DNA from: an uncultured Gammaproteobacteria bacterium
Lineage (GTDB): Bacteria; Patescibacteriota; Patescibacteriia; UBA1558; 2-01-FULL-52-15
Assembly: GCA_964402565.1 (NCBI GenBank)
Contig: CAYOCJ010000002.1
Coordinates: forward strand, 391,340 to 455,339
Length of the DNA: 64,000 bases
Direction of reading: 5' to 3'
This document shows positions 1-64,000 of the stretch, piece by piece; positions within the stretch are counted from its first letter, which is position 1; each line of letters opens with the position of its first letter. The translations under genes were made by a program, and so were the position numbers. The notes under the pieces were generated by a model. The model saw only the letters and a program-made list of their open reading frames with translations. It did not search any database and was not told the origin of the DNA.

Positions 1-2
1 AG

Positions 3-179
3 ACCATCGTCGCAGACAACTGCATTTTCAATACCACCCCGTCTCCCGGCGCCTCCGTGTGTCTGGCCAATGCAGTGCGCGATGCGGCACGCGTCGTCAG
101 CTTCCTGGGCAGCGAGTACAGATTCGACCAGGAAGGCATGGAGCGAGATCTCGGCATTGCCGAGGCACAGACGCGCTGA
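3..179 (+). CDS. 3' end of an unidentified upstream gene (partial)
   Basis: Open frame runs from the window edge to TGA at 177-179 and is more GC-rich than the rest; product not recognised. Confidence 0.25.
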   Translation, partial: TIVADNCIFNTTPSPGASVCLANAVRDAARVVSFLGSEYRFDQEGMERDLGIAEAQTR

Positions 180-201
180 CCAGCATGGTTGTAGAAGTTC
201 G

Positions 202-252
202 GAGCCCTGCGGAATACGTTTCATCGTTTCGCAGGGCTCTTCATTTTCTTTG
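202..252 (+). terminator. Probable intrinsic terminator
   Basis: 10-bp inverted repeat gagccctgcg / cgcagggctc (202-211, 230-239) followed by a T-rich run (ttcattttctttg). Confidence 0.4.
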
Positions 253-286
253 AAAATAAACCTTTTTTTGTTATACTTATTGCTCT

Positions 287-1057
287 ATGGCACGGATAAT
301 TTCAGTAGTAAATCAAAAAGGCGGCGTTGGAAAAACGACCACCACGGTAAACCTCGCAGCCTATCTTGCAGACGCAGGGCATCGCGTCCTGGTCATTGAT
401 ATTGATCCGCAAGGCAATGCATCAGCGGGACTTGGCATTGATTATAAGCATTTGCCGAAAGGCGTGTATGAAGTGTTGGTCGATGAGGCTTTGCCGATGA
501 AGGATGTGATCAAAATGGTGAACGACAATCTGCATGTGGCCCCTTCAACACCTGATCTTGCAGGTGCATCAGTAGAGCTGGTCTCGCATCCGGAGCGGGA
601 ATATGTATTGCGAAAGAATATCGCTGATCTTGAGCCGTTCTATGATTTTATTTTGATAGACAATCCGCCGTCGCTCGGGCTTCTGACCATCAATAGCCTG
701 GTCGCAGCGCGCGAAGTCTTGATCCCCGTGCAATGCGAATACTATGCTTTGGAAGGATTGGGGCAGCTGCTTACCACGATCAACTTGATCAAGGAACATG
801 TAAATCCTGATCTGGAGATCCTGGGAGCAGTGCTGACGATGTTCGACGGGCGCAATCGCCTTGCGGATGCTGTGTTCCATGAATTGTATCAATTCTTCCC
901 GCGGAAGATCTTCCGTTCAGTGATACCGCGCAATGTCCGGCTCGCTGAAGCGCCTTCACATGGCAAAAGCATCAGAGAGTATGATTCAGATTCAAAAGGC
1001 GCCAGAGCATATCGTAAATTGACGCAAGAAATAATCGCTAGCAATGAAACGGCATGA
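287..1057 (+). CDS. parA: Chromosome partitioning ATPase ParA/Soj
   Basis: N-terminal deviant Walker A VVNQKGGVGKTTTTVNLAAYLA; ParA-length ORF overlapping parB by 4 nt. Confidence 0.9.
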   Translation: MARIISVVNQKGGVGKTTTTVNLAAYLADAGHRVLVIDIDPQGNASAGLGIDYKHLPKGVYEVLVDEALPMKDVIKMVNDNLHVAPSTPDLAGASVELVSHPEREYVLRKNIADLEPFYDFILIDNPPSLGLLTINSLVAAREVLIPVQCEYYALEGLGQLLTTINLIKEHVNPDLEILGAVLTMFDGRNRLADAVFHELYQFFPRKIFRSVIPRNVRLAEAPSHGKSIREYDSDSKGARAYRKLTQEIIASNETA

Positions 1058-1926
1058 GCACAGATAAACCAGTACTCGGCAGAGGTTTAAGTTCGCTGAT
1101 CCCTGGCAGCTCTGCAAAGGGAGGAGGTACCGCTTCATGGGGAGCAACCATGAATACGGTTTCCACGGGCGAGCAGATCGTAGAGATTCCGATTGATGCA
1201 ATTGTTGCCAATCCCTGGCAGCCGCGAACGAGCTTTGATCATGACAAGCTTGAGGAGCTCGCTAGTTCTATCAAAGAATTCGGCATCATCCAGCCTTTGG
1301 TCGTTACCTTGAAGGCGCCTGGCCAGTACCAGCTAGTTGCAGGCGAACGCCGGCTGAAAGCAGCGAAGATCATCAACCTCGCTACGGTGCCCGCTGTAGT
1401 GCGCAAGATCGAGGATCAGAAAAAACTTGAAATATCCTTGATCGAGAATGTACAGCGCCATAATTTGAATCCATTGGAAGAAGCAGTTTCCTATAAGCGC
1501 CTCATGGACGAATTTAGCCTGACTCAGGAAGAAGTAGCGCAACGCGTGGGTAAAAGCCGGTCATCGGTGGCAAATTTTTTGCGGCTATTGCATTTGCCGA
1601 AAAGGGTCTTAGAAGCCCTGGAGCAGGAAACGATCACCTTTTCTCATGCGAAGGTCATTCTGAGCTATCAAACCGAGAAGGAACAGCTGAAAGCATTCGA
1701 CCATATCATCAGAGGCAGCTTGAGCGTGGCAGCATCTGCAAAACCGCCCCGAAACCCGCAGAGTCCGCGAGGCGGAGACCCGGTACTTCGCTCCTGGGAA
1801 GAAAAAGTAAAGGCAAAATTGGGATTCTCAGCCCGCATCAAGAAATTGCCGAACGGCGGCGTTATTGAAATTTCTTTTTCCTCAGATGAAGATCTGAAGG
1901 CGCTGCTCGACAGCTTATTGCAGTAA
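1054..1926 (+). CDS. parB: Chromosome partitioning protein ParB/Spo0J
   Basis: ParB box GERRLKAAK and a helix-turn-helix region (EVAQRVGKSRSSVANFLRLL). Confidence 0.9.
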   Translation: MSTDKPVLGRGLSSLIPGSSAKGGGTASWGATMNTVSTGEQIVEIPIDAIVANPWQPRTSFDHDKLEELASSIKEFGIIQPLVVTLKAPGQYQLVAGERRLKAAKIINLATVPAVVRKIEDQKKLEISLIENVQRHNLNPLEEAVSYKRLMDEFSLTQEEVAQRVGKSRSSVANFLRLLHLPKRVLEALEQETITFSHAKVILSYQTEKEQLKAFDHIIRGSLSVAASAKPPRNPQSPRGGDPVLRSWEEKVKAKLGFSARIKKLPNGGVIEISFSSDEDLKALLDSLLQ

Positions 1927-3381
1927 TTATAGTTTAAAGTTCAGCAGTTTTGACTTCTTCAACTGTTGGCGTATTTTTTCCTGCGCCATGGTCGTCTTTG
2001 CTATTTGCAGCCATTCTGGAGAAGGGCTTTTTCTTTTTTTATCTTTTATGATCTCGATCACATCGCCGCTTTTCAGGATCGTATCGAAACTGGCAATATG
2101 GTCATTGATCCGTACGCCTGATGCATGGCTGCCGAGGTCAGAGTGGATATGATAGGCAAAGTCTATCGGTGTTGCATTATCCGGCAGGTCAAGTACATCG
2201 CCATGCGGGGTGAAGACGAAGATGCGATTCTGGAAAATATCGTTCTTAATATTTTTCACGTATTCCATGTCATCCTTGATCTTTTTCTGCCAGCCGATCA
2301 GCTCCGAGATCCAGGCAAGGCTTTTCTTCGACTGCATGGAATTTATTTCCTTATATTTGCTGTGGGCAGCAATACCGTATTCAGCGACCTCATGCATCTC
2401 GATATCGCGGATCTGGAACTCGATGACTTTCCCGAAATCAGTGAATACGGACGTATGCAGACTTTGATAGCCATTTGGTTTCGGCTGCGCAATATAGTCT
2501 TTGATGCGCCCTTTCAATGGCGTCCATTTGCTGTGAATGATGCCAAGCACCAGATAACAGTCAGGCACCGAGGTGACAACGACGCGGAGAGCGATCAGGT
2601 CGTAAATTTTATTGATATCCCAGTTATGCGTCGATAATTTCTTGTACAAGCTGTACATGTGCTTGATGCGGCCCTGGATGTCTATGTACGGGATATGATT
2701 CTTCGCGAGCTCGCGCTCGATCTGATACTGCACTTTATCGATATATTTGGTTTCGTTTTTCAAGCGGTCTTGTGCGAGTGATACTGTTTTTTTATAGTCC
2801 TTCGGGTTGACGTAGGGGAAGGCAGCATCTTCGAGCCTGCTTTTCAATTCGAACATGCCGAGCCGATTCGCTAATGGCGCATAGATCTCCATGGTCTCTT
2901 TTGCAATGCGCAATTGCTTGTCAGGCCTATGCGCCTGCAAGGTCTGTACATTATGTAAATTATTCGCGAGTTTGATCAGGATGACGCGCAGGTCTTTCGA
3001 CATCGCGACGAACAATTTGCGCAGGTTTTCAGCATACCGCTCCATGCCCCGATACTTCAACGGGGAAAGTTTCGTGACACCTTCGACCAAACTCGCGATC
3101 TCCGAACCAAATTCTCTCTTGATCTCATCAAGCGTATGCTCGGTATCCTCGGGCACATCATGCAGCATACCGCCGATAAGAGTCGGCATGTCTACTTTGA
3201 GTTCTGCCAGATAGTAGGTCGTCGCTAAGCAATGATAAATATAATCTTCACCGCTTTTTCGCTTCACGCCGCTATGCGCCTGCAAGGCAAACTCATATGC
3301 TTCTTTGAGCTTGGTCAAATCAGCATTCGGATAGTTTTTGTAGAGGAGTTCCAGCAATGTTTCCCACGTGATCAATTTCAT
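1927..3381 (-). CDS. rel: (p)ppGpp synthetase/hydrolase Rel/SpoT, short form (HD + synthetase + TGS, no ACT tail)
   Basis: HD motif HCLATTYYLAE...LHDVPEDT, RelA/SpoT synthetase block (YQSLHTSV), C-terminal TGS-like segment (VFTPHGDVLDLPDNATPIDFAYHIHSDLG). Start taken at MKLITWE; the ORF track extends to 3450. Confidence 0.8.
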   Translation of the reverse strand: MKLITWETLLELLYKNYPNADLTKLKEAYEFALQAHSGVKRKSGEDYIYHCLATTYYLAELKVDMPTLIGGMLHDVPEDTEHTLDEIKREFGSEIASLVEGVTKLSPLKYRGMERYAENLRKLFVAMSKDLRVILIKLANNLHNVQTLQAHRPDKQLRIAKETMEIYAPLANRLGMFELKSRLEDAAFPYVNPKDYKKTVSLAQDRLKNETKYIDKVQYQIERELAKNHIPYIDIQGRIKHMYSLYKKLSTHNWDINKIYDLIALRVVVTSVPDCYLVLGIIHSKWTPLKGRIKDYIAQPKPNGYQSLHTSVFTDFGKVIEFQIRDIEMHEVAEYGIAAHSKYKEINSMQSKKSLAWISELIGWQKKIKDDMEYVKNIKNDIFQNRIFVFTPHGDVLDLPDNATPIDFAYHIHSDLGSHASGVRINDHIASFDTILKSGDVIEIIKDKKRKSPSPEWLQIAKTTMAQEKIRQQLKKSKLLNFKL

Positions 3382-3551
3382 ATAGACACCGTAGCATATA
3401 CAAAAGAGCCTCGGCAAGCTAGTCGAGGTCTCGTCATCTCGACGACGCAATAGCGGAGGAGAGATCTCACAGTTTCTGTACTAGGGAGATTCCTCCCCGC
3501 CCAGGGCGGGTCGGAATGACAGCGGGTAGGTCCGGCGCGAAATGACCCAGG

Positions 3552-5771
3552 TTATTCAGTCTTCACTGCTTCTTTTTTGAAACCGCATTTATTCGAACAA
3601 ACGATCATATCTTTCGCCGCATAGGTCAGGAGGCTTTGGCAGTCCGGGCATTTCTCGCCAGTCGGTTTCTGCCAGAGGGCAAATTCGCATTTCGGGTATC
3701 TATTGCAGCTGAAGAAGATCTTGCCGCGCTTGCTTCTTTTCTGAATGATATCGCCTTCGCCGCATTTCGGGCACTTCACGCCAGTCAATATTTCTTTGCT
3801 CTTGATATTTTTGCAATCAGGGTATCCGGAACAGCCTAGGAAGGTTCCGAAGCGTCCGTGCTTCACGACCATCGGCTTGCCGCATTTGTCGCAGATCTCG
3901 TCGGTGGTTTCAGGCTCCTGCACTGAATTGTCTTTATTCAGCTGCTTGGTGTTCTTGCAATCTGGATAGCCGGTGCAGGCGAGGAATTTGCCGAAGCGGC
4001 CGATCTTGATCACCATCGGCTTGCCGCATTTATCGCAGATCTCGTCGGTTTTTTCCTCGGTTATCTCTTTCTTATCGAGTTCCTTATTTTTGATCTCGAT
4101 CTCTTTTTTGAACGGGACATAAAAGCTCTTGATCACCGGCTGCCATTTCTTCTCGCCTTCAGCGACCTTATCCAGATCTAATTCCATTTCAGCAGTAAAA
4201 TCATAGTCTACGATCTTCGGGAAATGCTTGACCAGGAGATCATTCACCAAGGTTCCGATCTGGGTCGGATGCAGCCGTTTGTCTTCAGGTTTTTCTACGT
4301 ATTTCCTGTCGATGATGGTGGCAATGGTCGGCGCATAGGTGGATGGACGGCCGATGCCGCGTTCTTCTAATGCCTTTACCAGGCCAGCTTCAGAGTAGCG
4401 CGCCGGCGGCTGGGTGAAATGCTGGAATGCGTCAATGCTTTCAAGTTTCGCTGTATCGCCTTTTGCGAGTTTTGGAAGATCTACTTCATCAGCTTTCTTC
4501 ACGCGATATACTTTTTGCCAGCCGTCGAACATGACGACCGATCCGGATGCCCGCAATGTATACTCAGTGCCGTCAGCATTGAATTCCACGGTCGTTGCTT
4601 CAGTTATGCTGGCAGGCATTTGGCTTGCGAGCGCGCGCGACCATATCAGTTGATAGAGCCGCAATTGCCGGGAATCAAGATAATTTTTCACACTGTCCGG
4701 GGTCAAGGTAATATCGGTCGGGCGGATAGCTTCATGGGCTTCCTGTGCATTCTTTGATTTGTTCTTGAATTGCCGGCCGCCTTCGACAAGGTACTCTTTG
4801 CCGATATGCCCCGGAATGAAATCTTGCACTGCTTTGACAAAATCATCCGCGAGATTCAGGGAATCAGTACGCATATAGGTAATAAGACCGGTCTGACCTG
4901 CTTCACCAAGTTCGATGCCTTCGTATAATTGCTGTGCCAGCATCATGGTCTGTTTAGCTGAGAAGCCAAGTGCATGGTTCGCCTCGATTTGCAAAGCAGA
5001 GGTCGTGAATGGGGGCAATGGTTGTTTCTGAACTGTCTTGCTCACGATCGAGGAGACGATCAATTTCTTTCCTTTCATCTCAGCAACTGCTTTTTGTGCC
5101 TCTTTTTCCTGCACGTCGAATTTCTTCAGGCGATCGCCTTTGCTATGCGAGAGCAGAACCGGGAATGTCTTGTCATTTTTCGATGCGGTACCGTCAACGG
5201 TCCAGTATTCTTCAGCTTTGAATGCCTTGATCTCGTCTTCGCGTTCGCAAATGAGCCGTACTGCAACGGATTGTACGCGTCCGGCAGATAAACCCCGAGC
5301 GACTTTTTTCCAGAGTAACGGTGATAATTCGTACCCGACCAAACGGTCCAGGATACGCCGTGCCTGCTGAGCGTTGACCAGATCCAGGTTCAATTTCGCC
5401 GGGTGTGTGAGCGCTTCGAGGATTGCTTTTTTTGTAATTTCATGGAAGACAATACGCTCTACTTTATTGTCGGGCAATTCAAAGAGCTGTTGTAAATGCC
5501 AGCTGATCGCTTCGCCTTCGCGGTCAGAGTCTGTCGCGAAATAGATATGGTCTGCTTTGGCAGCTGCTTTTTTCAGCTCGGTTGCATGGGCTTTTGCCTT
5601 CAGGGGGATCACATATTGCGGTTCGAAATCATTATCAAAATCAATACCCATCTTCGATTTCGGCAGGTCGCGCACATGCCCGTAGGAAGATTTAATAGTG
5701 AACTCTTTCCCCAAGAATTTACTGATCGTTTTCGCTTTTGTCGGAGATTCTACGATGACCAAATTTTTCAT
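3552..5771 (-). CDS. topA: DNA topoisomerase I
   Basis: Toprim N-terminus (MKNLVIVESPTKAKTI), catalytic region (ITYMRTDS), three C-terminal zinc ribbons (CDKCGKPMV..GRFGKFLAC.GYPDC). Confidence 0.92.
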   Translation of the reverse strand: MKNLVIVESPTKAKTISKFLGKEFTIKSSYGHVRDLPKSKMGIDFDNDFEPQYVIPLKAKAHATELKKAAAKADHIYFATDSDREGEAISWHLQQLFELPDNKVERIVFHEITKKAILEALTHPAKLNLDLVNAQQARRILDRLVGYELSPLLWKKVARGLSAGRVQSVAVRLICEREDEIKAFKAEEYWTVDGTASKNDKTFPVLLSHSKGDRLKKFDVQEKEAQKAVAEMKGKKLIVSSIVSKTVQKQPLPPFTTSALQIEANHALGFSAKQTMMLAQQLYEGIELGEAGQTGLITYMRTDSLNLADDFVKAVQDFIPGHIGKEYLVEGGRQFKNKSKNAQEAHEAIRPTDITLTPDSVKNYLDSRQLRLYQLIWSRALASQMPASITEATTVEFNADGTEYTLRASGSVVMFDGWQKVYRVKKADEVDLPKLAKGDTAKLESIDAFQHFTQPPARYSEAGLVKALEERGIGRPSTYAPTIATIIDRKYVEKPEDKRLHPTQIGTLVNDLLVKHFPKIVDYDFTAEMELDLDKVAEGEKKWQPVIKSFYVPFKKEIEIKNKELDKKEITEEKTDEICDKCGKPMVIKIGRFGKFLACTGYPDCKNTKQLNKDNSVQEPETTDEICDKCGKPMVVKHGRFGTFLGCSGYPDCKNIKSKEILTGVKCPKCGEGDIIQKRSKRGKIFFSCNRYPKCEFALWQKPTGEKCPDCQSLLTYAAKDMIVCSNKCGFKKEAVKTE

Positions 5772-5823
5772 GAGGTAATTTCATACCATACAATAAGAGC
5801 ACGTGTCAAATGATAGTACAAAA

Positions 5824-6705
5824 TTATTTCAAAAAAATATTTCCATCCGCGCCGCTCTCTATCCATCCCTTGATCTCTAATTTTGTTATAGCCGGGCTCA
5901 CTTCAGCGCTGCTCATACCGAGCTTCAGCAGCAGCTCTTGCATGCTTTGAGACCGCTCCTGCAGAAGCGAAATGACCGCTTGTTCATGCGCATCATCCGA
6001 TGCATAGCTCTTTTTTGCAACCGTGCTTAATCCAAAATACTCCAAGATGTCGTTCGCCGACAGGGCAGGGGAAGCCCCTTGCTGCAGCATGAGATTATTC
6101 CCCTCGTAGAGCGGATCAAATACATTGCCAGGAATAGCAAAGACATCATTGCCGTATTCGAGGGCTAGTTTTGCGGTGATGAGTGCGCCTGACTTTTTCG
6201 CGGCTGAGAGCACCAGGGTCGCTTTGCCTAATGCGGCGATGATCTGATTGCGTATCGGGAAGTTATACGGCATGATCTCGGTCTTTGGAGGGAATGGTGA
6301 GAGCAGCAGTCCGCCATGCGCTAGGATCTTTTCAGCAAGAGGCATATTGGTGCGGGGATATATTTCATCAGGTTCTACGCTTGATCCGAGCACCGCAATG
6401 GTCGGCAGTCTATTCTCAAGTGCGATCTGATGCGCAAGTGCATCCATGCCAAGCGCAAGGCCGCTGACTATGCATATACTCTGGTTGAGGATGCGATCAA
6501 GTATATAATGAGAATTTCTCTGATTGCTCGGAGCCATCACCCTGCTCCCCACGACAGACAGTAAAAACTTGTCTTTGAGTAACGTAACGTTACCCCGATA
6601 GTATATGAGCGGAGGAGGAGAAACTAATGCTTGAACTGATCCCGGATACAGTTCAGTACCTGGAAACAGTACGCCCGACGGCGTAGATGTGATATCGCTT
6701 TTCAT
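5824..6705 (-). CDS. dprA: DNA processing protein DprA/Smf
   Basis: DprA Rossmann core (VVGSR...IVSGLALGMDALAHQIAL...TIAVLGSSVE...FPIRNQIIA...VFAIPG); conserved smf-topA adjacency. Confidence 0.85.
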   Translation of the reverse strand: MKSDITSTPSGVLFPGTELYPGSVQALVSPPPLIYYRGNVTLLKDKFLLSVVGSRVMAPSNQRNSHYILDRILNQSICIVSGLALGMDALAHQIALENRLPTIAVLGSSVEPDEIYPRTNMPLAEKILAHGGLLLSPFPPKTEIMPYNFPIRNQIIAALGKATLVLSAAKKSGALITAKLALEYGNDVFAIPGNVFDPLYEGNNLMLQQGASPALSANDILEYFGLSTVAKKSYASDDAHEQAVISLLQERSQSMQELLLKLGMSSAEVSPAITKLEIKGWIESGADGNIFLK

Positions 6706-6912
6706 ACGATCTTTTTATTCTATATAAAAGGCCGGACAAGGGCAACCAGGCCTTATATGACTAGGGTTGACACCTCTCAATCTATATGATAAGTTCGCCT
6801 GTCGGTTAAAAACCGGCATTAAAAAACCGCCTTGTGTGTTGGTCACGGAACTGATGTAACATCCCTCCTTGTTACACTCATATTCCATGTGGCCAGCACC
6901 TAGGGCGGCTTT

Positions 6913-7464
6913 TTAGTTGTAGATGGCAGCGGCTTCGGTAAGCCCGGATCTCAGGACGGTCTCGATGGCGCCGACCGCTTCAGCGAAGAATTCGTCCAGG
7001 GCTTTTTCCTGATCCTTGGACCAGCGTCCCAGCACATAGCCTGCAGCATCGCCGAGTTTCGGCCCGATGCCTAATCTGACGCGGATGAAGTCGCTCGAAT
7101 CAAGCCGTTCGATAATTGATTTGATCCCATTATGCCCGCCGCTCGATGTATTGCGGCTGACGCGTATGCTGCCAAAGGGCAGGTCAATATCATCATAGAC
7201 AATAATCACATCGCTTGCCTGGACCGTATAGTATTGTGCAAGCGATCCGACGGCAAATCCTGAATCATTCATATAGTCTTCTGATAATGCGCAGATGATG
7301 CGCTCGCCGTCGACAGATCCTGCAGCTGCTTTTGCATGAGCATCATGCTTTTTGAACGAGAGCGAATGCTCAGATGCGAATAATTCGAGAGCGCGGGCTC
7401 CTGCATTGTGGCGCGTATTCTGGTACTCTGTTCCGGGATTCCCCAGACCGATGATAAGTTTCAT
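6913..7464 (-). CDS. pth: Peptidyl-tRNA hydrolase
   Basis: MKLIIGLGNPGTEYQNTRHNAG N-terminus; start taken at MKLI rather than the upstream ATG of the ORF track. Confidence 0.85.
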   Translation of the reverse strand: MKLIIGLGNPGTEYQNTRHNAGARALELFASEHSLSFKKHDAHAKAAAGSVDGERIICALSEDYMNDSGFAVGSLAQYYTVQASDVIIVYDDIDLPFGSIRVSRNTSSGGHNGIKSIIERLDSSDFIRVRLGIGPKLGDAAGYVLGRWSKDQEKALDEFFAEAVGAIETVLRSGLTEAAAIYN

Positions 7465-7465
7465 A

Positions 7466-8839
7466 TTATTTTTTCTTTTTGGAGATACGCGCGCCTCCGG
7501 CCACATGGTCGCCCTGCGTGCGGTATTTCTCGACCCAGATCTTGATCGGAGATCCCTGGAAACCGAATTTATCCCGCAACGACGTTTCGATGTAGTTCAA
7601 GTACGTATAGTTCAAGCTGGTATCCTCGCCGATCTGAACCACAAATTGCGGAGGATTGATGCCCATCTGTTTTACTCTATAGATATAGGGTTTATTCGTA
7701 CCTTTGCCTGTCGTAGGCTTGTGCCGTTTCAGTACCAGCTTCATAAACTTGCTCATCGCATTGTCTTCGATCTTCCTGAATTTTTCATGATAGACCTGAA
7801 TGACGGCTTGCTTCAGCCGAGTGAGCTTCGTTTTCTCAGATGCTGACATGAAGATGATCGGAGCCCAGTCAATGAAATTAAATTCTTTTTTGTAGTATTT
7901 CGTGAATTCGTTCACCTTGGTCTCGTCTTTGTCCGGAATCAGGTCCCATTTATTGCCGACGATGACTACGGCCGCATTCGAATCGTGGATGAGCTGCGCG
8001 AGCTGGCGATCCTGAGCAGTGAGCCGCTTGTTCGCCTCGGTCATGAAGATGATAACATCTGCCTTTCGTATGCTCTCAAGGCTCTGATCTACGCTTTCTT
8101 TCTCAATGCCGCCCCGGTCAATACGGGCTTTCCTTCGGATGCCGGCTGTATCGATCAAGGTGATGGACTGGTTCTCATAGGTCAGGCGTATCATGGTCGC
8201 ATCGCGGGTAGTATACGGATCGTCATAGACAATCGACCGTTCTGCGCCGACCAATGCGTTTACTAACGATGATTTGCCGACATTCGGTTTACCGATGATG
8301 GCGACCGTGATAGTCGGCTCATCGATTGCAGCTTTCATCGGGATCTTTTTTGCCACTGCATCCAGCAGGTCGCCGGTGCCGGAGCCGGTTGCCGCCGACA
8401 CTGCGAACGGGCCGCCGAGCCCCAGTTCATAGAATTCATTGATGGAAGCAACATCGCGCTTGCCGTCAACTTTATTTGCAACGAGGAGGATAGGAGTATG
8501 AATATGCGAACGCAAGAATCGTGCAATGCTTTCATCGACCGGCGTAATGCCGGCCTTGGTGTCTACGACGAATAAGATCAGATCAGCATCCTGCGCTGCC
8601 ATCGTTGCCTGCTCTGCTATTTTTTTCTCGATCGGATTATGCGTATCGACATCCAGTCCGCCGGTGTCGATGATGGTGAATGTTTTGCCGAGCCAAATGC
8701 AGTCATTTTCTTTTCTGTCGCGTGTCGTACCTGCGATATCAGAAACCAGCGCTTTGGGTCCTGAGCTTAAGCGATTGAACAAGGTTGATTTGCCGACATT
8801 TGCTCTGCCGATGATTGCGACTCGTGCGCGTGAAGCCAT
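7466..8839 (-). CDS. der: Ribosome-associated GTPase Der/EngA
   Basis: Two tandem GTPase domains (IIGRANVGKSTLFNRL and IIGKPNVGKSSLVNAL) plus a KH-like C-terminus. Confidence 0.9.
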   Translation of the reverse strand: MASRARVAIIGRANVGKSTLFNRLSSGPKALVSDIAGTTRDRKENDCIWLGKTFTIIDTGGLDVDTHNPIEKKIAEQATMAAQDADLILFVVDTKAGITPVDESIARFLRSHIHTPILLVANKVDGKRDVASINEFYELGLGGPFAVSAATGSGTGDLLDAVAKKIPMKAAIDEPTITVAIIGKPNVGKSSLVNALVGAERSIVYDDPYTTRDATMIRLTYENQSITLIDTAGIRRKARIDRGGIEKESVDQSLESIRKADVIIFMTEANKRLTAQDRQLAQLIHDSNAAVVIVGNKWDLIPDKDETKVNEFTKYYKKEFNFIDWAPIIFMSASEKTKLTRLKQAVIQVYHEKFRKIEDNAMSKFMKLVLKRHKPTTGKGTNKPYIYRVKQMGINPPQFVVQIGEDTSLNYTYLNYIETSLRDKFGFQGSPIKIWVEKYRTQGDHVAGGARISKKKK

Positions 8840-8846
8840 AGATAGG

Positions 8847-10415
8847 TTATTGGGGGATCTTGTCGAAGCTGAACGTCGAGGTTGGCGTCGACGTTGTGGT
8901 GCTGGTAGCTCGCAGTTCTGCGGGCGTCAATGTTCGTATGATCTCGAGCGATCCCTTTTGCTCTACATCTTGGCCCAGAATGACGAGAAAATCAAGCTGT
9001 TTATAATTCCCCGCATCATCTTTCAGGTTCCATAATCGAGAGAGCGTCGTCGGCACGAATTCAAGCGGTATATTGGTTTCTGCCGTCACGCCGAAACGGG
9101 CCTGGAGATAGGCGAGGGTCAGTTTTTTTGAGCCATCGGTAAAATCATAGATCCGCGTCGTGGCATAGTCTTGTTTTGCGGCATTGCCTACGGCAACTGG
9201 TTTCATGCCTGCTTTCTCAAGTGACGTGCTGACGGTTGATGCGATATTCGGGATCGACGTTCCATTTTGGATCATTACCTGCGGGTCTTCATTATGAATA
9301 CCATTATCTTTGAAAATATTTTGTATGAGCGTCTGCAATTCCAAGAAATTGCCGGTCGCTGGCTGCAAAATATAGGCCCCATCGATAGAAGAAATGCCGC
9401 TGTGGAGATATCCGGTCGGCGAATCATCGAGGACCGCGCTATACATTTTTTTCATATCGATATCCTTGCCCAGATGGACCAGCTTCACCAATTCCCACGG
9501 CTCCATATCGGTCTTGGTATATTGATTGACGAGGTCGAATAGAGAAGTAAGTTTCAGAGGATTGAAGAGCGTATTGAATGACGCGAGTTTTTCTTTGGTC
9601 GCGAGAATGATCTTCTGCTGGCGCTTGCTGCGGGCAAAATCAGAACCCTCATTATTATTGCCGTGGCGCGAACGTGCGAAACGAAGCGCAGTCAGTCCGT
9701 CCATTTTTTGGCTGCCTTTCTTGAACGTAATGGTCTGTGTCTTAAAATCTGCGGTCGGGAATTCAGAGTCGCTGAAATCACGATCCACCGTGACTGTCAC
9801 GCCGCCGATCGTATCGATGACCTTGATAAAACCGTCGAAGTCCACGACGCCCATATAGTGGATCGGTATGCCGAAGGTCTTGCCGATCGTGTCCTTTGTT
9901 TTCTCGAACGCTGCTTCGAGCCCGTCCTTCTGGCTGAGGGCGTAAATATGATTGATTTTGATATAGGAGCCGGATCCGTCTGGCACGATGAGGTCGCGCG
10001 GTATCGAGATCATAGCGACTTCTTTCGTTGAAGGCTTGAGGCTTCCCAGAATGATCGTGTCAGTGAGATAGGGCCCTTCATGCCCGGGACCGCCGATGCC
10101 CATGAGAAGAAAATTGATCCGGTCGCTATCTTCGCCTTTTAATTTATTTGCTCCTGCTGAGAAAATATGCGTCAACTGCCGCATGATGAAGCCGTTTTTC
10201 ACGCCGACGAAGAATGAATTGTTCGAGCGGGAGATGATGGTGGTGCAGCTGGTGAGGATCAGGATGAGAACGATAAAAAAACACGAGAAGAATCTCATGC
10301 GCCGGCGCGGCGTTCGATCCTTGGGGTTCTGCTCCGGTGCGACCTGATCAAGTACCGTGGTGTCGAATCCTTGGGAAACGCCTCGATTGCTGCGATTAGA
10401 TGATTGCGTGTTCAA
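8847..10415 (-). CDS. LytR-CpsA-Psr (LCP) family cell-envelope phosphotransferase
   Basis: N-terminal TM helix, LCP core (INFLLMGIGGPGHEGPYLTDTIILGSL...ISIPRDL), C-terminal LytR_C-like region; exact start (10415 vs ~10298) uncertain. Confidence 0.7.
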   Translation of the reverse strand: MNTQSSNRSNRGVSQGFDTTVLDQVAPEQNPKDRTPRRRMRFFSCFFIVLILILTSCTTIISRSNNSFFVGVKNGFIMRQLTHIFSAGANKLKGEDSDRINFLLMGIGGPGHEGPYLTDTIILGSLKPSTKEVAMISIPRDLIVPDGSGSYIKINHIYALSQKDGLEAAFEKTKDTIGKTFGIPIHYMGVVDFDGFIKVIDTIGGVTVTVDRDFSDSEFPTADFKTQTITFKKGSQKMDGLTALRFARSRHGNNNEGSDFARSKRQQKIILATKEKLASFNTLFNPLKLTSLFDLVNQYTKTDMEPWELVKLVHLGKDIDMKKMYSAVLDDSPTGYLHSGISSIDGAYILQPATGNFLELQTLIQNIFKDNGIHNEDPQVMIQNGTSIPNIASTVSTSLEKAGMKPVAVGNAAKQDYATTRIYDFTDGSKKLTLAYLQARFGVTAETNIPLEFVPTTLSRLWNLKDDAGNYKQLDFLVILGQDVEQKGSLEIIRTLTPAELRATSTTTSTPTSTFSFDKIPQ

Positions 10416-10593
10416 ATGCGTATGTAATGAAGTGATTTCTGGTAGAAGCAGTATACAAAGTTACTGCGCTTGGGTCAATTTGTGCTCGATACTATTTTCT
10501 GCTATTCTGCTTGAAAGTTTTAGCGGTTTTACGTGTAGTATAAAATACGCTATACTACTTACTTGTTACACTAAAGTTAGGCATCTATTTCAT

Positions 10594-11145
10594 ATGATAT
10601 TGGATTTTCTGAAGCGCGCAGGGCTTCTCATCTTCGAAACATTCAAGGTAGTGTTGATCTCGCTGGCTATCATATTGCCAATCAGGTATTTTTTGATCCA
10701 GCCATTCTATGTCGAAGGCGCCTCAATGGAGCCGAATTTCTATTCAAAGGAGTATCTCATCATTGATGAGATCAGTTATCGCTTTCATAGCCCCGCCCGC
10801 GGAGAAGTGGTTGTCCTCAGGAATCCCCAGAATACAAGCCAGTTCTATATTAAACGCATCATCGGCTTGCCAGGCGAGAAGATAAAGATGGATCAGGGGC
10901 ATATGTATATAAATGATAAAGAATTGAAAGAAGCCTATCTTTCAGATGTCTTTGCAACGCAGGCTTCGATGCCTGAGCAAACCCTGGGCGCAGGACAGTA
11001 CTTCGTCATGGGCGACAATCGCGCCAATAGCCTTGATTCCAGGATCCTCGGTCCGGTGCCATTCCAGTATCTGATCGGCAGGGTTTGGGTCAGGGGATGG
11101 CCGTTTAATCGCATCAGTTTATTTGGCGCCCCCAGCTATAATTAA
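10594..11145 (+). CDS. lepB: Signal peptidase I
   Basis: GASMEPNF (catalytic Ser box), IKRIIGLPGE, GDNRANSLDSR; start taken at MILDFLKRAG (ATG 10594) after a divergent AT-rich intergenic region. Confidence 0.85.
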   Translation: MILDFLKRAGLLIFETFKVVLISLAIILPIRYFLIQPFYVEGASMEPNFYSKEYLIIDEISYRFHSPARGEVVVLRNPQNTSQFYIKRIIGLPGEKIKMDQGHMYINDKELKEAYLSDVFATQASMPEQTLGAGQYFVMGDNRANSLDSRILGPVPFQYLIGRVWVRGWPFNRISLFGAPSYN

Positions 11146-11146
11146 T

Positions 11147-12490
11147 ATGTCGCAGACGCCGAAATCAAAAAAGCAAACATTCCAGCTGCTTCGCGGCATG
11201 AAGGATGTATTGCCTGATGAAGATCGCTACTGGTATTTCATGTATGACCGCGCCGCCGATTTTGCGCGCCGCTATGGATTCAGAAAAATAGAACCTCCGG
11301 TTCTGGAACAATCTGGTTTATATTTACGTTCGACCGGCACGAGCTCAGATATCGTTACGAAGGAAATGTATGCTTTTGTCGATCCGGGCAATGAAAAGAT
11401 CGCATTGCGGCCCGAGTTCACCCCTGGCATCAATCGAGCCTATATTGAGCATGGCATGTTCAATCAGCCTCAGCCGGTGAAGTTGTTTTCTTTCGGCCCT
11501 GTGTTTCGGCACGATCGTCCGCAGGCCGGCAGATACCGCCAGCATACGCAGATCGATTTCGAATGCATCGGCGATCAAAGCCCTATTCTCGACGCACAAT
11601 TGATCAGCATGGGGTATCAATTTTATGCGACCTTAGGTTTGAATGTACAGATCGATATCAATAGCATCGGCTGTTCAGTGTGCCGGCCGCGCTATGTGAA
11701 GAAATTAACTACGTTTTTGACCGATAATAAAAAAAGCCTGGGCGAGGATGATATGGAGCGCCTGAAGAAAAATCCTTTGCGCGTTTTGGATACCAAGGAT
11801 CCGGCTGTAGTAGAACTGCTCCTGCAGGCTCCGCAAAGCGTGGATTATTTGTGCGATGAATGCAAGGATCATTTCGTTCTCGTACTCGAATATTTGGATG
11901 AGCTGGAAGTAACCTATAATCTGAACCCGCGCATAGTCCGGGGATTGGATTATTATACGAAGACGACTTGGGAGATCTTTGAGAGCGGCAAGTCCGGTTC
12001 CCAGGATTCATTGGGCGGCGGCGGAAGATATGATGAGCTGCTGCATACGATCGGCGCTCGGGCAAAAACACCGGCGGTCGGTTTCGCGCTCGGTGTTGAA
12101 CGAGCAATCACGAAACTTCGTGCGAATGATATCGCGGTTCCGAATTTACAGAAAGCAGAAGTCTATATTGCACAGCTTGGAAAAGAAGCAAAGAAAAAAG
12201 CATTGAAATTATTCAAGCAGCTGAACGAGCAAGGCTACCTGGTCGCTGAGAATTTTTCGAAGGATGGATTGAAGTCCCAGCTCGAAGCTGCAGACCGGCT
12301 CGGCGTGAAGTATGCTTTGATCATCGGCCAGCAGGAGATCGTAGATAATACGGTGCTCATCAGAGATATGGAAAATGGAAATCAGGAAACAGTGGATTGG
12401 TCGAAGATCGTCGCAGAAGTATCGAAGCATCTTGAGAAGAGCGTCCGGTCGAAGCGCCTCGAACGCTCATTGCCCCCACCCGCTGTATAA
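11147..12490 (+). CDS. hisS: Histidyl-tRNA synthetase
   Basis: Class II aaRS motifs (FRHDRPQAGRYRQHTQ, GGGGRYDEL) and a C-terminal anticodon-binding domain. Confidence 0.9.
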   Translation: MSQTPKSKKQTFQLLRGMKDVLPDEDRYWYFMYDRAADFARRYGFRKIEPPVLEQSGLYLRSTGTSSDIVTKEMYAFVDPGNEKIALRPEFTPGINRAYIEHGMFNQPQPVKLFSFGPVFRHDRPQAGRYRQHTQIDFECIGDQSPILDAQLISMGYQFYATLGLNVQIDINSIGCSVCRPRYVKKLTTFLTDNKKSLGEDDMERLKKNPLRVLDTKDPAVVELLLQAPQSVDYLCDECKDHFVLVLEYLDELEVTYNLNPRIVRGLDYYTKTTWEIFESGKSGSQDSLGGGGRYDELLHTIGARAKTPAVGFALGVERAITKLRANDIAVPNLQKAEVYIAQLGKEAKKKALKLFKQLNEQGYLVAENFSKDGLKSQLEAADRLGVKYALIIGQQEIVDNTVLIRDMENGNQETVDWSKIVAEVSKHLEKSVRSKRLERSLPPPAV

Positions 12491-12513
12491 GGGCGCATGC
12501 ATGAAAATGTAGA

Positions 12514-12542
12514 AAAAACCTCACGCAGCGTGAGGTTTTTTG
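12514..12542 (+). terminator. Intrinsic terminator after hisS
   Basis: aacctcacg-cagc-gtgaggtt hairpin followed by a T run. Confidence 0.5.
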
Positions 12543-12614
12543 GTATGAAAACCGTCATAGAGCAAGCCATATGAATGTTCGCTAGCTGCTGTGCAAAAGT
12601 AGGACCAGGAATCA

Positions 12615-12643
12615 TTGACACCAGTTGCTTAAGTTGTTATTAT
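12615..12643 (+). promoter_or_regulatory. Candidate sigma70 promoter for rpsU
   Basis: TTGACA - 17 nt - TATTAT read directly upstream of rpsU. Confidence 0.4.
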
Positions 12644-12671
12644 TTTGGTACTATAGACTATAGAAAGGAAG

Positions 12672-12923
12672 GTGACCACCGTGGTAGAAGTAAAGAAGAA
12701 AGACGGCGAGTCCTTTGAAAGTTTAGTCCGACGATTTAGCCGCAGAACGTTACAGAGCGGTAGGCTCTTGCAGGCAAAAAAAATTCGTTTTTTCACGAAG
12801 CCTGAAAGCAGCCTCATGAAGAAAGAAGGCGCATTGCGACGAAAGAAGAACCGAGCGCAGCGCGAGTACTTGAAACGAATCGGCAAATTGGACGAAACGC
12901 AAGAACGCCGCAGACGATTTTAG
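12672..12923 (+). CDS. rpsU: 30S ribosomal protein S21
   Basis: VEVKKKDGESFESLVRRFSRR...KKNRAQREYLKR; GTG start (12672 or 12681). Confidence 0.8.
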   Translation: MTTVVEVKKKDGESFESLVRRFSRRTLQSGRLLQAKKIRFFTKPESSLMKKEGALRRKKNRAQREYLKRIGKLDETQERRRRF

Positions 12924-12932
12924 TTTACGCTA

Positions 12933-13424
12933 ATGACACTTGTTCAAAAAATAGAACAAGACCTAATCGAGAGCCAGCGAGCAAAGCAGCAATCAAAAAC
13001 TGCTGTTTTGCGTTTAAAGCAGCAATCAAAAACTGCTGTTTTGCGTTTAATGAAGAATGCTCTGAAGAATGCTGCGATAGAGAAACGGCTCGATCTTGCA
13101 GAGATGCCTGATGAGCAAGTCGTTGCCGTCATGCGAACGGAAGTGAAAAAACGCAAAGAAGCCATTGATGCATTCATGAAAGGCGGGCGTCCTGAGCTTG
13201 CGAAGAATGAGCAGGATGAACTCGCGATGATCGAGAGTTATTTGCCGGCATTCATGCCAGCGGATGAAGTGAAAAAAATAATTGATGAGGTCGTGAGTGA
13301 ACAGCAGCTGCATCCGCCTTATCAATTCGGGATGCTGATGGGCGCGGTGGTAAAAAAGATCGCCGGTCGCGCAGACGGTGCTGTGGTGAAAGAAGCTGTG
13401 CAACAATTCATAGCAGGAAGCTAG
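12933..13424 (+). CDS. yqeY: GatB/YqeY domain protein
   Basis: YqeY-like sequence (AIEKRLDLAEMPDEQVVAVMRTEVKKRKEAIDAFMKGGRPELAKNEQDELAMIESYLP); conserved rpsU-yqeY adjacency. Confidence 0.75.
   Translation: MTLVQKIEQDLIESQRAKQQSKTAVLRLKQQSKTAVLRLMKNALKNAAIEKRLDLAEMPDEQVVAVMRTEVKKRKEAIDAFMKGGRPELAKNEQDELAMIESYLPAFMPADEVKKIIDEVVSEQQLHPPYQFGMLMGAVVKKIAGRADGAVVKEAVQQFIAGS
12985..13050 (+). repeat. Perfect 33-bp tandem direct repeat (x2) inside yqeY
   Basis: agcagcaatcaaaaactgctgttttgcgtttaa occurs twice back to back, encoding KQQSKTAVLRL twice in frame. Confidence 0.85.
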
Positions 13425-13450
13425 ACAGCAACATATTATCGTTTCAACCC

Positions 13451-15184
13451 ATGCTTACAAAAACAAAAAAACTAATCCTGCTCACGCTTATCGTGACCTC
13501 TGTTGCGATAGGCTTTTTTATTTTTAGAAGCACTGCGGTATTTGCGCAAGCGTCCCTCGACTTCCCCACAAGTTTCGCTGGATTCAGTTCGCAAGATTTG
13601 AAAACCACGATCGAGAATATCGTTCGCATCGTTCTTGGCTTCATCGGATTTATCTTTTTGTTGCTGCTGCTCTATGCAGGTTTTGTATGGATGACGTCAG
13701 GCGGAGACGAGAAGAAGATCACGCGGGCAAAAAAGATCATCGCAAGCTCCGTGATTGGATTATTGCTGACGCTCTCGGCGTATGCCATCGCAAGCTTCAT
13801 AGTGCAGCGCCTGACCGGAGCCGCTGAGAATGGATCTGTCGGCAGCTCAAGTACTGGACCCGGAGGTTTTGGCTATGCGCTCGGCTCTGGTGCTTTGGAA
13901 AGCCATTACCCGGGACGCAATGCCCGCGATATTCCTCGCAATACCAATATCTACATCACGTTCAAAGAAGCTATGGATGTGAAGACCATTTGCGATCCGG
14001 GTCCTGACGGCACCTACGGAACTCCTGATGATCCAAATCGCGTCAATACGGCAAGCATACAGCTCAAAGATATGAATAGCCTGGAGCCTGCTGACTCGAA
14101 CGATACAGCGAACGACGATACGCTTGAGGGAATTACCTGTCAGCCGACGGACGCATCATTGAAGACCTTCAAATTCGACCCGACTGCAAACCTTGGCACG
14201 GGAACGGGTAATGTGCCGTATAATGTGATTTTGGTTCCGCATCAGATCAAAACCGCTGACAATGAAGATGCCTTAGCGTTCGGATATAGCTGGCGCTTCA
14301 CCGTGAACTCGGTTCTGGATGAAACGCCGCCAAAGATCATAAGCGTGTATCCGAATATGGGGGACATAGTGCCTCGCAACAGTATCGTGCAGATTAACTT
14401 CTCAGAACCAGTAGATCCGACCAATGCAGCAGGTTTTTATTCTCCAACGTCAACTCCGGCCTCGCTGTATAACAGTATTACTCTTGACGATCAACCAGCT
14501 CCAAAACCAGCGAATGCTTACTACTTAGCAGGAACGTATGCATCGGCCAATCAATATCAATCTACGGAATTTATTTCGAATGAACTCTGCGGTCAGAATT
14601 CTTGCGGCGAAAAAGTGTATTGTCTGCCCGGATTAATTACTATCTATGGCGAGGTAACCAGCGCTATTACTGATATGGCAGGCAATCATCTCGATGGAGA
14701 GTTCCCGGCACCGTATACATTTCCGTCAGGTGATGGCACGGCCGGAGGTAATTTCGACTGGCGATTCCAGACCACGAATACCCTGGACTTGAAACCGCCT
14801 TTGATGCTGACGCGAAATCCTGGCAGGAATGCGACTGATGTGGATGTGTACAAGCCTATCACCATGGATTTCAATAAAAAATTGTCGGCTTCGAGCCTGA
14901 CCTCGACCAATGTCGGCTTCTATCGCACCTATCCGTATCCAGGAGGCACGGCGTGGGACGATCAGATAAACTATTGGGTTAGTAAAGACGATACAAAGAA
15001 CTTAGATACTGATCCGGAAACCGAGACGCAGGTGATCATCGGCCATGATATTTTCAAACCGCTTACTCCGTATCATCCGGGCGCAAGTTCAGAGATCCGT
15101 GACGTGAGCCAAAACTGTTATTTCCCGGCTCAATGCGATGCGCCGCCCTATGACGGAGTAGGCAGTCTTGCAGAATGTAATTAA
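13451..15184 (+). CDS. Secreted/membrane protein: signal peptide + VirB2/TrbC-like helix-loop-helix pilin module + three SbsA-type bacterial Ig-like domains
   Basis: Signal peptide (AVFA|QA), then IVRIVLGFIGFIFLLLLLYAGFVWMTSGGDEKKITRAKKIIASSVIGLLLTLSAYAIASFIVQRLTG (two hydrophobic helices joined by a basic loop, W-M at the helix-1 end and LTG at the helix-2 end as in VirB2), then Ig-like repeats (PRNTNIYITFKEAMD..., PKIISVYPNMGDIVPRNSIVQINFSEPVDP...). Confidence 0.7.
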   Translation: MLTKTKKLILLTLIVTSVAIGFFIFRSTAVFAQASLDFPTSFAGFSSQDLKTTIENIVRIVLGFIGFIFLLLLLYAGFVWMTSGGDEKKITRAKKIIASSVIGLLLTLSAYAIASFIVQRLTGAAENGSVGSSSTGPGGFGYALGSGALESHYPGRNARDIPRNTNIYITFKEAMDVKTICDPGPDGTYGTPDDPNRVNTASIQLKDMNSLEPADSNDTANDDTLEGITCQPTDASLKTFKFDPTANLGTGTGNVPYNVILVPHQIKTADNEDALAFGYSWRFTVNSVLDETPPKIISVYPNMGDIVPRNSIVQINFSEPVDPTNAAGFYSPTSTPASLYNSITLDDQPAPKPANAYYLAGTYASANQYQSTEFISNELCGQNSCGEKVYCLPGLITIYGEVTSAITDMAGNHLDGEFPAPYTFPSGDGTAGGNFDWRFQTTNTLDLKPPLMLTRNPGRNATDVDVYKPITMDFNKKLSASSLTSTNVGFYRTYPYPGGTAWDDQINYWVSKDDTKNLDTDPETETQVIIGHDIFKPLTPYHPGASSEIRDVSQNCYFPAQCDAPPYDGVGSLAECN

Positions 15185-15185
15185 T

Positions 15186-18100
15186 ATGCATTTCAGGCTT
15201 TCATCACGATTGAAAAAGATCATTCTCGGGCTAGTACTCGCTGGAGGAGTCGCTGTCTTCACGCATAGTGCTCTCGCACAAGTTTCTGTGGATCTGCCGA
15301 CCAGCTTTGCCGGATTCAGTTCGCAGGATTTGAAATTGACGATCGCGAATATCGTGCGGATCGTTCTCGGGTTCATCGGAATTCTATTCTTGTTATTAGT
15401 TCTGTATGGAGGCCTGGTATGGATGACATCTCAAGGACAGCCTGACAAGATCAATAGAGCAAAGAAAATAATCGCATCGGCAGTTATCGGTTTGCTTATC
15501 GTATTATCCGCTTATTCCATCGCAGGATTTATCGTCGGCAGTTTACAGGGAGCGGTCAGCCCGACACCGCCAGGGCCTCCTGCTGTTTGCGGTGATGGCG
15601 CAGTTACCGGCGGTGAGCAATGTGATGATGGCAATACGCTGAATGGAGATGGCTGCTCTGCATTCTGTGCCATTGAAGGCGTTATCCCTGGATGCACATT
15701 GCCGACAGTACCTGGTAGCGTGAAAGTATGTAATGTCACCAATCCTGCCTATCGATCACAGGTCGCTGTTATCAATGGATATAACTTCGGAGCAAGCGTT
15801 GGAACGGTCACTATCAACGGCGTTGCGGTAACGCCGGTCGCTTGCGGACCATCATCTGGCTGGAGCGGCGGTTCTATCGTGGTAGATATTCCTGCAACGA
15901 TACCGCTGGGCACTATCGGAGCGCAGAACGTGGTCGTTACCCGGTCAGATTCTGCTACATGTGCTGCCGGGAATTGCGGTGTCACGAACGTCAGCATTGG
16001 TTCAAGCCCGTTCATCAGGTGTATGACGCCGAATTTCGGACCGTCAAACGGTACCGGCGACATCAAGGTTGAAGGCGGAAACTTCGGCACCGTACAAGGT
16101 AATATTGAAATGGAAGGAGCCGCGCCTGCGCCCGCGAACCGATTCCTCGTAGGAGCTGCGAATCTCATCGGACCGTGGACTAATGAAGAAGTGCACTTCA
16201 GAGCGCCGGCAGCCGGGGCCCCTCAACAAGCAGTGTCAGGCGATGTAGTGCTGGTCACTTCTACAGCAGCGCGAAGCAATGGCATGCCGTTCACCGTGAC
16301 CTGTTCTGTGGCAAGCAGCGCTTCATCAGAGTGTGCGACTAACTGTTGCACGCCTTCATTGCAATGCCGTCCTATGCTTGAATGTGTTGCAGCTGCTGCA
16401 GGAGGGCCGTTCATCTCGAGCATTAATCCGAATAATGGAGAAGAAGGGAATTATGTCACGATCAATGGAAGCGGCTTTGGAGCCGCCAGGGGAACGAGCG
16501 TTTTGCATTTTTTGTGGCCTGACGCAACCAATACAGATTATCCAAATAGTTTCCCATCGAACCCTGCTTGTACAGCAAACTGGTCAGACACCCAGATCAT
16601 CATGGAGGTTCCGCCAGTGGGCGGGGTAGGAGATGGCCCTGATTCACCGCCGAATGGCATCGTATGGGTGACCACCGGCGTGGGAGATTCAAATCAAGTT
16701 CCATTTACGATCAATGATATCGTGCGCCCGGGCCTCTGCAAAGTTTCACCGACATCTGGCTTCCCGAATCTGCCCCCGCCTTTCCATCTGAACGGAAATA
16801 ATATGTCTGGTGCTGCTCAGAAGATCTTTTTCGGCGTACCTCCGGGCATTGATGCGACCAGCCCGAACTTTATCGATGCGCAGAATGCGGATGGCATGAT
16901 CCCGAATCTGATAGCAGGCACGACGACCGTTGCATTTTCTGTGGGTGTCGGCGCTGCAACTCAGTATTCGAACCCATTGGACTTCGCAGTGCTCGGTGTC
17001 GCTGCAGGAGATCCTATCATCAATTCGGTCACTCCACTGAGCGGACCATCAGGAACCTATGTGACCATACAAGGTGCGAATTTTGGAACGACGATCGGGA
17101 AAGTGTTCCTGAGCCCCATCGGACATCCAGGATGCGGCCCCGGTTCTCCGTCGCCTACGGGCAATGATTGTCTTGCAGATATTGCATTTCCTGCGATGTG
17201 CAGCACTGATTTCTGGCGTGACGACCAGATCATTGTGAAAGTTCCGAAGACCGGACCTCCAGGCAATACGCCAGCGGGGAATTATTTCTTCATCGTTCAG
17301 CGGGCGAGCACGCCGGTGAAAACATCTCAAATGGTTTCGATACCTAATACGAATGGTATCTTTGTAAAAAATGACGCGTTGCCTGTCACCCCAGGGTTGT
17401 GCCGCATCAATCCCGTCGGAGGTCCTGCAGGAACGCCGGTAGATTATTTTGGTGAAAATTTCGGAGTCACCCCTGGTCCGCAAAGCTCAATTTGGTTCGA
17501 TAAGGATGCCGGCGTGACGACAGGTTTCACCTGGACCGATACGCAAGTCCTTGGCGCCGTCGTACCGGGCAGCGCTATTACGGGCACGACTACCGTTCAG
17601 CACAATGACCGTAATCGCAGCAATCCGATCCCGTTCTTTGTCGGGTCATGTACTTCAAACCTACAATGCGGCAGCGCTACGTGTTGCAGCGGCGTGTGTC
17701 GCGTGGGTGCTTGCAATGCAACGACGCATGATGAAAACAACTGGCAGTTCACGTCAGGACAATATGATTTCGATCTTGAACGCAGACAGCAATGCACCGA
17801 GGGAATGCAGACACCGACGCCATTCCCGTATGATCATGTGAATATGAACTGGGATGGATTCTTTGACCCGGTCATCCTGCCGGTCTATGACGAGAATGAT
17901 CCAATAACCAATGCGCCTCTGGACGTTGCGATCGCCGCAGAATTTAATAGGCCTCTAAATTATGCGACCATCGAAGGTCCGTTGCCGGCATTTACTGACA
18001 ATGGTGTCCGCATTTTCAGATGCAATGCTGCAAGCCCGACGTTTAATGGCACCGGATGTACTGAAGTTACCGGTGATGGAGATTTTGCACCGCTCGGCAG

Positions 18101-21100
18101 CGTTGGCTTCAAGTGGACATTGCATAGTGGCCTGAAATTGAATCCGGAGACGTGGTATGAAGTTCGTCTTGATGACGGGTCCGGAACGCCGACAAGCCGC
18201 ATACAGGCAGTCGACGGCAGCTTCTATAAAGGAAGCCAATTCCTCGGCGATGATACTTCTTTGCAGGAGCCTGATGACTTTAAGTGGCATTTCAGAACAC
18301 GGACCGTGGTACAGGGAAGCTGCGAGATCAATGCGGTCTCGCTCAATCCGGCGACGTTGACCGTGCCGGTCGGCGGCATAGGCGGGCCGATGGTCGCCGT
18401 CCCGACCAGCGCTCAGTGTTATGTGTGCGGCGGCGATTATCTGTATGACTGGGATCCAAATCCTATCGGCGCAGCTCCATATGCAACCTATAATCCCGTC
18501 AATCCGCCTTTTTCCTATCAGACTAATTTTTCAGGTTTGAATATAACGCCTGCACCGGTAGATATAACGGCGACATTGCGCGGGAGCAGCAATCCATCAG
18601 GTATTCCGATTACGAGCAATACCGCAGCGCTGAGTGTCGCCTTTATACCGCCGTATGTGACGAGCCATTCTCCTGATTCAAGCTGTGAAGCGGTGTGCAG
18701 GAACGTAGCGCCCTTTGCGACATTCAATATGAATGTCCGCTCGTCAACGATCACGACTGCCAATATACAGATACGACAATGTAATGCAGCGGATCCGCTG
18801 TGTACGACATATACAGGCGGGCCAGTGCCGATCACGCTCGTCCCATTACCAGCTGCACCAGATACCAATCGTGTCGACATCACGCCGACCGGCGGTTTGC
18901 TTCCAGCAACAAAATACCGCGTTATATTGACTAACGGCATTCAGAATTCACAGGGCCAGGGTCTTACATTATTGAACTATCCTTCAGGCGCGCCGACATC
19001 GTATTCATGGACTTTCCAGACTTCATTAGCGATTTGCGAAGCTGATGGTCTCAATGTGACGCCGGTCACTGCAACCATACCATCGCTTGGCGGCACGCAA
19101 GATTATATTGCGCATCCGACCGCTACGCTGAATTGCGGATCAGGCCCTGTGCCAGTTGGCATTGATGCAAATCGATACAACTATGGCTGGTACTCAAATA
19201 ACTTCACCGTAGCAACGATGATGTCGAGCACGTTGAACCAGGGCACTATGCAGGGAGTTAGTGCAGTTTTGGGTATACCGCCCGGAATAACGCAAGCGCA
19301 TGTAGATATGACGAATAAGGCTGGCAATCCAGCTGTCAATCTTTCAGCTGAAGGCGAAGTGGTTGTAAAAGATTCCAGAAAGCCGATAAATTTCATCGGC
19401 CATAGGCCTGATGATGCGCCGCATTCACCGCCGGAAAACGCTTCAGCTGCATGTGCGGTGCAGCCACCCGGAACGGCCGATCCGCTGCAATGCGCGAATC
19501 AATGCAGGAACGTACAGGTCAGTGCATTCTTCAGCACTCCCATTGATCCGAATTCATTTGCATCAGGACCTCCTTCAGGACTTGTTGCGCGCTATACGTT
19601 CGATGATGGAACCGGCAAAGATGTCGTCGGCGGCAATACTGCTGTTCTTGCAGCTGCACCGAGCGACCCGGCTGCTGTGTCAGGCGCACAATGCGTACTC
19701 AATAGATGTATGGACCTTGACCTCGGAGCTCCGCCGTTCAGCGCAAGTTCTGATAACATGACGGTGACTAATTTCAGCGGACTGCCAACCAATGAAATCA
19801 GCATTTCGGCTTGGGTAAGCGCAAGGACATTCACCGGCGTGGGCCAGAGAATTCTTGGCCATGATTGGGCGACTACCAATACTCCTGGGTGTACAGCTGG
19901 TCAGGCAAACGTTGGGGGTAACCCAGCGAACCCGCCATGCGTCTATAATCATGGATGGCTCTTATATGCGTATGCTCCGGGCGATTTCTATTTCGGAGTT
20001 TACGGTTCGCCGTGGAACGATCAGCATGTTGCTCGCTTTACAGCACCGACCGCATCTCCAAATACGTTGTATCATCTGGTAGGCACCTATGATGGATCGA
20101 TCGTGAAACTGTATGTGAATGGCGTGGCAGCTCCAGATGCAAATGGCTGGAGCCCGTCAACGCCGTCACCGATCGTACTTGATACCACAGGCGATGTAGT
20201 GTTCGGCTCTTCATTCGATGGCGCTCTTGATGATGTTCAGATCTATAATCGCGCCTTGTCACCGGTCGAGGTTAGCCAAGTACGCTTGATGGCCACTGGC
20301 GCTGCAGGCGCATCGGCCAATTTTAATGTGACTGACATGGCCACTGGTGCTGTCGTACCTGGAACGATCTCGGTCCATAATTACCAAGACCCTGCCTCGG
20401 GTGTTTGTACGATAAATACAGCAGTCGTTTGTAATCCCTCTCTCGCATGTCCGGCAGGAGCAGGTGAATGCAATTATACGCGGGGACGTGTCGACTTTAC
20501 CCCGGCGCTTGCATCTACCGCTGCATCTACTGCAGGGCTGGTTTCGAAGTATAGTTTCGACGCAGGGACTGCTCAAGATGAAGTTGGTGCGAATAATGGC
20601 ACGCTGAACGGAGGAGTAATCGCAACAGCGCCGAATGCTTCAATTCCGTACCTGCAAGGAGGCATGAGCCTTGATGGCGTCGATGATAATATTTCATTCC
20701 CCGCAGGGACAAACTATGACTATCCTAATTTTACGGTTTCATTCTGGGCCAAGGCAAATACGGTGGCATTGAAGCATGTCACCACAATGATCGGCAAGGG
20801 AGATTGGAATGATCCTGCGAATCACAATTGGTACCTAGGGTTTAAAGGCCAAGACATAGCCCCGCGAGATGCAACCAGTGTTTCATTCGTCTATGGTGTG
20901 CCCTGGGATAGCGGAGCATCATTAGCAATGTCCAGCTTTGATGCAACGCAATGGCATCACTATGCCGGCGTAGCTACTCCGACAAACGAGTATCTCTATA
21001 TAGACGGCACATTGCGCGCATCGATTGCGGCCGGCCACGCAAGCGTTAGCAATGGCCAGCCGGGTACGATCGGACACACAAGCTATATACCAAATCTGCC

Positions 21101-24100
21101 ATTTTTCAAAGGCGAGGTCGATGACGTACGTATTTTCAATCGCGCATTATCTGCCGGCGAAGTGAATCAGATCCGCCAAGAGGCCTTGGGCACTGCCGCA
21201 TCTCCTGGCGTCTTTGCACCAAGCACATCGTATAAAGTAAATATTTGTAATGCCGGTTCATGCTCATTGCAGCCGATCCTGAGCGATGAAGGTATGCCGT
21301 TCGTGACGCCATTGAATTTTGCCTTCAAAACAAAGGATGATGTTTGCCAGATCAGCTATGTCGAAGTATCGCCGAATCCGGCAGAGTTCACTGACCGTAG
21401 ACTCGAGTGTCTAGCGTCTGATGCGCCGCTTTGTACGAATGCAACGCCAAAAGCCATCATAGCTCAGGCGAAAGACCAGACCGGTTCTGATCTAACGGCC
21501 GCATATACCTGGCGGAAGACCATTGAGAAAGGTGGGTCCTATTCAAGTCAGATGTATGTACTGGATCAGTCAGGCACTCAGGCCCAGGTTCAGCATAAAG
21601 GCGTCCTCGGTATTGATTATAATGAGGTCACTGCTGATGGCGGCGTCGCCGGCACCGCTAAAGCTCAGGGCAGAATGGATTTCTCATTCTGCGAGAAGCC
21701 ATGGATAGGCGATACTGGTCCGAATACCGCATACTATCTGGATCCGACCTATGACTTGAAACTTTCATATTGCCGCGATGCGGCAGGTTTGAGCGAGCCG
21801 ACTGCTACCAGTACGCTCCCGAATTTGCCGGCACCGCATATCATTCGCTCAGGAACTGACTTCACATTCGGCGGCGACCTGATCAAGGAGCATGTGTTTA
21901 TCGTCGGTACGAATGTGAACTCTACCGGCACGCTGACCAGCGGAAATCCGGTACTGACGCCGGTTACCGGCATATCAACGACGAATTATCATCTCGGCGA
22001 TTTCGTGTATATCAAGCTCGATGCCCGCGATCCAGAAGGCGATTCATTCTTGTATACGATGACCGGCGAAGGCGGCGCTGATGCATTGCCTGCATCTGCA
22101 AGCTTCAATCCGCGCACCGGTGTCTTCATGTGGGTAATAGACAAAATACCGACGACGAATGGAGACGCGAATGCAAATAATGACTTTGCCATCACCTTCA
22201 ACACCACGCCTGCCTCGACCGGTGCTTCGACGGTCTATATCAACGTTGTGCCGACAACCACCACAACGCCAGTGAACCCTCCGGTGGTGAGCTTCACCAG
22301 TGCAACGGTGCCAGCTCCGCCGCCGCCAGCAATTATCGAGGGCGGAACCATGAATATCGATTACGGCAAGGAAGTCATCTTCAATACCAACGTGACCGGC
22401 TATGGCGGCGGTGCAGCCGGTGTCGTCAAATCATTTGTCTGGGATTTCCAGGACTCAGGCCTTACCTCGTATACTGATATTGGCGCGCCCACCTATAGTG
22501 CTCGGCACACGTTCCTTCAGTCCGGATTGCATCAGGTTACGTTTAGAGTACAGAATAGCGCCAATGCCTGGTCATTGCCGGCAGTCGTGAACATTATTGT
22601 CCGGCCAAAGACATCAATGCTTGATCCGTCCCTGTCTTCGCGCTCAGTGGCAATTGCAGGTTCTCCGTTCAAAGCGCTTATTGACGGTTTGCGTTCATTA
22701 TTCGCGCGAACCGCATTTGGTCAGTCACAGGGCGCTGCACCGTCAGAGGTGGCTGCTGTTTCAGTCGACGATGCTTCAACAACGAATAACCTCGTGAATG
22801 TACAGCTCTCGTGGAGAAATAACGGGACCTATAACGGCATCAAGATTTATCGAGATAATGCTGCCGTGCCGATCTATACCTCGCCAGCTGGTCCAATACC
22901 GACCACCTACACTGACCCAGGCCGTACCATCGGCACCGACTATGTCTATAAGGTCTGTGGGATTATAGGCACAGCCGAGAAATGCACTGAAGTCACGACG
23001 ACCGCTCGCCGCGTAGACTATGACATTATCGTTGCGCGCGTCTACCGGAATATTGGCATGCTTTCTGTGCGTGAATGGTATGAGGCCTATGCGCCAAATC
23101 CGACCGGCAGTCCGGCTTCGATAACGGTTGACGGTTATGACGCGATCAAGGATGGCTCCTCGGTATATGTAGGCATGGCTAACTGCGTTGACCCGGTGGC
23201 CTGTACGGGCAACCCGGGCATCTATACGAATATTTTGCTCCTGAGTTATAACGAGAATGCTCAGCAGTCTACCAAGGATATTTTCGACCAGCTCGTCAGC
23301 ACTATCCGTATTAATGAACGGTTGGTGACCCGCGACAATGGACGCGGCGCCTCGGATACCTGCAGCGGTGATGCAACGATCTCATGCGATACTGGCCATG
23401 ATGCGGTTTGTCAGGCAAAGAATGCCGGTCTCTGTACATCAGCGAAAGCAGAACTTCGCCGTGACCATAAGCGCGTCGTGGACTTGCATAGCATCAAGGC
23501 AAGTTTGGATGGCTATGCGCTCCAGCACCATTTCTGCGATGATGGAACCAATTCACGGGCGTGCAATGTTGATAGTGATTGCGGAGCGGGGCGGCGATGT
23601 ATTGCAGCGTACCCATCGCTCTCTTCAGGAAGCTATTTGGGAGGCATTTCAACGAGCCAGTGGCCGTCATGGAACGCAACCCTGGCACAGGATTTGAACA
23701 GCAGTTCATTGCCGAAAGATCCTATCAATAAATTCGGCGCAAATTTCTATTCAGCAACTCCGGCAAGCTGTCTGACACTTGTCGATGGGGCAGGCAATCC
23801 CGTGACCGGCCATGACAAGGACACGTGCTGGAACCAGAGAACATTGAAGATGCAATGCCAGAGGTATTCGGAAGTCTATGTCTACAAGAATTCCTTAGGA
23901 TCAAATTATAATCTATACGCGAATGCCGAAGCTCGAACGTGGCGCTGGGCAAACCTCGACACGCATGTCATTCTGACTGACCCGACGCTTGGCAATTTGT
24001 GCTTAGACAATGCGCGCGTCAATGCGGTGTGCGGCAATGGCGTCGTTGAGCGCTACTGTTCGAACAATAGTTCACAGTCATGCGCAGCGGATGCTGATTG

Positions 24101-26837
24101 CGGCGCTGGTAATACCTGCGTCGGTGAGCGATGCGACGGCGGATTTACGAATTATTGCGATTACCATTTTGGAGAAGCACGCTGGAATACCGATTTCACA
24201 GTCGGTTGTAATGCAACCTGCAGCGACTGGGGTGATCCGTATGCGCCAAACACCGCAACTGCCGGCCGCGCTGCATGCGGAGGAGCGTGTGGCGACGGTA
24301 TTGCTCAGACGCCTGCTTCGTCTCCGCCGGGCCCAGAACAATGCGATGGCGCAGCGCCTGCAACAACACATTGCACCAGCGGCGGGGCTGCGTATTGTAC
24401 AACGTCATGCCAGGTAGCATGTACGCAAGGCAGGCCATATAGCGGTACGTGCAATGACGGTATCGTACAAGCAGGCGAAGTGTGCGACGAAGGAAATATT
24501 TTGAACGGAACACCTGGTCATTGCAACCGAGCTTGCTCGGGCTATGGTTCTTTCTGCGGCGACGGAACGCTGACCCCTACTACTCAGACAGATCTGGGCT
24601 GCACCTGTGATTCGGCAGTCAGCTGTACGGCAGGCAGAGCTGTTATGGGCGCTGTGTGTGCCCGTTCATGCGCGGCTGCAGGACCAGCGCATCTGTATTC
24701 CTGCGTCAGCAATACAGAAGAGTGCGACACAGTCGCGGGGCTTACTAATTATAGCTGCCCTGCAAATTCAACATTGTATTGCGATACACAGTGTAACCGG
24801 GCTTGTACTGCAGACCTGAGAAATGATACTGCGGGCAACCGCCAGAGCATCCCGGTCTATGAACATTATTATAATGTTGCCAATGATGAGGATTTCGATT
24901 ATACAACCTTGAAAGTAGCTGATGCTCCCTATACGACCAAAGGCATCGCATTCTATGCAAACCCGCTAGGCGCATGCCCTGGACCAAGCGGCGTTACCGT
25001 TAATCGTTATGCGAGCACGACCAATAAGGATATTATCCTTAGGACATCGCTTCCTGCAGGCTCATGGACGCTTCTCGGCCCCGAGTTTTGTGCCTACACA
25101 GGAGCAGTAGCGGCAGATTCCAATATTGTGCCGGTTTACGACTGGGCATATTCGCCAAGTTCGAACCCGAAGACAAGTTTGCCGTCTGATTCGGATCATA
25201 AATTCTCGCGCAGCAGCTCGACAGCGCCGATCAACGGTGAAGGAACGAGTTATGTGATCCAGAATTCAGGATCGCCGATCTTCTGGGCTCGCCTCGGTCC
25301 ATTGCAGGAAACATGCGGCAATGATGTTCTCGAAGGCCTCGAAGAATGCGAACCAGGCACATACCAAGTGCCGACCGCTGAACAGGCGACGAGCGATAAT
25401 CGCCAGTATCAATGCGGCGCCGTATTTACGCCGAATGCATGCAGATTGTATGGAGGCTGGTGCGGCGATGGAGCAAAGAATGATCCATTCGAACAATGCG
25501 ATGAAGGTTTGCGATTCGTCTGTTCGGGGAATGCTGCAACGACCTGCAAGAATGATGATGATTGCAGCAAGCTCGGCTACGGCACCTGCCTCGGCAATGG
25601 CGCGCCCTGTAATAATGCGGCAGGAAACTGCACCTATTGCACTAAGTCATGCGGCAATGGCCTGATACCGCGCAATTATTGCGGCGACGGCATCGTGAAC
25701 TGCGGTGTGGACGCTATCTGCGGTAATGCAGACGATGTAGAGATCTGTGATGACGGAGCCGATAATGGCAAATCCTTGAAATGCAATGAGACGTGCAGCG
25801 GTTTGACCGGTACCGTATGCGGCAAGAATGGCGTCGAGAGATTCTGCAGCAATAACTCAGCTAATAAATGCGACACCCCGGGTAATCAAACGCTCTGTAC
25901 TACCGGAGGAGGCGTCTGCACTGGTGAAGTGTGTGACGATGGCGTCAACAATGGCCGCTGGACCAATACCTGCAGTAATAATGCAGATTGCAGGACTGAT
26001 GCTGATTGCGGCGCATTCGGCCCTTGCGGATCAGGTACGCCGCATGCATTCTGCAATTTCAGCTGCTTGGGCCCGACGGTTCCGTATTGCGGCGATGGCG
26101 TCGTGGAGGCAAGAAATGCTGGTCCTGATGGTAAGATCGTTTGTAGTAATGATGCTACGAAGACCTGCACGCAAGATGCTGCTGGTGACGCATATTGCAG
26201 AAGCCTTCCTGGCGGGACTCCCGCGGATGCGTGCAATAAAGATTATGTGACTGAGGTTTGTGACCTTGGCGCTGCGGTGAATGGCCAGCCAGGACAATGC
26301 AATGCGTCCTGTACTGGTCTTGCTCCATCACAATGCGGTAATGGCACCATTGATAATGGACGATGCACTATTAATGTGAGTAAGCCATGCACATCTCCTT
26401 CGGATTGTACTTCTGCTGAGGGGCAATGCCGGGGGACTGGGACTTGTACACTGAATGCGAATAAAACATGTCAGGATGATAGTGGCTGCTTGGCCGGAGA
26501 AGGTACCTGTGCAGGAGTAGAGACTTGTGACCAACCTTCGTCAGCGCCAGTCTTGCAGGCATGTAATGACGACACCTGGGGAGCACCTGGTAAGCCTGGT
26601 CTACAAACTGTCGGGTGTAACCTCTGTGTCTCTCAAAGTACCCAATGCCATGCATTCGGTTTGAAGATCTGGTCTGATGGAGCAGATGTTGCTTACCTGA
26701 ACGGGCATATGATGCTGCTTGATTTGGCGCCGCCGGGAGCACAATGCGTCGCAGATCCGTCACCGAATGGCGCTGATTATTCTGATGCCATTGCCGAAAG
26801 CCCAGCTCAGCCCAACAGTAATAAATGTGTTCCATAG
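15186..26837 (+). CDS. Giant (about 3880 aa) cell-surface protein: VirB2/TrbC-like pilin module + TIG/Ig-like domains + two LamG domains + PKD + FN3 + large cysteine-rich repeat array
   Basis: N-terminus paralogous to 13451 ([81 protein letters not shown]). First [27 protein letters not shown] repeat, then TIG-like repeats ([20 protein letters not shown]). LamG pairs ([19 protein letters not shown]...[41 protein letters not shown]...[15 protein letters not shown]). PKD (FVWDFQDSG...[17 protein letters not shown]). At least ten CG[DN]G...E.CD.G repeats through the C-terminus. Start taken at MHFRLSS (15186). Confidence 0.85.
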   Translation: [3883 protein letters not shown]

Positions 26838-26859
26838 AGTTTGATCGTGTACGGAGCAA

Positions 26860-29800
26860 ATGTCTCGAGTGAACATGAAAAGGCATTTTACCTATAGCAA
26901 ACAGAAGACAAAGGCGCATGAACTCGGTGCGCTTTTGGCATTATTGATATTCGCAGCTGGTTTTTTTTCCTATGTCCGTGTTCAACACATCAAGATACGA
27001 GATCTTGGCAAAGCACAGCCGGTCTATGCACAGGCTGCTCCGAATAATATTACATTTGTCCAGCAAAATGCGACCGGGACATCAGGCACTATTGCGCCAA
27101 ATGTTATACTGACCGCGCCGGTCACCGCAGGCAGCTTGCTGGTGCTTTCAGTAAACATAGTCGGTGATATCACGCATTCGATCAATAGCGTTACTGATAC
27201 GCAAGGGAATACCTGGGTACAGGCTATCGCGAAACATGATCATAATGATGCAGTATTCGTCGCAAGTCAGGAGCTATGGTATGCAGCCAATGCCAGAGCC
27301 GGGGCAACGACCATCACAGCAAATCTAAATGCGACATTAGGAGCGACCAATGCACGGCTCTACGCGCATGAATACCAGGGTGTTGCAACCTTGAATCCGC
27401 TCGATCAAACATCGTGGGCCATTGGCTTTGATCCGCCGCCATCTGCAAATGTGATATCTCCGTCGCGTACAACCTTTTTCCCGAACGAACTTATTTTTGC
27501 AGGTTCAGAAACGTGGGGTACACCGAACCCAGGTCCTGGATTCACCACGCGCGGCACCTTGAATTTGGACTATACGGAAGATAAGAATGTGAGCACAGTC
27601 GGCAGCAATAACGCGATTGTTCAGGTTGCTTCATGTGGAGGCAATTGCAGCTGGATGATACAGATGGCAACCTTCAGGGCATCTGCGCAGCCGAATCCAG
27701 TGCGTTTCTATAAGATGGACGAAGGATCAGGTTCCACCGTGCTCGATTCGTCAGTGTTCAATGCTCCGGGCACCAGTTACGGTTCGCCGTTGCCGACCTA
27801 TATCACTGGAGTCGGTCCATCCGGCACTGCTCTATATTTTAACAATGCCTCACAGTGGATCGAGAGCGATTGGCCTCCATCGCCTTCGCTTGATATTAGA
27901 AATGATTTTACTATTACCGCCTGGGTCAATTTTTCTTCAGTGGTGAACACGTATCCGCGTATTTTCCAAAAAGGAAGGCAAATAGCAAGCCCGACTGCAT
28001 TTTCATTAGGCATCAATACTCCCGGTGGAGTGTTGCGTCCTGAAGTTCGTGCACGCATCGGAGGCACCGAGTACTCTTCAGTGGACCCCTCGAATATGAG
28101 CATCAATACCTGGCATCATATTGCCGGCGTTCGCAATGGCACCAGTTTGAAAATCTTAGTTGATGGCGTTTTGAAAAATACCGTTGCCATACCAGCGGGC
28201 ACCATCGACCTGAATAGCGGCCAGACCGCATACTTGGGCGGCGGTCCGGTCGATGGCAGAATGACCGATGGCGGCATGGATGAGGTGCATGTATCAGCCC
28301 GCGCATTAAGCGATGCAGAGGTGCTTGCTGAATATCAAAGTTATGATAATCAGCCGCCTTCTCCCATTGTAAATTTGAGCCCCGCAGATGCGGCGACCGG
28401 CGTTTCTATCAATCCGACGTTGACCGCAACAACTGCATCAGACGCCACCCCTCCGATACAATATAATTTTGAATTATTCACGACGCCTGGCTGCAGCGGC
28501 GCCTTCACGCAGGCACGAGGCTACGCTGCTTCGACGAGCTGGATCCCGTCAACGCTCACCATGGGGACTACCTACTACTGGCACTATCGTGCGCGGGATT
28601 CAGCTGCATCGCCGAATGCGAGCGGATTCAGCGCGTGCACCTCATTCACCGTCGTTTCTGATACTAATCCGCCGACAGGAGTGGGGAATGTTTCTCCAGC
28701 CGATGCATCCGCAGGTATTTCTATAAACCCGACGCTTGTTGCCGCAACAGCAAGTGATGCTACGACGCCGGTACTGTATAATTTTGAACTGTGGTCCGGA
28801 GCTGGATGTACCGGTACGCTGCTTCAGTCAGTTGTGAATTATGCCCCGACAAATTGGAGCCCCACGACGCTTGCCTACGGCACTACGTACTACTGGAGAA
28901 ATCGAGCTCGTGACTCTGTAACACCGACGCCAAATCAAAGCGCGTACGGGCCGTGCTGGGCATTTACAACCTCATTGGTAGGCCCGGTAGCCTATTGGCC
29001 TTTCAATGGCAATGCGCAAGATGCAACAGGTAATGGGTATAATGGTACGTTGCAAAATGGACCAGGGTATGTCGCAGGGCGCGTGAATCAGGCTATTGGA
29101 ATGAATGGCATCAGTCAGCGCGTCGATATGGCGAACCCCGCCAGCGGGTTAACAGATATTCCTGCGAAGACCATCATAGCCTGGATCAATATGTCCTCAG
29201 GCTCAGGCAATACCTATAAAGATATTCTGGTGAAAGGCGATGCAGGCTGCGGCTGGTGGTTATCGGTCATGAACAGCAGCTTTGTACATTGGGGTCAATG
29301 CTTCTCTTCTGGCACATATGGCTCATGGGGGTCCCCGGCAGGATCAATTACGGCCAACCAATGGTATCAGGTAGCGGTGACCTATGATAATTCTAGCGCA
29401 GCGAATATTCCAACGTTCTATATTAATGGATCTCCGACTGCTTTGACCACGATCGGCAGTCCGATCGGCACGGTGAGCAGCGATGCACCATATTTGGTTT
29501 CAGCAGGCGGAGAGATACCAAATAACAATGAAAATTTTGGCGGCACTATTGATGAAGTGCGTCTTTATAATCGGGTACTGTCCGCTGCAGAGATTTCCAG
29601 CATTTATGCAGCTGACGCTGCCGCTGTGTGCGGAAATAATCTAAAAGAAACTGGCGAAACATGTGACGGTGCTGATCTTGCAGGCGCATCATGCACGACG
29701 CTTGGTTATTTCGGCGGCACCTTATCCTGCAACCCCACATGTACAGGATATGTCACTTCTTCCTGCACGAATTGCGGCAATAATACTATCCAGGCCGGTG

Positions 29801-31245
29801 AAACATGTGACGGCACGAATCTCAATGGCCAAACCTGCATTAGCCAGGGATTTGCCGGCGGAGGCACGTTAGCGTGTAATGCGTCATGTACTGCGTTCAA
29901 TACCGGTGCCTGTATCGCACAAACCTGCGGCAACAATCTTCGTGAAGGAAGTGAAACATGCGACGGAACTGATCTGGCCGGCCAATCCTGTACCACGGTG
30001 CCTGGGGGTTATATCGGCGGCACGCTTTCTTGCCAGCCAAGTTGTGCTGCATTCAATACAGCGAGCTGTACGCCGCCGCCGGTCACGACCGTACCCGATC
30101 AATCAGCTCTTTCCACTTCTGATCTCAGGCCGGTAGATGCTGGAGGTAATTCAATTGCGGGATCATGGGAACGGGACGGCGCTAATGTAGTCGCGATCAA
30201 AGTGTGGGCTCCTGCGGGACTTTCTCGCAGCTTCGAAGCAGTCTATACCAGCCCGACGATCAATACTATCTTTTATACGTATAATAACGCCGCGAATTGG
30301 GCATGCTCGCATACGTATACGCCGGGCTGGAATCAAATAAGTTGCCCGACACATTGTTCGAATAATCGAACCATAGCATGTACATTGGGTAACAATACCC
30401 CGTGCGGCGCTGGTCGATGCACTTCAGATTGCGACCCACTCGAGCCATCGACGACCTGGCGATCGCCGTTCTCCTATACGGGCAATGCGGCGTATCCGCT
30501 GTGCAGAACGAGCTATCCCAATTTTGTCGGCAGTTCGGCGAAGTGGATCTGGGGCGATAGCTGCAGTCAGAATGTGGTCTATTGCAGGCTTGAGTTCGGT
30601 ATTGATCTTGGCGGAGGATCGCCCTATCAGCCTGGCGCGTATTGTGGCGATGGTATCGCGCAAACATCTGCATCGAGTCCGCCAGGACCAGAGGAGTGTG
30701 ATAATGGGAGTAACAATGGAGCATGTCCGAAAACATGCAGTTCACAGTGTCTGAGGAATGACTGCACATGTACCGGCCCTCTCTGTAGCGGATGTTTTAT
30801 CACAGGTACGAAAGTATTAACACCGTCCGGCCCTCGCGATATCAATGACCTTAATGTTGGCGATCCGGTTGTATCGTATGATGAGGCGACAAAGCAAAAG
30901 GCTATTGCGTATGTCGAGTTGCCCCGGTCTTACTCGCGGGACCATTACTATGTGTTAAATGGTACTATTCGCGTCACTAAGGAGCATAGATTTGCTGTGG
31001 TAGATGCAGAAGGAACGATCACCTGGAAACCAGTCATGGATCTTTCTATTGGAGACAGGTTCGTGCTTGATACAGGGAAGACCATATCTCTTGCTTCGAA
31101 AGTGCTGCATACCCCGGCGCAATCAATCCAGGTCTTTAATCCCGCACTTTCATATCCGCATACCTACTATATCTGGGATGGCGCTGAATATATTCTTGTT
31201 CATAATGCAAAGTGCACAACTCCACGTTGTGGCGGAGGGCCATGA
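26860..31245 (+). CDS. Large (1461 aa) surface protein: TM anchor + LamG + 2x FN3-like + LamG + 4x cysteine-rich repeats + C-terminal Hint (Hedgehog/intein-like) domain
   Basis: N-terminal TM helix. LamG (VRFYKMDEGSGSTVLD...MDEVHVSARALSDAEV; VAYWPFNGNAQDATGNGYNGTLQNG...IDEVRLYNRVLSAAEI). Two FN3-like repeats (NLSPADAATGVSINPTL...YYWHYRARD). CGNN..ETCDG repeats. Hint domain from CFITGTKVLTPSGP through TKEHRF to ILVHNA. Confidence 0.85.
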   Translation: MSRVNMKRHFTYSKQKTKAHELGALLALLIFAAGFFSYVRVQHIKIRDLGKAQPVYAQAAPNNITFVQQNATGTSGTIAPNVILTAPVTAGSLLVLSVNIVGDITHSINSVTDTQGNTWVQAIAKHDHNDAVFVASQELWYAANARAGATTITANLNATLGATNARLYAHEYQGVATLNPLDQTSWAIGFDPPPSANVISPSRTTFFPNELIFAGSETWGTPNPGPGFTTRGTLNLDYTEDKNVSTVGSNNAIVQVASCGGNCSWMIQMATFRASAQPNPVRFYKMDEGSGSTVLDSSVFNAPGTSYGSPLPTYITGVGPSGTALYFNNASQWIESDWPPSPSLDIRNDFTITAWVNFSSVVNTYPRIFQKGRQIASPTAFSLGINTPGGVLRPEVRARIGGTEYSSVDPSNMSINTWHHIAGVRNGTSLKILVDGVLKNTVAIPAGTIDLNSGQTAYLGGGPVDGRMTDGGMDEVHVSARALSDAEVLAEYQSYDNQPPSPIVNLSPADAATGVSINPTLTATTASDATPPIQYNFELFTTPGCSGAFTQARGYAASTSWIPSTLTMGTTYYWHYRARDSAASPNASGFSACTSFTVVSDTNPPTGVGNVSPADASAGISINPTLVAATASDATTPVLYNFELWSGAGCTGTLLQSVVNYAPTNWSPTTLAYGTTYYWRNRARDSVTPTPNQSAYGPCWAFTTSLVGPVAYWPFNGNAQDATGNGYNGTLQNGPGYVAGRVNQAIGMNGISQRVDMANPASGLTDIPAKTIIAWINMSSGSGNTYKDILVKGDAGCGWWLSVMNSSFVHWGQCFSSGTYGSWGSPAGSITANQWYQVAVTYDNSSAANIPTFYINGSPTALTTIGSPIGTVSSDAPYLVSAGGEIPNNNENFGGTIDEVRLYNRVLSAAEISSIYAADAAAVCGNNLKETGETCDGADLAGASCTTLGYFGGTLSCNPTCTGYVTSSCTNCGNNTIQAGETCDGTNLNGQTCISQGFAGGGTLACNASCTAFNTGACIAQTCGNNLREGSETCDGTDLAGQSCTTVPGGYIGGTLSCQPSCAAFNTASCTPPPVTTVPDQSALSTSDLRPVDAGGNSIAGSWERDGANVVAIKVWAPAGLSRSFEAVYTSPTINTIFYTYNNAANWACSHTYTPGWNQISCPTHCSNNRTIACTLGNNTPCGAGRCTSDCDPLEPSTTWRSPFSYTGNAAYPLCRTSYPNFVGSSAKWIWGDSCSQNVVYCRLEFGIDLGGGSPYQPGAYCGDGIAQTSASSPPGPEECDNGSNNGACPKTCSSQCLRNDCTCTGPLCSGCFITGTKVLTPSGPRDINDLNVGDPVVSYDEATKQKAIAYVELPRSYSRDHYYVLNGTIRVTKEHRFAVVDAEGTITWKPVMDLSIGDRFVLDTGKTISLASKVLHTPAQSIQVFNPALSYPHTYYIWDGAEYILVHNAKCTTPRCGGGP

Positions 31246-31326
31246 AGCAATGAGTCGTGTTGCTTTGTGCTGTTTTTTAGTGCATAATTAAGTATGAAAT
31301 ACTCCTAGTCATAATATCGGGCAACT

Positions 31327-32223
31327 ATGTTTGAAGACATAAAAAAGAATGATGAGAATGTGACCGCTGGCAACCCTTCAGCAGTTGAAGATATGTTTGG
31401 CAAAGTTGACCCAACCCCAGATATAAAGAGCGCGGTGCAGAGCGGTAAATTAACTCCGGTAGCTTCATCAATGGCAGCTCCTCAACCGCCGATGCCGCAG
31501 GCGCCGATGGGTACCAAGATCGGACCTCCGAATCCATTGACCAATCTTTCACAGCTCGATCAATGGAGCAAAAAACCTGCTCGCCGCAGCATGAGAATGA
31601 TTTTGATCGTTGTTGCAGCTTTGATCGTCGTCGGCGCTGCTATTGCCTACTTCTTTTTTATGACGCCGACAGAGGGTTCGAATGCAACTGCTAAAAATAC
31701 TACAGCGAATACCAATGCCACAACGAACACCGATACTACCGCCAACGCACAGCCAACACCTCCTCCGACTGCGAATGAAAACGGTAATCAGGCTCCAAGC
31801 ATACCATCCAATGCCCTCATTGACTCTGATGGCGACGGGCTGACAGATGTAGAAGAAGCTGTCGCTGGCACTGATCCTCATCTAGCTGACACTGATAATG
31901 ACGGTTTGAATGATCGCGATGAACTCTATGTACACAAAACAAACCCATTGTTAGCTGATAGCGATAACGACGGCCTCTCTGACCGCGACGAGATCTTTAC
32001 CTATAAGACAAATCCTATGAACCCGGACACCGATGGCGATACCTATCAGGATGGGGTTGAGGTGCAAAATGGGTATAATCCGAATGGCCCCGGAAAACTT
32101 CCTCCGACAGAAACTCCACCGAACGCACCTATAGATCCAGCCCCAACGCCCGCACCTGCTCCCACACCTTCTCCAGCTCCTACACCTACGCCCGCACCTG
32201 CTCCGGCTCAATATACATACTAG
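31327..32223 (+). CDS. Type II membrane protein with thrombospondin-type-3-like calcium-binding repeats and a Pro-rich tail
   Basis: Pro/Gln-rich N-segment, TM helix (ILIVVAALIVVGAAIAYFFF), T/N-rich linker, DSDGDGLTDVEE / DTDNDGLNDRDE / DSDNDGLSDRDE / DTDGDTYQDGVE repeats, then a PAPTPAPAPTPSPAPTPTP tail. Confidence 0.7.
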   Translation: MFEDIKKNDENVTAGNPSAVEDMFGKVDPTPDIKSAVQSGKLTPVASSMAAPQPPMPQAPMGTKIGPPNPLTNLSQLDQWSKKPARRSMRMILIVVAALIVVGAAIAYFFFMTPTEGSNATAKNTTANTNATTNTDTTANAQPTPPPTANENGNQAPSIPSNALIDSDGDGLTDVEEAVAGTDPHLADTDNDGLNDRDELYVHKTNPLLADSDNDGLSDRDEIFTYKTNPMNPDTDGDTYQDGVEVQNGYNPNGPGKLPPTETPPNAPIDPAPTPAPAPTPSPAPTPTPAPAPAQYTY

Positions 32224-32249
32224 TGCTAAAATAATTAATCCCTATTCGC

Positions 32250-33557
32250 ATGCCAGACGAGCAACAGCCATTAACAGCCGAACAGCAACCTCAAGCTCCC
32301 GAGGCTTCGATGCCGCAGGCATCTGCGCCCTCTGGTTCAATTTATACCATGCCGGATAAGTTCATGATGGGAGGCGGGCAGCCGCGTTTTTCAACTGGCG
32401 CAGCACCCGCAGGCTCTTCAGGCGGCGGCGGTTCAGGCAAACGGATGGTGATCATCATTGCTATACTGGCCTTATTTTTAGGCGGCATGACAGCCGGAGC
32501 TTACTTTTATATCAATAGCGGAGGAGACTTCTTTGGTTTGCTTTCAACAAATGAGCCTGTAGCGCCAGCAGTTCCGAACCCGCCGCCAGCCACCAATCAG
32601 CCAGTTGCGAATACCAATACAACACCTGAGAAACCGCAAGATGATCAATCAAAACTTGCTCGCGATGTGCAGCGTTCGAAGGATTTGGTCGTTCTTGCGA
32701 AAGCCCTCCAGGATTATTTTGCAAAATATAATGCATTTCCTCAGATCTTAGACTCGATTCCGAAAGATATGCTGGCAGAGCTGCCAAAGGATCCCTTGTC
32801 AGACAAGGCCTATGAGTATACGCCGCTGGATAATCGTGCTTCATACGGCATCGGCATTGTTATCGAGAAAGAGTTAACTTACAACGGCAAGACCTATCAG
32901 TCTGGTCCTGTTGTTCTGCATTCAGAGGGCTATCAGACAGCAACGTCTACACCGCCAATTACGGATCAACCAGTACCGCCGACCCCTGCCCCTGTTGATG
33001 TGAGCAATCTCGATTCAGATTCAGATGGTCTGACAGCCGCAGAAGAAAGTTTATTCGGCACGTCACCTTCGAACCCTGATTCAGACTCTGACGGGTACCG
33101 AGACAATGTGGAAATTAAGAATTTTTACAGTCCGGTGGAAACAGCTGCGGTGAAATTAGACCAGGCCGGCCTCGTGAAATTGTATACGAACGATGTTCAA
33201 AAGTTCAGTTTCTATTATCCGAGTTCCTGGGTCGTGAATGCGCCTGATGCGGACGGAGCTGAAACTCTCGTCACGACAGGGACTGGCGAAAATTTCAGCG
33301 TCTCGGTGAAGGAGAATGCGGACAATAAGACTTCCTGGGAATGGTATACGCAAAATATCAGCCATGACTATAACCCAAACAGCGTGTCCATCGTGCAGAT
33401 CAGCGGACATGAAGCGATCAAAACATTGGACGGTCTGCAGGCATATCTGGCTGTTGGCGGGAAAGTATATCTCATCACGTATAATCTGAATACTGAGTCA
33501 GTGATCCGATACCCATCCATCTTTGCGATGATGCTGGATCATTTCACGCTTCATTAA
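32250..33557 (+). CDS. Type II membrane protein with pseudopilin-like (GspG/type IV pilin-like) motif and TSP3-like repeats
   Basis: Pro/Ala-rich N-segment, TM helix (MVIIIAILALFLGGMTAGAYFYI), LAKALQDYFAKYNAFPQ...LPKDPLSDKAYEY (resembles GspG ALEGALDMYKLDNSRYPT...LPQDPWGSDYQ), then DSDSDGLTAAEE / DSDSDGYRDNVE repeats. Confidence 0.6.
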   Translation: MPDEQQPLTAEQQPQAPEASMPQASAPSGSIYTMPDKFMMGGGQPRFSTGAAPAGSSGGGGSGKRMVIIIAILALFLGGMTAGAYFYINSGGDFFGLLSTNEPVAPAVPNPPPATNQPVANTNTTPEKPQDDQSKLARDVQRSKDLVVLAKALQDYFAKYNAFPQILDSIPKDMLAELPKDPLSDKAYEYTPLDNRASYGIGIVIEKELTYNGKTYQSGPVVLHSEGYQTATSTPPITDQPVPPTPAPVDVSNLDSDSDGLTAAEESLFGTSPSNPDSDSDGYRDNVEIKNFYSPVETAAVKLDQAGLVKLYTNDVQKFSFYYPSSWVVNAPDADGAETLVTTGTGENFSVSVKENADNKTSWEWYTQNISHDYNPNSVSIVQISGHEAIKTLDGLQAYLAVGGKVYLITYNLNTESVIRYPSIFAMMLDHFTLH

Positions 33558-34025
33558 TTGTTACCAGTTGTGCTGTTTGCTCTCTCATCAGTGCCTCAGG
33601 GCCTGCCGGTTCATTGGCTTTCACAGCTCGAACCGATCATTGAACGGGATTATAAGCCGCAAGGCGTTATCTCTATTCGATTTGTCAGTGTACGAGAAAT
33701 GCGTCGCGTTAATCTCATATATCGCGGCAAAGATGCTGCAACAGATGTATTGTCTTTTCGATTGCAAGACGCGCAAGTTCCTGCTTTCTCAGGAGACAGC
33801 GGCCATGAACAGGCCTTTGGAGAAATACTCATGTGCGCCGCGGTTTTGAAATCTCATGCTCGTGAAAAGGGTAGTACCTTAGTACAGGAGTTTCAGACCA
33901 TGCTTATTCACGGCATCCTGCACGTGATGGGATTTGACCATGAAAAAGACTCAGAAGCGCTGGAGATGGAAAAACATGAGCGTCAATTGGCCCGTCAGTT
34001 GAAAAAAAACCTTGGCAAACGGTAA
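33558..34025 (+). CDS. ybeY: rRNA maturation endoribonuclease YbeY
   Basis: TDVLSF block and the metal-binding motif HGILHVMGFDHE. Confidence 0.8.
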   Translation: MLPVVLFALSSVPQGLPVHWLSQLEPIIERDYKPQGVISIRFVSVREMRRVNLIYRGKDAATDVLSFRLQDAQVPAFSGDSGHEQAFGEILMCAAVLKSHAREKGSTLVQEFQTMLIHGILHVMGFDHEKDSEALEMEKHERQLARQLKKNLGKR

Positions 34026-34087
34026 AAATTTCAGTATACTAAAGACGTTCGGACAGCTCATCTATCGTTGAAACGAAGTCATATATA

Positions 34088-35329
34088 ATGAAAAAAATAG
34101 AGACAATTGCAGGCATAGACATTGGTTCAAGCGCAGTTCGCATTGTAGTCGCGCAGCCTATGGACCACGGACAGCTGCATCTTATTGGTGTTGGCGAGTC
34201 GGTATCACGGGGCATGTCGAAAGGCATGGTGAATGATCTTGAAGAAGTGGTTACTTCGGTTTCAGAAGCTCTTGAAAAAGCTGAACGGATGATCGGCGGA
34301 CAATTGTCTCGTGCCGTCGTCGCCGTGAACGGAGCGCATGTGAAAGTGGTACAAAGCCAGGGCGTCATAGCCGTTTCAAAACCGAATGGAGAAGTGCAGC
34401 AAAGTGATGTTGATCGCGCTATTGAGCAATCGCAGACGCTCGCTGTGAGCCCTAATTACGAGATCCTGCATGTACTTCCAAAATTTTTTAACCTCGACAA
34501 TCAGACCGCCATCAAGGATCCGCTGGGCATGACCGGCATCAAACTTGAAGCGCATACGCAGATCGTTCTCGCGCAGAGCGCGCAAGTGAAACTGTTGACC
34601 AAATGTTTATACCGTACACAGCTTGAAGTCGAAGGTTTGATCTTCTCTCCGCTGGCTACTGCTGAAGCAGTGCTGACCAAGCGACAAAAAGATATGGGAG
34701 CGGCAGTCGTAAATATCGGAGCAGGGACTACATCCGTGGCAATTTTTGAAGAAGGGGAATTATTGCATGCAGCGATCCTGCCCATCGGTTCAGATCATGT
34801 CACGGCTGACATCGCGATCGGTCTTCGCGTATCACTGGAGATAGCAGAACGAGTCAAGCTGGATCTTGGACAGGCTATTTCTGATAAAGTATCCAAGCGT
34901 GATGAAGTGGATATTGCAAAGTATTCCAATGAAGAGATGCCGCGGTCGTTAATTTCAAAAAAACATATCGCTGAGATCATTGAAGCGAGGCTGGAAGAGA
35001 TTTTCACTATGATCAATCAGGAGCTCAAACGTGCGGGCAGAGATGGCAAGCTTCCTGCCGGTATTATCTTGACCGGCGGCGGTGCAAAATTGGGAGGCCT
35101 GGTCGATTTTGCAAAAGAACATTTGAAGCTGCCTGTCTTTATCGGCGCTCCGGATCAGATCGTAACGCCTATTGATAAAGTGAAAGACCTTCAATATACA
35201 ACGGCCTTAGGTTTGATCTACTTTGCAGAAGAAAATAACTCGACCTCGCGGGGCGGGTTGCAGCCGGTCGCGTGGGCTTCAAAACTTTTTGGCGGAGTAT
35301 TCCGTCGGATAAAAGATTTTTCATCCTAA
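34088..35329 (+). CDS. ftsA: Cell division protein FtsA
   Basis: Actin-fold ATPase motifs (IAGIDIGSSAVRIVV, AVVNIGAGTTSVAIFEEGEL, ILTGGGAKL); immediately upstream of ftsZ. Confidence 0.85.
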   Translation: MKKIETIAGIDIGSSAVRIVVAQPMDHGQLHLIGVGESVSRGMSKGMVNDLEEVVTSVSEALEKAERMIGGQLSRAVVAVNGAHVKVVQSQGVIAVSKPNGEVQQSDVDRAIEQSQTLAVSPNYEILHVLPKFFNLDNQTAIKDPLGMTGIKLEAHTQIVLAQSAQVKLLTKCLYRTQLEVEGLIFSPLATAEAVLTKRQKDMGAAVVNIGAGTTSVAIFEEGELLHAAILPIGSDHVTADIAIGLRVSLEIAERVKLDLGQAISDKVSKRDEVDIAKYSNEEMPRSLISKKHIAEIIEARLEEIFTMINQELKRAGRDGKLPAGIILTGGGAKLGGLVDFAKEHLKLPVFIGAPDQIVTPIDKVKDLQYTTALGLIYFAEENNSTSRGGLQPVAWASKLFGGVFRRIKDFSS

Positions 35330-35361
35330 GATACGCAGCCAGATACTGTACACAAAAATAG

Positions 35362-35395
35362 AACAGCCCCATGGCAATGGGGTTGTTTATTTTAT
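35362..35395 (+). terminator. Possible terminator/attenuator between ftsA and ftsZ
   Basis: cccca-tggcaa-tgggg hairpin with flanking aacag/ttgtt pairing, followed by tattttat. Confidence 0.35.
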
Positions 35396-35435
35396 GAGAA
35401 AAGTAGTGTATACTATTTCTACTATTAATTGACCT

Positions 35436-36617
35436 TTGAGTATGTCTAGAAAAAGTACTTTTGAAGTAAAACCGGCTATAGAAAGCCTAGCAAAGATAAA
35501 AGTAATCGGCGTTGGAGGCTCAGGTGGATCAGCGATAAATAGAATGCTTGCGAATAAGATCCGCAGCATTGAATTCATAGCAGTGAACACTGATGTGCAG
35601 GCTTTGCAGCAGTCGCTTGCCGATGTGAAGCTGCAGATCGGCAAGGAAACGACTCGCGGTTTAGGCGCCGGGATGAACCCCGACTTGGGCGCAATGTCCG
35701 CAGAAGAAGCCGAGGCTGAGATCAAGAAACATGTCGCTGATGCTGACATGGTTTTTGTTACATGCGGATTGGGCGGCGGAACCGGTAGCGGAGCTGCGCC
35801 GATCATCGCAGACCTGGCTCGCGCTGCAGGAGCCCTGACCGTTGCAGTCGTTACGAAACCATTCAAGTTCGAAGGCATGCAGCGCAGACGGATCGCAGAA
35901 GGAGCGCTAGAGAAACTCGTTGATAAAGTTGATACTATCATCACTATTCCGAACGATCGCTTATTGCAGGTGATAGATAAGAAGACATCGTTGCTTGAAG
36001 CATTCTCAGTCGTGGACGAAGTGCTGCATCAGGGCGTGCGCGGCATATCTGAATTGATCACGGTCCCTGGCATGGTGAACGTTGATTTCGCCGATGTGAA
36101 GTCCATCATGACCGATGCGGGCTCAGCGTTGATGGGCATCGGTATTGCATCAGGCGAGAACCGTGCAACTGAAGCAGCGCGTGCAGCAGTCGATAGCCCA
36201 CTGCTCGAAGTTTCTATTGAAGGCGCGCGCGGCGTGCTGTTCGTTGTTACCGCTGGGTCTGACCTGACCATGCATGAAGTCAATGAAGCAGCTGAGGTCA
36301 TCACTGCCAGCTGTGATCCGGATGCAAAGATCATTTTTGGCACCGTCATTGATGAGAAAATGGGCGCCGAGCTCAAGGTGACGGTTATCGCCACTGGTTT
36401 TAGAAGTTTCCAGGAGAAAGCGCCTGAGCAAGGAGCTCCGGCACCGGCTCAGAAGAGGGAATCATTCCGTGCATCCACATTTACAGCGCCCGAGGAACCG
36501 CATGACCGCAAGGTTTTCATGAAGCCGAAAGAAGAGCCTGTGGTGAGACCACAGGAGCAAGAAGAGGAAGATGAACTAGATATACCCGCATTCATCCGGA
36601 ACAGGATGAAGAAATGA
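35436..36617 (+). CDS. ftsZ: Cell division GTPase FtsZ
   Basis: Tubulin signature GLGGGTGSGAAPIIAD, GVGGSGGSAINRM, NVDFADV; acidic C-terminal tail. Confidence 0.92.
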   Translation: MSMSRKSTFEVKPAIESLAKIKVIGVGGSGGSAINRMLANKIRSIEFIAVNTDVQALQQSLADVKLQIGKETTRGLGAGMNPDLGAMSAEEAEAEIKKHVADADMVFVTCGLGGGTGSGAAPIIADLARAAGALTVAVVTKPFKFEGMQRRRIAEGALEKLVDKVDTIITIPNDRLLQVIDKKTSLLEAFSVVDEVLHQGVRGISELITVPGMVNVDFADVKSIMTDAGSALMGIGIASGENRATEAARAAVDSPLLEVSIEGARGVLFVVTAGSDLTMHEVNEAAEVITASCDPDAKIIFGTVIDEKMGAELKVTVIATGFRSFQEKAPEQGAPAPAQKRESFRASTFTAPEEPHDRKVFMKPKEEPVVRPQEQEEEDELDIPAFIRNRMKK

Positions 36618-36620
36618 GCT

Positions 36621-37091
36621 ATGCATTGTCCCGTGTGCTCACATTCGGAGACCAAGGTCGTTGATTCCAGAATGACCGCCGACCGGACCGGTATTCGCAG
36701 GCGACGCCAGTGCGAGAAGTGTTCTTTTCGTTTTTCGACGATAGAGCAAATAGAGATCCTGGACCTGACCGTGGTCAAGCGCGATGGCAGTAAGCAGCCC
36801 TATTCACGCGAGAAAATAGTGCAGGGTTTGCGCAAAGCGCTCGAGAAACGCTCATATACAGAAGAAAACTTTAATAATCTTGTTGCGAGGATCGAGCGCG
36901 AGATCCATAAGACGCGCAAGGACGAGCTGACCACCAAGCATATCGGCGAGATCATCATGAAGAAGCTGGAGAATTTCGATCAGGTCGGCTATATACGTTA
37001 TGCCTCGGTGTATCGGGACTTTAAAGACGTGTCCACATTCCAAAAAGAGCTGAAGAACATCATTCAGCGCCGTAAAAAGCGAAAAAACTAA
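36621..37091 (+). CDS. nrdR: Transcriptional repressor NrdR
   Basis: Zn-ribbon MHCPVCSHSETKVVDSR...RRRRQCEKCSFRFSTIE plus an ATP-cone. Confidence 0.9.
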   Translation: MHCPVCSHSETKVVDSRMTADRTGIRRRRQCEKCSFRFSTIEQIEILDLTVVKRDGSKQPYSREKIVQGLRKALEKRSYTEENFNNLVARIEREIHKTRKDELTTKHIGEIIMKKLENFDQVGYIRYASVYRDFKDVSTFQKELKNIIQRRKKRKN

Positions 37092-37098
37092 CATACCT

Positions 37099-37431
37099 AT
37101 GTCACAGGAAATTGACGAGCTCAAGAAGATGCTCGCAGATCTGGACCAGAACGTGCTTGCTATCAGCATGACCGTACGCAAAATGCACCGTAAGATGCGC
37201 TGGTCTGCTTTTTATGATTTTCTTAAATTTGTTGTTATCTTTGGTCCCCTGATATGGGCCTATTTTGCATTTCAACCGCAGATCAAGGAATTCTACGCGA
37301 TGTACGGGAATATGACGGAGCAGTTTAGAAAGCTTGAGTCCATGCAGCAGATGCAGCAAGGTTCCAATACGAATGATCCGAATCAACTCTTGAAGCAGCT
37401 GCAGCAGCGGTACCCGCAGCCACAGCAATAA
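37099..37431 (+). CDS. Hypothetical small membrane protein
   Basis: One hydrophobic helix (FLKFVVIFGPLIWAYFAF) and a Q-rich C-terminus; no recognisable family. Confidence 0.4.
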   Translation: MSQEIDELKKMLADLDQNVLAISMTVRKMHRKMRWSAFYDFLKFVVIFGPLIWAYFAFQPQIKEFYAMYGNMTEQFRKLESMQQMQQGSNTNDPNQLLKQLQQRYPQPQQ

Positions 37432-37434
37432 CGT

Positions 37435-38553
37435 TTGCCTATGGATGAGCTGATACAAGCGATCCAAAAATTTAAGCAGCGCCTGGAGATCATTCAGGCG
37501 TCTTTGCATCTGGATATCGCCGAGACCCGCTTGCAAGAATTGCATGCGGTCATGGTGCAGGCTGACTTTTGGGAGGACCGCAAACGGGCACAGGACCTGT
37601 CGCAAGAAGCAGCAGATCTCGAACGCTGGGTCTCTTTCTGGAAAAAAATAGTCGCAGACACGGATGAGCTTTTGAAACTCGCTACCGAGGACGCAGCGGA
37701 TCAGACGGTCAACCTGCGTGAAGACATCGCTCAGGAACTTGCTCGACTTGAAAACCTGCTGGCGACGAAAGAAACCGAGACCTGGCTCGATGAACCGTAT
37801 GACCGGGCGCCGGCGATCATGACGATCTATAGCGGCGCCGGCGGCGTCGATGCGCAAGATTGGGCGCAAATGCTTGAGCGCATGTATCTGCGCTTTTGTG
37901 CTTTGCGAAATTGGAAAGTAACCGTGCTGCAGAGAACTCTTGGGCAGGAGGCCGGCATAAAAAATGTTACCTTGAAGATCGAGGGAGCATTCGCCTATGG
38001 CTTTTTGCGCGTTGAGTCGGGCGTACATAGACTCGTGCGTATTTCTCCGTATGACGCTGACCAATCACGACATACATCATTTGCGATGGTCGAAGTATTG
38101 CCCGAACTTGAAGAAGCGAGCTCGATCACCGTCGCAAAGGATGATGTGCGCGTCGATGTATTTCGTTCATCAGGCCATGGCGGGCAATCGGTCAATACGA
38201 CCGATTCAGCGGTGCGATTGACGCATATACCGACCGGCATCACGGTCAGCTGCCAGAACGAGCGCTCGCAGATGCAGAATAAGGCTCAGGCATGGAAGAT
38301 GCTCATGGGCAAGCTCGAAAAGTACTATTCGGCGAAGCGTGAAGAAGACCGGCAATTGTTGCGCGGAGAATTCACTGAAGCAGCCTGGGGGAATCAGATC
38401 AGGTCATATGTGCTGCATCCGTATACCATGGTAAAGGATCATCGGACAAAATATGAGTCAACGGATCCGGAGTCAGTATTAAACGGCGTATTGATGCCAT
38501 TTATCGAAGCAGCGCTCCGGAAGCAAGCATCTGACAAGCGGTCGGAAGGGTAG
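37435..38553 (+). CDS. prfB: Peptide chain release factor 2
   Basis: GGQ motif (SSGHGGQSVNTTDSAVRLTHIPTGI) and RF2-type stop-recognition region (RLVRISPYDADQSRHTSFA; SPY in place of canonical SPF). Start probably ATG 37441; no frameshift site is present. Confidence 0.88.
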   Translation: MPMDELIQAIQKFKQRLEIIQASLHLDIAETRLQELHAVMVQADFWEDRKRAQDLSQEAADLERWVSFWKKIVADTDELLKLATEDAADQTVNLREDIAQELARLENLLATKETETWLDEPYDRAPAIMTIYSGAGGVDAQDWAQMLERMYLRFCALRNWKVTVLQRTLGQEAGIKNVTLKIEGAFAYGFLRVESGVHRLVRISPYDADQSRHTSFAMVEVLPELEEASSITVAKDDVRVDVFRSSGHGGQSVNTTDSAVRLTHIPTGITVSCQNERSQMQNKAQAWKMLMGKLEKYYSAKREEDRQLLRGEFTEAAWGNQIRSYVLHPYTMVKDHRTKYESTDPESVLNGVLMPFIEAALRKQASDKRSEG

Positions 38554-38608
38554 CTAAGCCTTTGAATGACGGGGTAGTATCAGGTATACTTACCAGGTAC
38601 TTACTTTT

Positions 38609-39568
38609 ATGTTTGACCATATCATTCATACGCCAAGAGTACGTAAAAAAGTGGTCAAAATCCGTCACCACGTGTCTGTTTTTGCAATAGTCGCAGGCGT
38701 TATCGGGTCTGTCGTGGCGCTCAATTTGAACCTGCCGTCATTCCAGACAATTTCTATAAGCCAGGCAAGCGTTACTGCAGCTTCTCTCAGATTGATCGGT
38801 GATAATCAGCCGGTCAGTGCCGTGGGTCCTTTGCAGCTCTGGCCCCTTGCTACCATCGAGGCAAAGATTGCTGATAGCCTGGTCCATTTCGATACGGTTC
38901 AATTTCGTTTGAACGGAATATACAATGATTCATCTCTGCAAGGCATCACTTTGTATATAGATAATGTGCAGGCCGGTGTGCCGGTGCTGCCAGATGCGGA
39001 TCACATGGTGCGTTTTAAACTAGAAACTGTTGCGTTAGCAAAAGGCGCTCATACTATGAGCGTAAAGATAACTACGAATGACTCGAGCGCCAGTTCATTC
39101 CAGGCATCTTTCGATCCCTATACAGGGGTCATCACAACTACCGGGCAAGTTGTCCGTATGCAGCTGCCGTATCAGTCGGCTATAGTAACGGTCGCATCGC
39201 ATGGCGATATAGGTTCCTTCGTAAGAACAAATGATGAAGTCCGGCAACTCTATCTGTATGGCATAGCAGAAGATTTTCATTTGGAACATCTGCATATCGT
39301 TGCCAGCGAAGATATGAGCGGTACGCGCATCGATATATTGCAGGGCGGGCAATTCCTTGCCACCGGCGTATTCGCAAAGACTGAAGCAGATATTGATATG
39401 CGCGATGTATCACCGCTGGTATTGCGCGACAAGAATCTCATACTCTCTCTCAACGTCATTCCGCAACTGCAAAAAAATGCGTCAATGACGCTCGATGGCA
39501 TTCAGGCATCCGGCGTTGTCTCACAACAGGAACTGGTTTTTTCTCCGCATTTGCAGCTATTGCCATAA
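38609..39568 (+). CDS. Hypothetical membrane-anchored protein
   Basis: N-terminal TM helix (VSVFAIVAGVIGSVVAL), then a 270-aa extracytoplasmic region of unknown family; upstream of comEC. Confidence 0.45.
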   Translation: MFDHIIHTPRVRKKVVKIRHHVSVFAIVAGVIGSVVALNLNLPSFQTISISQASVTAASLRLIGDNQPVSAVGPLQLWPLATIEAKIADSLVHFDTVQFRLNGIYNDSSLQGITLYIDNVQAGVPVLPDADHMVRFKLETVALAKGAHTMSVKITTNDSSASSFQASFDPYTGVITTTGQVVRMQLPYQSAIVTVASHGDIGSFVRTNDEVRQLYLYGIAEDFHLEHLHIVASEDMSGTRIDILQGGQFLATGVFAKTEADIDMRDVSPLVLRDKNLILSLNVIPQLQKNASMTLDGIQASGVVSQQELVFSPHLQLLP

Positions 39569-39618
39569 ACCTGCAGGCTTGCTAGTGTTTTGCTATTCAG
39601 GGCACAACGATATTTTGT

Positions 39619-41070
39619 ATGGTGCCCGTGTCTGCACTGTTACGACAGGGGAGTATCAGTTTTTTATTTGGATTAGGTGTGGGAACTCTCGTTCTCGACA
39701 CAGCTTTGCATCAGCAATTTTTGATCATGGTCCTGGGCTGTACCGGGGCGCTTTGTGTTGCGCTGGGGCTTTTTTCTCATAAGCGTTTTTTTATTTTTGC
39801 AGGCCTGGCTATCATAGGATGCTGGTATATCGTGTTCCGGTCGTCATTGCTCATCGTTCCATTTTCAAATATATCTCGTGCAGAAGGCGTTATTTATTTC
39901 GTAGAGCCTTTGCTCAGCAAGCAGCGCCTGATCGTAACGCTCAGCAAGCCGTCAGTACTGGCTGGTCGAAATATTTTCGTGTACGCGGAACGGTTCCCTG
40001 ATCATTTTGTCGGGGAACGGGTGCAACTTGGCTGCATGCTCGAACAGCCGGAACCGATCGAGGACTTTGCATTTGATAAGTATGCAGAACGGCGCGGCAT
40101 AGTCGGCGTCTGCCGCTATCCGAAATTGAGCGTGATCGGCCATGAGCACAGTCTTGCCGCTGCGCTGGATCGCCTGCGAAAGGTATATTCGGATTCCTTT
40201 ACAAAAAATATGCCTGCTGCAGAGGACACGTTGCTGCAGGCAATGGTCTTGAATAAAACAGGCGAGTTTCCGAGTAATTTACTTGCTTCTTTTGCGTCCA
40301 GCGGTTTGAGCCACAGTATTTCTATTTCTGGCCTGCATATGGCGCTTCTGATCGCGGCTGTTGAGCTGCTCATGGGCGCATCCGGCCTGAGCAGGCGAGT
40401 ACGACTCACCGCTTTGATAGTCGGTTTAGGCATCTATCTCATTCTATTGGGTTTTCCATCGCCTGCAGTTCGTTCATGCATCATGGGTGTAGCTATGATC
40501 TTTGGAAAATATTCAGGGCGTCAAACAGACGGAGTGCATATCCTGCTTCTCACTGCGACCGTCATGCTGCTCCAGAATCCGCTGCTCATGGGTTTTGATA
40601 TCGGCTTTCAATTATCGTGCCTGGCATTACTGGGCATGGGTCTGACCAATGCGCATTGGCAACAATTGCTATTTTTTCTGCCGGAGCGTTTTGGTATTCG
40701 CGACGTGTTTGCGGCTACCTGTTCAGCACAATTTTTCACCTGGCCTTTGACCATATACTATTTTGGAACGTTTTCATTCATAGCGCCGATAGCAAATGCA
40801 TTCGTATTGCCGCTTCTGCCATTGATGCTGTCGTTTGCTTTTGTGACGCCTTTGCTTTCATGCATGCCATTCATCTATCCGGCAGCTCTGGTACTATTGT
40901 TCAGCGTTACGAAGCTCATGAATTCGTTGGTCGTATTCTTCGGAGCGATTCCCTTTGCTTCCGTTAAACAAATGCAGATCTCGTCCTCGCAAGCCCTATT
41001 CGCTTTAGGGTGTATGGCTATGGTAACCTATCTATGGCATCGATTTGATAACTATCGTACGCATGAGTAA
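39619..41070 (+). CDS. comEC: ComEC/Rec2 DNA-uptake channel, competence (polytopic membrane) domain
   Basis: Polytopic membrane protein with the ComEC competence-domain motif SGLSHSISISGLHMALL. Confidence 0.8.
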   Translation: MVPVSALLRQGSISFLFGLGVGTLVLDTALHQQFLIMVLGCTGALCVALGLFSHKRFFIFAGLAIIGCWYIVFRSSLLIVPFSNISRAEGVIYFVEPLLSKQRLIVTLSKPSVLAGRNIFVYAERFPDHFVGERVQLGCMLEQPEPIEDFAFDKYAERRGIVGVCRYPKLSVIGHEHSLAAALDRLRKVYSDSFTKNMPAAEDTLLQAMVLNKTGEFPSNLLASFASSGLSHSISISGLHMALLIAAVELLMGASGLSRRVRLTALIVGLGIYLILLGFPSPAVRSCIMGVAMIFGKYSGRQTDGVHILLLTATVMLLQNPLLMGFDIGFQLSCLALLGMGLTNAHWQQLLFFLPERFGIRDVFAATCSAQFFTWPLTIYYFGTFSFIAPIANAFVLPLLPLMLSFAFVTPLLSCMPFIYPAALVLLFSVTKLMNSLVVFFGAIPFASVKQMQISSSQALFALGCMAMVTYLWHRFDNYRTHE

Positions 41071-41971
41071 GATCATACGATTAATCTACGGAGTGACCGT
41101 TGTCGTGTTTCTGGCGAGCATGTTCATCGCTATTCCGGTTACGTTGCATAGCGCCACACCACCGGAATTACAGGTGTATTTTCTTGACATTGGACAAGGC
41201 GACTCGATACTGATCGAAACGCCCGAGCATGTTTCAATTTTGGTTGATGCAGGGTCTGATGGACGCGTCGTGCAGCAATTGGGAGAAGTATTGCCATGGT
41301 GGCAGCGGAAGATAGATTATATTCTCTGGACGCATCCGGACCACGATCATTATGGCGGCTTCCAAAGCGTGTTGCAAAAGTATCAGATCGGCCAGGCATT
41401 ATGGAATGGCGACGAAGATTCTTCGCGTGCGTTTCAGAGTCTGCTGCAAGAGGTGCGGCAAAGAAATATTCCGCTGCGGAAAATTTCCCAGGGAGATGTA
41501 TTCCAATGGTCCTCTGGGACGAGTTTGCGTATTGTATGGCCGCCGGAATCCTACCTTTCGAAGGATAAGAATAATCGATCGATAACAGGTTTGCTGAGCT
41601 ATGGCAATGAGGATTACCTTTTGACCGGCGATTTGCCTCAAGCTGAGGAGGCGCAGATGATGGGCCAGTACCCGAGTCTGACCGCCGAAGTATTGAAAGT
41701 AGGCCATCACGGCAGCAAGGGTTCGTCCGGTGCCGGCTTTCTGGCTGCATTGCGCCCGCAATACTGCATCATCTCAGTCGGCAAAGATAATACCTATGGG
41801 CACCCGAATCCTGAGGCGATACAGCGCCTGAAAGACGCTCATTGCGAGATACATACCACTGCAGACGAGGGCAGGGTGACTGTGATGACCGATGGCAGCA
41901 CGCTCACCTATGGCCATGAGGGTTTTGTCTTGTGGAAATCAATGGAATACGCTATACTTTCTATGTTTTAA
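41045..41971 (+). CDS. ComEC C-terminal metallo-beta-lactamase domain protein (separate, overlapping +1-frame ORF)
   Basis: N-terminal TM helix, then MBL-fold motifs (ILWTHPDHDHYGG, KVGHHGSKGSS, SVGKDNTYGHP). Overlaps the preceding ORF by 26 nt in the +1 frame. Confidence 0.75.
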   Translation: MITIVRMSKIIRLIYGVTVVVFLASMFIAIPVTLHSATPPELQVYFLDIGQGDSILIETPEHVSILVDAGSDGRVVQQLGEVLPWWQRKIDYILWTHPDHDHYGGFQSVLQKYQIGQALWNGDEDSSRAFQSLLQEVRQRNIPLRKISQGDVFQWSSGTSLRIVWPPESYLSKDKNNRSITGLLSYGNEDYLLTGDLPQAEEAQMMGQYPSLTAEVLKVGHHGSKGSSGAGFLAALRPQYCIISVGKDNTYGHPNPEAIQRLKDAHCEIHTTADEGRVTVMTDGSTLTYGHEGFVLWKSMEYAILSMF

Positions 41972-42002
41972 GCTGAATTTTCAGCTGATAATCAACAAAA
42001 CT

Positions 42003-42377
42003 ATGGCAGACAAGAAAAAAATATTGGTCATCGAGGATGAGGAAATGCTCTCGACCATGTATAAGGTGAAATTCGAAAATGACGGTTATGACGTTTCAGT
42101 CGCGAATAACGGCGCTGACGGTCTGGAGCTTGCGCCTAAGGTCATGCCGAACCTCATTTTGCTTGATATCATCATGCCGAAGATCGATGGATTTGCTGTT
42201 TTAAAAAAGCTCAAAGAAGATCCGAAGACGAAAGATATACCGGTCATCATGTTGACGAATTTAGGGCAGGATGAGGATATTTCACGCGGTAAAGAAATGG
42301 GCTCAGCAGGATATTTGATCAAAGCAAATAATACGCCTGCAGAAGTAGTCGAAAAAGCGAAAGTATATATCAAGTAA
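42003..42377 (+). CDS. Single-domain response regulator receiver (CheY-like)
   Basis: KKILVIEDEEML...LILLDIIMPKIDG...IPVIMLTNLGQDED...GYLIK; no output domain. Start taken at ATG 42003. Confidence 0.8.
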   Translation: MADKKKILVIEDEEMLSTMYKVKFENDGYDVSVANNGADGLELAPKVMPNLILLDIIMPKIDGFAVLKKLKEDPKTKDIPVIMLTNLGQDEDISRGKEMGSAGYLIKANNTPAEVVEKAKVYIK

Positions 42378-42387
42378 CAGATCACGT

Positions 42388-42993
42388 ATGTCGAATGCAG
42401 GCAAAGACCTCATGCAACAATCCGTCGTCCTCGTAAAACCAGATGGCGTTTCGAGAGGCTTGGTCGGAGAGATCATCACCCGCTTTGAAAAAGCGGGATT
42501 TAAGATAGTGGCGATGAAGATGGTCTGGGTAGATAAAGAACTTGTCATGAAGCATTACCCAGAATCCCGTACTGCGCTCATGGAAGCGATCGGCAATAAG
42601 ACACTTGAGAGTTATGCGAAATTCGGCAAAGATGCACAAGAAGAGCTCGGCACTATGGATCCGAAGGCAATAGGCATGATGGTAAATAAATGGAACATAG
42701 ATTTTTTGAGCTCAGGACCGGTCGTGGCAATGCTGCTTGAGGGCGTGCAGGCGATCGAAAGCATCCGACTTATGGTCGGACATACGATCCCGGCAGTTTC
42801 GGCGCCAGGCACTATTCGAGGAGATTATTCGATCGATTCTCCAGCGCTGGCAAATGCACGCAAGCGTCCGTTGCGAAATCTCGTGCATGCTTCAGGCAAC
42901 GAAGAAGAAGCGAAATACGAGAAAGAACTGTGGTTCCACCAGAGTGAAATTCATGCGTACAAGCGTTCTGATGAAGAAGTGATGTTTGGGTAA
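42388..42993 (+). CDS. ndk: Nucleoside diphosphate kinase (long form)
   Basis: VVLVKPDGVSRGLVGEIITRFEKAGFKIVAMKM ... NLVHASGNEEEAKYEKELWF. Confidence 0.75.
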   Translation: MSNAGKDLMQQSVVLVKPDGVSRGLVGEIITRFEKAGFKIVAMKMVWVDKELVMKHYPESRTALMEAIGNKTLESYAKFGKDAQEELGTMDPKAIGMMVNKWNIDFLSSGPVVAMLLEGVQAIESIRLMVGHTIPAVSAPGTIRGDYSIDSPALANARKRPLRNLVHASGNEEEAKYEKELWFHQSEIHAYKRSDEEVMFG

Positions 42994-43010
42994 AACCCTT
43001 TTCTGGGTAT

Positions 43011-43349
43011 ATGAAGAAAGGATTCGAAACCGCGTCTGATCAACTTCCTGGAGATACGCCTATTTTTTTGCCCGAAGGCGCTCGAGAGCGATTAAGTGAT
43101 GCTGAGTTTGCTGAGTTCATGGAATTGCGAGAGCAATGGATGCGCGATTTTGAGCATGTAACATCTGATGATCCGGAGGTACGACAGCTCGCCTATTGGG
43201 AGATGGAAGAAAGGGCGAGTGGTAAGTCGCCAGAAGAAAGAGCTGCGCATGATGAGGCATTTTTAGCTCGAAAAGCTCGCTATAATGAATTACGTCGTAA
43301 ACTGGGCATAGGGGTGATCGCAGAAGATTCAGTTTTAAGAGTCGAATAG
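43011..43349 (+). CDS. Hypothetical acidic helical protein
   Basis: ORF only; no recognisable motif. Confidence 0.4.
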   Translation: MKKGFETASDQLPGDTPIFLPEGARERLSDAEFAEFMELREQWMRDFEHVTSDDPEVRQLAYWEMEERASGKSPEERAAHDEAFLARKARYNELRRKLGIGVIAEDSVLRVE

Positions 43350-43603
43350 TCATACGTTGACATTTTGATTGACTTCCAAAAAGCGGAGGGTTACACTGAA
43401 AGTAGCCCTCTTCTTTGAAATGTACATGTGCTCTACCTTTGCCTAGGGATCCTCATATTAACCAAGGCCGTGGCCTTAGTTTGCGGGAACCCACCTGACT
43501 TTCAGGGGCAAATGTATATTCCTAGAAAGGGGCAATTGTAATCACAAGACTTGGTCCTACGGCTCACGCTGTATCGGATGAAGAAGCCGAGGACTCGGTC
43601 TTC

Positions 43604-44071
43604 GTGTGCTTCAAAAAAGAACAGCCAACTATGGCTGTTTATTTGTTTGCTCTGGTGCGGTATACTTATTGGCGTATGACAGGTTCGTTCTTACGACGAT
43701 GGGCGCTGGGATCTATCGCTTCAGGCATCGTATTTTTGGCAGGCGGAGGAGTGTCGTTTGACACCTACTATGCTGCCATTATGATCGCTTTGATATTGGG
43801 CGCTGCAAATGCCGCCATGCCGTATATTATCAGCATGATGACCTTCATGAGCACGGTTCTGACTCTCGGACTCGCAACGCTCATTGCGAATGCATTGCTG
43901 CTTAACGTACTTGCAACCGCGGGGCTCGGGATTCATTTTGAATCATTCGACCGGATGTTGCTCATAGCGATCATGATCTCAACGATAGCCTGGTTTTCAA
44001 CTATGGCTATGGATAGGCCATTACCAAGTAATAAAAAACCGTATGAGGACGTATCTCATTTTAATCGATAG
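43604..44071 (+). CDS. Hypothetical polytopic membrane protein
   Basis: 3-4 hydrophobic helices; start may be the ATG about 27 nt downstream (MAVYLF). Confidence 0.4.
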   Translation: MCFKKEQPTMAVYLFALVRYTYWRMTGSFLRRWALGSIASGIVFLAGGGVSFDTYYAAIMIALILGAANAAMPYIISMMTFMSTVLTLGLATLIANALLLNVLATAGLGIHFESFDRMLLIAIMISTIAWFSTMAMDRPLPSNKKPYEDVSHFNR

Positions 44072-44477
44072 CGCGAAACTATTTTTCATCAATGTGTTCA
44101 TGTATACTATTTTTTTGGAAAGCTATATTTTTGCAATTCTTTTTCAGCGACGTTTCCAGGTTGAGCTCCCGTTCATTTCTTTGTTCATAGCGGGGATCTT
44201 CACCTTTATTGCAGTGACGGTCTGGATCAATCTTGCTCGTTTCTGGTATATCAAGATCAAATCAATACGAGCCATGCTGATACGTTCGCTTTGGTCAGAA
44301 GTGCCGTTCGGTATGCTTATCCTCATCATACTTCTTTCAACCGTGGCTACCATCCAGCCATTTGGCAATATCTCTGAAGCAAAGGACCTGCTGGTTGCTT
44401 TCATAGGCTATCTGATCATCTTCCCGCTGATCATGGTGATGACCAAGTCGCATACGGAGAAGGTGGCCGCAATGTAA
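44043..44477 (+). CDS. Hypothetical polytopic membrane protein
   Basis: 4 hydrophobic helices; an alternative start at about 44100 would remove the overlap with the preceding ORF. Confidence 0.4.
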   Translation: MRTYLILIDSAKLFFINVFMYTIFLESYIFAILFQRRFQVELPFISLFIAGIFTFIAVTVWINLARFWYIKIKSIRAMLIRSLWSEVPFGMLILIILLSTVATIQPFGNISEAKDLLVAFIGYLIIFPLIMVMTKSHTEKVAAM

Positions 44478-44490
44478 GTACGCTCATGAC

Positions 44491-44522
44491 AAAACCGCCC
44501 CGATATATATCGGGGCGGTTTT
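44491..44522. terminator. Bidirectional intrinsic terminator between convergent genes
   Basis: aaaaccgccccgatat / atatcggggcggtttt: a perfect palindromic hairpin flanked by A and T runs. Confidence 0.6.
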
Positions 44523-44543
44523 AGGTTTACTGTATTGAAGATG

Positions 44544-44741
44544 TTATGCTGCAACCTTTTCTTTCATCTTCATGGTTCTGTTCATGGTGCGGATACAAGA
44601 AGTGCAAACCATCTGGCGCATGCCATTAACCATGCGACGCTGGAGATTGACCATCATGCGTCTCTTCGTTGCAATATTAGAATGGCTGCGTGAATTCGCA
44701 GTCTTTGGTCCCCGGTGGCAGATTGCGCACATCTTTGCCAT
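44544..44741 (-). CDS. rpmB: 50S ribosomal protein L28
   Basis: MAKMCAICHRGPKTANSRSHSNIATKRRMMVNLQ. Confidence 0.85.
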   Translation of the reverse strand: MAKMCAICHRGPKTANSRSHSNIATKRRMMVNLQRRMVNGMRQMVCTSCIRTMNRTMKMKEKVAA

Positions 44742-44822
44742 AGATAATTGAATATTTGACTGAATGCTCGTATACTGAACAGAAGAGAGTATAGTTAAAA
44801 ATATCTAACTTGTCAACACTCG

Positions 44823-45455
44823 ATGTTGTTCCAACTATTACAGACGAGCGCACCGCTTGCACTTGCGATGATCGCAGCGCTTGTTTTGACCATAACCATA
44901 CATGAGTTCGCTCATGCGCTCGCAGGCTATTTGCAGGGCGATATGACCGCGCGTGATGCTGGCCGTCTGACGCTCAACCCATTAGCTCATCTGGATCCTT
45001 TGGGATCATTGATGCTTTTGCTTGCCGGATTCGGGTGGGGCAGGCCAACGCCGTATAACCCGCATTATTTGAAATATCCCAAATGGGGGCCTTTGCTCGT
45101 GGCTTTGGCCGGGCCGATCTCAAATTTCATTGGTGCAGCCGTCAGTTTAGGGTTATTGATCGCATTGAGCTCGCTCTATTCAGCCGATAACCTGCTCATG
45201 GTCTTTTTGACTTATCTTTTTTTCACCAATGTCATGCTCATGCTTTTCAATCTTCTCCCCATACCGCCTTTAGACGGATCGCAAATACTCATCACGGTGC
45301 TGCCGGACCGGTTTAACCGTTTTAAGTTCTTTATTTTACAAAATGGCCCTTATATTTTACTTGGCTTGATACTCATCGAGAACTTCACTTCCATTCGTAT
45401 TTTCAGCGGTTTATACGATTACATGCTTCATTTCATCTTGAAATTGCTGGGTTAG
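44823..45455 (+). CDS. Site-2 protease family (peptidase M50) membrane zinc metalloprotease
   Basis: HEFAHA (HExxH) within TM helix 1 and the NLLPIPPLDG motif. Confidence 0.75.
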   Translation: MLFQLLQTSAPLALAMIAALVLTITIHEFAHALAGYLQGDMTARDAGRLTLNPLAHLDPLGSLMLLLAGFGWGRPTPYNPHYLKYPKWGPLLVALAGPISNFIGAAVSLGLLIALSSLYSADNLLMVFLTYLFFTNVMLMLFNLLPIPPLDGSQILITVLPDRFNRFKFFILQNGPYILLGLILIENFTSIRIFSGLYDYMLHFILKLLG

Positions 45456-45467
45456 CAACTCCTATTC

Positions 45468-45496
45468 TTGACTGCCACTAGCCTTTCTGCTATTCT
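45468..45496 (+). promoter_or_regulatory. Candidate sigma70 promoter for the rpsL-rpsG-fusA operon
   Basis: TTGACT - 17 nt - TATTCT about 60 nt upstream of rpsL. Confidence 0.4.
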
Positions 45497-45555
45497 ATTC
45501 GCACGTATATCCTTTAAAGCCCTTTAAAGATAAGGGACTTTTTTTGTGAGAAACT

Positions 45556-45984
45556 ATGCCAACCGTCAATCAATTACTGCGAAAAGCCCGTAAACCAACC
45601 AAATATAAGTCAAAAACGCCTGCATTGCAGACGACTTTGAATACACTTCGACGCAGCAAGCGTGATCTTCAGAAGGGCAGCGCTTTTAAGCGTGGCGTCT
45701 GTGTGAAAGTGACCACCACGACACCGAAGAAACCGAACTCAGCTTTGCGTAAGATAGCTCGTGTCAGGCTTTCGAATGGCGTTGAAGTCACCGCCTATAT
45801 TCCTGGTATCGGGCATAATTTGCAGGAACACTCCATTGTATTGATCCGCGGAGGTCGTGTGAAAGATCTGCCGGGTGTCCGCTATCATATCGTACGCGGT
45901 GTTTATGATGCACAGGGTGTTGCGAACCGAAAGCAGGGCCGCAGCCTCTATGGCGCAAAGCGTGAGAAAGCTAAGAAAGGGTAA
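45556..45984 (+). CDS. rpsL: 30S ribosomal protein S12
   Basis: [13 protein letters not shown]...[10 protein letters not shown]. Confidence 0.95.
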
Positions 45985-45987
45985 TCT

Positions 45988-46452
45988 ATGAGAGGCAAAC
46001 AAGCACCAAAGCGCGCAGGCAAGCCTGATCCAAAATTCAGCAGAGTTGATATTGCGAAATTTATCAGCCGCATCATGAAGAACGGCAAGAAAACAGTTGC
46101 TCAGGGCATCGTCTATGATGCATTTCAGAGAATTTCTGAGGTCACGAAGCAAGACCCGCTCGAAATCTACGACAAAGCAATTCAGAATGTGAGTCCGAAT
46201 CTTGAAGTAAAAGGCCGCCGAGTCGGTGGTGCAAACTACCAGGTTCCTGTTGTCGTGATCGGCGAACGCAAGCTTGCATTGGCACATCGCTGGATCCTTG
46301 ATGCTTCTCGCGCCAAAAAAGGGAAACCAATGTTCGAGAAACTCGCTGATGAGCTTATTGCCGCATCAAAAGGCGAAGGCGATGCCATGAAAAAGCGGGA
46401 AGATGTACAGCGCATGGCAGAAGCAAACCGCGCATTCGCTCATTTCGGATAA
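45988..46452 (+). CDS. rpsG: 30S ribosomal protein S7
   Basis: Conserved S7 sequence and position after rpsL. Confidence 0.93.
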   Translation: MRGKQAPKRAGKPDPKFSRVDIAKFISRIMKNGKKTVAQGIVYDAFQRISEVTKQDPLEIYDKAIQNVSPNLEVKGRRVGGANYQVPVVVIGERKLALAHRWILDASRAKKGKPMFEKLADELIAASKGEGDAMKKREDVQRMAEANRAFAHFG

Positions 46453-46478
46453 ATTTTATCTTGTTTGTTTAGGAAATT

Positions 46479-48587
46479 TTGAATATGCCCAGGCAGTATC
46501 CGCTGGAAAAGACACGTAATATAGGAATTATCGCTCACATCGACGCAGGAAAGACCACGGTCTCCGAGCGTATTCTTTTTTATACCGGTAAAAAGCACAA
46601 AATTGGCGAAGTGCATGAAGGCCAGGCTGAAATGGACTGGATGGAACAGGAAAAGGAGCGGGGTATTACCATTACCTCGGCTGCAACGACCTGTTTCTGG
46701 AAAGCGCCGGATTGGCTTGGTGGCGATACCTGCCGCATCAATATTATCGATACGCCTGGTCACGTTGACTTCACAGCTGAAGTAGAGCGAAGCCTCCGTG
46801 TATTGGATGGCGGCGTGACTGTTTTCGACGGTGTTGCCGGTGTAGAACCGCAATCAGAAACAGTATGGCGCCAGGCTGACAAGTATCATGTCCCTCGTAT
46901 TTGTTTTATCAACAAGATGGATCGCATGGGAGCTGATTTTTACGCGGACTTGAATAGTATTCATGATCGTTTGACGAAACGCGCATACCCGATCCAATTG
47001 CCGATCGGCGCCGCTGAAACATTCAAGGGAATCATCGACCTCTTCACACGCAAGGCTATTGTATTTAAAGATGATGAAGGCAAGGTTTTCGAGGAGCAGG
47101 ATGTTCCGGATGATATGAAGGAGTTGGTAGAGAAGTATCGCAGCGAGCTTGTTGAAGCTATTGCGACGCATGACGATGCCTTGATGAACCAGTATCTGGA
47201 AGGCAAGGATATCGCTGATGTTGAATTGAAGAAGGTACTTCGTAAAGCGGTTATCACGAATGAACTGATCCCAGTTATGTGCGGATCAGCTTTGAAAAAT
47301 AAAGGCGTCCAGCAATTGCTCGATGCGGTGACCGCATATTTGCCCTCGCCATTGGACCTTCCTGAAGTGAAAGGCTCTGAAGTAGGTGATAAGTCCGTTG
47401 AAATGACCCGCAAAGCATCTGATAATGAACCTTTTTCAGGTCTTGCATTCAAAGTCGCTACTGACCCATACGTCGGTCGTTTGACCTTCGTGCGCATTTA
47501 TTCCGGCAAACTGGAAGCTGGTTCCTATGTCTACAATACGACTAAGGATAAGAAAGAGCGCATTGGCCGTTTGCTTTTGATGCATGCCAATCACCGGGAA
47601 GATATCAAAGAAGCCTATGCAGGCGATATCGTCGCGGTCGTAGGACTGAAAGAAACGTTTACCGGTCACACGCTTGCTGATGAAGAACATCCTATCACAC
47701 TGGAAAATATCGTATTCCCGGATCCGGTCATTCGTGTTGCTATTGAACCGAAGACCAAACAAGACCAGGAGAAGATGGGTCTGGCATTATCGAAACTTGC
47801 TGAGGAAGATCCGACATTCCGCGTTACGACCGACGATGAAACATTGCAGACCATCATCGCAGGCATGGGTGAATTACACCTGGAGATCATTGTCGACCGC
47901 ATGAAGCGCGAATTCAAGGTTGAAGCGAATGTCGGCGCTCCGCAGGTCGCCTATAAGGAAACGGTCATGGCAGAAGCGTTCGCTGAAGGAAAATATATCA
48001 AACAGTCAGGCGGACGCGGACAGTATGGACATTGTTGGATCAAGGTCAGGCCGCAAGAACGAGGTAAAGGTTTTGAATTCATTGACAATATTAAAGGCGG
48101 TGCTATACCAAAGGAGTATATTAATCCGATCGAAAAGGGTATCAGAGAAGCAATGACGAGCGGTCCTTTGGCAGGTTTCCCGGTCATCGACCTGCAGGCT
48201 GAGGTTTATGACGGTTCATTCCATGAAGTCGACTCTTCTGAAGCGGCTTTCAAGATCGCAGGATCTATGGCATTCCGCGAAGCGTTTAAGCGAGCAAAGC
48301 CTGTTCTTTTGGAGCCGATCATGAAGGTTGAAGTAACTACACCTGAGAAATATATGGGCGATGTCGTTGGTGACATCAATTCAAAGCGCGGACAAGTGAA
48401 CGATATGACAGATCGCATGGGTATTAAAGTTGTGCATGCTCTGGTGCCGCTTTCTGAGCTATTCGGTTATGCTACGTCCCTTCGCGGCATGACGCAGGGC
48501 CGGGCTAGCTATTCTATGGAACTTTCGCATTATCAGAATGTACCTGGTAATGTTGCTGAAGAGATCATCTCAGGTAAAAAGAAGTAA
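46479..48587 (+). CDS. fusA: Elongation factor G
   Basis: G-domain ([21 protein letters not shown]) and 702 aa length. Confidence 0.95.
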
Positions 48588-48598
48588 CCTCAAAACCT

Positions 48599-49009
48599 AT
48601 GGCGTTCGCCGCACAGATCGAGGAGGTCTTGAAGCTAATTGCTGAGACTGGCGATCGGTGCATCGTCGTGTCTGAAGGCCACGAGCCTTTTGTTTTGATG
48701 GACTTAGGCCAGTATCGAACGCTACTGAAAAGCGCCGCAGGCAAGGAAAAACTCGCAAATCTGACCGAAACTGAGCTTTTGGAGAAGATCAACCAGGATA
48801 TTGCAGATTGGCGCGAATCGCGAACTGAAGACCTGGCCGAATATGAATTATCACAATTTCAGGTCAACCCCCAGGAATCAGCTCTCAAGGCACGGATGCA
48901 GCAGGTTGATCGGGCAGCTACCAAAAGAGCCATGGCCCGTCCGGGGATGAACTTACCTGTCGTGGACGATCACCATATGGAGGAGTATAGACTTGAACCT
49001 CCTGTTTAA
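48599..49009 (+). CDS. Hypothetical protein with Phd/YefM-antitoxin-like N-terminal segment
   Basis: IEEVLKLIAETGDRCIVVSEGHEPFVLMDLGQYRTLL resembles the Phd/YefM fold pattern; no toxin partner present. Confidence 0.4.
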   Translation: MAFAAQIEEVLKLIAETGDRCIVVSEGHEPFVLMDLGQYRTLLKSAAGKEKLANLTETELLEKINQDIADWRESRTEDLAEYELSQFQVNPQESALKARMQQVDRAATKRAMARPGMNLPVVDDHHMEEYRLEPPV

Positions 49010-49020
49010 AGGATTTTAAT

Positions 49021-49048
49021 AAAAATGGCTAGTAATAGCCATTTTTTA
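49021..49048 (+). terminator. Intrinsic terminator after the fusA operon
   Basis: aatggcta-gtaa-tagccatt hairpin followed by ttttt. Confidence 0.5.
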
Positions 49049-49087
49049 TCAACAATCAGTTCACATCCTTAGGGTCTTGCCAAAAAA

Positions 49088-49116
49088 ACTAACTGTTGCT
49101 ATAATCGTTATGTTTT
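49088..49116 (+). promoter_or_regulatory. Near-consensus sigma70 promoter for tuf
   Basis: TTGCCA - 17 nt - TATAAT, about 130 nt upstream of the tuf ATG. Confidence 0.5.
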
Positions 49117-49247
49117 ATTTTTAGGGAATTCCCTGAAATAAAAGCTCGATAACGTTTTTAACCAAATTTAATTACTAATTTTCAGCGCTAACTGGATTAC
49201 AAAGTCCGCTAGTCAGGCGGGTGTTGCGCAACTGAGGAGAGAATACT

Positions 49248-50435
49248 ATGGCAGAAATGTTCGATCGTTCCAAGCCGCACATCAACATCGGCACCATTGG
49301 CCACGTTGACCACGGCAAGACGACCTTGACCGCAGCTATTCTGAAAGTCATGAAAGCTGCAGGAAATAAGGCGCAGGAAAAAAACGTCGACCAGATTGAC
49401 GCCGCTCCAGAAGAGCGTGAGCGCGGTATTACTATCGCGACAGCTCACGTTGAGTATGAGACGAAGAATCGTCACTATGCTCACGTTGACTGCCCAGGTC
49501 ACGCTGACTATGTGAAGAACATGATCACCGGAGCAGCGCAGATGGACGGCGCCATTTTAGTCGTTTCAGCAACAGACGGTCCTATGCCGCAGACTCGTGA
49601 GCACATTTTGCTTGCGCGCCAAGTCGGTGTGCCGTATATCGTTGTGTTTTTGAACAAAGTTGATCAGGTTTCAGATCCAGAGCTCGTTGACCTCGTTGAA
49701 GAGGAAATCCGGGATTTGCTGAAGAAATATGAATTCCCGGGAGACACTACACCGATCATCCGCGGTTCAGCTTTGAAGGCTCTCGAGAACCCAAGCGGGG
49801 ATGATGCAAAGCCGATTTTGGACCTCATGGCGAAAGTCGATGAGTATATTCCAGAGCCGAAGCGCGATACGGATCATGCATTCCTTATGCCTATCGAAGA
49901 TATCTTTTCGATCGAAGGTCGCGGTACTGTCGTGACCGGCCGTATCGAACGCGGTATCGTGAAATTGAACGACGAAGTTGAGATCGTAGGCTTGCGCGAC
50001 ACGCAGAAGACCATTGTCACTGGTATTGAAATGTTCAACAAGCAATTGGCTGAAGGACGTGCCGGAGACAATGCTGGTATTTTGCTTCGCGGTACCAAGA
50101 AGGATGAAGTAGAGCGCGGACAGGTCTTGGCAAAGCCAGGTTCTATCAATCCGCACACTGAGTTCGTCGCTGAGGTCTATATCTTGTCGAAAGACGAAGG
50201 TGGCCGTCACACTCCATTCTTCAAAGGGTACAAGCCGCAATTCTATATTCGAACAACTGACGTTACTGGCGATGTGATGCTTCCAGAAGGTTCAGAAATG
50301 GTCATGCCGGGAGACACCGTTACCTTGACCATTAAGCTGATCGCACCAGTTGCTCTTGAAGAGAAGTCGAAGTTCGCTATCCGTGAGGGTGGTCGTACGG
50401 TCGGCGCAGGAGTTGTATCGAAGATTATTAAGTAA
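49248..50435 (+). CDS. tuf: Elongation factor Tu
   Basis: [22 protein letters not shown]; 395 aa. Confidence 0.96.
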
Positions 50436-50444
50436 GCATTTGAT

Positions 50445-50470
50445 CCGCCCCCGACGAAAGTCGGGGGCGG
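50445..50470 (+). terminator. GC-rich stem-loop after tuf (attenuator/partial terminator)
   Basis: ccgcccccgac-gaaa-gtcgggggcgg; weak T-tract. Confidence 0.4.
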
Positions 50471-50501
50471 TACCCGTTCTTCAAAACATCATCACAACCA
50501 C

Positions 50502-50867
50502 ATGCCTGAGAAAGCAGATAAAAAAGCAGAGAAGAGATCGGCAGCCTCTGAAAATCCGGAGTCGCAGTCTCGCATTCGGATCAAGATCAAGGCTTATGAT
50601 CATAAGATCATTGACCAGTCGGTAAAGACGATCATTGATACTGCATTGCGAAGCGGCGCGAAGGTTGTTGGCCCGGTTCCGTTACCGACTGAAAAGACCA
50701 AGTATACCGTATTGCGATCGACATTCGTGCACAAAAATTCACGCGACCAATTCGAGATGCGCGTGCACAAGCGATTGATCGACATCATGGAGCCAACGCC
50801 AAAGACCATCGATTCCCTGACCAGTTTGAATCTGCCGGCAGGTGTGGATGTAGAAATAAAAATGTAA
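50502..50867 (+). CDS. rpsJ: 30S ribosomal protein S10 (N-terminally extended)
   Basis: [17 protein letters not shown]...RVHKRLIDI; about 19-aa N-terminal extension. Confidence 0.9.
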
Positions 50868-51152
50868 CAAAAAGTTTATTGAGGCATTGCATTTCCCTTG
50901 TACTCTAACCGTCCTGAGCGAAGTCGAATGGACGAAGTGGATACCAGGAAATCGATAGCCGGGAGAAAGTCATAGCAAGCTACAACCAGCATTTCATTCG
51001 TTAGTATCTAACGCAAGAAAAGTAGGTAGAGATAGGCGCATAGCGCCATAGTAGAAGCCGTGATTTTGTCCTGATCCGCCCAAGGCGGATAAGTACAAAA
51101 CAACGGTTTTTTCAATCAGATCCGCCTGGGGCGGAAAAATAATCAAGCCAAC

Positions 51153-51926
51153 ATGAAAGTTATCTTGGGAACAAAACGTGAAATGACCCAGAAATGGTCT
51201 TCGTCCGGCGTGGTGCCGGTGACGGCTATTCTTGCTGGTCCGTGCACGATCACGCAGGTTAAGGGTGAGAAGGATGGCTATCATGCGGTGCAGGTCGGTT
51301 TTACCCAGACCAAGAAGAAGATCTCAAAACCGCTGGCAGGCCATTTGAAGGATCTGGCTCATTTCAAAACACTGCGTGAATTCCGCATGGAGACTGATGC
51401 AAAGCGCGGACAGGTGGCAACGGTCTCGGCATTCAAAGTCGGTGATACAGTGCAGGTGATCGGTATTGCCAAAGGCAAAGGTTTTCAGGGTGTTGTGAAA
51501 CGCCATCATTTCGGCGGTAGTCCGAAAACTCACGGACATAAAGATCAGCACAGAATGCCTGGGAGCATCGGCGCAACTGAACCAAAGCATGTGTTCAAAG
51601 GAACCCGCATGGCAGGACGCATGGGAGGCCAGCAGGTTACCGTGAAAAATTTGGAAATTATCGAGATCGACGAGAAAAATAATTTGTTATACGTCAAAGG
51701 CGCAGTCCCGGGGGCACGAAACGGCTTACTTGCGATTTCAGGCGAAGGAGATATGACGTTCGTGGACGCAGTCATCGCAGAGACCAAGCCTGTCGAGGTT
51801 GTCGAAGAAAAGACAGCCGACATGCCAGAAGCATCAGCTATGCCGGAAGCGCAGGCTTCAGCAGAAACAGCTGCTGAACCAGCTGCAGAAGCTACACAAG
51901 AAGAAAGTACTACTGAATCAAAATAA
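51153..51926 (+). CDS. rplC: 50S ribosomal protein L3 (C-terminally extended)
   Basis: L3 core (KGKGFQGVVKRHHF) plus a roughly 60-aa Ala/Glu-rich C-terminal tail. Confidence 0.92.
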   Translation: MKVILGTKREMTQKWSSSGVVPVTAILAGPCTITQVKGEKDGYHAVQVGFTQTKKKISKPLAGHLKDLAHFKTLREFRMETDAKRGQVATVSAFKVGDTVQVIGIAKGKGFQGVVKRHHFGGSPKTHGHKDQHRMPGSIGATEPKHVFKGTRMAGRMGGQQVTVKNLEIIEIDEKNNLLYVKGAVPGARNGLLAISGEGDMTFVDAVIAETKPVEVVEEKTADMPEASAMPEAQASAETAAEPAAEATQEESTTESK

Positions 51927-51928
51927 GT

Positions 51929-52567
51929 ATGGCAACGTTGAAAGTACCAGTATTGACACCAGACGGTAAAGAAAGCGGCTCGCTCGAGCTGTCGTCTGCC
52001 GTATTCGGCGTGCCGTTCAATAATCCGCTGGTGCACCAGGTGGTTACCGGACTGATGTCGCAGAAGCGCCAGGTATTGGCGCATACCAAAGGACGCGGGG
52101 ATGTACGCGGCGGAGGCAAGAAGCCATGGAAGCAAAAGGGAACTGGCCGCGCACGTCATGGTTCCAGCAGATCGCCAATCTGGGTTGGCGGCGGTGTCAC
52201 TTTCGGACCGACCAAGGATCGTAATTTTTCTCAGAAGGTCAACAAGCAGATGAAGCAGCAAGCGTTGCGCATGGTTCTTTCAGATAAAGTTGCGAACCAG
52301 CATCTGATCGTTCTACAAGAATGGACCGTTGCAGAGCCGAAGACAAAAGCATTGGCTGCGCTATTAAAGAACTTGCCATCGGCATCAAAGAAATCGCTGG
52401 TTGTCACGGTCGCAAAAGATAAGAATGTCATCCAGGCATCGAAGAATATGCCGAAAGTCATGAGTATTGGTGCTGCAAATTTGAATGTGCTGGATGTTTT
52501 GAAATATGAGTACCTGGTAGCTTCGAAAGAAGCGGTTTCAATAATTCAGGATCGCTACGCAAAGTAA
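51929..52567 (+). CDS. rplD: 50S ribosomal protein L4
   Basis: Position and conserved L4 sequence. Confidence 0.9.
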   Translation: MATLKVPVLTPDGKESGSLELSSAVFGVPFNNPLVHQVVTGLMSQKRQVLAHTKGRGDVRGGGKKPWKQKGTGRARHGSSRSPIWVGGGVTFGPTKDRNFSQKVNKQMKQQALRMVLSDKVANQHLIVLQEWTVAEPKTKALAALLKNLPSASKKSLVVTVAKDKNVIQASKNMPKVMSIGAANLNVLDVLKYEYLVASKEAVSIIQDRYAK

Positions 52568-52571
52568 TACT

Positions 52572-53024
52572 ATGAGTTTCCTCGATAGATTCAAAAAACA
52601 GGAAGAGAAGAAGAACGCTGGCACGCAGCGAAAGGTTCAGCCTGCACAGAAAACCGTGCGCGAAGAGCGTGAAGCAGCCGAAGTTGTCAAAACCCAGAAA
52701 AAGGGGGCTGTTGCTGCAACCGTTTCGGCAACAGGCGGCATGTACGCTCATTCGGTACTCCTGAAGCCTATTGTTTCCGAGAAGACAGCGCATTTGCATG
52801 CATTCAATCAGTATGTTTTTAAAGTAGCTCCGAATGCAAATAAAGTAAGCGTAAAGAAAGCGATCAAGGAAACCTATAACGCTGATCCATTGGAAGTCCG
52901 CATTGTGAAAGTTCAGGGTAAAGTCGTGATGCGCGGCAGAGAAAAAGGATACCGAAATTCTTATAAAAAAGCATTTATCCGCATGCCGAAGGGCGTGACC
53001 TTGCCGATTTACGAAGGCGTATAA
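52572..53024 (+). CDS. rplW: 50S ribosomal protein L23 (N-terminally extended)
   Basis: L23 core at the C-terminus; roughly 50-aa Lys/Glu-rich N-terminal extension. Confidence 0.88.
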   Translation: MSFLDRFKKQEEKKNAGTQRKVQPAQKTVREEREAAEVVKTQKKGAVAATVSATGGMYAHSVLLKPIVSEKTAHLHAFNQYVFKVAPNANKVSVKKAIKETYNADPLEVRIVKVQGKVVMRGREKGYRNSYKKAFIRMPKGVTLPIYEGV

Positions 53025-53026
53025 CT

Positions 53027-53869
53027 ATGGCACTGAAATTATACAGACCAACAACCTCAGGAATTCGGCACGCGAGCGTGATCCGCGATGAGTCTTTGTC
53101 AAAAAAAGCATCGCATAAGCGCCTCCGCACTATCAAGAAGCGCAAAGGCGGCCGCAATGCGCAGGGTAAGATCACCGTCCGCCATCAGGGCGGCGGAGCG
53201 AAGCGGTTCATTCGTTTCGTTGATTTCAAGCGCGACAAATTTGATATTCCGGGAACAGTTATCTCGCTCGAATACGATCCAAACCGCAACGCTCGCATCG
53301 CCTTGTTGTCCTATGCTGATGGCGAGAAGCGTTACATTATCGCACCGCAGGGTTTGGCGAACGGCACTATTCTGATGTCTTCGCAGAAACAGGCTGAGAT
53401 CAAGGTTGGCAATCAGATGAAATTAAAGTTCATCCCGACCGGTTTGGAAGTACATAATATCGAGTTGACCGTGGGTAAGGGTGGCCAGATCTGCCGATCG
53501 GCAGGGAATTATGCCATTCTTAGCTCCATCGATAATGGCAGAGCGCTTTTGAAGATGCCTTCCGGCGAAATTCGAACCGTATCAGAGGAATGTTCAGCGA
53601 CGATCGGCATGGTTTCAAACCCGGAATTCAGAAATATCCGTTGGGGCAAAGCTGGCCGCATGCGTCATCGCGGTATTCGCCCGTCAGTTCGAGGTAAGGT
53701 TATGAACCCAGTGGATCACCCGCATGGCGGCGGAGAAGGAAAGCATCCGATCGGTTTGAAGCATCCGAAGACGTATACTGGTAAGAATGCATTTGGCGTG
53801 AAGACACGTAAACCAAAGAAGTATTCGAATAATTTAATCATTAAGCGCCGAAAGGGCAGAGCGGAATAA
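53027..53869 (+). CDS. rplB: 50S ribosomal protein L2
   Basis: PHGGGEGK motif. Confidence 0.95.
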
Positions 53870-53873
53870 TCGT

Positions 53874-54200
53874 ATGGCACGAAGCTTGAAAAAAGGACCA
53901 TTTGTCGATGAGCGCTTGATGAAAAAAGTTGCTAATACCAAGCCGGATAGCAAAACGGTCATCAAGACATGGGCGCGTAATTGCACCATTGTTCCTCAGA
54001 TGGTCGGGTTTACTTTCGGCGTGCATAATGGCCGTACGCACGTGAATGTCTACGTCGTTGAGAATATGGTAGGCCATAAGCTTGGAGAATTTTCACCGAC
54101 CCGCAAGTTCGTCGTACATGGCGGCAAGATAGCTAAAGCACAAGCACAAGACAAAGCACCGGCTACACCAGCAACGCCGGCAGCAGGAGAAAAGAAATAA
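53874..54200 (+). CDS. rpsS: 30S ribosomal protein S19 (C-terminally extended)
   Basis: [15 protein letters not shown] start; PAT-rich tail. Confidence 0.93.
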
Positions 54201-54203
54201 TAT

Positions 54204-54704
54204 ATGATCGAAGTACGAGCACAGCTGAAACATTTACGCATGTCACCGAAGAAGGTGCGCTTGGTTACTGATGCCATCAAAGGCATGGACGCCCAGCAGG
54301 CTTTAGTTCGATTGCGATTCATTCCGAAGGCAGCAGCGCCTATCGTTGAAAAACTTCTCAAATCTGCCATCGCCAATGCGCACAATAACAATAATTTGAA
54401 AGTTGAAGATCTGATGGTCAAGAACGTGATGGTAAATCAGGGTCTGGCGCTGAAGCGCATCCGGCCGGCAGCGTTCGGATCAGCCCATGGCTACAAGAAA
54501 CATGCATCCCACATTAACTTGGTTCTTGGCCTAAAGCCGGGAGCGAAGTCCAATGAGAAGTCGACTGAAAAGAAAAAGAAAGAAGCGCCAGCTCAAAAAG
54601 AGGCTGCAGCATCTGAATCTGCATCAAAGAAGGCAGTTAAAAAAACGCCGAGCGATATGAAGAAACCGGCATCGAAGACTAAGAAAGAGCCAGCATCAAA
54701 GTAA
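54204..54704 (+). CDS. rplV: 50S ribosomal protein L22 (Lys-rich C-terminal extension)
   Basis: L22 core plus a roughly 55-aa K/A/E-rich tail. Confidence 0.9.
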   Translation: MIEVRAQLKHLRMSPKKVRLVTDAIKGMDAQQALVRLRFIPKAAAPIVEKLLKSAIANAHNNNNLKVEDLMVKNVMVNQGLALKRIRPAAFGSAHGYKKHASHINLVLGLKPGAKSNEKSTEKKKKEAPAQKEAAASESASKKAVKKTPSDMKKPASKTKKEPASK

Positions 54705-54708
54705 TACT

Positions 54709-55422
54709 ATGGGACAAAAGGTAAATCCAAAGGTAATGCGATTGGGAATGAGCGAACAGTGGCGTTCGCGCTGGTACGGTGATGCCGACTATGCACAGAT
54801 GCTCCGCCAGGATGTGACATTGCGCCGTTTCCTCGCGAAAAAACTTGCTGAAGCAGGTATTGATAAGATCGATATCGAGCGTTTCCGCGGAGAGGTCGTG
54901 GTAACGATCGTGACTGCTAAGCCTGGTATTATCATCGGACGCGGCGGCACCGGTATTGAGGATCTGAAAAAAGAGATCGTAAAGAAATACTTATCGCCAA
55001 AAACGACACTGAAGCTCAATATCCAGGAAGTTGAAAATCCGAATTTGTCATCAGGCGTCGTATTGCAGGCCTGCATCGCTGATATCGAGAAGCGTATACC
55101 GTTCCGCAGGGTCATGAAGGTTAATATTGATAAGGTCCTGAAAGCTGGAGCAGAAGGGGTGAAGATCATGATGTCAGGACGCTTGAACGGCGCAGATATT
55201 GCCCGCCGCGAGACCTTAACACAAGGAAAGATCCCTCTGCACACATTGCGTGCCAATATCAATTATTCACGCGGCACCGCACTGACTACGTATGGCATGA
55301 TCGGCATCAAGGTTTGGATTTATAAAGGACTCTATTTTGCAAAGACTGCAGAGAAGAAGCAGACAGAGCAAGCGCCAGTACGGCGCGCCCCAGCCCGCCG
55401 GCCGATGGAGGCAAAGAAATAA
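54709..55422 (+). CDS. rpsC: 30S ribosomal protein S3
   Basis: KH domain and S3 C-terminal domain; position in operon. Confidence 0.94.
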   Translation: MGQKVNPKVMRLGMSEQWRSRWYGDADYAQMLRQDVTLRRFLAKKLAEAGIDKIDIERFRGEVVVTIVTAKPGIIIGRGGTGIEDLKKEIVKKYLSPKTTLKLNIQEVENPNLSSGVVLQACIADIEKRIPFRRVMKVNIDKVLKAGAEGVKIMMSGRLNGADIARRETLTQGKIPLHTLRANINYSRGTALTTYGMIGIKVWIYKGLYFAKTAEKKQTEQAPVRRAPARRPMEAKK

Positions 55423-55431
55423 CGCAAGACT

Positions 55432-55842
55432 ATGTTAGCACCGAAGAAAGTAAAATTTAGGAAGTCACAGCGCTCTGATCAGATCAAGGGAACTGCTTCG
55501 CGCATGACCAATGTCGCGTTTGGGCAGTATGGCCTGAAAGCATTGGAAGCATCGTGGATCACCAGCCGCCAGATAGAGGCAGCTCGACGCACCATGACGC
55601 ATTTCATTGCCCGCGGCGGACGCGTGTGGATCCGCATTTTCCCCGATAAGTCGATCACAACAAAAGGAAATGAAATGCCAATGGGCAAGGGAAAGGGAGC
55701 AGTTGACCATTATGTGGCTGTGGTAAAGCCGGGTACCGTTCTCTTTGAAATGAGCGGCGTCGATGAGAAGACCGCGCGGCATGCTATGAATCTGGCAGCA
55801 TATAAATTACCGATCAAGACCACCTTTGTATTAAAACATTAA
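55432..55842 (+). CDS. rplP: 50S ribosomal protein L16
   Basis: [11 protein letters not shown] start. Confidence 0.94.
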
Positions 55843-55846
55843 GCGT

Positions 55847-56050
55847 ATGACGTTGAAAGAAATGAGAGAAATGGATATGAAGAAGCTACAGTCAGAGCTT
55901 TCTGCATTGCAGGGGAAAGCGCGTGATATGCGTTTTGGATTGGCAAACAGGCAGGTAAAGAATATTCGCGAGATACGGAGTTTGAAAAAGCAGATAGCCC
56001 AGATCATGACCGTAGCATCTGGACGTTCACATGAGAAACAAGCTAAGTAA
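55847..56050 (+). CDS. rpmC: 50S ribosomal protein L29
   Basis: Position and size between rplP and rpsQ. Confidence 0.85.
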   Translation: MTLKEMREMDMKKLQSELSALQGKARDMRFGLANRQVKNIREIRSLKKQIAQIMTVASGRSHEKQAK

Positions 56051-56055
56051 TATAC

Positions 56056-56325
56056 ATGAAAAAAGAGAACGTAAAAGTAAATAAGCGTCAGCTCGAGGGA
56101 GTGGTAGTAAGCACTAAAATGCAAAAGACCGCCGTTGTTCGTGTTGATCGCGTGAAAGTGCATCCAAAATATGCAAAGCGCTATGTCGTCAGCAAGAAAT
56201 ACAAAGCGCATGATGAAAAAGGCGTAGCAACCGATGGCGCGATCGTGGTTATCGAAGCATGCCGTCCGATTTCAAAAGATAAGCGTTTTCGCGTTATTCG
56301 CGTAGTGAAACAAGCAACCGCATAG
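56056..56325 (+). CDS. rpsQ: 30S ribosomal protein S17
   Basis: GVVVSTKMQKTAVVRVDR. Confidence 0.92.
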   Translation: MKKENVKVNKRQLEGVVVSTKMQKTAVVRVDRVKVHPKYAKRYVVSKKYKAHDEKGVATDGAIVVIEACRPISKDKRFRVIRVVKQATA

Positions 56326-56331
56326 AATTTT

Positions 56332-56703
56332 ATGATACAACATCGATCAATGTTACAAATAGCAGACAACTCGGGAGCAAAGCTCGCGCAATGCATCCGT
56401 GTTCTCGGAGGGTACAAGAAGCGCTACGCGCAGATCGGTGACGTTATTACCGTGGTCATTAAAATTGCGCAGCCGCACGCACAGGTCAAGAAGAGTCAGG
56501 TGCATCACGCAGTTGTCGTGCGACAACGCAAGGAAATGCGCAGAAAAGACGGTTCATATATTCGTTTCGACGAGAATGCCATCGTATTGATCGATAAAGA
56601 AAATAAAGAGCCGAAAGGCACCCGTATTTTCGGACCGATCGCACGTGAGTTGCGGGCTAAAGGCTTTACCAAAATTCTTTCATTAGCACCAGAAGTCGTC
56701 TAA
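56332..56703 (+). CDS. rplN: 50S ribosomal protein L14
   Basis: [17 protein letters not shown]. Confidence 0.95.
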
Positions 56704-56707
56704 TCGT

Positions 56708-57022
56708 ATGAAAACGTATATCGCATTACAAGATACCGTGAAAGTACTGACCGGCAAGTATAAGAACAAGACCGGCAAGGTCACTCAGATTTTGCGCAAA
56801 GAGCATTCTGTCGTCGTCGAAGGCCTGAACAAGATGTACAAGAATATGCGGCCGCAGAAAAGCGGCGATAAAGGCCAGCGTATCGAGTTCTTTGCACCGA
56901 TCGGTCTTTCGAAAGTCATGCTCGTCTGTCCAAAATGCAGCAAGCCGACTCGTATCACCATCAAGCGAGATGGAGCGAAGCGCATGCGCGTTTGCAAGAA
57001 ATGTAAAGAAGTAATGGAATAG
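56708..57022 (+). CDS. rplX: 50S ribosomal protein L24
   Basis: KOW motif region (VKVLTGKYKNKTGKV). Confidence 0.9.
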   Translation: MKTYIALQDTVKVLTGKYKNKTGKVTQILRKEHSVVVEGLNKMYKNMRPQKSGDKGQRIEFFAPIGLSKVMLVCPKCSKPTRITIKRDGAKRMRVCKKCKEVME

Positions 57023-57023
57023 T

Positions 57024-57575
57024 ATGAATAGAATGCATCAAAAGTACCAGAAAGAAATCGTACCGCTGTTGAAGAAAGAGCTTGGTATTTCGAATACGCT
57101 CGCGGTGCCTCGCATTACGAAGATTGTCTTGAACGTGGGGCTTTCAAAGTCATTGCAGGATAAGAAGTTCGTCGATATTGCAGCAATGACATTGACCAGG
57201 ATCACTGGGCAGAAGCCTGTCCTGACGAAAGCGAAAAAGTCCATTTCGAACTTCAAGATCCGCGAAGGCATGATCGTTGGCGCTATGGTTACCTTGCGTG
57301 GAAATAGAATGTATGATTTCCTCGATAAGCTCGTGAACGTTTCATTCCCGCGCATTCGAGACTTTCATGGCATTGACCCAAAGAAAGGCTTTGATGAACA
57401 CGGCAACTTCGCGCTTGGGTTCAAAGAACACTTGGTCTTCCCAGAAATCCCTGCTGATGACATCGAGCATATACATGGATTAGAGCTTGCGATCTCGACA
57501 ACGGCAAAGAATCGCGAAGAAGCATTCATGCTACTGACCGCATTTGGCTTCCCTTTTAAGAAAACAACGAAATAA
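57024..57575 (+). CDS. rplE: 50S ribosomal protein L5
   Basis: Conserved L5 sequence and operon position. Confidence 0.93.
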
Positions 57576-57577
57576 GT

Positions 57578-57772
57578 ATGGCAACGACAGCACAAACAGT
57601 TAAATCAGAGCGTTCTCTGACCAAGCCGAAATTCTCGACTCGGGTGGTACGGCGTTGCTGGCGCTGCGGACGGAAGCGCGCATTTATGCGCAAGTTCCAG
57701 ATGTGCCGCATTTGTTTCCGCGAACTGGCAAATAAGGGAGAAGTGCCAGGAGTTAAGAAAGCAAGTTGGTAG
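57578..57772 (+). CDS. rpsN: 30S ribosomal protein S14, zinc-binding type
   Basis: Short 64-aa form with [20 protein letters not shown]. Confidence 0.92.
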
Positions 57773-57793
57773 TTATAAGAATTTGAAAAGAAT

Positions 57794-58189
57794 ATGATTA
57801 CAGATCCAATCGCAGACATGCTTACCCGTATACGGAATGCCTCAGCAGCAAAAAAGCCTGAGGTGGTCTTGCCATACTCGCGTTTGAAGCATGCGATTGC
57901 AGATGTATTGGTCGGCGAGAACTATCTGTCGAAAGTCGAGAAGATCGAGACCACATCGGTTCCGCAGCTTCGACTGGTTTTGAAATATCGCAGTAACGGC
58001 AAGCCGTATATCAAGCACATCAAGCGCTTAAGCGTACCGAGCCGCCGTATCTATGTAACGAAAGATTCGCTCCCGCGCGTTTTGAACGGTTATGGCATTG
58101 CGCTTATTTCAAGCTCACAGGGTATTATGACCAATAAGCAGGCCCGCAAAACGCATACCGGCGGCGAGCTGCTCTTAGAAGTTTGGTAA
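57794..58189 (+). CDS. rpsH: 30S ribosomal protein S8
   Basis: MITDPIADMLTRIRNA. Confidence 0.95.
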   Translation: MITDPIADMLTRIRNASAAKKPEVVLPYSRLKHAIADVLVGENYLSKVEKIETTSVPQLRLVLKYRSNGKPYIKHIKRLSVPSRRIYVTKDSLPRVLNGYGIALISSSQGIMTNKQARKTHTGGELLLEVW

Positions 58190-58190
58190 T

Positions 58191-58745
58191 TTGAATTGTA
58201 TGTCCAGAATTGGAAAAAAAATTATTACTATCCCAGCAGGCGTTACCGTTACGCAGAATGACGCAGAGATTACCGTGAAAGGACCGAAGGGATCATTGAC
58301 CCATCGGCTCGTGCCGGAGGTGCTTGTGGTGGTAGAGGGCGATACTATGCGCGTTGATTTGCGCGACCCGAACGTAAAAGGAGTTTCTGCGCTTTGGGGA
58401 TTGACCAGGGCTTTGGTCAATAATATGGTCGTTGGCGTCACCACCGGTTTCAGCAAAGGCTTGGAAATCAACGGCGTCGGATTCAAAGTTGCATTGCAGG
58501 GAAGAAAGCTGGTATTGAATGTAGGTTTTTCTCACCCCGTAGAATACATGCTTCCTGAAGGAATCGATGCTGCAGTCGAAAAGAACGTTATCACCATCAG
58601 CGGCCGGGACAGGCAGCTGGTCGGACAGGTAGCAGCAGAGATCAGAGATATCAAAAAGCCAGAACCATACAAAGGAAAAGGCATTAAATACACTGATGAG
58701 GTTATTCGACGCAAAGTCGGTAAAGTTATGAAGTCAGCAGCTTAA
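58191..58745 (+). CDS. rplF: 50S ribosomal protein L6
   Basis: MSRIGKKIITIPAGVTV. Confidence 0.94.
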   Translation: MNCMSRIGKKIITIPAGVTVTQNDAEITVKGPKGSLTHRLVPEVLVVVEGDTMRVDLRDPNVKGVSALWGLTRALVNNMVVGVTTGFSKGLEINGVGFKVALQGRKLVLNVGFSHPVEYMLPEGIDAAVEKNVITISGRDRQLVGQVAAEIRDIKKPEPYKGKGIKYTDEVIRRKVGKVMKSAA

Positions 58746-58749
58746 TGTT

Positions 58750-59112
58750 ATGAAAAATCGAAACAAGGTAAAACGAGCAGCAGATAAAGCACGAGCGAAA
58801 CGGGTTCGCCGCGGTTTAGTAGTGACGCAAGATCGTCCCCGCTTGTCCATCATGCGAAGTTTGAAGCATATCGGCGGGCAGATCATAACAACTGAAGGCA
58901 AAGTCCTGGCCGCTGTATCTGATACGCATGTTTCCGACATCAAGAAATTAAAAGGTGGCATGGCCAAAGCGAAAGCGACGGGAGCATTGCTTGCTGAGAA
59001 AGCACTGGCAAAAAAAGTTACGCATGTTGTTTTTGATAAAGGTTCCTATACCTATCATGGTCGTGTGAAAGCATTTGCTGATGCGGCCCGCGAAGCAGGA
59101 TTATCATTTTAA
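58750..59112 (+). CDS. rplR: 50S ribosomal protein L18
   Basis: Position and conserved L18 sequence. Confidence 0.9.
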   Translation: MKNRNKVKRAADKARAKRVRRGLVVTQDRPRLSIMRSLKHIGGQIITTEGKVLAAVSDTHVSDIKKLKGGMAKAKATGALLAEKALAKKVTHVVFDKGSYTYHGRVKAFADAAREAGLSF

Positions 59113-59117
59113 ATTGT

Positions 59118-59705
59118 ATGACTGACGAAAAGAAACCACCAGTAAAAGGAACACCAGCAGACCCAAGGAATGCTGATCGGCCGCGCGCGCGCGGAGGATT
59201 CGCACGCCGCAGAGCGCAGTCGCCGCGTGAGCAAGATGAGTTCGATCAACGCATGATCGATTTGGCGCGCGTCACGCGCGTCATGGCAGGCGGCAAGCGC
59301 ATGCGTTTCCGTGCCTGTATGGTCATTGGTGACCGCAAAGGACGCATTGGCTGGGGCGTCGCGAAAGGCGCTGATGTTTCTATGGCCATCCAGAAGGCTG
59401 TAGCTCAGGCAAAGAAGAATATGATGACCGTCAGCATTGTTGACGGCACGATCCCACATGAGGTGCGCGTGAAATTTAAAGCAGCGCGCCTGCTCCTGAA
59501 GCCTGCGAAGAGCGGCAAAGGTCTTATTGCTGGCGGCGTGGTTCGCACCGTGTTAGAATTAGCTGGCGTCAAGAATATTATTTCAAAGATGCTCGGCTCA
59601 AAGAATAAAGTGAATAATGTTGCCGCAGTATTCAAAGCTCTCGGAAGCCTGAGACGAGTCGAACCGAATAAGCCGAAGACAGAACAGGCAGAAGCAAAAA
59701 AATAA
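59118..59705 (+). CDS. rpsE: 30S ribosomal protein S5
   Basis: S5 dsRBD and C-terminal domain; basic N-terminal extension. Confidence 0.93.
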   Translation: MTDEKKPPVKGTPADPRNADRPRARGGFARRRAQSPREQDEFDQRMIDLARVTRVMAGGKRMRFRACMVIGDRKGRIGWGVAKGADVSMAIQKAVAQAKKNMMTVSIVDGTIPHEVRVKFKAARLLLKPAKSGKGLIAGGVVRTVLELAGVKNIISKMLGSKNKVNNVAAVFKALGSLRRVEPNKPKTEQAEAKK

Positions 59706-59708
59706 GTT

Positions 59709-60203
59709 ATGCAAGGACTACATACATTACATCCAGCAAAAGGCTCGCAACAGCGCAAGAAGCGCTTAGGCCGCGGCAATGGTTCAGGCATTGGCAGCTA
59801 TTCTGGCAAAGGGATCAAGGGACAGAAAGCCCGTTCGGGAAATAAAGGTTTGACCGCACGCAGCATGCGTCCGTATTTGCTTCGCATTCCGAAGGTGCGC
59901 GGATTCAAACCGGATTCATCTGGCTATACGCCGGTCGGTCTTACGGATCTGCAAAAGCATTTCAATTCTGGCGAGGCGGTAACGCCAAAGACATTGCGAT
60001 TGAAGGGCATCATTACCGGTTCATCAGCTCGCGTGAAAATACTCTCGACGGGAATGCTTGAAAAAAAGCTCAACGTTGTAGCACATGCATTTTCATCAGG
60101 CGCGAAAGCTGCCATCGAAAAAGCCGGAGGATCCGCTGAGATCCTCGGCAGTTCGAGAAAACCTGCTCCGGTGAAAAAGACGATGGAGCCGAAGGCTGAA
60201 TAA
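59709..60203 (+). CDS. rplO: 50S ribosomal protein L15
   Basis: Follows rpsE directly with a 3-nt gap (no rpmD/L30 in between); GRGNGSGIG / GKGIKGQKARSG. Confidence 0.92.
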   Translation: MQGLHTLHPAKGSQQRKKRLGRGNGSGIGSYSGKGIKGQKARSGNKGLTARSMRPYLLRIPKVRGFKPDSSGYTPVGLTDLQKHFNSGEAVTPKTLRLKGIITGSSARVKILSTGMLEKKLNVVAHAFSSGAKAAIEKAGGSAEILGSSRKPAPVKKTMEPKAE

Positions 60204-60214
60204 TATTCATTCAC

Positions 60215-61492
60215 ATGTTTGATAAAATAGTTCAGATATGGAGAGCGCGAGACGTTCGTAAGCGTCTGTTTTTCGTTATCGCCCTCATGGTCGTCTACCG
60301 CATAGCAGCGCATATCCCGCTGCCGGGCATCAATGCATCACAGTTGCGAAGTTTTTTTGATCAGGATCAGCTGTTCGGACTTCTGAACTTGTTTTCTGGC
60401 GGAGGCTTGAAAAGCTTTTCGATCGTCATGATGGGCGTGGGGCCGTATATCACCTCATCCATTATTTTCCAGCTCCTGACGATGATCATCCCGAAAATGG
60501 AAGCGATGCAGAAAGAGGGAGAAGCGGGGCAGCAGCGGATCAATCAATGGACCAGAATTGCGACCGTGCCGCTCGGCATGATCCAGTCATACGGATTCAT
60601 TGCTTTGTTGCAACAGCAATCAAAGGTTGATTTGATCAGCCATTTGAATATTTTCCAGCTTTTCGCCGCAATGCTGGTCGCCACTACGGGCACTGTTTTC
60701 CTTATGTGGCTCGGCGAGCTCATCACTGAGAAGAAGGTCGGCAATGGAACATCATTGATCATTTTTGCCGGTATCGTTGCAAATTTGCCAAGCTCAGTAC
60801 GGAATACTCTCGCAGTCTATGACTCGAGCCAGCTCGTCAGTATCGTTGCATTCATCGCGATAGCCATCGTCACCATTCTTGCTATCGTGTACATCACCGA
60901 AGGCCAGCGCAATATTCCTATTTCATATGCGCGCCAGGTCTATGGCGGCAGCGCTTCTGGCGGCGTCAATACCCATTTGCCTCTGCGTGTGAACCAGGCG
61001 GGCGTTATTCCCATCATCTTCGGAATATCAGTGGTGCTATTTCCGCCGATGATCGCGCGTTTTTTCCTCACTGCGCCGACCCCGTGGATAGCGAATGCAG
61101 CTGACTTTGTCGTCACCTTATTCCAGAATCAGCTCTTTTATGGAGCTATTTATTTCCTGATGGTCTTTATTTTCACCTATTTCTATACTTCCGTCGTTTT
61201 CAAACCGGAGCAGATCGCAGAAAATATCCAGAAGCAAGGCGGATTTATTCCAGGCATTCGGCCGGGGAAGCACACTGAGGATTATTTACGAGCTACGATG
61301 AATAAAGTGATCCTTGCAGGAGCTGTTTTCCTTGGTATCATTGCCGTCATGCCTATCGTTGTACAGTATTTCACCGGTGTAGCGACCTTAGCGATCGGCG
61401 GCACGAGTTTGCTCATCGTCGTTGCGGTCGTTATAGAATCCGTCAAACAAATTGACTCGCAGCTGGTCATGCGGGATTATGAAGGCTTTTAA
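60215..61492 (+). CDS. secY: Preprotein translocase subunit SecY
   Basis: 10-TM protein with conserved SecY blocks. Confidence 0.95.
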   Translation: MFDKIVQIWRARDVRKRLFFVIALMVVYRIAAHIPLPGINASQLRSFFDQDQLFGLLNLFSGGGLKSFSIVMMGVGPYITSSIIFQLLTMIIPKMEAMQKEGEAGQQRINQWTRIATVPLGMIQSYGFIALLQQQSKVDLISHLNIFQLFAAMLVATTGTVFLMWLGELITEKKVGNGTSLIIFAGIVANLPSSVRNTLAVYDSSQLVSIVAFIAIAIVTILAIVYITEGQRNIPISYARQVYGGSASGGVNTHLPLRVNQAGVIPIIFGISVVLFPPMIARFFLTAPTPWIANAADFVVTLFQNQLFYGAIYFLMVFIFTYFYTSVVFKPEQIAENIQKQGGFIPGIRPGKHTEDYLRATMNKVILAGAVFLGIIAVMPIVVQYFTGVATLAIGGTSLLIVVAVVIESVKQIDSQLVMRDYEGF

Positions 61493-61592
61493 TGAATAGC
61501 TGGAATACGATTTTTCAACCTTACTCCGATATCCAGCCGACCGTTCGACTGGATATTTTGTGTTTTGCTGGTAATAAGCTACAATATATTTT

Positions 61593-62240
61593 ATGAGCGC
61601 ACCTATTGTATTCGTTTTTATAGGCCCGCAAGGTTCAGGTAAAGGCACGCAAGCTTCCATACTTGCTGATAAGTACGAATTTAAGATAATCGAAATGGGC
61701 AACCTGCTCAGGACTGAGGCTGCTCAAGAATCCGACCTGGGCCGCAGGGTGCGTGAAGTCATTAACCATGGAGATCTGGTGCCGACTGAATTGACCATGA
61801 ATTTGATACAAGACGAGCTGCAGCGGCATCCCCACCAGCAGAGAATTATTTTTGATGGTTTCCCGCGTAGTCTTGATCAGGCGCAGGAGTTGACGAAGGT
61901 CATTGAGGTTACCAAGGCGGTGCATATTGATCTGCCCTATGATGTTTCAGTGAAGCGTATTTCAGGGCGCTTGTTATGCGATCACGGACATTACTACAAT
62001 ACGTATTTCTTGCCGCCTGAAAAAGAAGGCATTTGCAATGTTGATCATACACCCCTGCATAAACGCGACGACGATACCGAAGAAGCGGTGAAGCATCGTC
62101 TCGAACTGTATGGCAGCGTCACGGTGAAAGTTCTTGAATACTACCGCGGCTTAGGCAAACTAGTAACGGTCAACGGAGACAAATCGGTGTTCGAAGTGTC
62201 GCATGAAATTAAAGAACAGGTGCTGAAAGGCCTGGTATGA
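61593..62240 (+). CDS. adk: Adenylate kinase
   Basis: P-loop FIGPQGSGKGTQA; LID region with Cys/His (CDHGHYYN). Confidence 0.92.
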   Translation: MSAPIVFVFIGPQGSGKGTQASILADKYEFKIIEMGNLLRTEAAQESDLGRRVREVINHGDLVPTELTMNLIQDELQRHPHQQRIIFDGFPRSLDQAQELTKVIEVTKAVHIDLPYDVSVKRISGRLLCDHGHYYNTYFLPPEKEGICNVDHTPLHKRDDDTEEAVKHRLELYGSVTVKVLEYYRGLGKLVTVNGDKSVFEVSHEIKEQVLKGLV

Positions 62241-62983
62241 TCGCGACGAAGAAAGAAGACATAGACAACCTCATCGAGGCTGGTCATTTGCTGCACAGCA
62301 TTCTCGCAAAGATCGTAGCCAAGGTTAAGCCCGGCGTTACGGGCGTCGAATTAAATGCTTTTGCTGAAGCGCTTATCAAAGAATGCGGCGCAACGCCTGC
62401 ATTCAAAGGCTATGGCCATCCGCCATATCCTGCAGCACTGTGCGTTTCGGTCAATCAATGCGTGGTGCACGGTATTCCAGATGCCAAGCCTTTGCAGAAT
62501 GGCGATATCGTCGGACTCGATATCGGTCTCGTGTATAAAGGCATCTATACTGATATGGCGCGAACTGTTGCCGTCGGCAAAGTCACGAAACGGGAGCAGG
62601 ATCTGATGAATACAGCTCGTGAAGCACTGGACGAAGCTCTCGAAATGATCCGGCCGGGCATCACTACTGGTGATATTGGTTTTGCGGTACAATCGTATGT
62701 AGAGAAGCGGGGTTTTGGGGTCGTGCGCGACCTTGCCGGCCATGGCGTTGGTAAGGATTTGCATGAGGATCCTGAAATTCCGAATTTCGGCATTAAAGGA
62801 AAAGGCGAAAAACTTGTGGAAGGAATGGTCCTGGCACTTGAACCTATGATAACGCTGGGGGACTGGGAAGTTGTCGTTGCTGACGATCAATGGAGCATAC
62901 TGACTGCTGACGGTTCAAAATCAGCTCACAGCGAAGACATGGTTTTGGTGACAAAAAACAGGCATATCGTCCTCACGGCATAA
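62237..62983 (+). CDS. map: Methionine aminopeptidase type I
   Basis: Metal-ligand blocks (VVHGIP, DIVGLDIG, AGHGVGKDLHE, LALEPM). Confidence 0.92.
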   Translation: MIATKKEDIDNLIEAGHLLHSILAKIVAKVKPGVTGVELNAFAEALIKECGATPAFKGYGHPPYPAALCVSVNQCVVHGIPDAKPLQNGDIVGLDIGLVYKGIYTDMARTVAVGKVTKREQDLMNTAREALDEALEMIRPGITTGDIGFAVQSYVEKRGFGVVRDLAGHGVGKDLHEDPEIPNFGIKGKGEKLVEGMVLALEPMITLGDWEVVVADDQWSILTADGSKSAHSEDMVLVTKNRHIVLTA

Positions 62984-62996
62984 CGCGAACGTATCT

Positions 62997-63386
62997 ATGA
63001 AGTATCTTGGCATCGATTTTGGAGAAAGTTATATTGGCCTCGCTATTGCAGACGAAAGAAAATTGGCCGTACCGGTGAAAGTGGTGCCATTCGATTCTGC
63101 GTTTTGGAAATTCGTGCAGAACTTTGTTGCGAAAGAAGGCGTTGCAGAAATTGTCATCGGCTGGCCTATCAGCATGGCAGGCGGGGAGAATCATCGTACG
63201 AAACGGACCGAGGGATTCATAGAAGAACTCGAAGAACATATTGCATTGCCCATCCATCGCGAGGACGAGCGCTTGTCATCTGCTGTGTCGCAGCGGAAAG
63301 GTGTCAAAGGCCGCGATGATGCTGCAGCCGCAGCAGAAATACTACAAACGTATTTAGACCGCAATGTTGCTTCCGCTACAGCTTAG
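62997..63386 (+). CDS. ruvX: Holliday-junction-resolvase-like putative pre-16S rRNA nuclease RuvX/YqgF
   Basis: MKYLGIDFGESYIGLAIADE ... IVIGWPISMAGGE. Confidence 0.85.
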   Translation: MKYLGIDFGESYIGLAIADERKLAVPVKVVPFDSAFWKFVQNFVAKEGVAEIVIGWPISMAGGENHRTKRTEGFIEELEEHIALPIHREDERLSSAVSQRKGVKGRDDAAAAAEILQTYLDRNVASATA

Positions 63387-64000
63387 TTTTATTTTCGGTT
63401 TTGCAACGCTGATAAGTTTTTTGCTTACCTTTGTTGTACGCGCTGTCGCGCGTGCTGCATCCATCGTCGATGTTCCGAATACTGACCGCAAGATACACCA
63501 CACGCCCATCCCGCTCATGGGCGGGCTTGCTCTCTATCTCACCGTTGCGTTGTGCATTGTACTGCTCCTGAGCTGGGGCTGGTTAAATGATACACGCGTG
63601 CCACTGCAATTGCTCGTCGGTCTGATCACGGCAGGCGGTTTCATTATGCTCGGCGGCATCCTCGATGATAAATATTCACTTTCATGGAGCGTGCAGACCT
63701 TATTTCCGCTCATAGCTTCAGTTATCATTTTGATCGCGGGTTTGCGCATCGGCTATGTAACGAATCCATTTGGCGGAGGGTTGGTCTATTTGAATAACGG
63801 GTGGCTCAGCGCGCTGTCCATGTTTTTTTTGATCCTATGGATGATGGGCATGATGTATACGACGAAACTTCTTGATGGCATTGATGGACTCACCACATCT
63901 GTCGGCATGGTCGGGTCGCTGGTCATTTTTGTAGTCAGTCTTTTTTGGGATCGTTCAGGTTCAACAACATCATTTTTAGCATTGGCACTTGCCGGCTCAT
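63368..64000 (+). CDS. Glycosyltransferase family 4 phospho-sugar transferase (MraY/WecA-like), 5' part; runs off the window end
   Basis: Hand translation gives an open frame to the window end with polytopic TM helices and GT4 motifs (GGILDDKYSL; TTKLLDGIDGLTT). Not in the ORF track because no stop codon is reached. Confidence 0.6.

What the first reader, a model, noticed from the sequence alone, without database searches (positions are those of the whole stretch)
13451..33557. A ~20 kb same-strand locus of five tandem giant or repeat-rich cell-surface proteins, nearly a third of the window
Five consecutive plus-strand ORFs are separated by 1, 22, 81 and 26 nt. None has a cytoplasmic-enzyme signature and all start with a signal peptide or TM helix. 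Their lengths are 577, 3889, 1461, 298 and 435 aa. They are built from adhesion-type modules: Ig-like, TIG-like, LamG, PKD, FN3, cysteine-rich CGDG..CDDGN repeats, thrombospondin-type-3 calcium loops, a pilin-like hairpin and a Hint autoprocessing domain. In a small-genome CPR-like organism this is an extraordinary investment. It is the best candidate in the window for a host- or surface-attachment apparatus. The specific combination of a VirB2-like module, a giant adhesin, a Hint-terminated adhesin and pseudopilin/TSP3 proteins is not a described system as far as I know.
Basis: partly seen in the sequence, partly recalled or inferred. Interest (0 to 1): 0.85.

Follow-up and report, generated by a model that had tools for sequence, protein, structure and literature searches.

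The report
Conserved pilin-anchored giant surface-protein cassette
Five adjacent genes of an ultra-small (Patescibacteria/CPR) bacterium encode cell-surface proteins, two of them held in the membrane by a conjugative-pilin-type helical hairpin, and the core of this gene set sits at the same chromosomal spot in at least 80 related species yet did not turn up as a described system in the literature I searched.

Summary
Five same-strand genes (13451-33557) encode 577, 3883, 1461, 298 and 435 aa exported or membrane proteins, with no enzyme signature.

P1 and P2 both begin with a signal peptide plus a VirB2/TrbC-type two-helix hairpin (Pfam T4SS_pilin, above threshold). This is followed by Ig-like, TIG, LamG, PKD and Cys-rich ectodomains. 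P3 is a LamG protein ending in a bacterial intein-like (BIL/Hint) domain. P4 and P5 are single-pass proteins with calcium-binding TSP3 loops; P5 adds a pseudopilin-like head and a PsbP-fold domain.

The new result is conservation. The core P1-P2-P4-P5 lies between yqeY and ybeY-ftsA-ftsZ in the 80 species-representative genomes inspected (Komeili-, Uhr-, Falkow-, Magasanik-, Kerfeldbacteria and others). P3 is a lineage-specific add-on. The P1 and P2 hairpins evolve in concert. No T4SS genes lie nearby.

Most likely this is a vertically inherited, membrane-anchored surface fibril/adhesion cassette with a conserved stalk and variable lectin-type tips. Its function is inferred, not shown. Rivals are adhesins displayed on a T4SS pilus, or an envelope/division scaffold. 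I found no published description of the pilin-adhesin fusion or of the cassette.

The parts
13451..15184 (+). P1 (577 aa): signal peptide, VirB2-like hairpin, Gly-rich linker, then three to four Ig-like (Big_5) domains
   Evidence: ORF. Pfam T4SS_pilin 36.6 bits (cut-off 26.6) and Big_5 61.1 bits. AF2 model pLDDT 84 shows helices 50-81 and 87-125 followed by beta-sandwich domains. Foldseek hits are Ig arrays of LdtMt2 and of S-layer proteins SbsC and Sap. More than 90 homologue clusters share this architecture.
13592..13816 (+). VirB2/TrbC-type two-helix hairpin of P1 (aa 48-122), preceded by the signal peptide at 13451-13549
   Evidence: The module is 50-60% identical to stand-alone 105-160 aa pilins that end exactly after helix 2.
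15186..26837 (+). P2 (3883 aa from ATG 15186): signal peptide, VirB2-like hairpin, and a giant ectodomain
   Evidence: NCBI calls 3883 aa. Pfam hits: T4SS_pilin 30.9 bits, DUF4215, TIG, Big_5, Laminin_G_3 x2, PKD. 164 Cys residues, concentrated in aa 2700-3883.
15327..15542 (+). VirB2-like hairpin of P2 (aa 48-119), a paralogue of the P1 hairpin
   Evidence: 76% amino-acid identity to the P1 module. 218-nt direct repeat at 71% DNA identity.
16383..19025 (+). Conserved proximal stalk of P2 (TIG and Big_5 domains, aa ~400-1280)
   Evidence: Aligned in about 97% (aa 400-800) and about 50-60% (aa 1100-1300) of 66 orthologous giants. TIG and Big_5 Pfam hits.
19683..22580 (+). Lineage-specific middle of P2: two LamG (concanavalin-like lectin) domains, a He_PIG-like Ig domain and a PKD domain
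   Evidence: Pfam hits. Aligned in fewer than 10% of orthologues in other lineages, but shared with the close orthologue P0136.
22983..24185 (+). Conserved distal region of P2 (aa ~2600-3000) containing a type-IV-pilin-like head motif (RDxxRxxDL...LPxDPxN)
   Evidence: Aligned in about 65-74% of orthologues. The motif is found in 24 of 64 giants under a strict pattern. No HMM or PDB sequence hit, so the fold assignment rests on analogy with P5 only.
24186..26834 (+). Cys-rich variable C-terminal tail of P2
   Evidence: Up to 13 Cys per 100 aa. No Pfam hit. Mostly lineage-specific.
26860..31245 (+). P3 (1461 aa), an accessory protein: N-terminal TM anchor, two LamG domains, three Cys-rich repeats, a beta domain, and a C-terminal BIL/Hint domain
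   Evidence: An orthologue was seen only in L009. The beta domain is 35% identical to the C-terminal domain of the P2 orthologue P0136.
30793..31206 (+). Bacterial intein-like (Hint) domain of P3, Cys1312 to Asn1449, followed by only 12 residues
   Evidence: PDB 2LWY, E 1.4e-7, full-length match. Motifs CFITGT, TKEH and VHN, with +1 Ala. Pfam PT-HINT 25.0 bits and Hint_2 24.0 bits are just below their cut-offs.
31241..31269 (+). Terminator-like hairpin plus T-run in the 81-nt gap after P3 (weak evidence)
   Evidence: Terminator-like sites in the region as a whole are not above shuffled expectation.
31327..32223 (+). P4 (298 aa): conserved cytoplasmic tail, TM helix (aa ~88-112), three TSP3 calcium loops, and a Pro/Ala/Thr-rich tail
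   Evidence: Pfam TSP3_bac 82.8 bits. DxDxDG occurs three times. TM helix. Orthologues sit directly after the giant gene in other genomes.
32250..33557 (+). P5 (435 aa): cytoplasmic tail with the IYTMPDKF motif, TM helix (63-89), pilin-like head (129-228), two TSP3 loops (253-295), and a PsbP/Mog1-fold domain (304-435)

Best explanation
The locus is a vertically inherited cell-surface cassette of Patescibacteria.

P1 and P2 are exported by Sec, and their signal peptides are cut (AxA/AQ site). A VirB2/TrbC-type helical hairpin keeps them in the cytoplasmic membrane: mature N-terminus outside, basic loop inside, C-terminus outside. Everything after the hairpin therefore projects from the cell.
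- P1 forms a short stalk of three to four Ig-like domains.
- P2 forms a very long fibril. Its base (TIG/Ig) and an internal pilin-like head domain are conserved. Its distal modules (LamG lectin, PKD, Cys-rich) are lineage-specific and most likely bind glycans or other surface structures of a partner or host cell.

P4 and P5 are N-in/C-out single-pass proteins. Their ectodomains (Ca2+-binding TSP3 loops, plus a pilin-like head and a PsbP-fold domain in P5) probably act as membrane-proximal partners or scaffolds of the fibrils. Their conserved cytoplasmic motifs link the assembly to an unknown intracellular partner.

P3 is a lineage-specific extra lectin protein. Its C-terminal bacterial intein-like domain is predicted to cut itself off at Cys1312.

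Shown here: gene structure, domain and fold content, topology-relevant features, conservation, synteny, and concerted evolution of the two hairpins.
Inferred: export, surface display, interactions among the four core proteins, ligand binding, self-cleavage, and the biological role in attachment.
For: Architecture:
- No enzyme family hit any of the five proteins.
- The hairpin equals a bona fide stand-alone Patescibacteria VirB2-like pilin. Fused proteins continue with a Gly/Pro linker exactly where the small pilins end.
- 35 of the best 150 relatives of the module are single-N-terminal-module proteins of 487-6217 aa.

Conservation and synteny:
- A genome scan found at least 577 relatives of the module, of which the best 80 are full-length P1 orthologues.
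- 61 of 70 loci with enough downstream sequence have a pilin-anchored ORF of at least 900 aa directly after P1. Complete giants are 907-3460 aa, and 24 are followed by a TSP3 protein.
- The same flanks, SPase-HisRS-(S21)-YqeY upstream and YbeY-FtsA-FtsZ-NrdR downstream, recur in every locus where they are visible.

Conserved stalk with variable tips.

Coupling between P1 and P2: the two hairpins are 58.6% identical within a genome but only 46-47% identical between genomes, whichever pairing is compared.

Context from the literature:
- T4SS_pilin-domain proteins are among the most highly expressed unknown genes of cultured Paceibacterales on their archaeal hosts (PMC10936435).
- VirB2-like pilins and lectin-domain surface proteins are essential for epibiotic growth of Southlakia (PMC10633639).
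Against: - There are no expression, localisation or binding data for this locus or any orthologue.
- The core is strictly conserved and sits next to ftsA-ftsZ. That pattern is more typical of a housekeeping envelope component than of a fast-evolving host-specific adhesin.
- Interaction among P1, P2, P4 and P5 rests only on co-location and co-inheritance.
- The pilin-like head inside P2 has no HMM or structural test here.
- Whether the hairpin stays in the membrane or is extracted into a fibre cannot be decided from sequence.
Confidence: 0.55

Rival explanations
1. The hairpins are real pilins. The Patescibacteria T4SS (VirB4-driven) extracts P1 and P2 from the membrane and co-polymerises them with small VirB2-like pilins into a conjugative-type pilus. 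The fused ectodomains are then displayed on the outside or tip of the fibre, giving an adhesin-decorated T4SS pilus in a monoderm.
For: - The module scores above the T4SS_pilin threshold. It also hits the Mycoplasma ICE pilin-like conjugal transfer family NF045849, though below its cut-off.
- It is 50-60% identical to stand-alone small pilins.
- A few loci carry small pilin ORFs between P1 and P2 (L062, L064, L069, L089).
- Most Patescibacteria have a T4SS, and its pilin arrays are essential in Southlakia (PMC12102498, PMC10633639).
- In F-type pili the pilin C-terminus faces outward and tolerates fusions (my own knowledge, not tested here), so the topology is compatible.
- Concerted evolution of the two hairpins would fit co-assembly.
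Against: - No VirB4, VirB6, VirB3 or coupling-protein gene lies within the 64-kb window or in the 10-kb flanks of the relatives whose gene calls were inspected. The 80 scanned loci were not screened for T4SS genes.
- In class ABY1 the T4SS is reported to sit near comF, recG and radA instead.
- Ectodomains of 450 and 3750 aa on every subunit would be sterically hard to fit in a homopolymer.
- Polyproteins of 2-17 hairpins in one chain suggest membrane-embedded arrays rather than a classical pilus.
Confidence: 0.2
2. The cassette is a housekeeping envelope scaffold, such as an S-layer-like coat, a wall spacer or a division-associated surface structure. It is needed for cell shape or division of these wall-reduced ultra-small cells, not primarily for host contact.
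For: - It holds a fixed position immediately upstream of ybeY-ftsA-ftsZ across classes.
- The P1 ectodomain is conserved over its full length at 28-47% identity, with 22 invariant columns.
- P1's structural neighbours include S-layer proteins SbsC, Sap and the N. maritimus S-layer.
- P4 and P5 keep conserved cytoplasmic motifs.
- PsbP-fold neighbours of P5 include the envelope-biogenesis proteins LpqN and DcrB.
Against: - The distal LamG, PKD and Cys-rich modules vary between lineages, as expected for ligand recognition.
- The accessory lectin protein P3 comes and goes.
- No known divisome or S-layer family was detected by HMM.
- Adjacency to ftsAZ may simply reflect frozen synteny in small genomes.
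Confidence: 0.2
3. P3 is a polymorphic-toxin or contact-dependent antagonism protein of the PT-HINT type, and the locus is a toxin-delivery system.
For: Weak Pfam PT-HINT match (25.0 bits). A second PDB hit is a 1368-aa 'intein C-terminal splicing domain-containing protein' (8W20, E 0.007).
Against: - Only 12 residues follow the HN motif, so there is no toxin domain.
- No immunity-like gene follows; P4 is a conserved TSP3 protein.
- P3 is absent from almost all orthologous cassettes.
Confidence: 0.03

Closest known systems
Patescibacteria VirB2-like T4SS pilins and pilin arrays (Pfam PF18895; Quinonero-Coronel et al. 2025, PMC12102498; Wang et al. 2023, PMC10633639)
   Same: Same signal peptide plus two-helix hairpin, scoring above the Pfam threshold. 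The module is 50-60% identical to stand-alone pilins. There are two adjacent pilin-module genes, which is formally a two-gene 'array'.
   Different: - The hairpin here is only the first ~120 aa of 577-aa and 3883-aa proteins.
- The genes are not in or near a T4SS cluster but between yqeY and ybeY-ftsA-ftsZ.
- The published surveys treat VirB2 homologues as small proteins and state that no adhesins were detected.
Giant repeat adhesins of other bacteria (T1SS RTX adhesins SiiE, LapA and MpIBP; LPXTG giants such as Ebh and the Mobiluncus adhesin, PMC10619420)
   Same: A long stalk of Ig-like or TIG repeats, with lectin-type ligand-binding modules towards the distal part and calcium-binding elements in the system. 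The stalk is conserved and the tips are variable.
   Different: - Anchoring is by an N-terminal membrane hairpin.
- No LPXTG motif and no RTX or T1SS-type repeats.
- The host cell is a monoderm CPR bacterium.
- The cassette has dedicated TSP3/PsbP-fold partner proteins.
Bacterial intein-like (BIL) domains of hypervariable surface proteins (solved example PDB 2LWY; family as defined by Amitai et al. 2003, from my own knowledge)
   Same: Cys-1, TxxH, terminal His-Asn, and no +1 nucleophile. It sits in a secreted, variable surface protein.
   Different: It lies at the extreme C-terminus with a 12-residue tail, so the expected outcome is removal of the domain (or a reactive C-terminal thioester) rather than splicing. 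Activity is untested.
Type IV pilin / T2SS major pseudopilin (GspG/EpsG, PilA) head domains
   Different: - No class III (prepilin) leader and no Glu5.
- The domain is embedded in a bitopic protein (P5) or deep inside a giant protein (P2).
- No HMM match.
Myxococcus TSP3-repeat surface proteins (CglD gliding adhesin; MtsC and MtsD cell-cohesion proteins)
   Same: Thrombospondin type-3 calcium loops in an extracytoplasmic protein involved in surface or cell-cell contact. NCBIfam gives weak hits to CglD (41.7 bits) and MtsD.
   Different: The scores are far below the family cut-offs. Only the repeats are shared, and the rest of the architecture differs.
Giant genes of other ultra-small or predatory bacteria (Omnitrophota, bioRxiv 10.1101/2023.11.21.568195; Vampirococcus, cited therein)
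   Same: A very large surface protein in a reduced-genome, host-dependent bacterium, with conserved neighbouring genes.
   Different: Omnitrophota giants are preceded by a T2SS/T4P-like secretion locus. Here there is no such machinery, and the anchor is a VirB2-like hairpin.

Membership tests
VirB2/TrbC-type T4SS pilin (Pfam PF18895 T4SS_pilin) | Profile match above the curated threshold | tested here: met
   P1 scores 36.6 bits and P2 30.9 bits against a cut-off of 26.6. TrbC PF04956 is below its cut-off (19.4 vs 27.9).
VirB2/TrbC-type T4SS pilin (Pfam PF18895 T4SS_pilin) | Cleavable signal peptide followed by two hydrophobic helices joined by a short basic loop | tested here: met
   Hydrophobic segments at 5-32, 52-85 and 95-119 in P1 and the same pattern in P2. 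AF2 helices 50-81 and 87-125 have pLDDT 79-95. The loop is GGDEKKITRAKK.
VirB2/TrbC-type T4SS pilin (Pfam PF18895 T4SS_pilin) | Small protein consisting essentially of the hairpin | tested here: not met
   P1 is 577 aa and P2 is 3883 aa. Stand-alone relatives are 105-160 aa.
VirB2/TrbC-type T4SS pilin (Pfam PF18895 T4SS_pilin) | Encoded in a T4SS gene cluster (virB4, virB6, virB3 and others nearby) | tested here: not met
   No T4SS family among the annotated genes of the 64-kb window, nor in the gene calls of the relatives inspected. The rest of the genome could not be examined.
VirB2/TrbC-type T4SS pilin (Pfam PF18895 T4SS_pilin) | Polymerises into an extracellular pilus | not testable with these tools
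   Needs microscopy or biochemistry.
Bacterial intein-like (BIL) / Hint domain | N-terminal Cys/Ser nucleophile, block-B TxxH, and C-terminal His-Asn | tested here: met
   Cys1312 (GCFITGT), T1373-K-E-H, and H1448-N1449. The same motifs occur in the L009 orthologue.
Bacterial intein-like (BIL) / Hint domain | Sequence similarity to established family members | tested here: inconclusive
   PDB 2LWY 'bacterial intein-like domain' matches at E 1.4e-7 over residues 4-138 of 138. However, Pfam PT-HINT (25.0 vs 27.7) and Hint_2 (24.0 vs 28.4) are just below their cut-offs.
Canonical intein (protein splicing) | Nucleophilic +1 residue (Cys/Ser/Thr) after the terminal Asn, and a C-extein | tested here: not met
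   The +1 residue is Ala, and only 12 residues follow.
PT-HINT polymorphic toxin | Toxin domain downstream of the Hint domain | tested here: not met
   The protein ends 12 residues after HN.
Type IV pilin / T2SS pseudopilin | Class III signal peptide (prepilin leader, hydrophobic alpha1-N with Glu5) | tested here: not met
   No G/FTLIE-type motif in P2, P5 or any other real ORF of the window.
Type IV pilin / T2SS pseudopilin | Alpha/beta head-domain fold | tested here: met
Type IV pilin / T2SS pseudopilin | Profile or sequence match | tested here: not met
   No Pfam, NCBIfam or PDB sequence hit for either region.
Bacterial TSP3 repeat proteins (PF18884) | Repeated DxDxDG calcium loops and a profile match above threshold | tested here: met
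   P4 scores 82.8 bits against a cut-off of 25, with three loops. P5 has two loops with an invariant DxDxDGL..EE in its family alignment, but its Pfam score is sub-threshold.
PsbP/Mog1-fold domain | Fold similarity | tested here: met
LPXTG/sortase-anchored or RTX/T1SS giant adhesins | C-terminal LPXTG sorting signal, or RTX repeats with a T1SS signal | tested here: not met
   No LPxT[GAS] motif in any of the five proteins. No RTX or HemolysinCabind hit.

The most novel reading that the evidence does not exclude
In a large part of the Patescibacteria, the conjugative-pilin hairpin has been turned into a general N-terminal anchoring and assembly module for surface proteins up to more than 6000 aa. 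The conserved yqeY-[P1-P2-P4-P5]-ybeY-ftsAZ cassette would then be the core attachment organelle of these lineages. P1 and P2 would co-assemble through their co-evolving hairpins, possibly with small pilins and with the help of the essential but functionally unexplained T4SS. They would form a fibre that carries lectin tips to the host surface. The BIL domain of accessory P3 would generate a reactive C-terminal thioester that could covalently couple P3 to another molecule.
Probability: 0.2. Interest if true: 0.85.

Novelty: new variant of a known kind. Interest (0 to 1): 0.68.

Why it matters
Patescibacteria make up a large share of bacterial diversity, and all cultivated members live attached to other microbes. 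Outside Saccharibacteria type IV pili, how they hold on to their hosts is largely unknown. Why their T4SS and its VirB2-like 'pilins' are essential is also an open question (PMC10633639, PMC12857230).

Three results bear on this. Pilin-type hairpins are fused to Ig/lectin ectodomains of up to thousands of residues. Two such proteins plus two calcium-binding partners form a cassette frozen at one chromosomal site in at least 80 species. The two hairpins co-evolve.

Together these give a concrete candidate structure and concrete experiments. They also mean that surveys counting PF18895 hits as 'small pilins' mix at least three architectures: single pilins, tandem poly-pilins and pilin-anchored giants. 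If the cassette instead proves to be an envelope or division scaffold, it would still be a lineage-defining cell-biological feature of these ultra-small cells.

Tried and rejected
- **P3 C-terminus.** A homologue search with its 392 C-terminal residues gave only 6 weak Hint-only hits and did not recover itself. The spread of BIL-terminated accessories therefore remains unknown.
- **Source record.** I tried to identify the NCBI record. The contig is 512,989 bp, but no accession or name was returned.
- **Alternative anchoring or diversification signals.** No prepilin leaders, no LPXTG, no DGR-type or other long DNA repeats in the locus apart from the pilin-module pair, and no tRNAs in the window that might mark an island.
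- **Promoter and terminator scan.** Counts were at or below shuffled expectation. Only the hairpin after P3 is positionally suggestive.
- **P1 fold search.** Foldseek on the whole P1 model was dominated by Ig arrays, so it could not test the hairpin against VirB2 or TraA structures.
- **Rejected readings.** An assembly chimera, a mobile or foreign island (GC 0.49-0.54 against 0.45-0.51 in the flanks; housekeeping synteny conserved across classes), and a polymorphic-toxin locus (no toxin domain).

Full report
**1. Observation**

The five plus-strand ORFs are present at 13451-15184, 15168/15186-26837, 26860-31245, 31327-32223 and 32250-33557. The quoted gaps of 1, 22, 81 and 26 nt hold if P2 starts at ATG 15186. 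That start gives 3883 aa, which is also the NCBI gene call. The quoted 3889 aa belongs to an upstream TTG that overlaps P1.

The locus covers 20.1 kb, or 31% of the window. GC is slightly higher (0.49-0.54) than in the flanks (0.45-0.51), with no sharp break. An independent single-run assembly is 100% identical over 12,164 nt covering P1 and most of P2. The only DNA repeat in the locus is the pair of pilin modules, 218 nt at 71% identity. A chimeric assembly is therefore unlikely.

**2. What the proteins are**

*P1 and P2.* Both carry a T4SS_pilin (PF18895) module above the curated threshold directly after a signal peptide.
- P1 then has Big_5 Ig-like domains.
- P2 has a DUF4215 Cys-rich repeat, TIG, Big_5, two Laminin_G_3 domains, a He_PIG-like domain and PKD. 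After that come about 1400 residues with no Pfam hit and up to 13 Cys per 100 aa.

The AF2 model of P1 (pLDDT 84) shows a signal helix, a confident helical hairpin (50-81 and 87-125), a disordered Gly-rich linker and three to four beta-sandwich domains. Its structural neighbours are Ig arrays of LdtMt2, S-layer proteins and cadherins, with no enzyme among them.

*P3.* It has an N-terminal TM helix, two LamG domains, three Cys-rich repeats of about 50 aa, a beta domain and a C-terminal Hint domain.
- The Hint domain matches the solved bacterial intein-like domain 2LWY over its full length (E 1.4e-7).
- It has Cys1312, TKEH and His-Asn1449. The +1 residue is Ala and only 12 residues follow.

*P4.* It has three TSP3 calcium loops (82.8 bits) after a TM helix at about aa 88-112.

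*P5.* The AF2 model (pLDDT 80) shows these parts:
- A TM helix at 63-89.
- Two TSP3 loops.

There is no prepilin leader anywhere in the window and no LPXTG motif in the five proteins. None of the five matched an enzyme family.

**3. Surroundings**

The flanks are housekeeping genes:
- Upstream: parAB, relA/spoT, topA, dprA, pth, engA, an LCP-family gene, signal peptidase I, hisS, rpsU and yqeY.
- Downstream: ybeY, ftsA, ftsZ, nrdR, a release factor, comEC, EF-G/EF-Tu, the ribosomal protein operon and secY.

No T4SS or type IV pilus machinery is in the window. The pilin module occurs only in P1 and P2.

**4. Related sequences**

*P1 family.* P1 has more than 90 homologue clusters, nearly all with the architecture T4SS_pilin+Big_5 and about 500-900 aa. 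Those that carry a name come from Komeili-, Falkow-, Uhr- and Parcubacteria MAGs.

*Genome scan.* A scan of species-representative genomes found at least 577 relatives of the module. The best 80 are all full-length P1 orthologues. My ORF and phmmer survey of those 80 loci shows:
- SPase-HisRS-(S21)-YqeY lies upstream in most loci.
- In 61 of 70 loci with enough downstream sequence, a second pilin-anchored ORF of at least 900 aa directly follows P1. Complete giants are 907-3460 aa.
- 24 complete giants are followed by a TSP3 protein, and then by YbeY and FtsA where the sequence reaches that far.

*Downstream end.* Gene calls on other contigs confirm it: [accessory]-TSP3 protein-P5 homologue-YbeY-FtsA-FtsZ-NrdR. 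This is seen in a Komeilibacteria MAG, a complete 1.31-Mb Kerfeldbacteria chromosome and an 823-kb contig. The 823-kb contig has a minimal form with a single 1890-aa pilin-anchored protein.

The core cassette is therefore P1-P2-P4-P5.

*P3.* The Hint-terminated P3 was found only in the window and one close relative. Its beta domain is homologous to the C-terminal domain of a P2 orthologue (35% identity, E 2e-23). This indicates module exchange between the P2 tail and a separate accessory gene.

**5. Anatomy of conservation**

Mapping 66 orthologous giants onto P2 gives this picture:
- Residues 400-800 (TIG stalk) align in about 97%.
- Residues 1000-1300 align in about 45-60%.
- Residues 2600-3000 align in about 45-75%.
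- The LamG/PKD block (1400-2600) and the Cys-rich tail (beyond 3100) align in fewer than 10-20%. They are shared only with close relatives such as P0136.

The conserved 2600-3000 region contains an RDxxRxxDL...LPxDPxN motif, which resembles the pilin-like head of P5. The motif is found in 24 of 64 giants under a strict pattern.

**6. The hairpin module**

Searching 1.84 billion representatives with P1 residues 1-125 gave 28,424 hits at E<=1e-3 and 6,591 at E<=1e-10. The best 150 fall into three architectures:
- Stand-alone pilins of 105-200 aa.
- Polyproteins with 2-17 tandem hairpins.
- Proteins with one N-terminal hairpin and a long extension. There are 35 of at least 487 aa, and 14 above 2000 aa, up to 6217 aa.

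Stand-alone pilins are 50-60% identical to the P1 module. They end exactly where the fused proteins continue with a Gly/Pro linker.

Within a genome, the P1 and P2 hairpins are 58.6% identical on average (76% in the window). Between genomes, P1-P1, P2-P2 and P1-P2 identities are all 46-47%. The two hairpins therefore do not form separate orthologous lineages but evolve in concert. The cause could be gene conversion or a shared partner.

**7. Mechanism**

The best-supported model is a Sec-exported, hairpin-anchored surface assembly.
- The signal peptide is cleaved, the basic loop stays cytoplasmic, and the C-terminal ectodomain is outside.
- P1 gives a short Ig stalk.
- P2 gives a very long fibril with a conserved base and lineage-specific lectin-type tips.
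- P4 and P5 are calcium-binding, membrane-proximal partners. Their conserved cytoplasmic motifs (MFDDL... and (E/D)D(I/M)F in P4; (I/V)(H/Y)(T/V)MPxKF in P5) point to an intracellular partner.
- P3 is an accessory lectin protein that probably removes its own C-terminal BIL domain.

Export, interactions, ligand binding and the role in attachment are inferences.

Literature context:
- PF18895 proteins are among the most expressed unknown genes of cultured Paceibacterales (PMC10936435).
- VirB2-like pilins and lectin-domain surface proteins are essential in Southlakia (PMC10633639).

**8. Rivals**

(a) T4SS-assembled pilus displaying the ectodomains. This is attractive because the module is a bona fide VirB2-like pilin and a few cassettes contain small pilins. 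Against it, no T4SS genes were seen in the window or in the relatives' inspected gene calls, and the ABY1 T4SS is reported to lie elsewhere.

(b) Envelope or division scaffold. This is supported by the frozen position next to ftsAZ, the conserved P1 ectodomain, the S-layer-like structural neighbours and the cytoplasmic motifs. The variable lectin tips and the accessory P3 argue against it.

(c) Polymorphic toxin. This is rejected because nothing follows the Hint domain.

**9. Comparison with what is known, and novelty**

The hairpin passes the sequence and topology tests for the T4SS_pilin family. It fails the 'small protein' and 'in a T4SS cluster' criteria. P1 and P2 are best described as pilin-anchored surface proteins rather than pilins.

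Published surveys describe small VirB2-like pilins and arrays of 2-11 pilin genes in Patescibacteria, and state that no adhesins were detected (PMC12102498). The 2025 T4SS review adds nothing on fusions (PMC12857230). Full-text searches found no description of pilin-adhesin fusions or of this cassette.

I rate it a new variant of known kinds (VirB2-like pilins and giant adhesins). The cassette appears to be conserved but undescribed.

**10. Verdict**

Its function remains inferred. Interest is 0.68.

Noticed in passing
Proteins P0126, P0176, P0177, P0196 and others returned (not in the window): Many relatives of the pilin module are single polypeptides made of 2-17 tandem VirB2-like hairpins, for example 606 aa with 7 modules and 1775 aa with 17. 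I have not seen this poly-pilin architecture described. It suggests the hairpins pack side by side.
   Followed up: partly
window 12984-13049 (inside yqeY, 12933-13424): In-frame tandem duplication of 11 residues (KQQSKTAVLRL twice) near the N-terminus of the YqeY-like protein.
   Followed up: no
window 287-1926 and the whole window: parA and parB lie at the window start, and cumulative GC skew rises monotonically across all 64 kb. The cassette is about 12 kb from parAB and is probably origin-proximal, like the T4SS loci reported near dnaA in other Patescibacteria.
   Followed up: no
window 39619-41971: ComEC is encoded as two overlapping ORFs, a Competence domain (39619-41070) and a metallo-beta-lactamase domain (41045-41971). 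It is also two genes in relatives L007 and L009, so this is probably a genuine split rather than a frameshift error.
   Followed up: partly
window 38609-39568: A 319-aa ORF with no Pfam hit is conserved in the same position, between the release factor and comEC, in L007 (337 aa) and L009 (322 aa).
   Followed up: no
window 31327-31590 (P4 tail) and 32250-32435 (P5 tail); loci: The cytoplasmic N-terminal tails of the two bitopic proteins keep short motifs across classes. P4 has MFDDLK... plus (E/D)D(I/M)F. P5 has (I/V)(H/Y)(T/V)MPxKF. This implies an unknown cytoplasmic partner. The genes sit just upstream of ybeY-ftsA-ftsZ.
   Followed up: partly
window 31241-31269: A 12-bp-stem hairpin followed by a T-run lies immediately after the P3 stop codon, in the only long (81 nt) intergenic gap of the locus. 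It may separate a P1-P3 transcript from a P4-P5-ybeY transcript.
   Followed up: no
L062, L064, L069, L089 (between the P1 and P2 orthologues); L091:3814-9486: Some genomes carry small stand-alone pilin ORFs (125-171 aa) inside the cassette. One genome has a minimal cassette with a single 1890-aa pilin-anchored protein instead of the P1 and P2 pair.
   Followed up: partly
window 43604-44071: A 155-aa ORF matches the 4-TMS holin family Phage_holin_4_2 (46.9 bits), sitting among housekeeping genes.
   Followed up: no

What the first reader, a model, noticed from the sequence alone, without database searches (positions are those of the whole stretch)
13538..15561. Paralogous VirB2/TrbC-like pilin hairpin fused to the N-termini of two consecutive surface proteins, one 3889 aa long
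Both ORFs (13451 and 15186) begin with a signal peptide followed by a near-identical segment of about 90 aa. Example: LDFPTSFAGFSSQDLKTTIENIVRIVLGFIGFIFLLLLLYAGFVWMTSGGDEKKITRAKKIIASSVIGLLLTLSAYAIASFIVQRLTG. This is two hydrophobic helices joined by a short basic loop, with W-M closing helix 1 and LTG after helix 2. That topology and those landmarks match conjugative pilins of the VirB2/TrbC family (compare Agrobacterium VirB2: ...GISWMFGRAS...ASFLGKTLTG). The DNA of the two copies is also about 80% identical by eye, pointing to a recent duplication. Canonical VirB2 pilins are about 100 aa. A pilin module carrying about 3700 aa of adhesin domains, with no VirB4/VirD4 gene nearby, would be an unusual pilin-anchored adhesin.
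Basis: inference. Interest (0 to 1): 0.85.

Follow-up and report, generated by a model that had tools for sequence, protein, structure and literature searches.

The report
Pilin-headed giant surface proteins, Patescibacteria
Two neighbouring genes of an ultra-small (Patescibacteria) bacterium each start with a complete conjugation-type (VirB2-like) pilin and continue into large adhesin-like surface domains; this gene pair is old and found in hundreds of related species, not a recent oddity, but I found no paper that describes pilins of this type carrying cargo.

Summary
ORF A (13451-15184, 577 aa) and ORF B (15186-26837, 3883 aa) share a signal peptide plus a two-helix module of about 90 aa (63% identity over 124 aa). 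The similarity stops exactly where stand-alone 115-125 aa pilins of relatives end.

The module scores above Pfam's cut-off for PF18895 (T4SS_pilin). It scores below cut-off for TrbC/VirB2 and for a Mycoplasma ICE pilin-like family. It aligns in register with mature Agrobacterium VirB2 (hhalign E 6e-5).

The "recent duplication" reading is wrong. In-register DNA identity is 67%, and synonymous sites are close to saturated. The A+B pair lies in a conserved housekeeping block (LepB-HisS-YqeY-A-B-TSP3) in 67 of 79 related loci, and at least 557 species genomes encode a relative of A. Most named records are class ABY1 groups.

The modules evolve in concert. Within a genome A and B are 63% identical; across genomes the figure is 46-47%.

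There is no VirB4 or VirD4 in the window. A published survey reports VirB4 elsewhere in 3 of 4 checked relatives.

Best reading: these are modular VirB2-type pilins that hold adhesin passengers outside the cell, possibly as minor or tip subunits of a T4SS pilus. The main rival is a plain membrane anchor.

I rate it a new variant of a known kind, of moderate interest.

The parts
13451..13552 (+). ORF A signal peptide (residues 1-34). The A32-Q33-A34 motif suggests signal peptidase I cleavage after A32 or A34.
   Evidence: Translation. Helix 4-27 in the AF2 model. A32 is invariant across stand-alone and fused pilins.
13553..13822 (+). ORF A pilin module (residues 35-124): two hydrophobic helices joined by the basic loop WMTSGGDEKKITRAKK, ending ...RLTGA.
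   Evidence: PF18895 at 36.6-40.5 bits against a cut-off of 26.6. Hairpin pLDDT above 90. Ends at the same column as stand-alone pilins. hhalign to VirB2.
13823..13885 (+). ORF A Gly/Ser-rich flexible linker (residues 125-145).
   Evidence: pLDDT below 50 for residues 120-141 in the full-length model.
13886..15184 (+). ORF A extracellular passenger: three Ig-like (Big_5) beta-sandwich domains with conserved cysteines, plus the stop codon.
   Evidence: Pfam Big_5 E 1.9e-16. AF2 beta-sandwich domains. Foldseek matches to Ig-like domains of LdtMt2, the S-layer protein SbsC and cadherins. Invariant cysteines.
15186..15284 (+). ORF B start (ATG one base after the stop of ORF A) and signal peptide (residues 1-33, A29-L30-A31 motif).
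   Evidence: Orthologue P0164 starts at the equivalent position.
15285..15554 (+). ORF B pilin module (residues 34-123).
   Evidence: PF18895 at 37.8 bits. 68 of 90 residues identical to the module of A.
15555..26837 (+). ORF B passenger of about 3760 aa: Pro-rich linker, Cys-rich DUF4215/myxo_disulf repeats, TIG, Big_5, two LamG_3, PKD, and a long Cys-rich C-terminal region. It has 164 Cys, no further hydrophobic segment and no LPXTG motif.
10357..11145 (+). Signal peptidase I (LepB), conserved upstream of the pair. This is context, and the enzyme is presumed to cleave the pilin signal peptides.
   Evidence: Peptidase_S26. TIGR02227 at 157.7 bits; TraF model only 36.5 bits against a cut-off of 100. 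Present upstream in 57 of 65 related loci.
31327..33557 (+). Two type-II membrane proteins with TSP3-type Ca-binding repeats, often conserved downstream of ORF B. They may belong to the same surface module.
   Evidence: Found downstream of B in 24 of 40 and 19 of 40 loci.

Best explanation
ORF A and ORF B are modular VirB2-type (Pfam PF18895) pilins of a Patescibacteria (CPR) bacterium related to Komeilibacteria (class ABY1). Each has a Sec signal peptide, then a complete pilin module, then a flexible linker, then an adhesin-like passenger.

Proposed mechanism:
1. Sec export and signal peptidase I cleavage leave the two-helix hairpin in the cytoplasmic membrane. The basic loop faces the cytoplasm and both termini face outside, so the passenger (3 Ig-like domains in A, about 3760 aa of TIG/Big_5/LamG/PKD/Cys-rich repeats in B) is extracellular. 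This step follows from the sequence, the topology rules and the structural model.
2. Because the module keeps the full pilin signature, the proteins are taken up by the genome's T4SS (encoded elsewhere) as minor or tip subunits of a pilus built from the stand-alone 118-aa pilin. In solved conjugative pili the loop faces the lumen, which places the termini at the outer face. The passengers would therefore hang outside and mediate attachment to a host cell, a role that VirB5 or PrgB-type adhesins play in other T4SSs. This step is inferred.

The pair is an ancient core-chromosomal cassette, and its two modules evolve in concert.
For: Domain identity:
- PF18895 above cut-off in both proteins; TrbC second.
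- NF045849, the Mycoplasma ICE pilin-like conjugal transfer protein, just below cut-off over the full profile.
- hhalign to VirB2 in register.
- The Aeropyrum conjugation pilin 8dfu is rank 4 in Foldseek, not significant.

The module is a complete pilin:
- Stand-alone pilins end at ...SL(T/Q)GAV, exactly where A and B continue.
- A-B similarity stops at residue 124/123.

Topology and exported passenger:
- Basic loop.
- Only three hydrophobic segments in B, all N-terminal; 164 Cys; no LPXTG.
- Ig-like folds.

The pilin signature is under selection in the fusions:
- The module is the best conserved part of family A (majority fraction 0.58 against 0.45 for the passenger and 0.40 for the signal peptide).
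- G66, G77, W80, T82, S83, G85, K94, G103 and F116 are invariant or nearly so.

Concerted evolution: within-genome A-B identity is 0.628, against 0.460 for cross-genome A-B and 0.470 for orthologues, Mann-Whitney p 9e-28.

Conservation:
- The pair is adjacent in 67 of 79 loci, with conserved synteny.
- At least 557 species genomes encode a relative of A.

Partners exist:
- A stand-alone pilin, P0008, is recorded on the same 512,989-bp NCBI contig as ORF A.
- VirB4 is reported in 3 of 4 relatives carrying the pair (PMC12102498 Table S1).
- Some loci place a stand-alone pilin directly beside A (L011).

Literature:
- VirB2-like pilin arrays are essential in a Saccharibacterium (PMC10633639).
- No PrgB-type adhesin was found in Patescibacteria (PMC12102498).
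- In conjugative pili the loop faces the lumen (PMC11722321).
Against: - No T4SS gene lies in the window or in the 9.4 kb of upstream DNA fetched. The pair sits among housekeeping genes.
- No pilus made of PF18895 pilins has been seen experimentally; the FEMS review PMC12857230 calls it only a possibility.
- A 3760-aa side passenger may be hard to carry through a peptidoglycan wall on a growing pilus.
- Fold searches cannot tell this hairpin from any other helical hairpin.
- TrbC and NF045849 scores are below their curated cut-offs.
- Concerted evolution could come from gene conversion alone, without any co-assembly constraint.
Confidence: 0.5

Rival explanations
1. Membrane anchor only. The pilin hairpin has been co-opted as an N-terminal two-helix anchor that tethers the giant adhesins to the cell membrane. 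It does not polymerise and has no link to a T4SS.
For: - Housekeeping neighbourhood with no T4SS gene nearby.
- Patescibacteria are monoderm, and neither A nor B has an LPXTG motif or any other anchor.
- One relative carrying the pair is listed without VirB4, although that assembly is only 619 kb.
- Tandem poly-pilin proteins show that the module is used in several fusion formats.
Against: - A simple anchor should need only hydrophobicity. Here the full pilin signature (W-M-T-S, G66/G77/G85/G103, the basic loop, the terminal L-x-G-A) is kept across the whole radiation, and the module is the best conserved part of the protein.
- A and B modules are kept alike within each genome.
- The module boundaries are exactly those of stand-alone pilins.
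Confidence: 0.33
2. Pro-protein model. The passenger is cleaved off at the L-x-G-A junction, much as RP4 TrbC and R27 TrhA lose C-terminal residues before cyclisation. This would yield an ordinary pilin plus a released or non-covalently attached surface protein.
For: - C-terminal trimming of VirB2-family pilins by LepB-like TraF/TrhF is documented (PMC11722321).
- The junction is an invariant G-A motif followed by a disordered linker.
- An S26 signal peptidase gene is conserved three to four genes upstream.
Against: - The upstream peptidase scores as ordinary signal peptidase I (157.7 bits) and not as TraF (36.5 bits against a cut-off of 100).
- Stand-alone pilins already end at this motif, so no trimming signal is evident.
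- Making a 3760-aa protein as a leaving group is costly for a reduced genome.
Confidence: 0.07
3. The resemblance to VirB2/TrbC is convergent. PF18895 would then be an unrelated two-helix membrane family, and the name 'pilin' would be a misnomer.
For: - TrbC and NF045849 hits are below their curated cut-offs.
- No PDB sequence hit.
- Fold searches are non-specific.
- No PF18895 pilus has been visualised.
Against: - Three independent profiles of conjugation pilins (PF04956, NF045849, and CONJScan T_virB2 in PMC12102498 Table S3) all hit over their full length.
- hhalign to VirB2 is in register from the start of the mature pilin to its C-terminus.
- PF18895 genes lie near virB4 in 1135 assemblies and are essential within a T4SS cluster.
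Confidence: 0.05
4. One reading: the two modules are alike because of a recent tandem duplication in this genome.
For: - 74-76% amino-acid identity over the mature module in this genome (68 of 90 residues; 0.74 over the profile-aligned columns).
- A 123-nt core with 79.7% DNA identity.
Against: - The pair is conserved with the same order and neighbours in 67 of 79 loci from distinct species, down to about 31% identity of A.
- Orthologues in near relatives are closer than the paralogues: 0.87 and 0.93 against 0.74.
- Only 31 of 68 conserved residues share a codon (0.46, against 0.36 expected from codon usage), and overall nucleotide identity is 66.7%.
- The passengers share no detectable similarity.
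Confidence: 0.02

Closest known systems
VirB2-like pilins of Patescibacteria (Pfam PF18895 T4SS_pilin; Quinonero-Coronel et al. 2025, PMC12102498; Wang et al. 2023, PMC10633639)
   Same: Same domain family, scored above the curated cut-off. Same signal peptide plus two-helix hairpin. The genes occur in tandem. Same phylum.
   Different: The described pilins are small and often sit beside virB4. Here a complete pilin carries 450 aa or about 3760 aa of extracellular domains, and the genes lie in a housekeeping block far from any T4SS gene. The papers I read do not mention fusions. Runs of consecutive 'VirB2' hits away from virB4 in ABY1 genomes in their Table S3 may be these proteins, counted without comment.
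Canonical conjugative pilins: VirB2 (T-pilus), TrbC (RP4), TraA (F), archaeal CedA1/TedC
   Same: Helix-loop-helix with a basic loop. The W-M motif closes helix 1 and L-T-G follows helix 2. Processing by signal peptidase. In-register profile alignment to mature VirB2.
   Different: Below the PF04956 cut-off. No adjacent VirB3/VirB4. The C-terminus, which is free or cyclised in canonical pilins, is extended by a very large passenger. The host is monoderm.
Modular type IV pilins of Streptococcus sanguinis (PilB, PilC; Raynaud et al. 2021, PMC8179133)
   Same: Same design logic: a complete pilin module with a functional adhesion module grafted on its C-terminus, used as a minor subunit to give the filament a function.
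   Different: Unrelated filament superfamily (type 4 filaments, class III signal peptide, prepilin peptidase, one long N-terminal helix). This is an analogy only.
Mycoplasma ICE 'Mbov_0395 family pilin-like conjugal transfer protein' (NCBIfam NF045849)
   Same: An 80-residue pilin-like hairpin of a monoderm conjugation system. The modules match positions 7-78 of the 80-position profile.
   Different: Scores of 22-36 bits are below the cut-off of 40. Those proteins are small and encoded on ICEs.
Pam pili of CPR bacteria (Troman et al. 2026, bioRxiv 10.64898/2026.03.03.709456)
   Same: CPR surface filaments built from Ig-like domains and thought to mediate host contact.
   Different: Pam pilins have a cleaved signal peptide, no VirB2-like hairpin, and assemble by donor-strand exchange with chaperones. 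They are reported mainly in Saccharimonadia and Microgenomatia. I did not test for homology.

Membership tests
Pfam PF18895 T4SS_pilin (Patescibacteria VirB2-like pilins) | Profile match at or above the curated gathering score | tested here: met
   A scores 36.6 bits as the whole protein and 40.5 bits as the module alone. B scores 37.8 bits. The cut-off is 26.6.
Pfam PF18895 T4SS_pilin (Patescibacteria VirB2-like pilins) | Signal peptide followed by two hydrophobic helices joined by a short basic loop | tested here: met
Pfam PF18895 T4SS_pilin (Patescibacteria VirB2-like pilins) | Small stand-alone protein of about 100-150 aa | tested here: not met
   A is 577 aa and B is 3883 aa. Stand-alone relatives end where these proteins continue.
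Pfam PF18895 T4SS_pilin (Patescibacteria VirB2-like pilins) | Encoded in or near a virB4-containing T4SS cluster | tested here: not met
   No VirB4/VirD4/VirB6 in the 64-kb window or in the 9.4 kb of upstream DNA fetched. In the literature 1135 of 1948 assemblies have a pilin gene near virB4, so this feature is frequent but not universal.
Pfam PF18895 T4SS_pilin (Patescibacteria VirB2-like pilins) | Polymerises into a T4SS-dependent pilus | not testable with these tools
   This needs filament isolation or cryo-EM. It has not yet been shown for any member of the family.
Canonical VirB2/TrbC pilins (Pfam PF04956) | Profile match at or above the gathering score | tested here: not met
   19.4-23.9 bits for A and 21.5 bits for B, against a cut-off of 27.9, although the match covers the full profile.
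Canonical VirB2/TrbC pilins (Pfam PF04956) | Homology to a structurally characterised pilin | tested here: inconclusive
Canonical VirB2/TrbC pilins (Pfam PF04956) | Free or cyclised C-terminus after helix 2 | tested here: not met
   The C-terminus continues into a linker and passenger. Whether it is cleaved afterwards cannot be tested here.
Modular type IV (T4P) pilins | Class III signal peptide with a prepilin-peptidase motif and a single long N-terminal helix | tested here: not met
   The sequences show a Sec-type signal with an AxA motif and a two-helix hairpin. The resemblance is functional only.
Sortase-anchored (LPXTG) surface adhesins | C-terminal LPXTG motif, hydrophobic segment and charged tail | tested here: not met
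   No LPXT[GAS] motif and no C-terminal hydrophobic segment in A or B.
Pam pilins (CPR donor-strand-exchange pili) | [quoted passage not shown] | not tested
The architecture described in the paper lacks the hairpin.

The most novel reading that the evidence does not exclude
ABY1-class Patescibacteria carry a conserved pair of modular VirB2-type pilins, one short and one giant. Both would be incorporated at the tip or along a T4SS pilus and would serve as its host-binding adhesins, filling the VirB5 or PrgB role that surveys have not found in this phylum. The within-genome homogenisation of the two pilin modules would then reflect the need for both to fit one pilus lattice. This would be the first case of cargo-bearing subunits in the conjugative-pilus superfamily. 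It would also give a concrete candidate for how these epibionts attach to their hosts.
Probability: 0.3. Interest if true: 0.8.

Novelty: new variant of a known kind. Interest (0 to 1): 0.6.

Why it matters
How Patescibacteria attach to and exploit host cells is an open question. Their T4SS and its VirB2-like pilins are essential in the one species tested, yet the system's function is unknown, no pilus has been seen, and no adhesin has been assigned to it. A conserved, core-chromosomal pair of pilin-headed adhesin-like proteins gives a specific, testable candidate for the missing adhesin.

It would also extend the 'modular pilin' principle from type IV pili to the conjugative (VirB2) pilus superfamily. 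The concerted evolution of the two modules is an independent hint that they share a partner.

On the practical side, T4SS surveys that count PF18895 or T_virB2 hits as 'pilins' may include proteins of 500-3900 aa; the cited survey did not filter its hits by protein length.

Tried and rejected
- PDB sequence search with the module profile gave only a spurious GPCR hit.
- No tRNA genes and no Rfam family matches at gathering score were found in the window.
- The search for T4SS genes found none: all ORFs of 150 aa or more in the window, plus the 9.4 kb of upstream DNA fetched through the ParA look-up. I could not retrieve the rest of the 513-kb source contig, so whether this genome has VirB4 is unknown. 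I relied on published Table S1 for four relatives.
- The first codon-identity script had an indexing bug. I discarded its output and reran it.
- I considered whether the upstream S26 peptidase is a TraF-like pilin maturase. I rejected this because it scores as ordinary signal peptidase I.
- I considered the Pam pilus system and rejected it, because its architecture and assembly differ.
- 'Recent duplication' is rejected.
- Gene conversion against protein-level co-evolution is unresolved. In the window, identical-codon use is only slightly raised (0.46 against 0.36). It is higher in some lineages, for example L077 at 0.73 and L028 at 0.83, the latter in a 31% GC genome where codon bias inflates the figure.

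Full report
**1. What is in the sequence**

Two consecutive + strand ORFs occupy 13451..15184 (A, 577 aa) and 15168 or 15186..26837 (B). The ATG at 15186 lies one base after the TAA stop of A. It corresponds to the start of orthologues such as P0164. I therefore take B to be 3883 aa.

Both proteins begin with a hydrophobic signal-like helix and an AxA motif. A segment of about 90 aa follows, made of two hydrophobic helices joined by a basic loop.
- BLASTP gives 57% identity over 147 aa, E 1e-40.
- A full-length comparison gives 62.9% identity over residues 1-124 of A against 5-123 of B. Nothing is detectable beyond that point.
- AlphaFold2 with an 18-sequence alignment predicts helices 4-27, 47-81 and 87-127, with pLDDT above 90 over most of the hairpin.
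- The loop carries 4-5 K/R, while the mature N-terminal segment is acidic. By the positive-inside rule the loop sits in the cytoplasm and both termini sit outside.
- B has no other hydrophobic segment. It has 164 cysteines and no LPXTG motif.

**2. What the module is**

- Pfam's best match is PF18895 T4SS_pilin, above the curated cut-off in both proteins: 36.6-40.5 bits and 37.8 bits against 26.6.
- PF04956 TrbC/VirB2 is second, at 19-24 bits, below its cut-off of 27.9, over the full profile. Unrelated two-helix families score far lower.
- NCBIfam adds a third conjugation-pilin profile, NF045849 (Mycoplasma ICE pilin-like conjugal transfer protein). It matches positions 7-78 of 80, just below cut-off.
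- I validated the A. tumefaciens VirB2 sequence against PDB 8cue/8exh and compared it with the module profile. hhalign aligns module residues 47-122 with VirB2 53-118, which is the mature pilin from near its N-terminus to its C-terminal LTG. E is 6e-5, probability 65%, identity 31%.

Homology to VirB2-type pilins therefore rests on sequence profiles. It is good for PF18895 and suggestive for canonical VirB2.

**3. The module is a complete pilin**

- The nearest relatives of the module alone are stand-alone proteins of 114-125 aa from Komeilibacteria and related metagenomes.
- In the alignment they end at ...SL(T/Q)GAV. This is the same column where A continues with a Gly/Ser linker and B with a Pro-rich linker.
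- One such stand-alone pilin, P0008 (118 aa), is recorded on the same 512,989-bp NCBI contig as A. It lies between two class II aminoacyl-tRNA synthetase genes (Pfam tRNA-synt_2).

**4. The passengers**

- The full-length model of A shows the hairpin, a disordered linker (residues 120-141), and three beta-sandwich domains.
- These domains resemble the Ig-like domains of L,D-transpeptidases, the S-layer protein SbsC and cadherins.
- B carries DUF4215/myxo_disulf Cys-rich repeats, TIG, Big_5, two LamG_3 domains and a PKD domain.
- These are typical extracellular binding or spacer domains.

**5. Genomic and phylogenetic context**

The window is core chromosome: ParAB, RelA, TopA, DprA, Pth, Der, LytR, LepB, HisS, YqeY, then A and B, then a LamG-HINT protein, two TSP3 proteins, YbeY, FtsA, FtsZ, NrdR, PrfA, ComEC, EF-G, EF-Tu, ribosomal proteins and SecY. 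It contains no VirB4, VirD4 or VirB6. The 9.4 kb of upstream DNA that could be fetched contains none either.

- Family A (T4SS_pilin plus Big_5) has 93 clusters in the protein database. Some are already auto-named 'Type IV secretion system pilin/Bacterial Ig-like domain'.
- At least 557 species-representative genomes encode a relative.
- In 67 of the 79 loci fetched, an A-type gene is followed directly by a second gene that starts with the pilin module, in most loci a giant one.
- Upstream synteny is conserved: YqeY in 59 of 74 loci, HisS in 63 of 69, LepB in 57 of 65, LytR in 45 of 58.
- Downstream of B, the TSP3 protein is found in 24 of 40 loci.
- The records that name a lineage are Komeilibacteria, Falkowbacteria, Uhrbacteria and 'Parcubacteria group'. 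Members of these groups are listed as class ABY1 in PMC12102498 Table S1.
- A profile search of 1.84 billion representatives finds 65,942 family members at E of 1e-3 or better. Among the best 150 there are 31 proteins with an N-terminal module plus a long extension, 22 stand-alone pilins, and 91 proteins with several modules.

**6. Not a recent duplication, but concerted evolution**

- In register, the two mature modules are 66.7% identical in DNA. Only a 123-nt core reaches 79.7%.
- Of 68 conserved residues, 31 use the same codon (0.46, against 0.36 expected from codon usage).
- Near relatives have orthologous modules closer than the paralogues. L007 gives A-A 0.87 and B-B 0.93, against A-B 0.70-0.75.
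- Across 67 genomes, within-genome A-B identity averages 0.628. Orthologous comparisons average 0.470 and cross-genome A-B comparisons 0.460. The Mann-Whitney p is 9e-28.

The two modules are therefore repeatedly homogenised, or they co-evolve, within lineages. The stand-alone pilin forms its own, more conserved lineage: 81% identity to stand-alone orthologues and 59-60% to the A and B modules of its own genome. I could not decide between episodic gene conversion and co-evolution at the protein level.

**7. Literature**

- VirB2-like pilins (PF18895 and TrbC profiles) were found in 1948 Patescibacteria assemblies that also have VirB4. In 1135 of them the pilin gene is near virB4, and arrays of 2-11 pilin genes occur. 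No PrgB-type adhesin was found, and fusions are not mentioned (PMC12102498).
- That paper's Table S1 lists VirB4 as present in the genomes behind loci L009, L022 and L049. It is listed as absent in the 619-kb assembly behind L034.
- The pilin array and the T4SS are essential in Southlakia epibionticum (PMC10633639).
- A recent review treats a T4SS pilus in these monoderms as a possibility only (PMC12857230).
- In solved conjugative pili the inter-helix loop faces the lumen. Some pilins lose C-terminal residues through LepB-like TraF/TrhF (PMC11722321).
- The 'modular pilin' concept exists for type IV pili (PMC8179133).
- The newly described Pam pili of CPR bacteria are a different system.
- My searches found no paper describing VirB2-type pilins with cargo.

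**8. Interpretation**

Shown: A and B are exported, membrane-inserted proteins. Their N-terminus is a complete PF18895 pilin and their C-terminal part is extracellular and adhesin-like. They form an ancient, syntenic cassette.

Inferred: the module keeps the pilin function. Three results support this.
- The module is the best conserved part of family A (0.58, against 0.45 for the passenger and 0.40 for the signal peptide).
- It keeps the family's invariant residues.
- It is held alike between A and B within each genome.

The favoured model is therefore a minor or tip pilin that displays adhesins on a T4SS pilus. I give this about 0.5 as a whole. The first half of the model, a pilin-anchored surface adhesin, is much more secure.

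The chief rival is a plain membrane anchor (about 0.33). C-terminal cleavage (about 0.07) and convergent resemblance (about 0.05) are minor.

**9. Verdict**

The pilin assignment is supported. 'Recent duplication' and 'unusual one-off' are not supported. The architecture is widespread and catalogued in databases, but I found it undescribed in the papers I could search. I rate it a new variant of a known kind, interest about 0.6.

Noticed in passing
P0131, P0134, P0135 and about 90 of the best 150 family representatives: Many PF18895-family proteins are 'poly-pilins', with 2 to 12 or more tandem pilin hairpins in one polypeptide and no signal peptides between them. Examples are P0131 (552 aa, 6 modules) and P0134 (1775 aa, 12 modules). 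This is consistent with an N-out/C-out topology per module. I found no description of them in the papers I read.
   Followed up: partly
window 26860-31245 (+): The third large surface protein (1461 aa) has an N-terminal TM anchor, two LamG_3 domains and Cys-rich repeats. It ends in a C-terminal HINT domain (PT-HINT/Hint_2, below cut-off) with ...VHNAKCTTPRCGGGP and no toxin domain after it. It shares short segments with ORF B. Only 1 of 40 related loci has it at this position, so it is probably a lineage-specific insertion.
   Followed up: partly
window 31327-32223 and 32250-33557 (+): These are two type-II membrane proteins with thrombospondin-type-3 (DxDxDG) Ca-binding repeats. They are conserved just downstream of ORF B in 24 of 40 and 19 of 40 loci, so they may belong to the same surface module. 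The second has no Pfam hit at E of 1e-3 or better.
   Followed up: partly
window 10357-11145 (+), and loci L007-L085: A signal peptidase I gene is conserved three to four genes upstream of the pilin pair in 57 of 65 loci. It scores as ordinary LepB and not as the pilin-maturing TraF. The linkage may simply reflect conserved housekeeping synteny.
   Followed up: yes
loci L007, L008, L011-L014 and many others: Many species-representative MAG records that carry this Patescibacteria cassette are titled 'uncultured Gammaproteobacteria bacterium'. One is titled Candidatus Methylomirabilis (L076). These look like placeholder or mislabelled taxonomy.
   Followed up: no
L006/L048 5774-11798; L011 10022-10393: Variants of the cassette exist. 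A Falkowbacteria genome has two A-type genes (836 and 862 aa, one with a LamG domain) before the giant gene. L011 has a stand-alone 123-aa pilin directly upstream of A.
   Followed up: partly
PMC12102498 Table S3: ABY1 genomes show runs of two to three consecutive 'VirB2 (T_virB2)' hits flagged as not near virB4. These may be the A/B fusion genes counted as ordinary pilins. Protein lengths could not be checked with the tools here.
   Followed up: no

Follow-up and report, generated by a model that had tools for sequence, protein, structure and literature searches.

A giant protein on a pilin-type hairpin as a candidate surface fibre of Patescibacteria, encoded in a conserved gene cluster

An 11.65-kb gene encodes a giant protein that is probably (at about 0.6, in our estimate) a fibrillar surface protein of a Patescibacteria (CPR) bacterium, anchored in the membrane by its N-terminus and used for contact with a host. 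It lies in the 64,000-nucleotide stretch of DNA that was analysed as a whole (the window), and all features below are on the + strand of that window. Beyond the anchor, the product continues for about 3,760 residues with domains of kinds that are usual in extracellular proteins; their order is DUF4215 (one unit), TIG (about five modules), Big_5, LamG (two modules), PKD, FN3, an uncharacterised domain that we call domain X, and about 11 Cys-rich repeats. The giant thereby has what is used to recognise fibrillar adhesins, namely a repeated Ig-like stalk, a recognised binding domain (two Laminin_G_3 copies) and a predicted surface anchor. We infer adhesion and ligand from the domain families, which most reasonably point to binding outside the cell. 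It is a central open question how ultrasmall Patescibacteria attach to their hosts and exploit them. To our knowledge, experimental support exists only for type IV pili, for T4SS with essential pilins and for a few adhesins, all in Saccharibacteria. The locus described here is a concrete and widely conserved candidate for a contact apparatus in other classes of Patescibacteria.

The gene is confirmed as real. A single uninterrupted frame occupies 15168-26837, so that the open frame of 11.65 kb given in the preliminary description holds; it has 3889 codons without a stop. Two separate Logan assemblies (SRR12313480 and SRR12313479) encode the same 3889-aa product, and 22.7 kb of the window (13021-35761) is 100% identical to both at the DNA level. 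The start at 15186 and the length of 3889 aa that were first reported are each valid but come from two different start codons: TTG at 15168 gives 3889 aa, and ATG at 15186, which is 1 nt past the stop of the upstream gene, gives 3883 aa. A repeat scan of the ORF found no direct DNA repeats above 31 nt and no tandem repeats. Because the DNA is identical in two assemblies and the ORF contains no long or tandem repeats, the collapsed-repeat artefact that had been a worry is unlikely.

The N-terminus of the giant (aa 1-125, 15186-15560) is predicted from Pfam PF18895 and a hydropathy scan to be the anchor, with a Sec signal peptide and two TM helices joined by a short basic loop. The T4SS_pilin match (PF18895) covers aa 48-116 with 30.9 bits against a cutoff of 26.6, and NCBIfam gave a weak match to the Mbov_0395 pilin-like family. 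Hydrophobic segments were seen at aa 11-31 (the signal peptide, ...ALA|Q), 49-84 and 91-122 and nowhere else in the protein. The loop between the two pilin helices, TSQGQPDKINRAKK, is short and basic/charged. This module had been called pilin-like; it is a pilin hairpin, of the VirB2/TrbC-type T4SS kind and not that of a type IV pilin. The prepilin-peptidase motif G|F-T-L-I-E is absent from the six-frame translation of the window, the N-terminus of the giant is a Sec-type signal, and neither LPXTG nor another C-terminal anchor is visible in the giant's sequence. A search with the anchor module returned 28,196 representatives at E<=1e-3. Many other family members with this pilin module are also 2200-4067 aa long in the database, and pilin-anchored giants are common. 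The same module occurs at 50-70% identity in stand-alone pilins of 100-290 aa. At 3883-3889 aa, the giant is far from the small stand-alone subunits (about 100-150 aa) of T4SS_pilin, and an anchor is a likelier role for its pilin module than that of a polymerising subunit.

A second gene with this module lies upstream. It encodes p577 (577 aa, 13451-15184), which has a signal peptide, a VirB2-like T4SS_pilin hairpin and Big_5 Ig-like domains (Pfam: T4SS_pilin 36.6 bits, Big_5 61.1 bits and a weak TrbC match). The pilin modules of p577 and the giant are 63% identical in aa and 71% in nt sequence, and in about 50 loci an orthologue of p577 precedes the giant. VirB2-like pilins are widespread in Patescibacteria, where they occur in arrays, and no PrgB-type adhesin (MPF-FATA) was detected in the dataset of that survey (PMC12102498). 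The two pilin-module genes in tandem here are like those reported arrays, and aa 1-125 of the giant share the signal peptide, two helices and basic loop of VirB2/TrbC T4SS pilins (PF18895; PMC12102498, PMC10633639). However, described T4SS pilins are small, whereas the module of the giant bears a 3,760-aa ectodomain and is located away from T4SS genes.

The earlier reading of the architecture that follows was correct, since Pfam recovers TIG, Big_5, Laminin_G_3 and PKD domains. The stalk starts with about five TIG/IPT-like Ig modules (aa ~175-850, 15708-17735; Pfam TIG E 4e-9 to 1e-11 in two stretches). It is kept in nearly all orthologues and is duplicated internally, with 401-582 resembling 603-804 in a self-comparison. 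A bacterial Ig-like Big_5 domain (aa 1155-1279, 18648-19022; Pfam 34-44 bits) is located between the TIG modules and the LamG pair; no domain was assigned to the residues on either side of it (aa 850-1150 and 1290-1470). The PKD domain (aa 2395-2461, 22368-22568) also stands, with Pfam scores of 24.1-25.4 bits, the lower of them just over the cutoff of 23.5; it is 43-69% identical in L004-L009, six of the orthologous loci. For the FN3-like module (aa 2519-2605, 22740-23000) the outcome is mixed. Pfam does not recover it, but a single-sequence AlphaFold model of the region (pLDDT 73.9, seven strands) supports it, and the top 50 Foldseek matches of this model in the PDB are almost all FN3 (probability 0.98-1.00). 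A homology search with aa 2005-2612 of the giant returned no matches.

Two LamG (Laminin_G_3) lectin-like modules had been proposed in the giant, and Pfam places them above cutoff in two stretches at aa ~1470-2005 (19593-21200; 127.9 bits). The copies are 33% identical to each other, and the LamG region matches PDB 4qvs with an E of 1.8e-9. The preliminary description counted four LamG copies within 5.7 kb, together with those of the next ORF; they are instead spread over about 10 kb (nt ~19,600-29,600). Comparison of orthologous loci for gain or loss of modules, which had been proposed as a check, was informative: among the orthologues, the LamG pair was found only at L004 and L005, the closest relatives, and the orthologue P0025 has one copy. 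In identity to L004, the LamG modules (35-42%) are among the most diverged, versus 75-81% for the anchor and domain X. The LamG pair is thus a lineage-specific insertion and among the fastest-diverging parts of the giant. The idea of a modular and fast-evolving protein holds for parts of the locus, among them the LamG pair and the next ORF. The LamG modules are located mid-chain and not at the tip, which counts against the reading as a host-contact fibre.

Domain X (aa 2613-2937, 23022-23996) is uncharacterised and about 320 aa long. Its N-terminal sub-domain is PsbP/Mog1-like and its C-terminal half is rich in beta structure; Cys-rich loops and a long helix are also present. Relatives of it occur in 313 species genomes, and all 80 among the matches listed are from Patescibacteria-type assemblies. 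It is encoded in two ways. In 29 fused giants of 1974-3915 aa, domain X is internal to a protein with an N-terminal pilin module. In at least 13 split loci, there is a pilin-anchored protein of about 1900 aa and a separate secreted domain-X/Cys-rich protein. Domain X, either fused to the larger pilin-anchored protein or secreted separately, may thus be regarded as a natural Rosetta-stone pair. In aligned junctions from L004, L005 and L006-L009, the linker of the giant at aa 2474-2518 (22605-22739) resembles a decayed signal peptide (...FARTAFG|QSQG). This linker coincides with a stop codon and a new gene start in other lineages, the split loci have genuine signal peptides at the matching junction, and a hydropathy scan shows that L012 keeps a hydrophobic segment at this position. 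These comparisons support the idea that the linker is a signal-peptide-like relic at the fused/split junction.

The cysteine-rich repeats occur at both ends of the giant. One canonical DUF4215/TIGR02232 Cys-rich acidic repeat is located at aa 134-164 (15585-15677; Pfam 27.3-31.4 bits, called at aa 134-161), and the isolated copy that had been noticed right after the pilin module is thus seen by Pfam, by TIGR02232 (45.5 bits) and by a local HMM (26.8 bits). At the C-terminus, a motif scan and the local HMM delimit block 1 (aa 2949-3212, 24030-24821), which has about four degenerate DUF4215-type units, several of them with Cys-rich loop insertions. Self-comparison showed that this block is duplicated as block 2 (aa 3377-3830, 25314-26675; about seven units by the same methods). 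Between them, Cys density marks a Cys-poor insert (aa 3213-3375, 24822-25310) that has no Pfam match and, in the module map, has homologues only in L004 and P0025. This insert may resemble DUF5648-like lectin repeats. The array does not extend over the last ~1200 aa as first described, since it starts at aa 2949 and covers about 935 aa. There are about 11 units, most of them degenerate, and the Cys-poor insert interrupts the array.

Several comparisons bear on whether these repeats belong to a known family. The giant shares the CG[DN]G-x-E-x-CD-x-G unit of the DUF4215/TIGR02232 "Myxococcus cysteine-rich repeat", and the CG[DN]G motif occurs nine times in the Cys-rich region, with ~0.1 expected by chance in a rough estimate from residue composition. 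Curated models find few of the units (one for Pfam DUF4215 and two for TIGR02232 in the giant, and none when the C-terminal segments are scanned alone). The local DUF4215-type HMM, built from units of homologues, finds three strong and about eight weak units. One post-anchor and two C-terminal copies match well, homologues carry Pfam-annotated DUF4215 arrays, and BLAST aligns the C-terminal repeats with DUF4215-annotated repeats of P0002 and P0017 with E values of 1e-6 to 1e-9. By contrast with the canonical family, most of the ~11 C-terminal units are split by extra Cys-rich loops and fall under the curated thresholds, and they are arranged as two duplicated blocks flanking the Cys-poor insert.

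The 3' end of the gene differs from that of its orthologues. The tail of the giant (aa 3831-3883, 26676-26834) aligns with the first part of the orthologues' C-terminal domain, which is unbroken in L006 and L007; in the window, the second part of this domain sits in the next ORF. With the C-terminus of P0025 as a tblastn query, residues 1-82 match 26520-26789 and residues 114-236 match 30163-30603. Because the tail looks like a truncated domain, part of the giant may be degenerating. Pfam and reading of the sequence show that the next ORF (1461 aa, 26860-31245) has its own signal anchor, two LamG modules, Cys-rich units and the second half of the ancestral C-terminal domain of the giant, and two FN3-like repeats are apparent by eye in its translation. 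It ends in a bacterial intein-like (BIL/Hint) domain (PDB 2lwy, E 1.1e-7) followed by 12 aa only. No orthologues of this ORF were found in the sampled loci, where matches reflect Cys-repeat similarity alone. DNA words from Cys repeats are common to 25677, 26085 and 30640. From these alignments, a LamG-bearing cassette of 3.4 kb, which makes up the next ORF, appears to have disrupted the 3' end of the giant.

The giant is part of a tightly packed, co-directional cluster with the order hisS-yqeY-[pilin ~550 aa]-[giant]-TSP3-PsbP-like (p435)-ybeY-ftsA-ftsZ. The TSP3 partner (31327-32223) is a 298-aa membrane protein with bacterial TSP3 repeats of the calcium-binding type (Pfam TSP3_bac 82.8 bits) and is syntenic in about 48 loci. 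The p435 partner (32250-33557; 41 orthologues) has a TM helix, TSP3-like motifs and a C-terminal PsbP-like domain (Pfam PsbP_2, weak). This last domain is homologous to the N-terminal sub-domain of domain X (hhalign probability 97.6%, E 3.6e-12), and p435 is thus paralogous to part of domain X. Collinear pilin-anchored giants with a common core of pilin, TIG, Big_5, domain X and Cys-rich repeats are found at this syntenic position in dozens of species of Patescibacteria; named relatives with the locus are Uhrbacteria, Falkowbacteria and Parcubacteria-type genomes. Since the cluster is conserved in so many of these bacteria, the giant is probably a core surface structure and not the product of a strain-specific accessory gene, and the label "accessory" was wrong for the gene as a whole. 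A protein that a single window presents as a giant accessory adhesin can turn out to be encoded by a core, syntenic gene in which only some modules vary. The linkage of a conserved locus to cell-division genes would fit a housekeeping envelope function as well as it fits a host-specific adhesin.

Other explanations for the giant have to be weighed against a fibre for host contact. It is rather unlikely, in our view, that the VirB2-like module is a true pilin, pulled out of the membrane by a T4SS whose genes lie elsewhere in the genome and polymerised with short pilins, with the ectodomain of the giant, and likewise the 577-aa protein, as a minor or tip-like subunit. Consistent with this idea, the module exceeds the Pfam cutoff for T4SS_pilin and is found in the short stand-alone pilins at 50-70% identity. 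In F-type pilin, C-terminal extensions are displayed on the pilus exterior. T4SS and arrays of VirB2-like pilins are known from Patescibacteria (PMC12102498), and a Saccharibacterium needs predicted pilin subunits of a T4SS gene cluster, as well as multiple adhesins, for its epibiotic growth (PMC10633639). However, no VirB4, VirB6, VirB3 or coupling-protein machinery was found among the scanned ORFs of the window, nor, in about 78 relatives, was VirB4, VirB6 or VirD4 seen at a distance of up to 10 kb from the locus. A subunit of ~90 aa that bears a further 3,760 aa would strain helical packing unless it were rare, and we found no evidence of polymerisation for PF18895 members. The lack of a T4SS machinery gene in the 64-kb window also counts against the fibre adhesin. 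We consider it unlikely that the cluster instead makes a core part of the envelope, either a constitutive surface layer or a scaffold that spans the wall and is perhaps tied to division, with no role in host recognition. Strict synteny with ybeY-ftsA-ftsZ and hisS-yqeY across many species, the conservation of the anchor and domain X (75-81% to L004) and of the TSP3 calcium-binding repeat and PsbP-like partners, and the S-layer-domain protein annotation of the sole solved relative by sequence would all fit such a role. Against this, the lineage-specific lectin-like insertions and the rapid divergence of stalk and LamG modules are more typical of interaction surfaces, profile searches found no SLH or known S-layer self-assembly domain in the giant, and the ftsAZ neighbourhood may merely mirror the conserved gene order of small genomes.

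Hint domains are a class that frees toxin tips in polymorphic toxins, and the one at the C-terminus of the next ORF raises the idea of a locus for contact-dependent toxin delivery, in which the giant presents a toxic C-terminal module that the neighbouring Hint domain releases. This is very improbable, since that domain has 12 residues after it, profile searches found no Hint or toxin domain in the giant itself, and toxin, Rhs, LXG, filamentous-haemagglutinin and immunity-like domains were undetected in the giant and its neighbours. We give hardly any weight to the idea that the giant is an artefact, either because the assembly is chimeric or collapsed or because a decaying pseudogene was taken for one ORF. 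The DNA source is metagenomic, the 3' tail resembles a truncated domain and the contigs of the two closest relatives stop within the gene; yet 22.7 kb are identical across two independent assemblies, the frame has neither long repeats nor a stop in 3889 codons, and collinear orthologues occur in at least 29 species and in P0025.

If the giant is a membrane-anchored fibre for host contact, Sec export and signal-peptidase cleavage would leave the hairpin embedded in the membrane, its basic loop on the inner side. The Ig-like modules would form a stalk tens of nanometres long that spans the wall, and the fibre would end distally in the conserved domain X and Cys-rich region. Where the two proteins are encoded separately, the domain-X protein presumably docks on the stalk non-covalently. 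The fast-diverging, lineage-specific LamG modules may provide glycan- or protein-binding specificity for a host or partner surface. Recombination would add and remove modules, in some cases apparently through exchange between Cys-rich repeat units, and one such event appears to have severed the ancestral 3' end into the next ORF.

Giant membrane proteins of Vampirococcus have been proposed as host-recognition fibres (PMC8080830). Like fibrillar adhesins and the giants of the CPR predator Vampirococcus lugosii (PMC8080830), the protein described here has great length, an Ig-like stalk (TIG, Big_5, PKD, FN3), lectin-like modules, a single membrane anchor and rapid module turnover. It differs from fibrillar adhesins in that its anchor is an N-terminal pilin hairpin and not LPXTG/sortase, a T1SS retention module or an autotransporter, in that its distal end is domain X (here from Patescibacteria-type assemblies only) and a Cys-rich array, and in that its gene, part of a conserved syntenic cluster, is fused in some lineages and split in others. 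Pam pili of CPR bacteria are also CPR-restricted Ig-fold surface fibres from a conserved operon with proposed host contact (bioRxiv 10.64898/2026.03.03.709456). However, Pam filaments are polymers of small pilins that use donor-strand exchange and chaperones (bioRxiv 10.64898/2026.03.03.709456), whereas the protein described here is one giant chain that is anchored differently. Pam pili are found mainly in Saccharimonadia and Microgenomatia beside ATP synthase genes, and both the locus and the lineage distribution of the giant differ from this.

We tentatively suggest, as a possibility at less than even odds, that the region between hisS-yqeY and ybeY-ftsA-ftsZ encodes a conserved surface-fibre system, seen here in Patescibacteria-type assemblies only, of which we found no description, made of two VirB2-like-pilin-anchored Ig-rich proteins, domain X, a TSP3 calcium-binding membrane protein and a PsbP-like membrane protein. 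If the hairpins do couple the giants to the T4SS/VirB2 apparatus that is essential in Saccharibacteria, this system would be the missing adhesin arm of that apparatus; the survey detected no adhesins such as PrgB in its dataset (PMC12102498). The locus makes it possible to test the role of the hairpin (anchor or pilus subunit) and the function of domain X, and also whether fused and split forms make the same fibre and whether LamG cassettes determine partner specificity.

Two candidate features were rejected. The idea that the second half of domain X and the helix motif of p435 are heads of type IV pilin/GspG-like proteins is unsupported, with no match in Pfam, PDB profiles or Foldseek and an hhalign probability of 1% against genuine CPR type IV pilins; the helix motif was the sole element common to domain X and p435 in this comparison (hhalign probability 75%). 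Rfam and tRNA scans of the window gave no matches, and a segment at 12614-13017 that is 87% identical in nt to L004, and was considered as a conserved ncRNA, proved to be rpsU (bS21), a small gene, together with its promoter.

The giant gene is a single ORF on the + strand, uninterrupted from a TTG at 15168 to 26837 (11.65 kb, 3889 codons). Starting instead at the first ATG (15186, 1 nt beyond the upstream gene's stop codon) shortens the product to 3883 aa; the signal peptide is identical from either start, and residues are numbered here from the ATG. The preliminary description was correct about one long multi-domain ORF, but its start (15186) and its length (3889) belong to different start codons. 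It had also called for a check for collapsed repeats. The identical 3889-aa product was called in two independent per-run Logan assemblies (SRR12313480 and SRR12313479), whose contigs match window 13021-35761 at 100% identity. A repeat scan of the ORF detected neither tandem repeats nor any direct repeat exceeding 31 nt. A collapsed-repeat or chimeric origin is therefore unlikely. The G+C content of the gene (52-53%) is near that of the window.

Pfam recovered T4SS_pilin (PF18895; aa 48-116, 30.9 bits, cutoff 26.6), DUF4215 (aa 134-161), two stretches of TIG, Big_5 (aa 1155-1279), two stretches of Laminin_G_3 (127.9 bits) and PKD (aa 2395-2461; 24.1 bits, cutoff 23.5), and NCBIfam additionally matched the cysteine-rich acidic repeat TIGR02232. 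The pilin, TIG, Ig-like, LamG, PKD and DUF4215 modules proposed earlier are thus all recovered by Pfam, DUF4215 as one unit; FN3 received no Pfam call in the giant and is supported by a structure model. AlphaFold, run on aa 2512-2612 as a single sequence, gave a seven-stranded model (pLDDT 73.9), and nearly all of its 50 best PDB matches are FN3 domains.

The pilin module is a VirB2/TrbC-type hairpin, with two hydrophobic helices behind a Sec signal peptide. We rejected a type IV pilin identity; the G/FTLIE motif is lacking and occurs nowhere in the window. A hydropathy scan of the whole protein found no hydrophobic stretches other than these three, so the other ~3,760 residues lie on one side of the membrane. 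In the database searched, the VirB2-like module has 28,196 representatives, and in many of the best matches it forms the N-terminus of a protein of 2200-4067 aa, which argues that the pilin-anchored giant architecture is common but unannotated. A second unusual use of the module is seen in "poly-pilin" proteins: the database protein P0018 (1775 aa) is composed of 17 tandem modules, and several further top matches carry 5-11.

The C-terminal DUF4215-like array, described earlier as ~1200 aa, begins at aa 2949 and covers ~935 aa, broken by a Cys-poor insert (aa 3213-3375). Curated profiles scanned on the C-terminal segments called no repeat unit. In most units, extra Cys-rich loops separate the CG[DN]G half from the E-x-CD-x-G half. 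With a local HMM derived from the canonical units seen in homologues, 3 strong and ~8 weak units were found, and BLAST ties the units to Pfam-annotated DUF4215 arrays (E 1e-6 to 1e-9). The array goes back to an old duplication; in a self-comparison, block 2948-3129 is 37-45% identical to block 3544-3722. The four LamG modules, previously placed within 5.7 kb, span ~10 kb over two ORFs and share only 27-33% identity.

Preceding the array is a region of aa 2613-2937 (domain X) that matches a ~320-aa region of proteins from Patescibacteria wherever a source is named. In most of these proteins (800-1400 aa) it comes immediately after the signal peptide. A scan of one genome per species confirmed 313 relatives. 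The 80 listed all come from Patescibacteria-type assemblies (Uhrbacteria, Falkowbacteria, Kuenenbacteria, Nomurabacteria, Parcubacteria and Gracilibacteria, with some generically titled records, including ~0.8-1.0-Mb contigs or chromosomes). Neither Foldseek nor a sequence profile matched domain X to any PDB entry. Its AlphaFold model has a mean pLDDT of 64.7 with a confident N-terminal sub-domain (pLDDT 83-92), which is homologous (hhalign 97.6%, E 3.6e-12) to the PsbP-like C-terminal domain of the neighboring protein p435 (window 32250-33557). This neighbor also has a transmembrane helix and TSP3-like motifs, and has orthologues in 41 related loci. In some Patescibacteria genomes (loci L024, L028, L030 and L070), two or three tandem stand-alone genes encode a signal peptide plus domain X at a distance from any pilin-anchored gene, so domain X is also a multi-copy secreted family.

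In local BLAST and HMM searches of 78 related loci, 29 giant ORFs of 1974-3915 aa combined a pilin module at the N-terminus with an internal domain X, and each had a second pilin-anchored protein (~520-700 aa) upstream. In at least 13 loci the arrangement is split into, in gene order, a pilin protein of ~900 aa, a pilin protein of ~1600-2200 aa with an FN3 end, and a signal peptide plus domain X protein of ~700-1400 aa. Between PKD and FN3, the giant has a segment (FARTAFG/QSQG) resembling a decayed signal peptide, also present in L004, L005 and L006-L009, with a hydrophobic segment kept there in L012. It looks like the remnant expected from fusion of the split form's two genes. Such a pair, fused in some loci and split in others, forms a natural Rosetta stone and suggests that the domain X protein and the stalk protein act together.

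Synteny extends over lepB-hisS-(rpsU)-yqeY upstream and a TSP3-repeat protein, p435, ybeY, ftsA and ftsZ downstream. The TSP3 protein (window 31327-32223) is a membrane protein of 298 aa that carries calcium-binding thrombospondin type-3 repeats of the bacterial type and shares synteny with the giant in ~48 related loci. The small gene rpsU (bS21; 12676-12922), previously unlisted, lies in the sole stretch that matches L004, the closest relative, at the nucleotide level (87%). It is preceded by a near-consensus promoter (TTGACA-17-TATTAT with TG; 12615-12643) that may drive rpsU-yqeY and the surface-protein genes. The window starts with parA-parB (287-1926), so the locus may be near the origin. 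The stretches 39619-41070 and 5824-6705 hold the competence genes comEC and dprA, and no tRNA or Rfam-level RNA genes were found in the 64 kb.

Identity to L004 is 81% for the pilin anchor, 75% and 66% for the N- and C-terminal parts of domain X and 69% for PKD, compared with 42% for LamG1, 37% for the first TIG block and 35% for LamG2. Beyond the window, LamG, FN3 and the Cys-poor insert are confined, among sampled orthologues, to L004, L005 and P0025, the last with one LamG module rather than two. This restriction and low identity indicate that the LamG pair is a recent, fast-diverging insertion in a conserved scaffold. The label "accessory and fast-evolving" in the preliminary description thus suits the LamG modules but not the gene as a whole, which is conserved and syntenic across related loci.

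The giant is membrane-anchored, one-sided, built of extracellular-type domains, packed in operon-like fashion and conserved. We propose that Sec would export it, signal peptidase would cleave it and the hairpin would stay in the membrane. Ig-like modules would build an extended stalk, domain X and the Cys-rich array would form the conserved distal part, and the LamG modules would give lineage-specific binding to the surface of a host or partner. Host binding, also proposed earlier, is an inference. VirB2-like pilins are widespread and in arrays in Patescibacteria, with no PrgB-type adhesin detected in that survey (PMC12102498), and epibiotic growth of Southlakia requires predicted T4SS-cluster pilin subunits and multiple adhesins (PMC10633639, PMC11665869). 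Giant membrane proteins of Vampirococcus were proposed as host-contact fibres (PMC8080830), and CPR genomes commonly encode surface proteins of the lectin and FN3 types (PMC5220378). We found no description in the literature of pilin-anchored giants, domain X or this gene cluster. The Pam pilus (10.64898/2026.03.03.709456) is a separate system. The giant is alike in kind to fibrillar adhesins but differs in its VirB2-hairpin anchor, domain X and fused or split state in a conserved Patescibacteria locus.

The hairpin could instead be a true T4SS pilus subunit displaying the giant, but neither the window nor the surroundings of the locus in relatives contain a T4SS gene. The cluster could also be a constitutive envelope scaffold, which fits the synteny with division genes. 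A role in toxin delivery lacks any toxin domain, and an assembly artefact is contradicted by the identical Logan assemblies and the collinear orthologues.

At the 3' end, comparison with P0025, which is collinear, points to a rearrangement. The Cys-rich array of P0025 is followed by a C-terminal domain whose residues 1-82 align to the end of the giant (window 26520-26789) and whose residues 114-236 align to 30163-30603, within the next ORF (26860-31245, 1461 aa). The domain is contiguous in P0025, L006 and L007, whereas its halves lie ~3.4 kb apart in two ORFs in the window. Within the intervening stretch the giant reaches its stop codon and a new start provides a signal anchor of its own; the stretch also encodes two LamG modules, Cys-rich units and two apparent FN3-like repeats (read by eye from the translation). 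Most simply, a cassette bearing LamG would have recombined into the ancestral 3' end, leaving the giant with a truncated domain as its tail and making the next ORF chimeric. Entry may have been through Cys-repeat homology, since 21-nt words are common to 25677, 26085 and 30640. In L006, the ORF that follows the giant (9784-11349) bears the giant's usual C-terminal domain and overlaps the giant (1427-9964) by 180 nt in a different frame, probably a frameshift, real or from sequencing error, that divides a longer gene.

At its C-terminus the next ORF of the window has a bacterial intein-like (BIL/Hint) domain (~30790-31206) that starts C-F-I-T-G-T and ends L-V-H-N, followed by 12 residues only (AKCTTPRCGGGP). 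It matches PDB 2lwy (E 1.1e-7), with Pfam PT-HINT and Hint_2 slightly under cutoff. These features suggest a LamG/Cys-rich surface protein whose C-terminus cleaves itself or ligates, and to which no toxin is attached.

Follow-up and report, generated by a model that had tools for sequence, protein, structure and literature searches.

The window, meaning the whole 64,000-nucleotide stretch of DNA that was analysed, contains a gene for a 1461-aa multidomain protein that ends in a Hint domain (Table 1). In Pfam searches this protein matched Laminin_G_3 (E 1.9e-41, in two stretches), PT-HINT and Hint_2. The hydrophobic segment near its N-terminus reaches a Kyte-Doolittle 15-residue maximum of 2.55; the protein appears to be exported and may act as an adhesin. 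Its cysteine-rich 'CGNN..E.GETCDG' repeats are of a type that scores as DUF4215 in a neighbouring giant protein and in the relative P0011, and giant pilin-like proteins are encoded beside the gene. The same protein, in a version that begins five codons later (P0002, 1456 aa), was found on contigs of the SRR12313479 metagenome. SecY (92% identity in the closest MAG, CAYRBH01) shares 72% identity with its counterpart in a Patescibacteria MAG and 58-60% with those of Parcubacteria and Moraniibacteriota MAGs, which supports the CPR origin proposed in the initial annotation.

Table 1. Features of the gene for the 1461-aa protein, with nucleotide positions in the window.
Feature	Position (nt)	Strand	Evidence
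Whole gene; 1461-aa multidomain protein, predicted to be exported, Hint domain at its end	26860..31245	+	ORF list, Pfam
Hydrophobic segment, residues 22-39, LGALLALLIFAAGFFSYV; predicted signal anchor or signal peptide	26923..26976	+	Kyte-Doolittle
LamG / concanavalin-like domain, residues 340-488	27877..28323	+	Best Laminin_G_3 stretch (Pfam)
Second LamG copy, roughly residues 718-920			Weak Toxin_R_bind_N (718-905) and Pentaxin (834-920) matches (Pfam)
Three Cys-rich 'CGNN..E.GETCDG' repeats, DUF4215-like, residues 924-1036	29629..29967	+	Read from sequence
Extra Cys-rich repeat copy, residues 1261-1283	30640..30708	+	Read from sequence
Gly1311 (-1), just before the predicted N-terminal scissile bond (SG/CF)	30790..30792	+	
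138-aa Hint domain (Cys1312-Asn1449) resembling type A BILs	30793..31206	+	Pfam, PDB searches, AlphaFold2, Foldseek
Block A, CFITGTKVLT, nucleophile Cys1312 (nt 30793-30795)	30793..30822	+	
Block B, TKEH, residues 1373-1376 (Thr1373, His1376)	30976..30987	+	
Block F-like strand, VFNPALSYPHTYYI; Asn in place of the Asp usual for inteins	31132..31173	+	
Block G, ILVHN, terminal His1448-Asn1449 (nt 31201-31206)	31192..31206	+	
Tail AKCTTPRCGGGP, residues 1450-1461, 12 aa; Ala at +1, Lys at +2, two Cys	31207..31242	+	
Terminator-like hairpin and T-run overlapping the stop codon	31241..31279	+	Weak
TGA stop codon	31243..31245	+	

The C-terminus of the protein reads ...CTGPLCSG/CFITGTKVLT...VTKEHRF...VFNPALSYPHTYYI...ILVHN/AKCTTPRCGGGP, where slashes mark the two junctions of the Hint domain and the stop codon follows directly. 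No cargo domain is found after Asn1449, as there are only 12 residues before the stop, and these are predicted to be disordered (pLDDT <50 in AlphaFold2). This agrees with the initial annotation, which had seen a large surface protein whose Hint domain closes the C-terminus and is followed by no cargo past His-Asn. The KCTTPRCGGGP that it read after the terminal Asn is present, but with the preceding Ala the tail counts 12 residues and not eleven. We considered whether the TGA could be recoded and hide cargo beyond it. TGA is the stop of 4 of the 46 long ORFs in the window, and the standard code applies because no in-frame TGA interrupts a 3889-aa ORF. Read-through would add 14 further codons only, and this possibility was rejected. 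The terminator-like site is the only one found, where 0.9 were expected (z-score -1.2). Searches for Rfam families and tRNAs in the window were empty, and a six-frame HMM scan of the window found no second Hint domain.

That Cys1312-Asn1449 is a Hint domain of the BIL (bacterial intein-like) type, as had been read from the letters alone, is established by Pfam, by profile searches of the PDB, by AlphaFold2 and Foldseek, and by its relatives. As an isolated 181-aa fragment, the C-terminal region scored above the Pfam cut-offs for PT-HINT (E 5.6e-7, 30.3 bits against 27.7) and Hint_2 (29.1 bits against 28.4), whereas within the full-length protein both families scored slightly under them (25.0 and 24.0 bits). 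A phmmer search of the PDB found 2lwy_A, a 'bacterial intein-like domain', at E 1.4e-7 and along its entire length, at 26% identity to the Hint domain. The family profile raised this match to E 2.7e-31 and 111.6 bits. With the same profile, BIL2 of Tetrahymena was found at E 4e-20 and true inteins reached at most 43.6 bits (best E 2.4e-10), and no Hedgehog/Hog entry of the PDB was matched at E<=1e-3. An AlphaFold2 model built on a 20-sequence alignment was all-beta with a pLDDT of 92.2; a 2-sequence alignment gave an unusable model (pLDDT 41.7) and was replaced. In Foldseek searches of the PDB the model matched 2lwy best (TM 0.79/0.89, rmsd 1.9 A) and Tetrahymena BIL2 second best (TM 0.79-0.84). 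The top matches were all Hint-fold with probability 1.00, and among the 54 matches at E<=1e-3 those listed were all inteins, BILs or Hedgehog Hog domains. The fold thus places the domain in the HINT superfamily, and the superfamily's block A nucleophile (Cys1312) and block B TxxH (Thr1373, His1376) are both present, as is the terminal His-Asn. In alignment A2 the block B His and the block G His and Asn are invariant, and the block B Thr is nearly so; block B aligns with TFDH of 2lwy. The Asn of the block F-like strand is also nearly invariant, and a VYN is found in 2lwy too; this Asn may have a functional meaning.

Next, we asked to which class of Hint domain it belongs. Type A BILs have a C-terminal His-Asn, as in intein block G, and lack a nucleophile at +1 (PMC4031507). 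They mostly cleave, but splicing is possible when the freed amine of the C-flank attacks the thioester (PMC4031507, PMC7664689). Type B BILs show no similarity to intein block G (PMC4031507). The domain studied here ends in His1448-Asn1449, its host is a variable and presumably secreted protein with an N-terminal anchor, and its 138 aa leave it without a homing endonuclease. It fits type A because the +1 residue is Ala (Ala1450) and not Cys, Ser or Thr. Among the type A BIL, intein and Hog structures of the PDB, the profile also places it closer in sequence to type A BILs than to the other two. Type B is ruled out by the ILVHN end. A canonical class 1 intein that inserted close to the end of the gene would explain the Hint fold, Cys1 and the terminal His-Asn, and weak matches to TIGR01445 (E 0.031) and Intein_splicing (E 0.17) were found. 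However, Ala at +1 together with the context effectively refutes this reading, to which we give practically no credence: an endonuclease domain is lacking, the Hint domain sits in a hypervariable surface protein rather than at a conserved site of a housekeeping enzyme, true inteins score far below BILs, and the GC content of the Hint domain (0.47, against 0.52 in the remainder of the gene) is not markedly foreign.

A Hedgehog Hog domain (PDB 1AT0) was ruled out as well. It resembles our case as a C-terminal Hint domain on a secreted protein with a thioester at the N-terminal junction, and the folds match at TM 0.70, but of the features that define Hog domains only the G/CF junction is common to both. 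Instead of a sterol-recognition region there is a 12-residue tail, the end is an intein-type His-Asn, and there is no significant profile match. The closest known system is the CthBIL4 type A BIL of Clostridium thermocellum (PDB 2LWY), reportedly the subject of Amitai 2003, Dassa 2004 and Aranko 2013. Like the domain of the 1461-aa protein, it is a mini-Hint of ~138 aa with Cys1, TxxH, a 'VYN' block F and His-Asn, lacks a +1 nucleophile and belongs to non-conserved secreted proteins. A C. thermocellum domain that splices is also said to have a native Ala at +1 (Dassa 2004). Described type A BILs, however, lie in variable regions between two substantial flanks, whereas here the C-flank is 12 residues long (2-30 in relatives) and carries a conserved Lys, and the host is a Patescibacteria surface protein.

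We also collected relatives of the domain. Word-indexed protein searches returned only 1 and 14 relatives and were replaced by an exhaustive HMMER search, in which phmmer found 4416 relatives with E<=1e-3, of which 263 reached E<=1e-10. A scan of 185,579 species genomes with a 5-sequence alignment found no relatives, and a scan of metagenome contigs found only a distant tandem-Hint/Tim44 sub-family and no orthologues. Residue counts were taken from the best 150 cluster representatives, which hold 194 related domains that are themselves mutually related, and the enrichment statistics ignore phylogeny. Of these 194 domains, 169 begin with Cys and 13 with Ser, and 181 end in HN. Position -1 is most often Gly (81) or Ser (42), and position +1 is Lys in 115, Ala in 28 and Cys, Ser or Thr in 15.

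The domain is not alone in ending its protein. In the exhaustive search, the Hint domain ended within 30 residues of the C-terminus in 9 of the 10, 16 of the 20 and 36 of the 50 closest relatives. The initial annotation, which had called a Hint domain on a CPR surface adhesin unusual, thus overstated its case, as ending in a Hint domain is usual among the closest relatives, and the layout recurs in metagenomes on exported proteins of many kinds. Of the 47 terminal-Hint proteins, 37 have an N-terminal signal or anchor, and their N-terminal parts hold varied extracellular modules, namely fn3, Flg_new, dockerin/DUF4215 and type IV pilin-like ones. The genes of P0011 and P0106 are internal to their contigs and are followed by further genes, so their terminal Hint ends are real, and an artefact of contig ends was rejected. 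The tails of the terminal-Hint relatives are 2-30 residues long. Lys is present in 46 of 48 short tails from the best 150 cluster representatives, against 18.8 expected, and it occupies +1 or +2 in 34 of the 48, against 5 expected, phylogeny being ignored in both figures. Ten of these tails end in Lys, and they are otherwise unconserved. A terminal Hint domain with a minimal, Lys-bearing tail is therefore a conserved layout of this subgroup.

The syntenic orthologue (P0001, at locus L001) is 55% identical to the 1461-aa protein and has the same terminal Hint, ending in HN/EKCETC. It keeps Cys1, the block B His and His-Asn, and no obvious signal peptide was found in it. The Hint domain is far more conserved between the two proteins than the remainder, and their N-terminal parts cannot be aligned except for the Cys-rich repeats. 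The initial annotation had expected Cys and His-Asn to be kept in orthologues, and this is the case both here and in most of the 194 related domains, where Cys or Ser is found in 182.

These comparisons bear on two further explanations. The first is that the domain is the remnant of a polymorphic toxin, a PT-HINT whose C-terminal toxin was truncated away, leaving a functionless Hint domain. PT-HINT (PF07591) is the best-scoring Pfam model, and pretoxin HINT domains likewise occupy the C-terminal end of multidomain proteins that are large and secreted. Among solved structures, 8w20 is the second-best relative by sequence. This chain of 1368 residues carries the title 'intein C-terminal splicing domain-containing protein', and we take it to be a Streptomyces umbrella toxin subunit; its Hint domain is internal (residues 1080-1224), ~145 residues ahead of the C-terminus. 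However, as the syntenic orthologue has the same end, the absence of cargo is not due to a recent truncation. The terminal end is also found in most of the closest relatives, and the catalytic residues and the Lys tail are under apparent constraint. The genes downstream encode two membrane proteins, one with TSP3 repeats and one of 435 aa, followed by YbeY, FtsA and FtsZ, in an order that is syntenic in L001, and are neither small immunity genes nor orphan toxin cassettes. A PADLOC search gave no matches, and a defence-system or toxin context was rejected. With no toxin domain, only 12 residues after Asn1449 and no immunity gene directly downstream, a pretoxin-HINT module does not describe the locus, and we regard a toxin remnant as very unlikely. 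The second explanation, that the fold is inactive and serves as a structural or binding module without autoprocessing, seems at least as improbable. Some family members have indeed lost Cys1 (12 of 194 among the best 150 cluster representatives) or His-Asn (13 of 194), but the catalytic positions are all intact in the window and in the orthologue, and a purely structural domain would not be expected to retain the junction residues.

Judging from sequence and context, Cys1312-Asn1449 is probably a catalytically intact type A BIL that ends an anchored Patescibacteria surface protein and excises itself, rather than part of a decayed toxin gene. We infer the steps of this reaction from the conserved residues and from the established chemistry of the family. 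After export and folding, Cys1312 would attack the carbonyl of Gly1311 in an N-to-S acyl shift, assisted by Thr1373 and His1376, to yield a thioester. Separately, cyclisation of Asn1449, aided by His1448, would sever the 12-residue tail. As the +1 residue is not Cys, Ser or Thr, the branched intermediate of inteins is impossible. The thioester could react with water, giving an ectodomain with a free C-terminus and a free Hint domain, or with an amine, giving a ligated product; the most accessible amines would be the alpha-amine that Ala1450 gains on cleavage or the Lys1451 side chain of the freed tail. By both routes the mature protein would lose its Hint domain by self-removal. As the N-terminal hydrophobic segment would anchor the protein, a cut at the C-terminus removes the Hint domain and does not free the ectodomain, which makes the release of the ectodomain suggested in the initial annotation doubtful. 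As His-Asn is conserved and Lys is enriched in the tails, a plain 'cleave and discard' reaction may be an incomplete description.

The role of the thioester could extend further. It is conceivable, if rather unlikely, that the terminal Hint domain makes the Gly1311 thioester outside the cell, without ATP, so that a specific amine or hydroxyl acceptor can take it up and the ectodomain becomes covalently attached. The candidate acceptors are the conserved Lys of the tail, by isopeptide or peptide ligation, a further subunit of the surface or of a pilus, the cell wall, or the surface of a host cell. Several observations are consistent with such a reaction. The SG/CF junction is a Hedgehog-type cleavage motif, the Hint domain lies at the opposite end of the protein from the N-terminal membrane anchor, Lys is nearly universal in tails that are otherwise unconserved, and several relatives are type IV pilin-like. 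The use of a Lys amine as acceptor also has a precedent. In Tetrahymena thermophila, BIL2 of the BUBL locus (PDB 6Y75/6TMM) passes the thioester of its N-terminal junction to the epsilon-amine of Lys without ATP, which joins the Lys to the C-terminus of the N-flank by an isopeptide bond (PMC8616854). BIL2, the second-best structural match, differs in being eukaryotic and intracellular, with ubiquitin-like flanks, at 18-19% identity; the 1461-aa protein has no ubiquitin-like N-flank.

Other observations speak against ligation. The candidate acceptors are only putative, the 12 residues after the domain hold no sterol-recognition-like extension, and a reaction of the Hedgehog type does not require the conserved His-Asn. 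Moreover, internal and tandem Hint copies (HN/KGG/CF) also have Lys at +1 as a rule, so that this Lys may reflect tuning of Asn cyclisation or shared ancestry and not a nucleophile. We therefore hold only tentatively to the idea that the terminal Hint could be an extracellular, ATP-independent, single-turnover ligation device, a built-in counterpart of sortase or of Hedgehog cholesteroylation. On such a speculative view, the Gly1311 thioester would form at the tip of the roughly 1300-residue ectodomain farthest from the anchor and be passed to an amine to give a covalent link. The amine might, at a stretch, belong to the tail Lys, to a component of the wall or pilus, or to a lysine on the host of an epibiotic CPR bacterium. 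The tail Lys and the fact that type IV pilin-like proteins carry the module would then, with similar reserve, be marks of this chemistry.

Hint and BIL domains are well known, whereas their bacterial role beyond toxin release is, to our knowledge, largely unsettled. The present case adds a catalytically complete BIL-type domain at the very end of exported proteins from many uncultured lineages. Its terminal layout rules out 'cargo release' as its purpose and points to maturation of the C-terminus or to extracellular ligation driven by the thioester. The Lys-bearing tail offers a testable handle on splicing, isopeptide formation and hydrolysis. If ligation takes place, it would be a new way in which ultrasmall episymbionts covalently fix surface proteins, and a source of compact ligation tools that need no +1 nucleophile. 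If the domain only cleaves itself, it would simply add one more ordinary member to the BIL family.

A divergent C-terminal Hint-like domain has been described in secreted proteins of Myxococcus, Photorhabdus, Yersinia and other bacteria (Buerglin 2008, PMC2362128). Those proteins share with ours the position of the domain, signal peptides and conserved upstream cysteines. Compared by their description, their domains differ from the present one, a complete Hint of the BIL type in which blocks A, B, F and G are all present. As a side observation on the reaction, Hedgehog-like cleavage at the N-terminal junction alone would make the conservation of His-Asn unnecessary, and a tail that is merely discarded would leave the enrichment of Lys unexplained.

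[quoted passage not shown] In the isolated C-terminal fragment, PT-HINT scored 30.3 bits (cut-off 27.7) and Hint_2 29.1 bits (cut-off 28.4); in the whole protein both scored slightly below the cut-off. When all PDB sequences were searched with phmmer, the best match was the Clostridium thermocellum 'bacterial intein-like domain' (BIL; 2lwy), which aligned end-to-end (E 1.4e-7), and a profile of 20 relatives improved this match to E 2.7e-31. Next in the profile search came 8w20, a 1368-residue chain with an internal Hint domain (E 2e-20), the Tetrahymena BIL2 domain (E 4e-20) and true inteins (best E 2.4e-10), with no Hedgehog entries below 1e-3. The AlphaFold2 model used was based on a 20-sequence alignment (pLDDT 92.2, versus 42 from 2 sequences alone) and shows an all-beta domain followed by a disordered tail. 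Its nearest structure was again 2lwy (TM 0.79/0.89, rmsd 1.9 A), followed by Tetrahymena BIL2 (6y75/6tmm), mini-inteins and Hedgehog 1at0. A six-frame HMM scan found no other Hint domains in the window.

The ORF spans 1461 codons on the + strand (26860-31245). Its translation matches the last 150 residues quoted in the initial annotation, and the domain begins where reported, at Cys1312 (nt 30793-30795). The tail, counted there as eleven residues because its Ala was assigned to the domain, is one residue longer. The TGA that ends the ORF is a genuine stop, as 4 of the window's 46 long ORFs end in TGA, no in-frame TGA occurs in the neighbouring 3889-codon ORF, so that the standard code applies, and read-through would lengthen the ORF by only 14 codons. 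A weak terminator-like hairpin overlaps the stop codon.

Features of the Hint-bearing window protein
Feature	Position	Strand	Remark
N-terminal hydrophobic segment	residues 22-39	+	
LamG-type domains		+	two; Pfam
Cys-rich CGNN..GETCDG repeats		+	read from sequence
Block B, T-K-E-H	residues 1373-1376	+	
Block F-like strand VFNPALSYPHTYYI	residues 1425-1438	+	
Block G, ILVHN	ends Asn1449, nt 31204-31206	+	
C-terminal tail AKCTTPRCGGGP	12 residues after Asn1449, then TGA	+	

The sole close relative in an index of 5.8 billion proteins was P0001, with 55% identity across the domain. Its locus, L001, is syntenic with the window (Hint gene, TSP3 protein, membrane protein, YbeY, FtsA, FtsZ), and its 549-codon reading frame ends in HN|EKCETC, retaining Cys1, TKEH, His-Asn, Lys at +2 and Cys at +3. 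The sequences that precede the Hint domain in the two proteins align only in Cys-rich repeats, so the Hint domain is the conserved element and the carrier the variable one. The carrier has evidently been remodelled between relatives, with the Hint end retained. The Hint-bearing frame (L001:1094-2743) has no obvious signal peptide, and its source annotation covers 174 aa only; upstream lies another Cys-rich gene, probably secreted (L001:2-925, minus strand).

An exhaustive phmmer search of 1.84 billion representatives gave 4416 matches at E<=1e-3, of which 263 reached E<=1e-10. The 150 top-ranked proteins held 194 full-length domains; position 1 was Cys in 169 of these and Ser in 13, and 181 ended in His-Asn. 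Position -1 was Gly in 81 and Ser in 42; position +1 was Lys in 115 and Ala in 28, mostly with Lys next, and Cys, Ser or Thr in only 15. When relatives were ranked by per-domain score, the Hint domain ended within 30 residues of the C-terminus in 9 of the closest 10, 16 of 20 and 36 of 50. These ends are real rather than contig-end artefacts, since the genes of two relatives, P0011 and P0106, are contig-internal with other genes downstream. The carriers are varied extracellular proteins (DUF4215 with dockerin, fn3, Listeria-Bacteroides repeats, type IV pilin-like N-termini), and 37 of 47 terminal-Hint proteins have an N-terminal signal or anchor, the remainder including several truncated fragments. 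As this terminal layout is kept in the orthologue and the subgroup, and no immunity-like gene lies 3' of the Hint gene, it is unlikely that the domain is the remnant of a toxin.

Type A BILs end in His-Asn without a +1 nucleophile, reside in non-conserved bacterial proteins and chiefly give cleavage, although they can also splice, through attack on the N-terminal thioester by the amine that Asn cyclisation sets free; block G is absent from type B BILs (PMC4031507, PMC7765530, PMC7664689). The window domain has all the sequence-level features of type A, whereas type B BILs, canonical inteins, Hog and toxin-linked PT-HINT each disagree with at least one tested feature. Unlike described type A BILs, it has almost no C-flank. 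Hint/BIL domains on secreted bacterial proteins are already established, and C-terminal Hint-like domains on such proteins have precedent (PMC2362128); the literature searched, whose coverage was incomplete, described neither Hint domains on surface proteins of Patescibacteria nor a terminal module of BIL type whose tail is minimal and carries Lys.

The fold, catalytic residues, conserved terminal layout, export signals and Lys-bearing tails are established, and these features suggest that the window domain is probably an active, self-excising type A BIL-like domain. An N-to-S acyl shift would occur at Gly1311-Cys1312, cyclisation of Asn1449 would free the tail, and the thioester would be resolved by water or an amine. 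Thioester hydrolysis and tail ligation may both fit self-excision, with neither preferred. The tails of relatives (2 to 30 residues) show no conservation apart from Lys. In raw counts of related sequences, with phylogeny not accounted for, 46 of 48 tails contained Lys (18.8 expected from composition), 34 had it at +1 or +2 (5 expected) and 10 ended in it. This conserved Lys, the position of the Hint domain distal to the membrane anchor, and the Lys isopeptide bonds made by Tetrahymena BIL2, the second-best structural match (PMC8616854), speak for the main rival, a Hedgehog-like or sortase-like, thioester-driven attachment to Lys or another acceptor, which we nevertheless consider improbable.

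Several short tails carry a Cys pair (AKCTTPRC, EKCETC, KTVPCVGC, SAPTCGGC; window 31207-31242, P0001, P0030, P0068, P0097, P0106, P0144). The window protein, P0001 and P0106 share x-K-C directly after His-Asn, which places Cys at +3. Possible roles for these cysteines are disulphide formation, metal binding or that of an off-register nucleophile.

Two adjacent genes 5' of the Hint gene (13451-15184 and 15168-26837, overlapping by 17 nt) encode proteins of 577 and 3889 aa, each with a T4SS-pilin/TrbC-like double-TM N-terminus followed by Big_5, TIG, PKD, LamG and DUF4215 modules. On the 3' side lie a membrane protein with TSP3 repeats of calcium-binding type (31327-32223), a 435-aa membrane protein with a weak PsbP-like region (32250-33557), YbeY and FtsA. 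The same membrane-protein pair follows the Hint gene at L001 (L001:2818-4768), and in both it precedes YbeY-FtsA-FtsZ. The window protein is also present on metagenome contigs from SRR12313479.

The CPR assignment of the window holds, since its SecY shares 72% identity with that of a 'Patescibacteria group bacterium' and 58-60% with those of Parcubacteria and Moraniibacteriota MAGs. The closest SecY (92%) comes from a MAG of doubtful label (L003, CAYRBH010000008.1, 'uncultured Gammaproteobacteria bacterium'), and the window's next SecY relatives belong to Patescibacteria. Further entries of the match list are likewise labelled inconsistently (Gammaproteobacteria, Saccharibacteria, Bdellovibrionales), and these labels look unreliable.

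Four relatives are type IV pilin-like proteins with an N_methyl motif ('KGFTLIE...'): P0018, P0020, P0106 (loci L034-L036) and P0054. The Hint domain is at the extreme C-terminus in three and internal in one; P0106 is identical on 5 contigs of different samples, beside a second small pilin-like gene. A tandem sub-family (L037-L044, e.g., L044:325-2613 and L038:5872-8526; also P0004, P0007, P0016 and others) begins with a signal peptide, 'RGGGG|C' and 2-5 tandem Hint domains linked by HN|KG(G)|CF alone, followed by a Gly-rich stretch, a TM helix and two Tim44-like domains (Pfam Tim44, E 1.8e-23). Splicing of every copy would reduce the flanks to KGG repeats.
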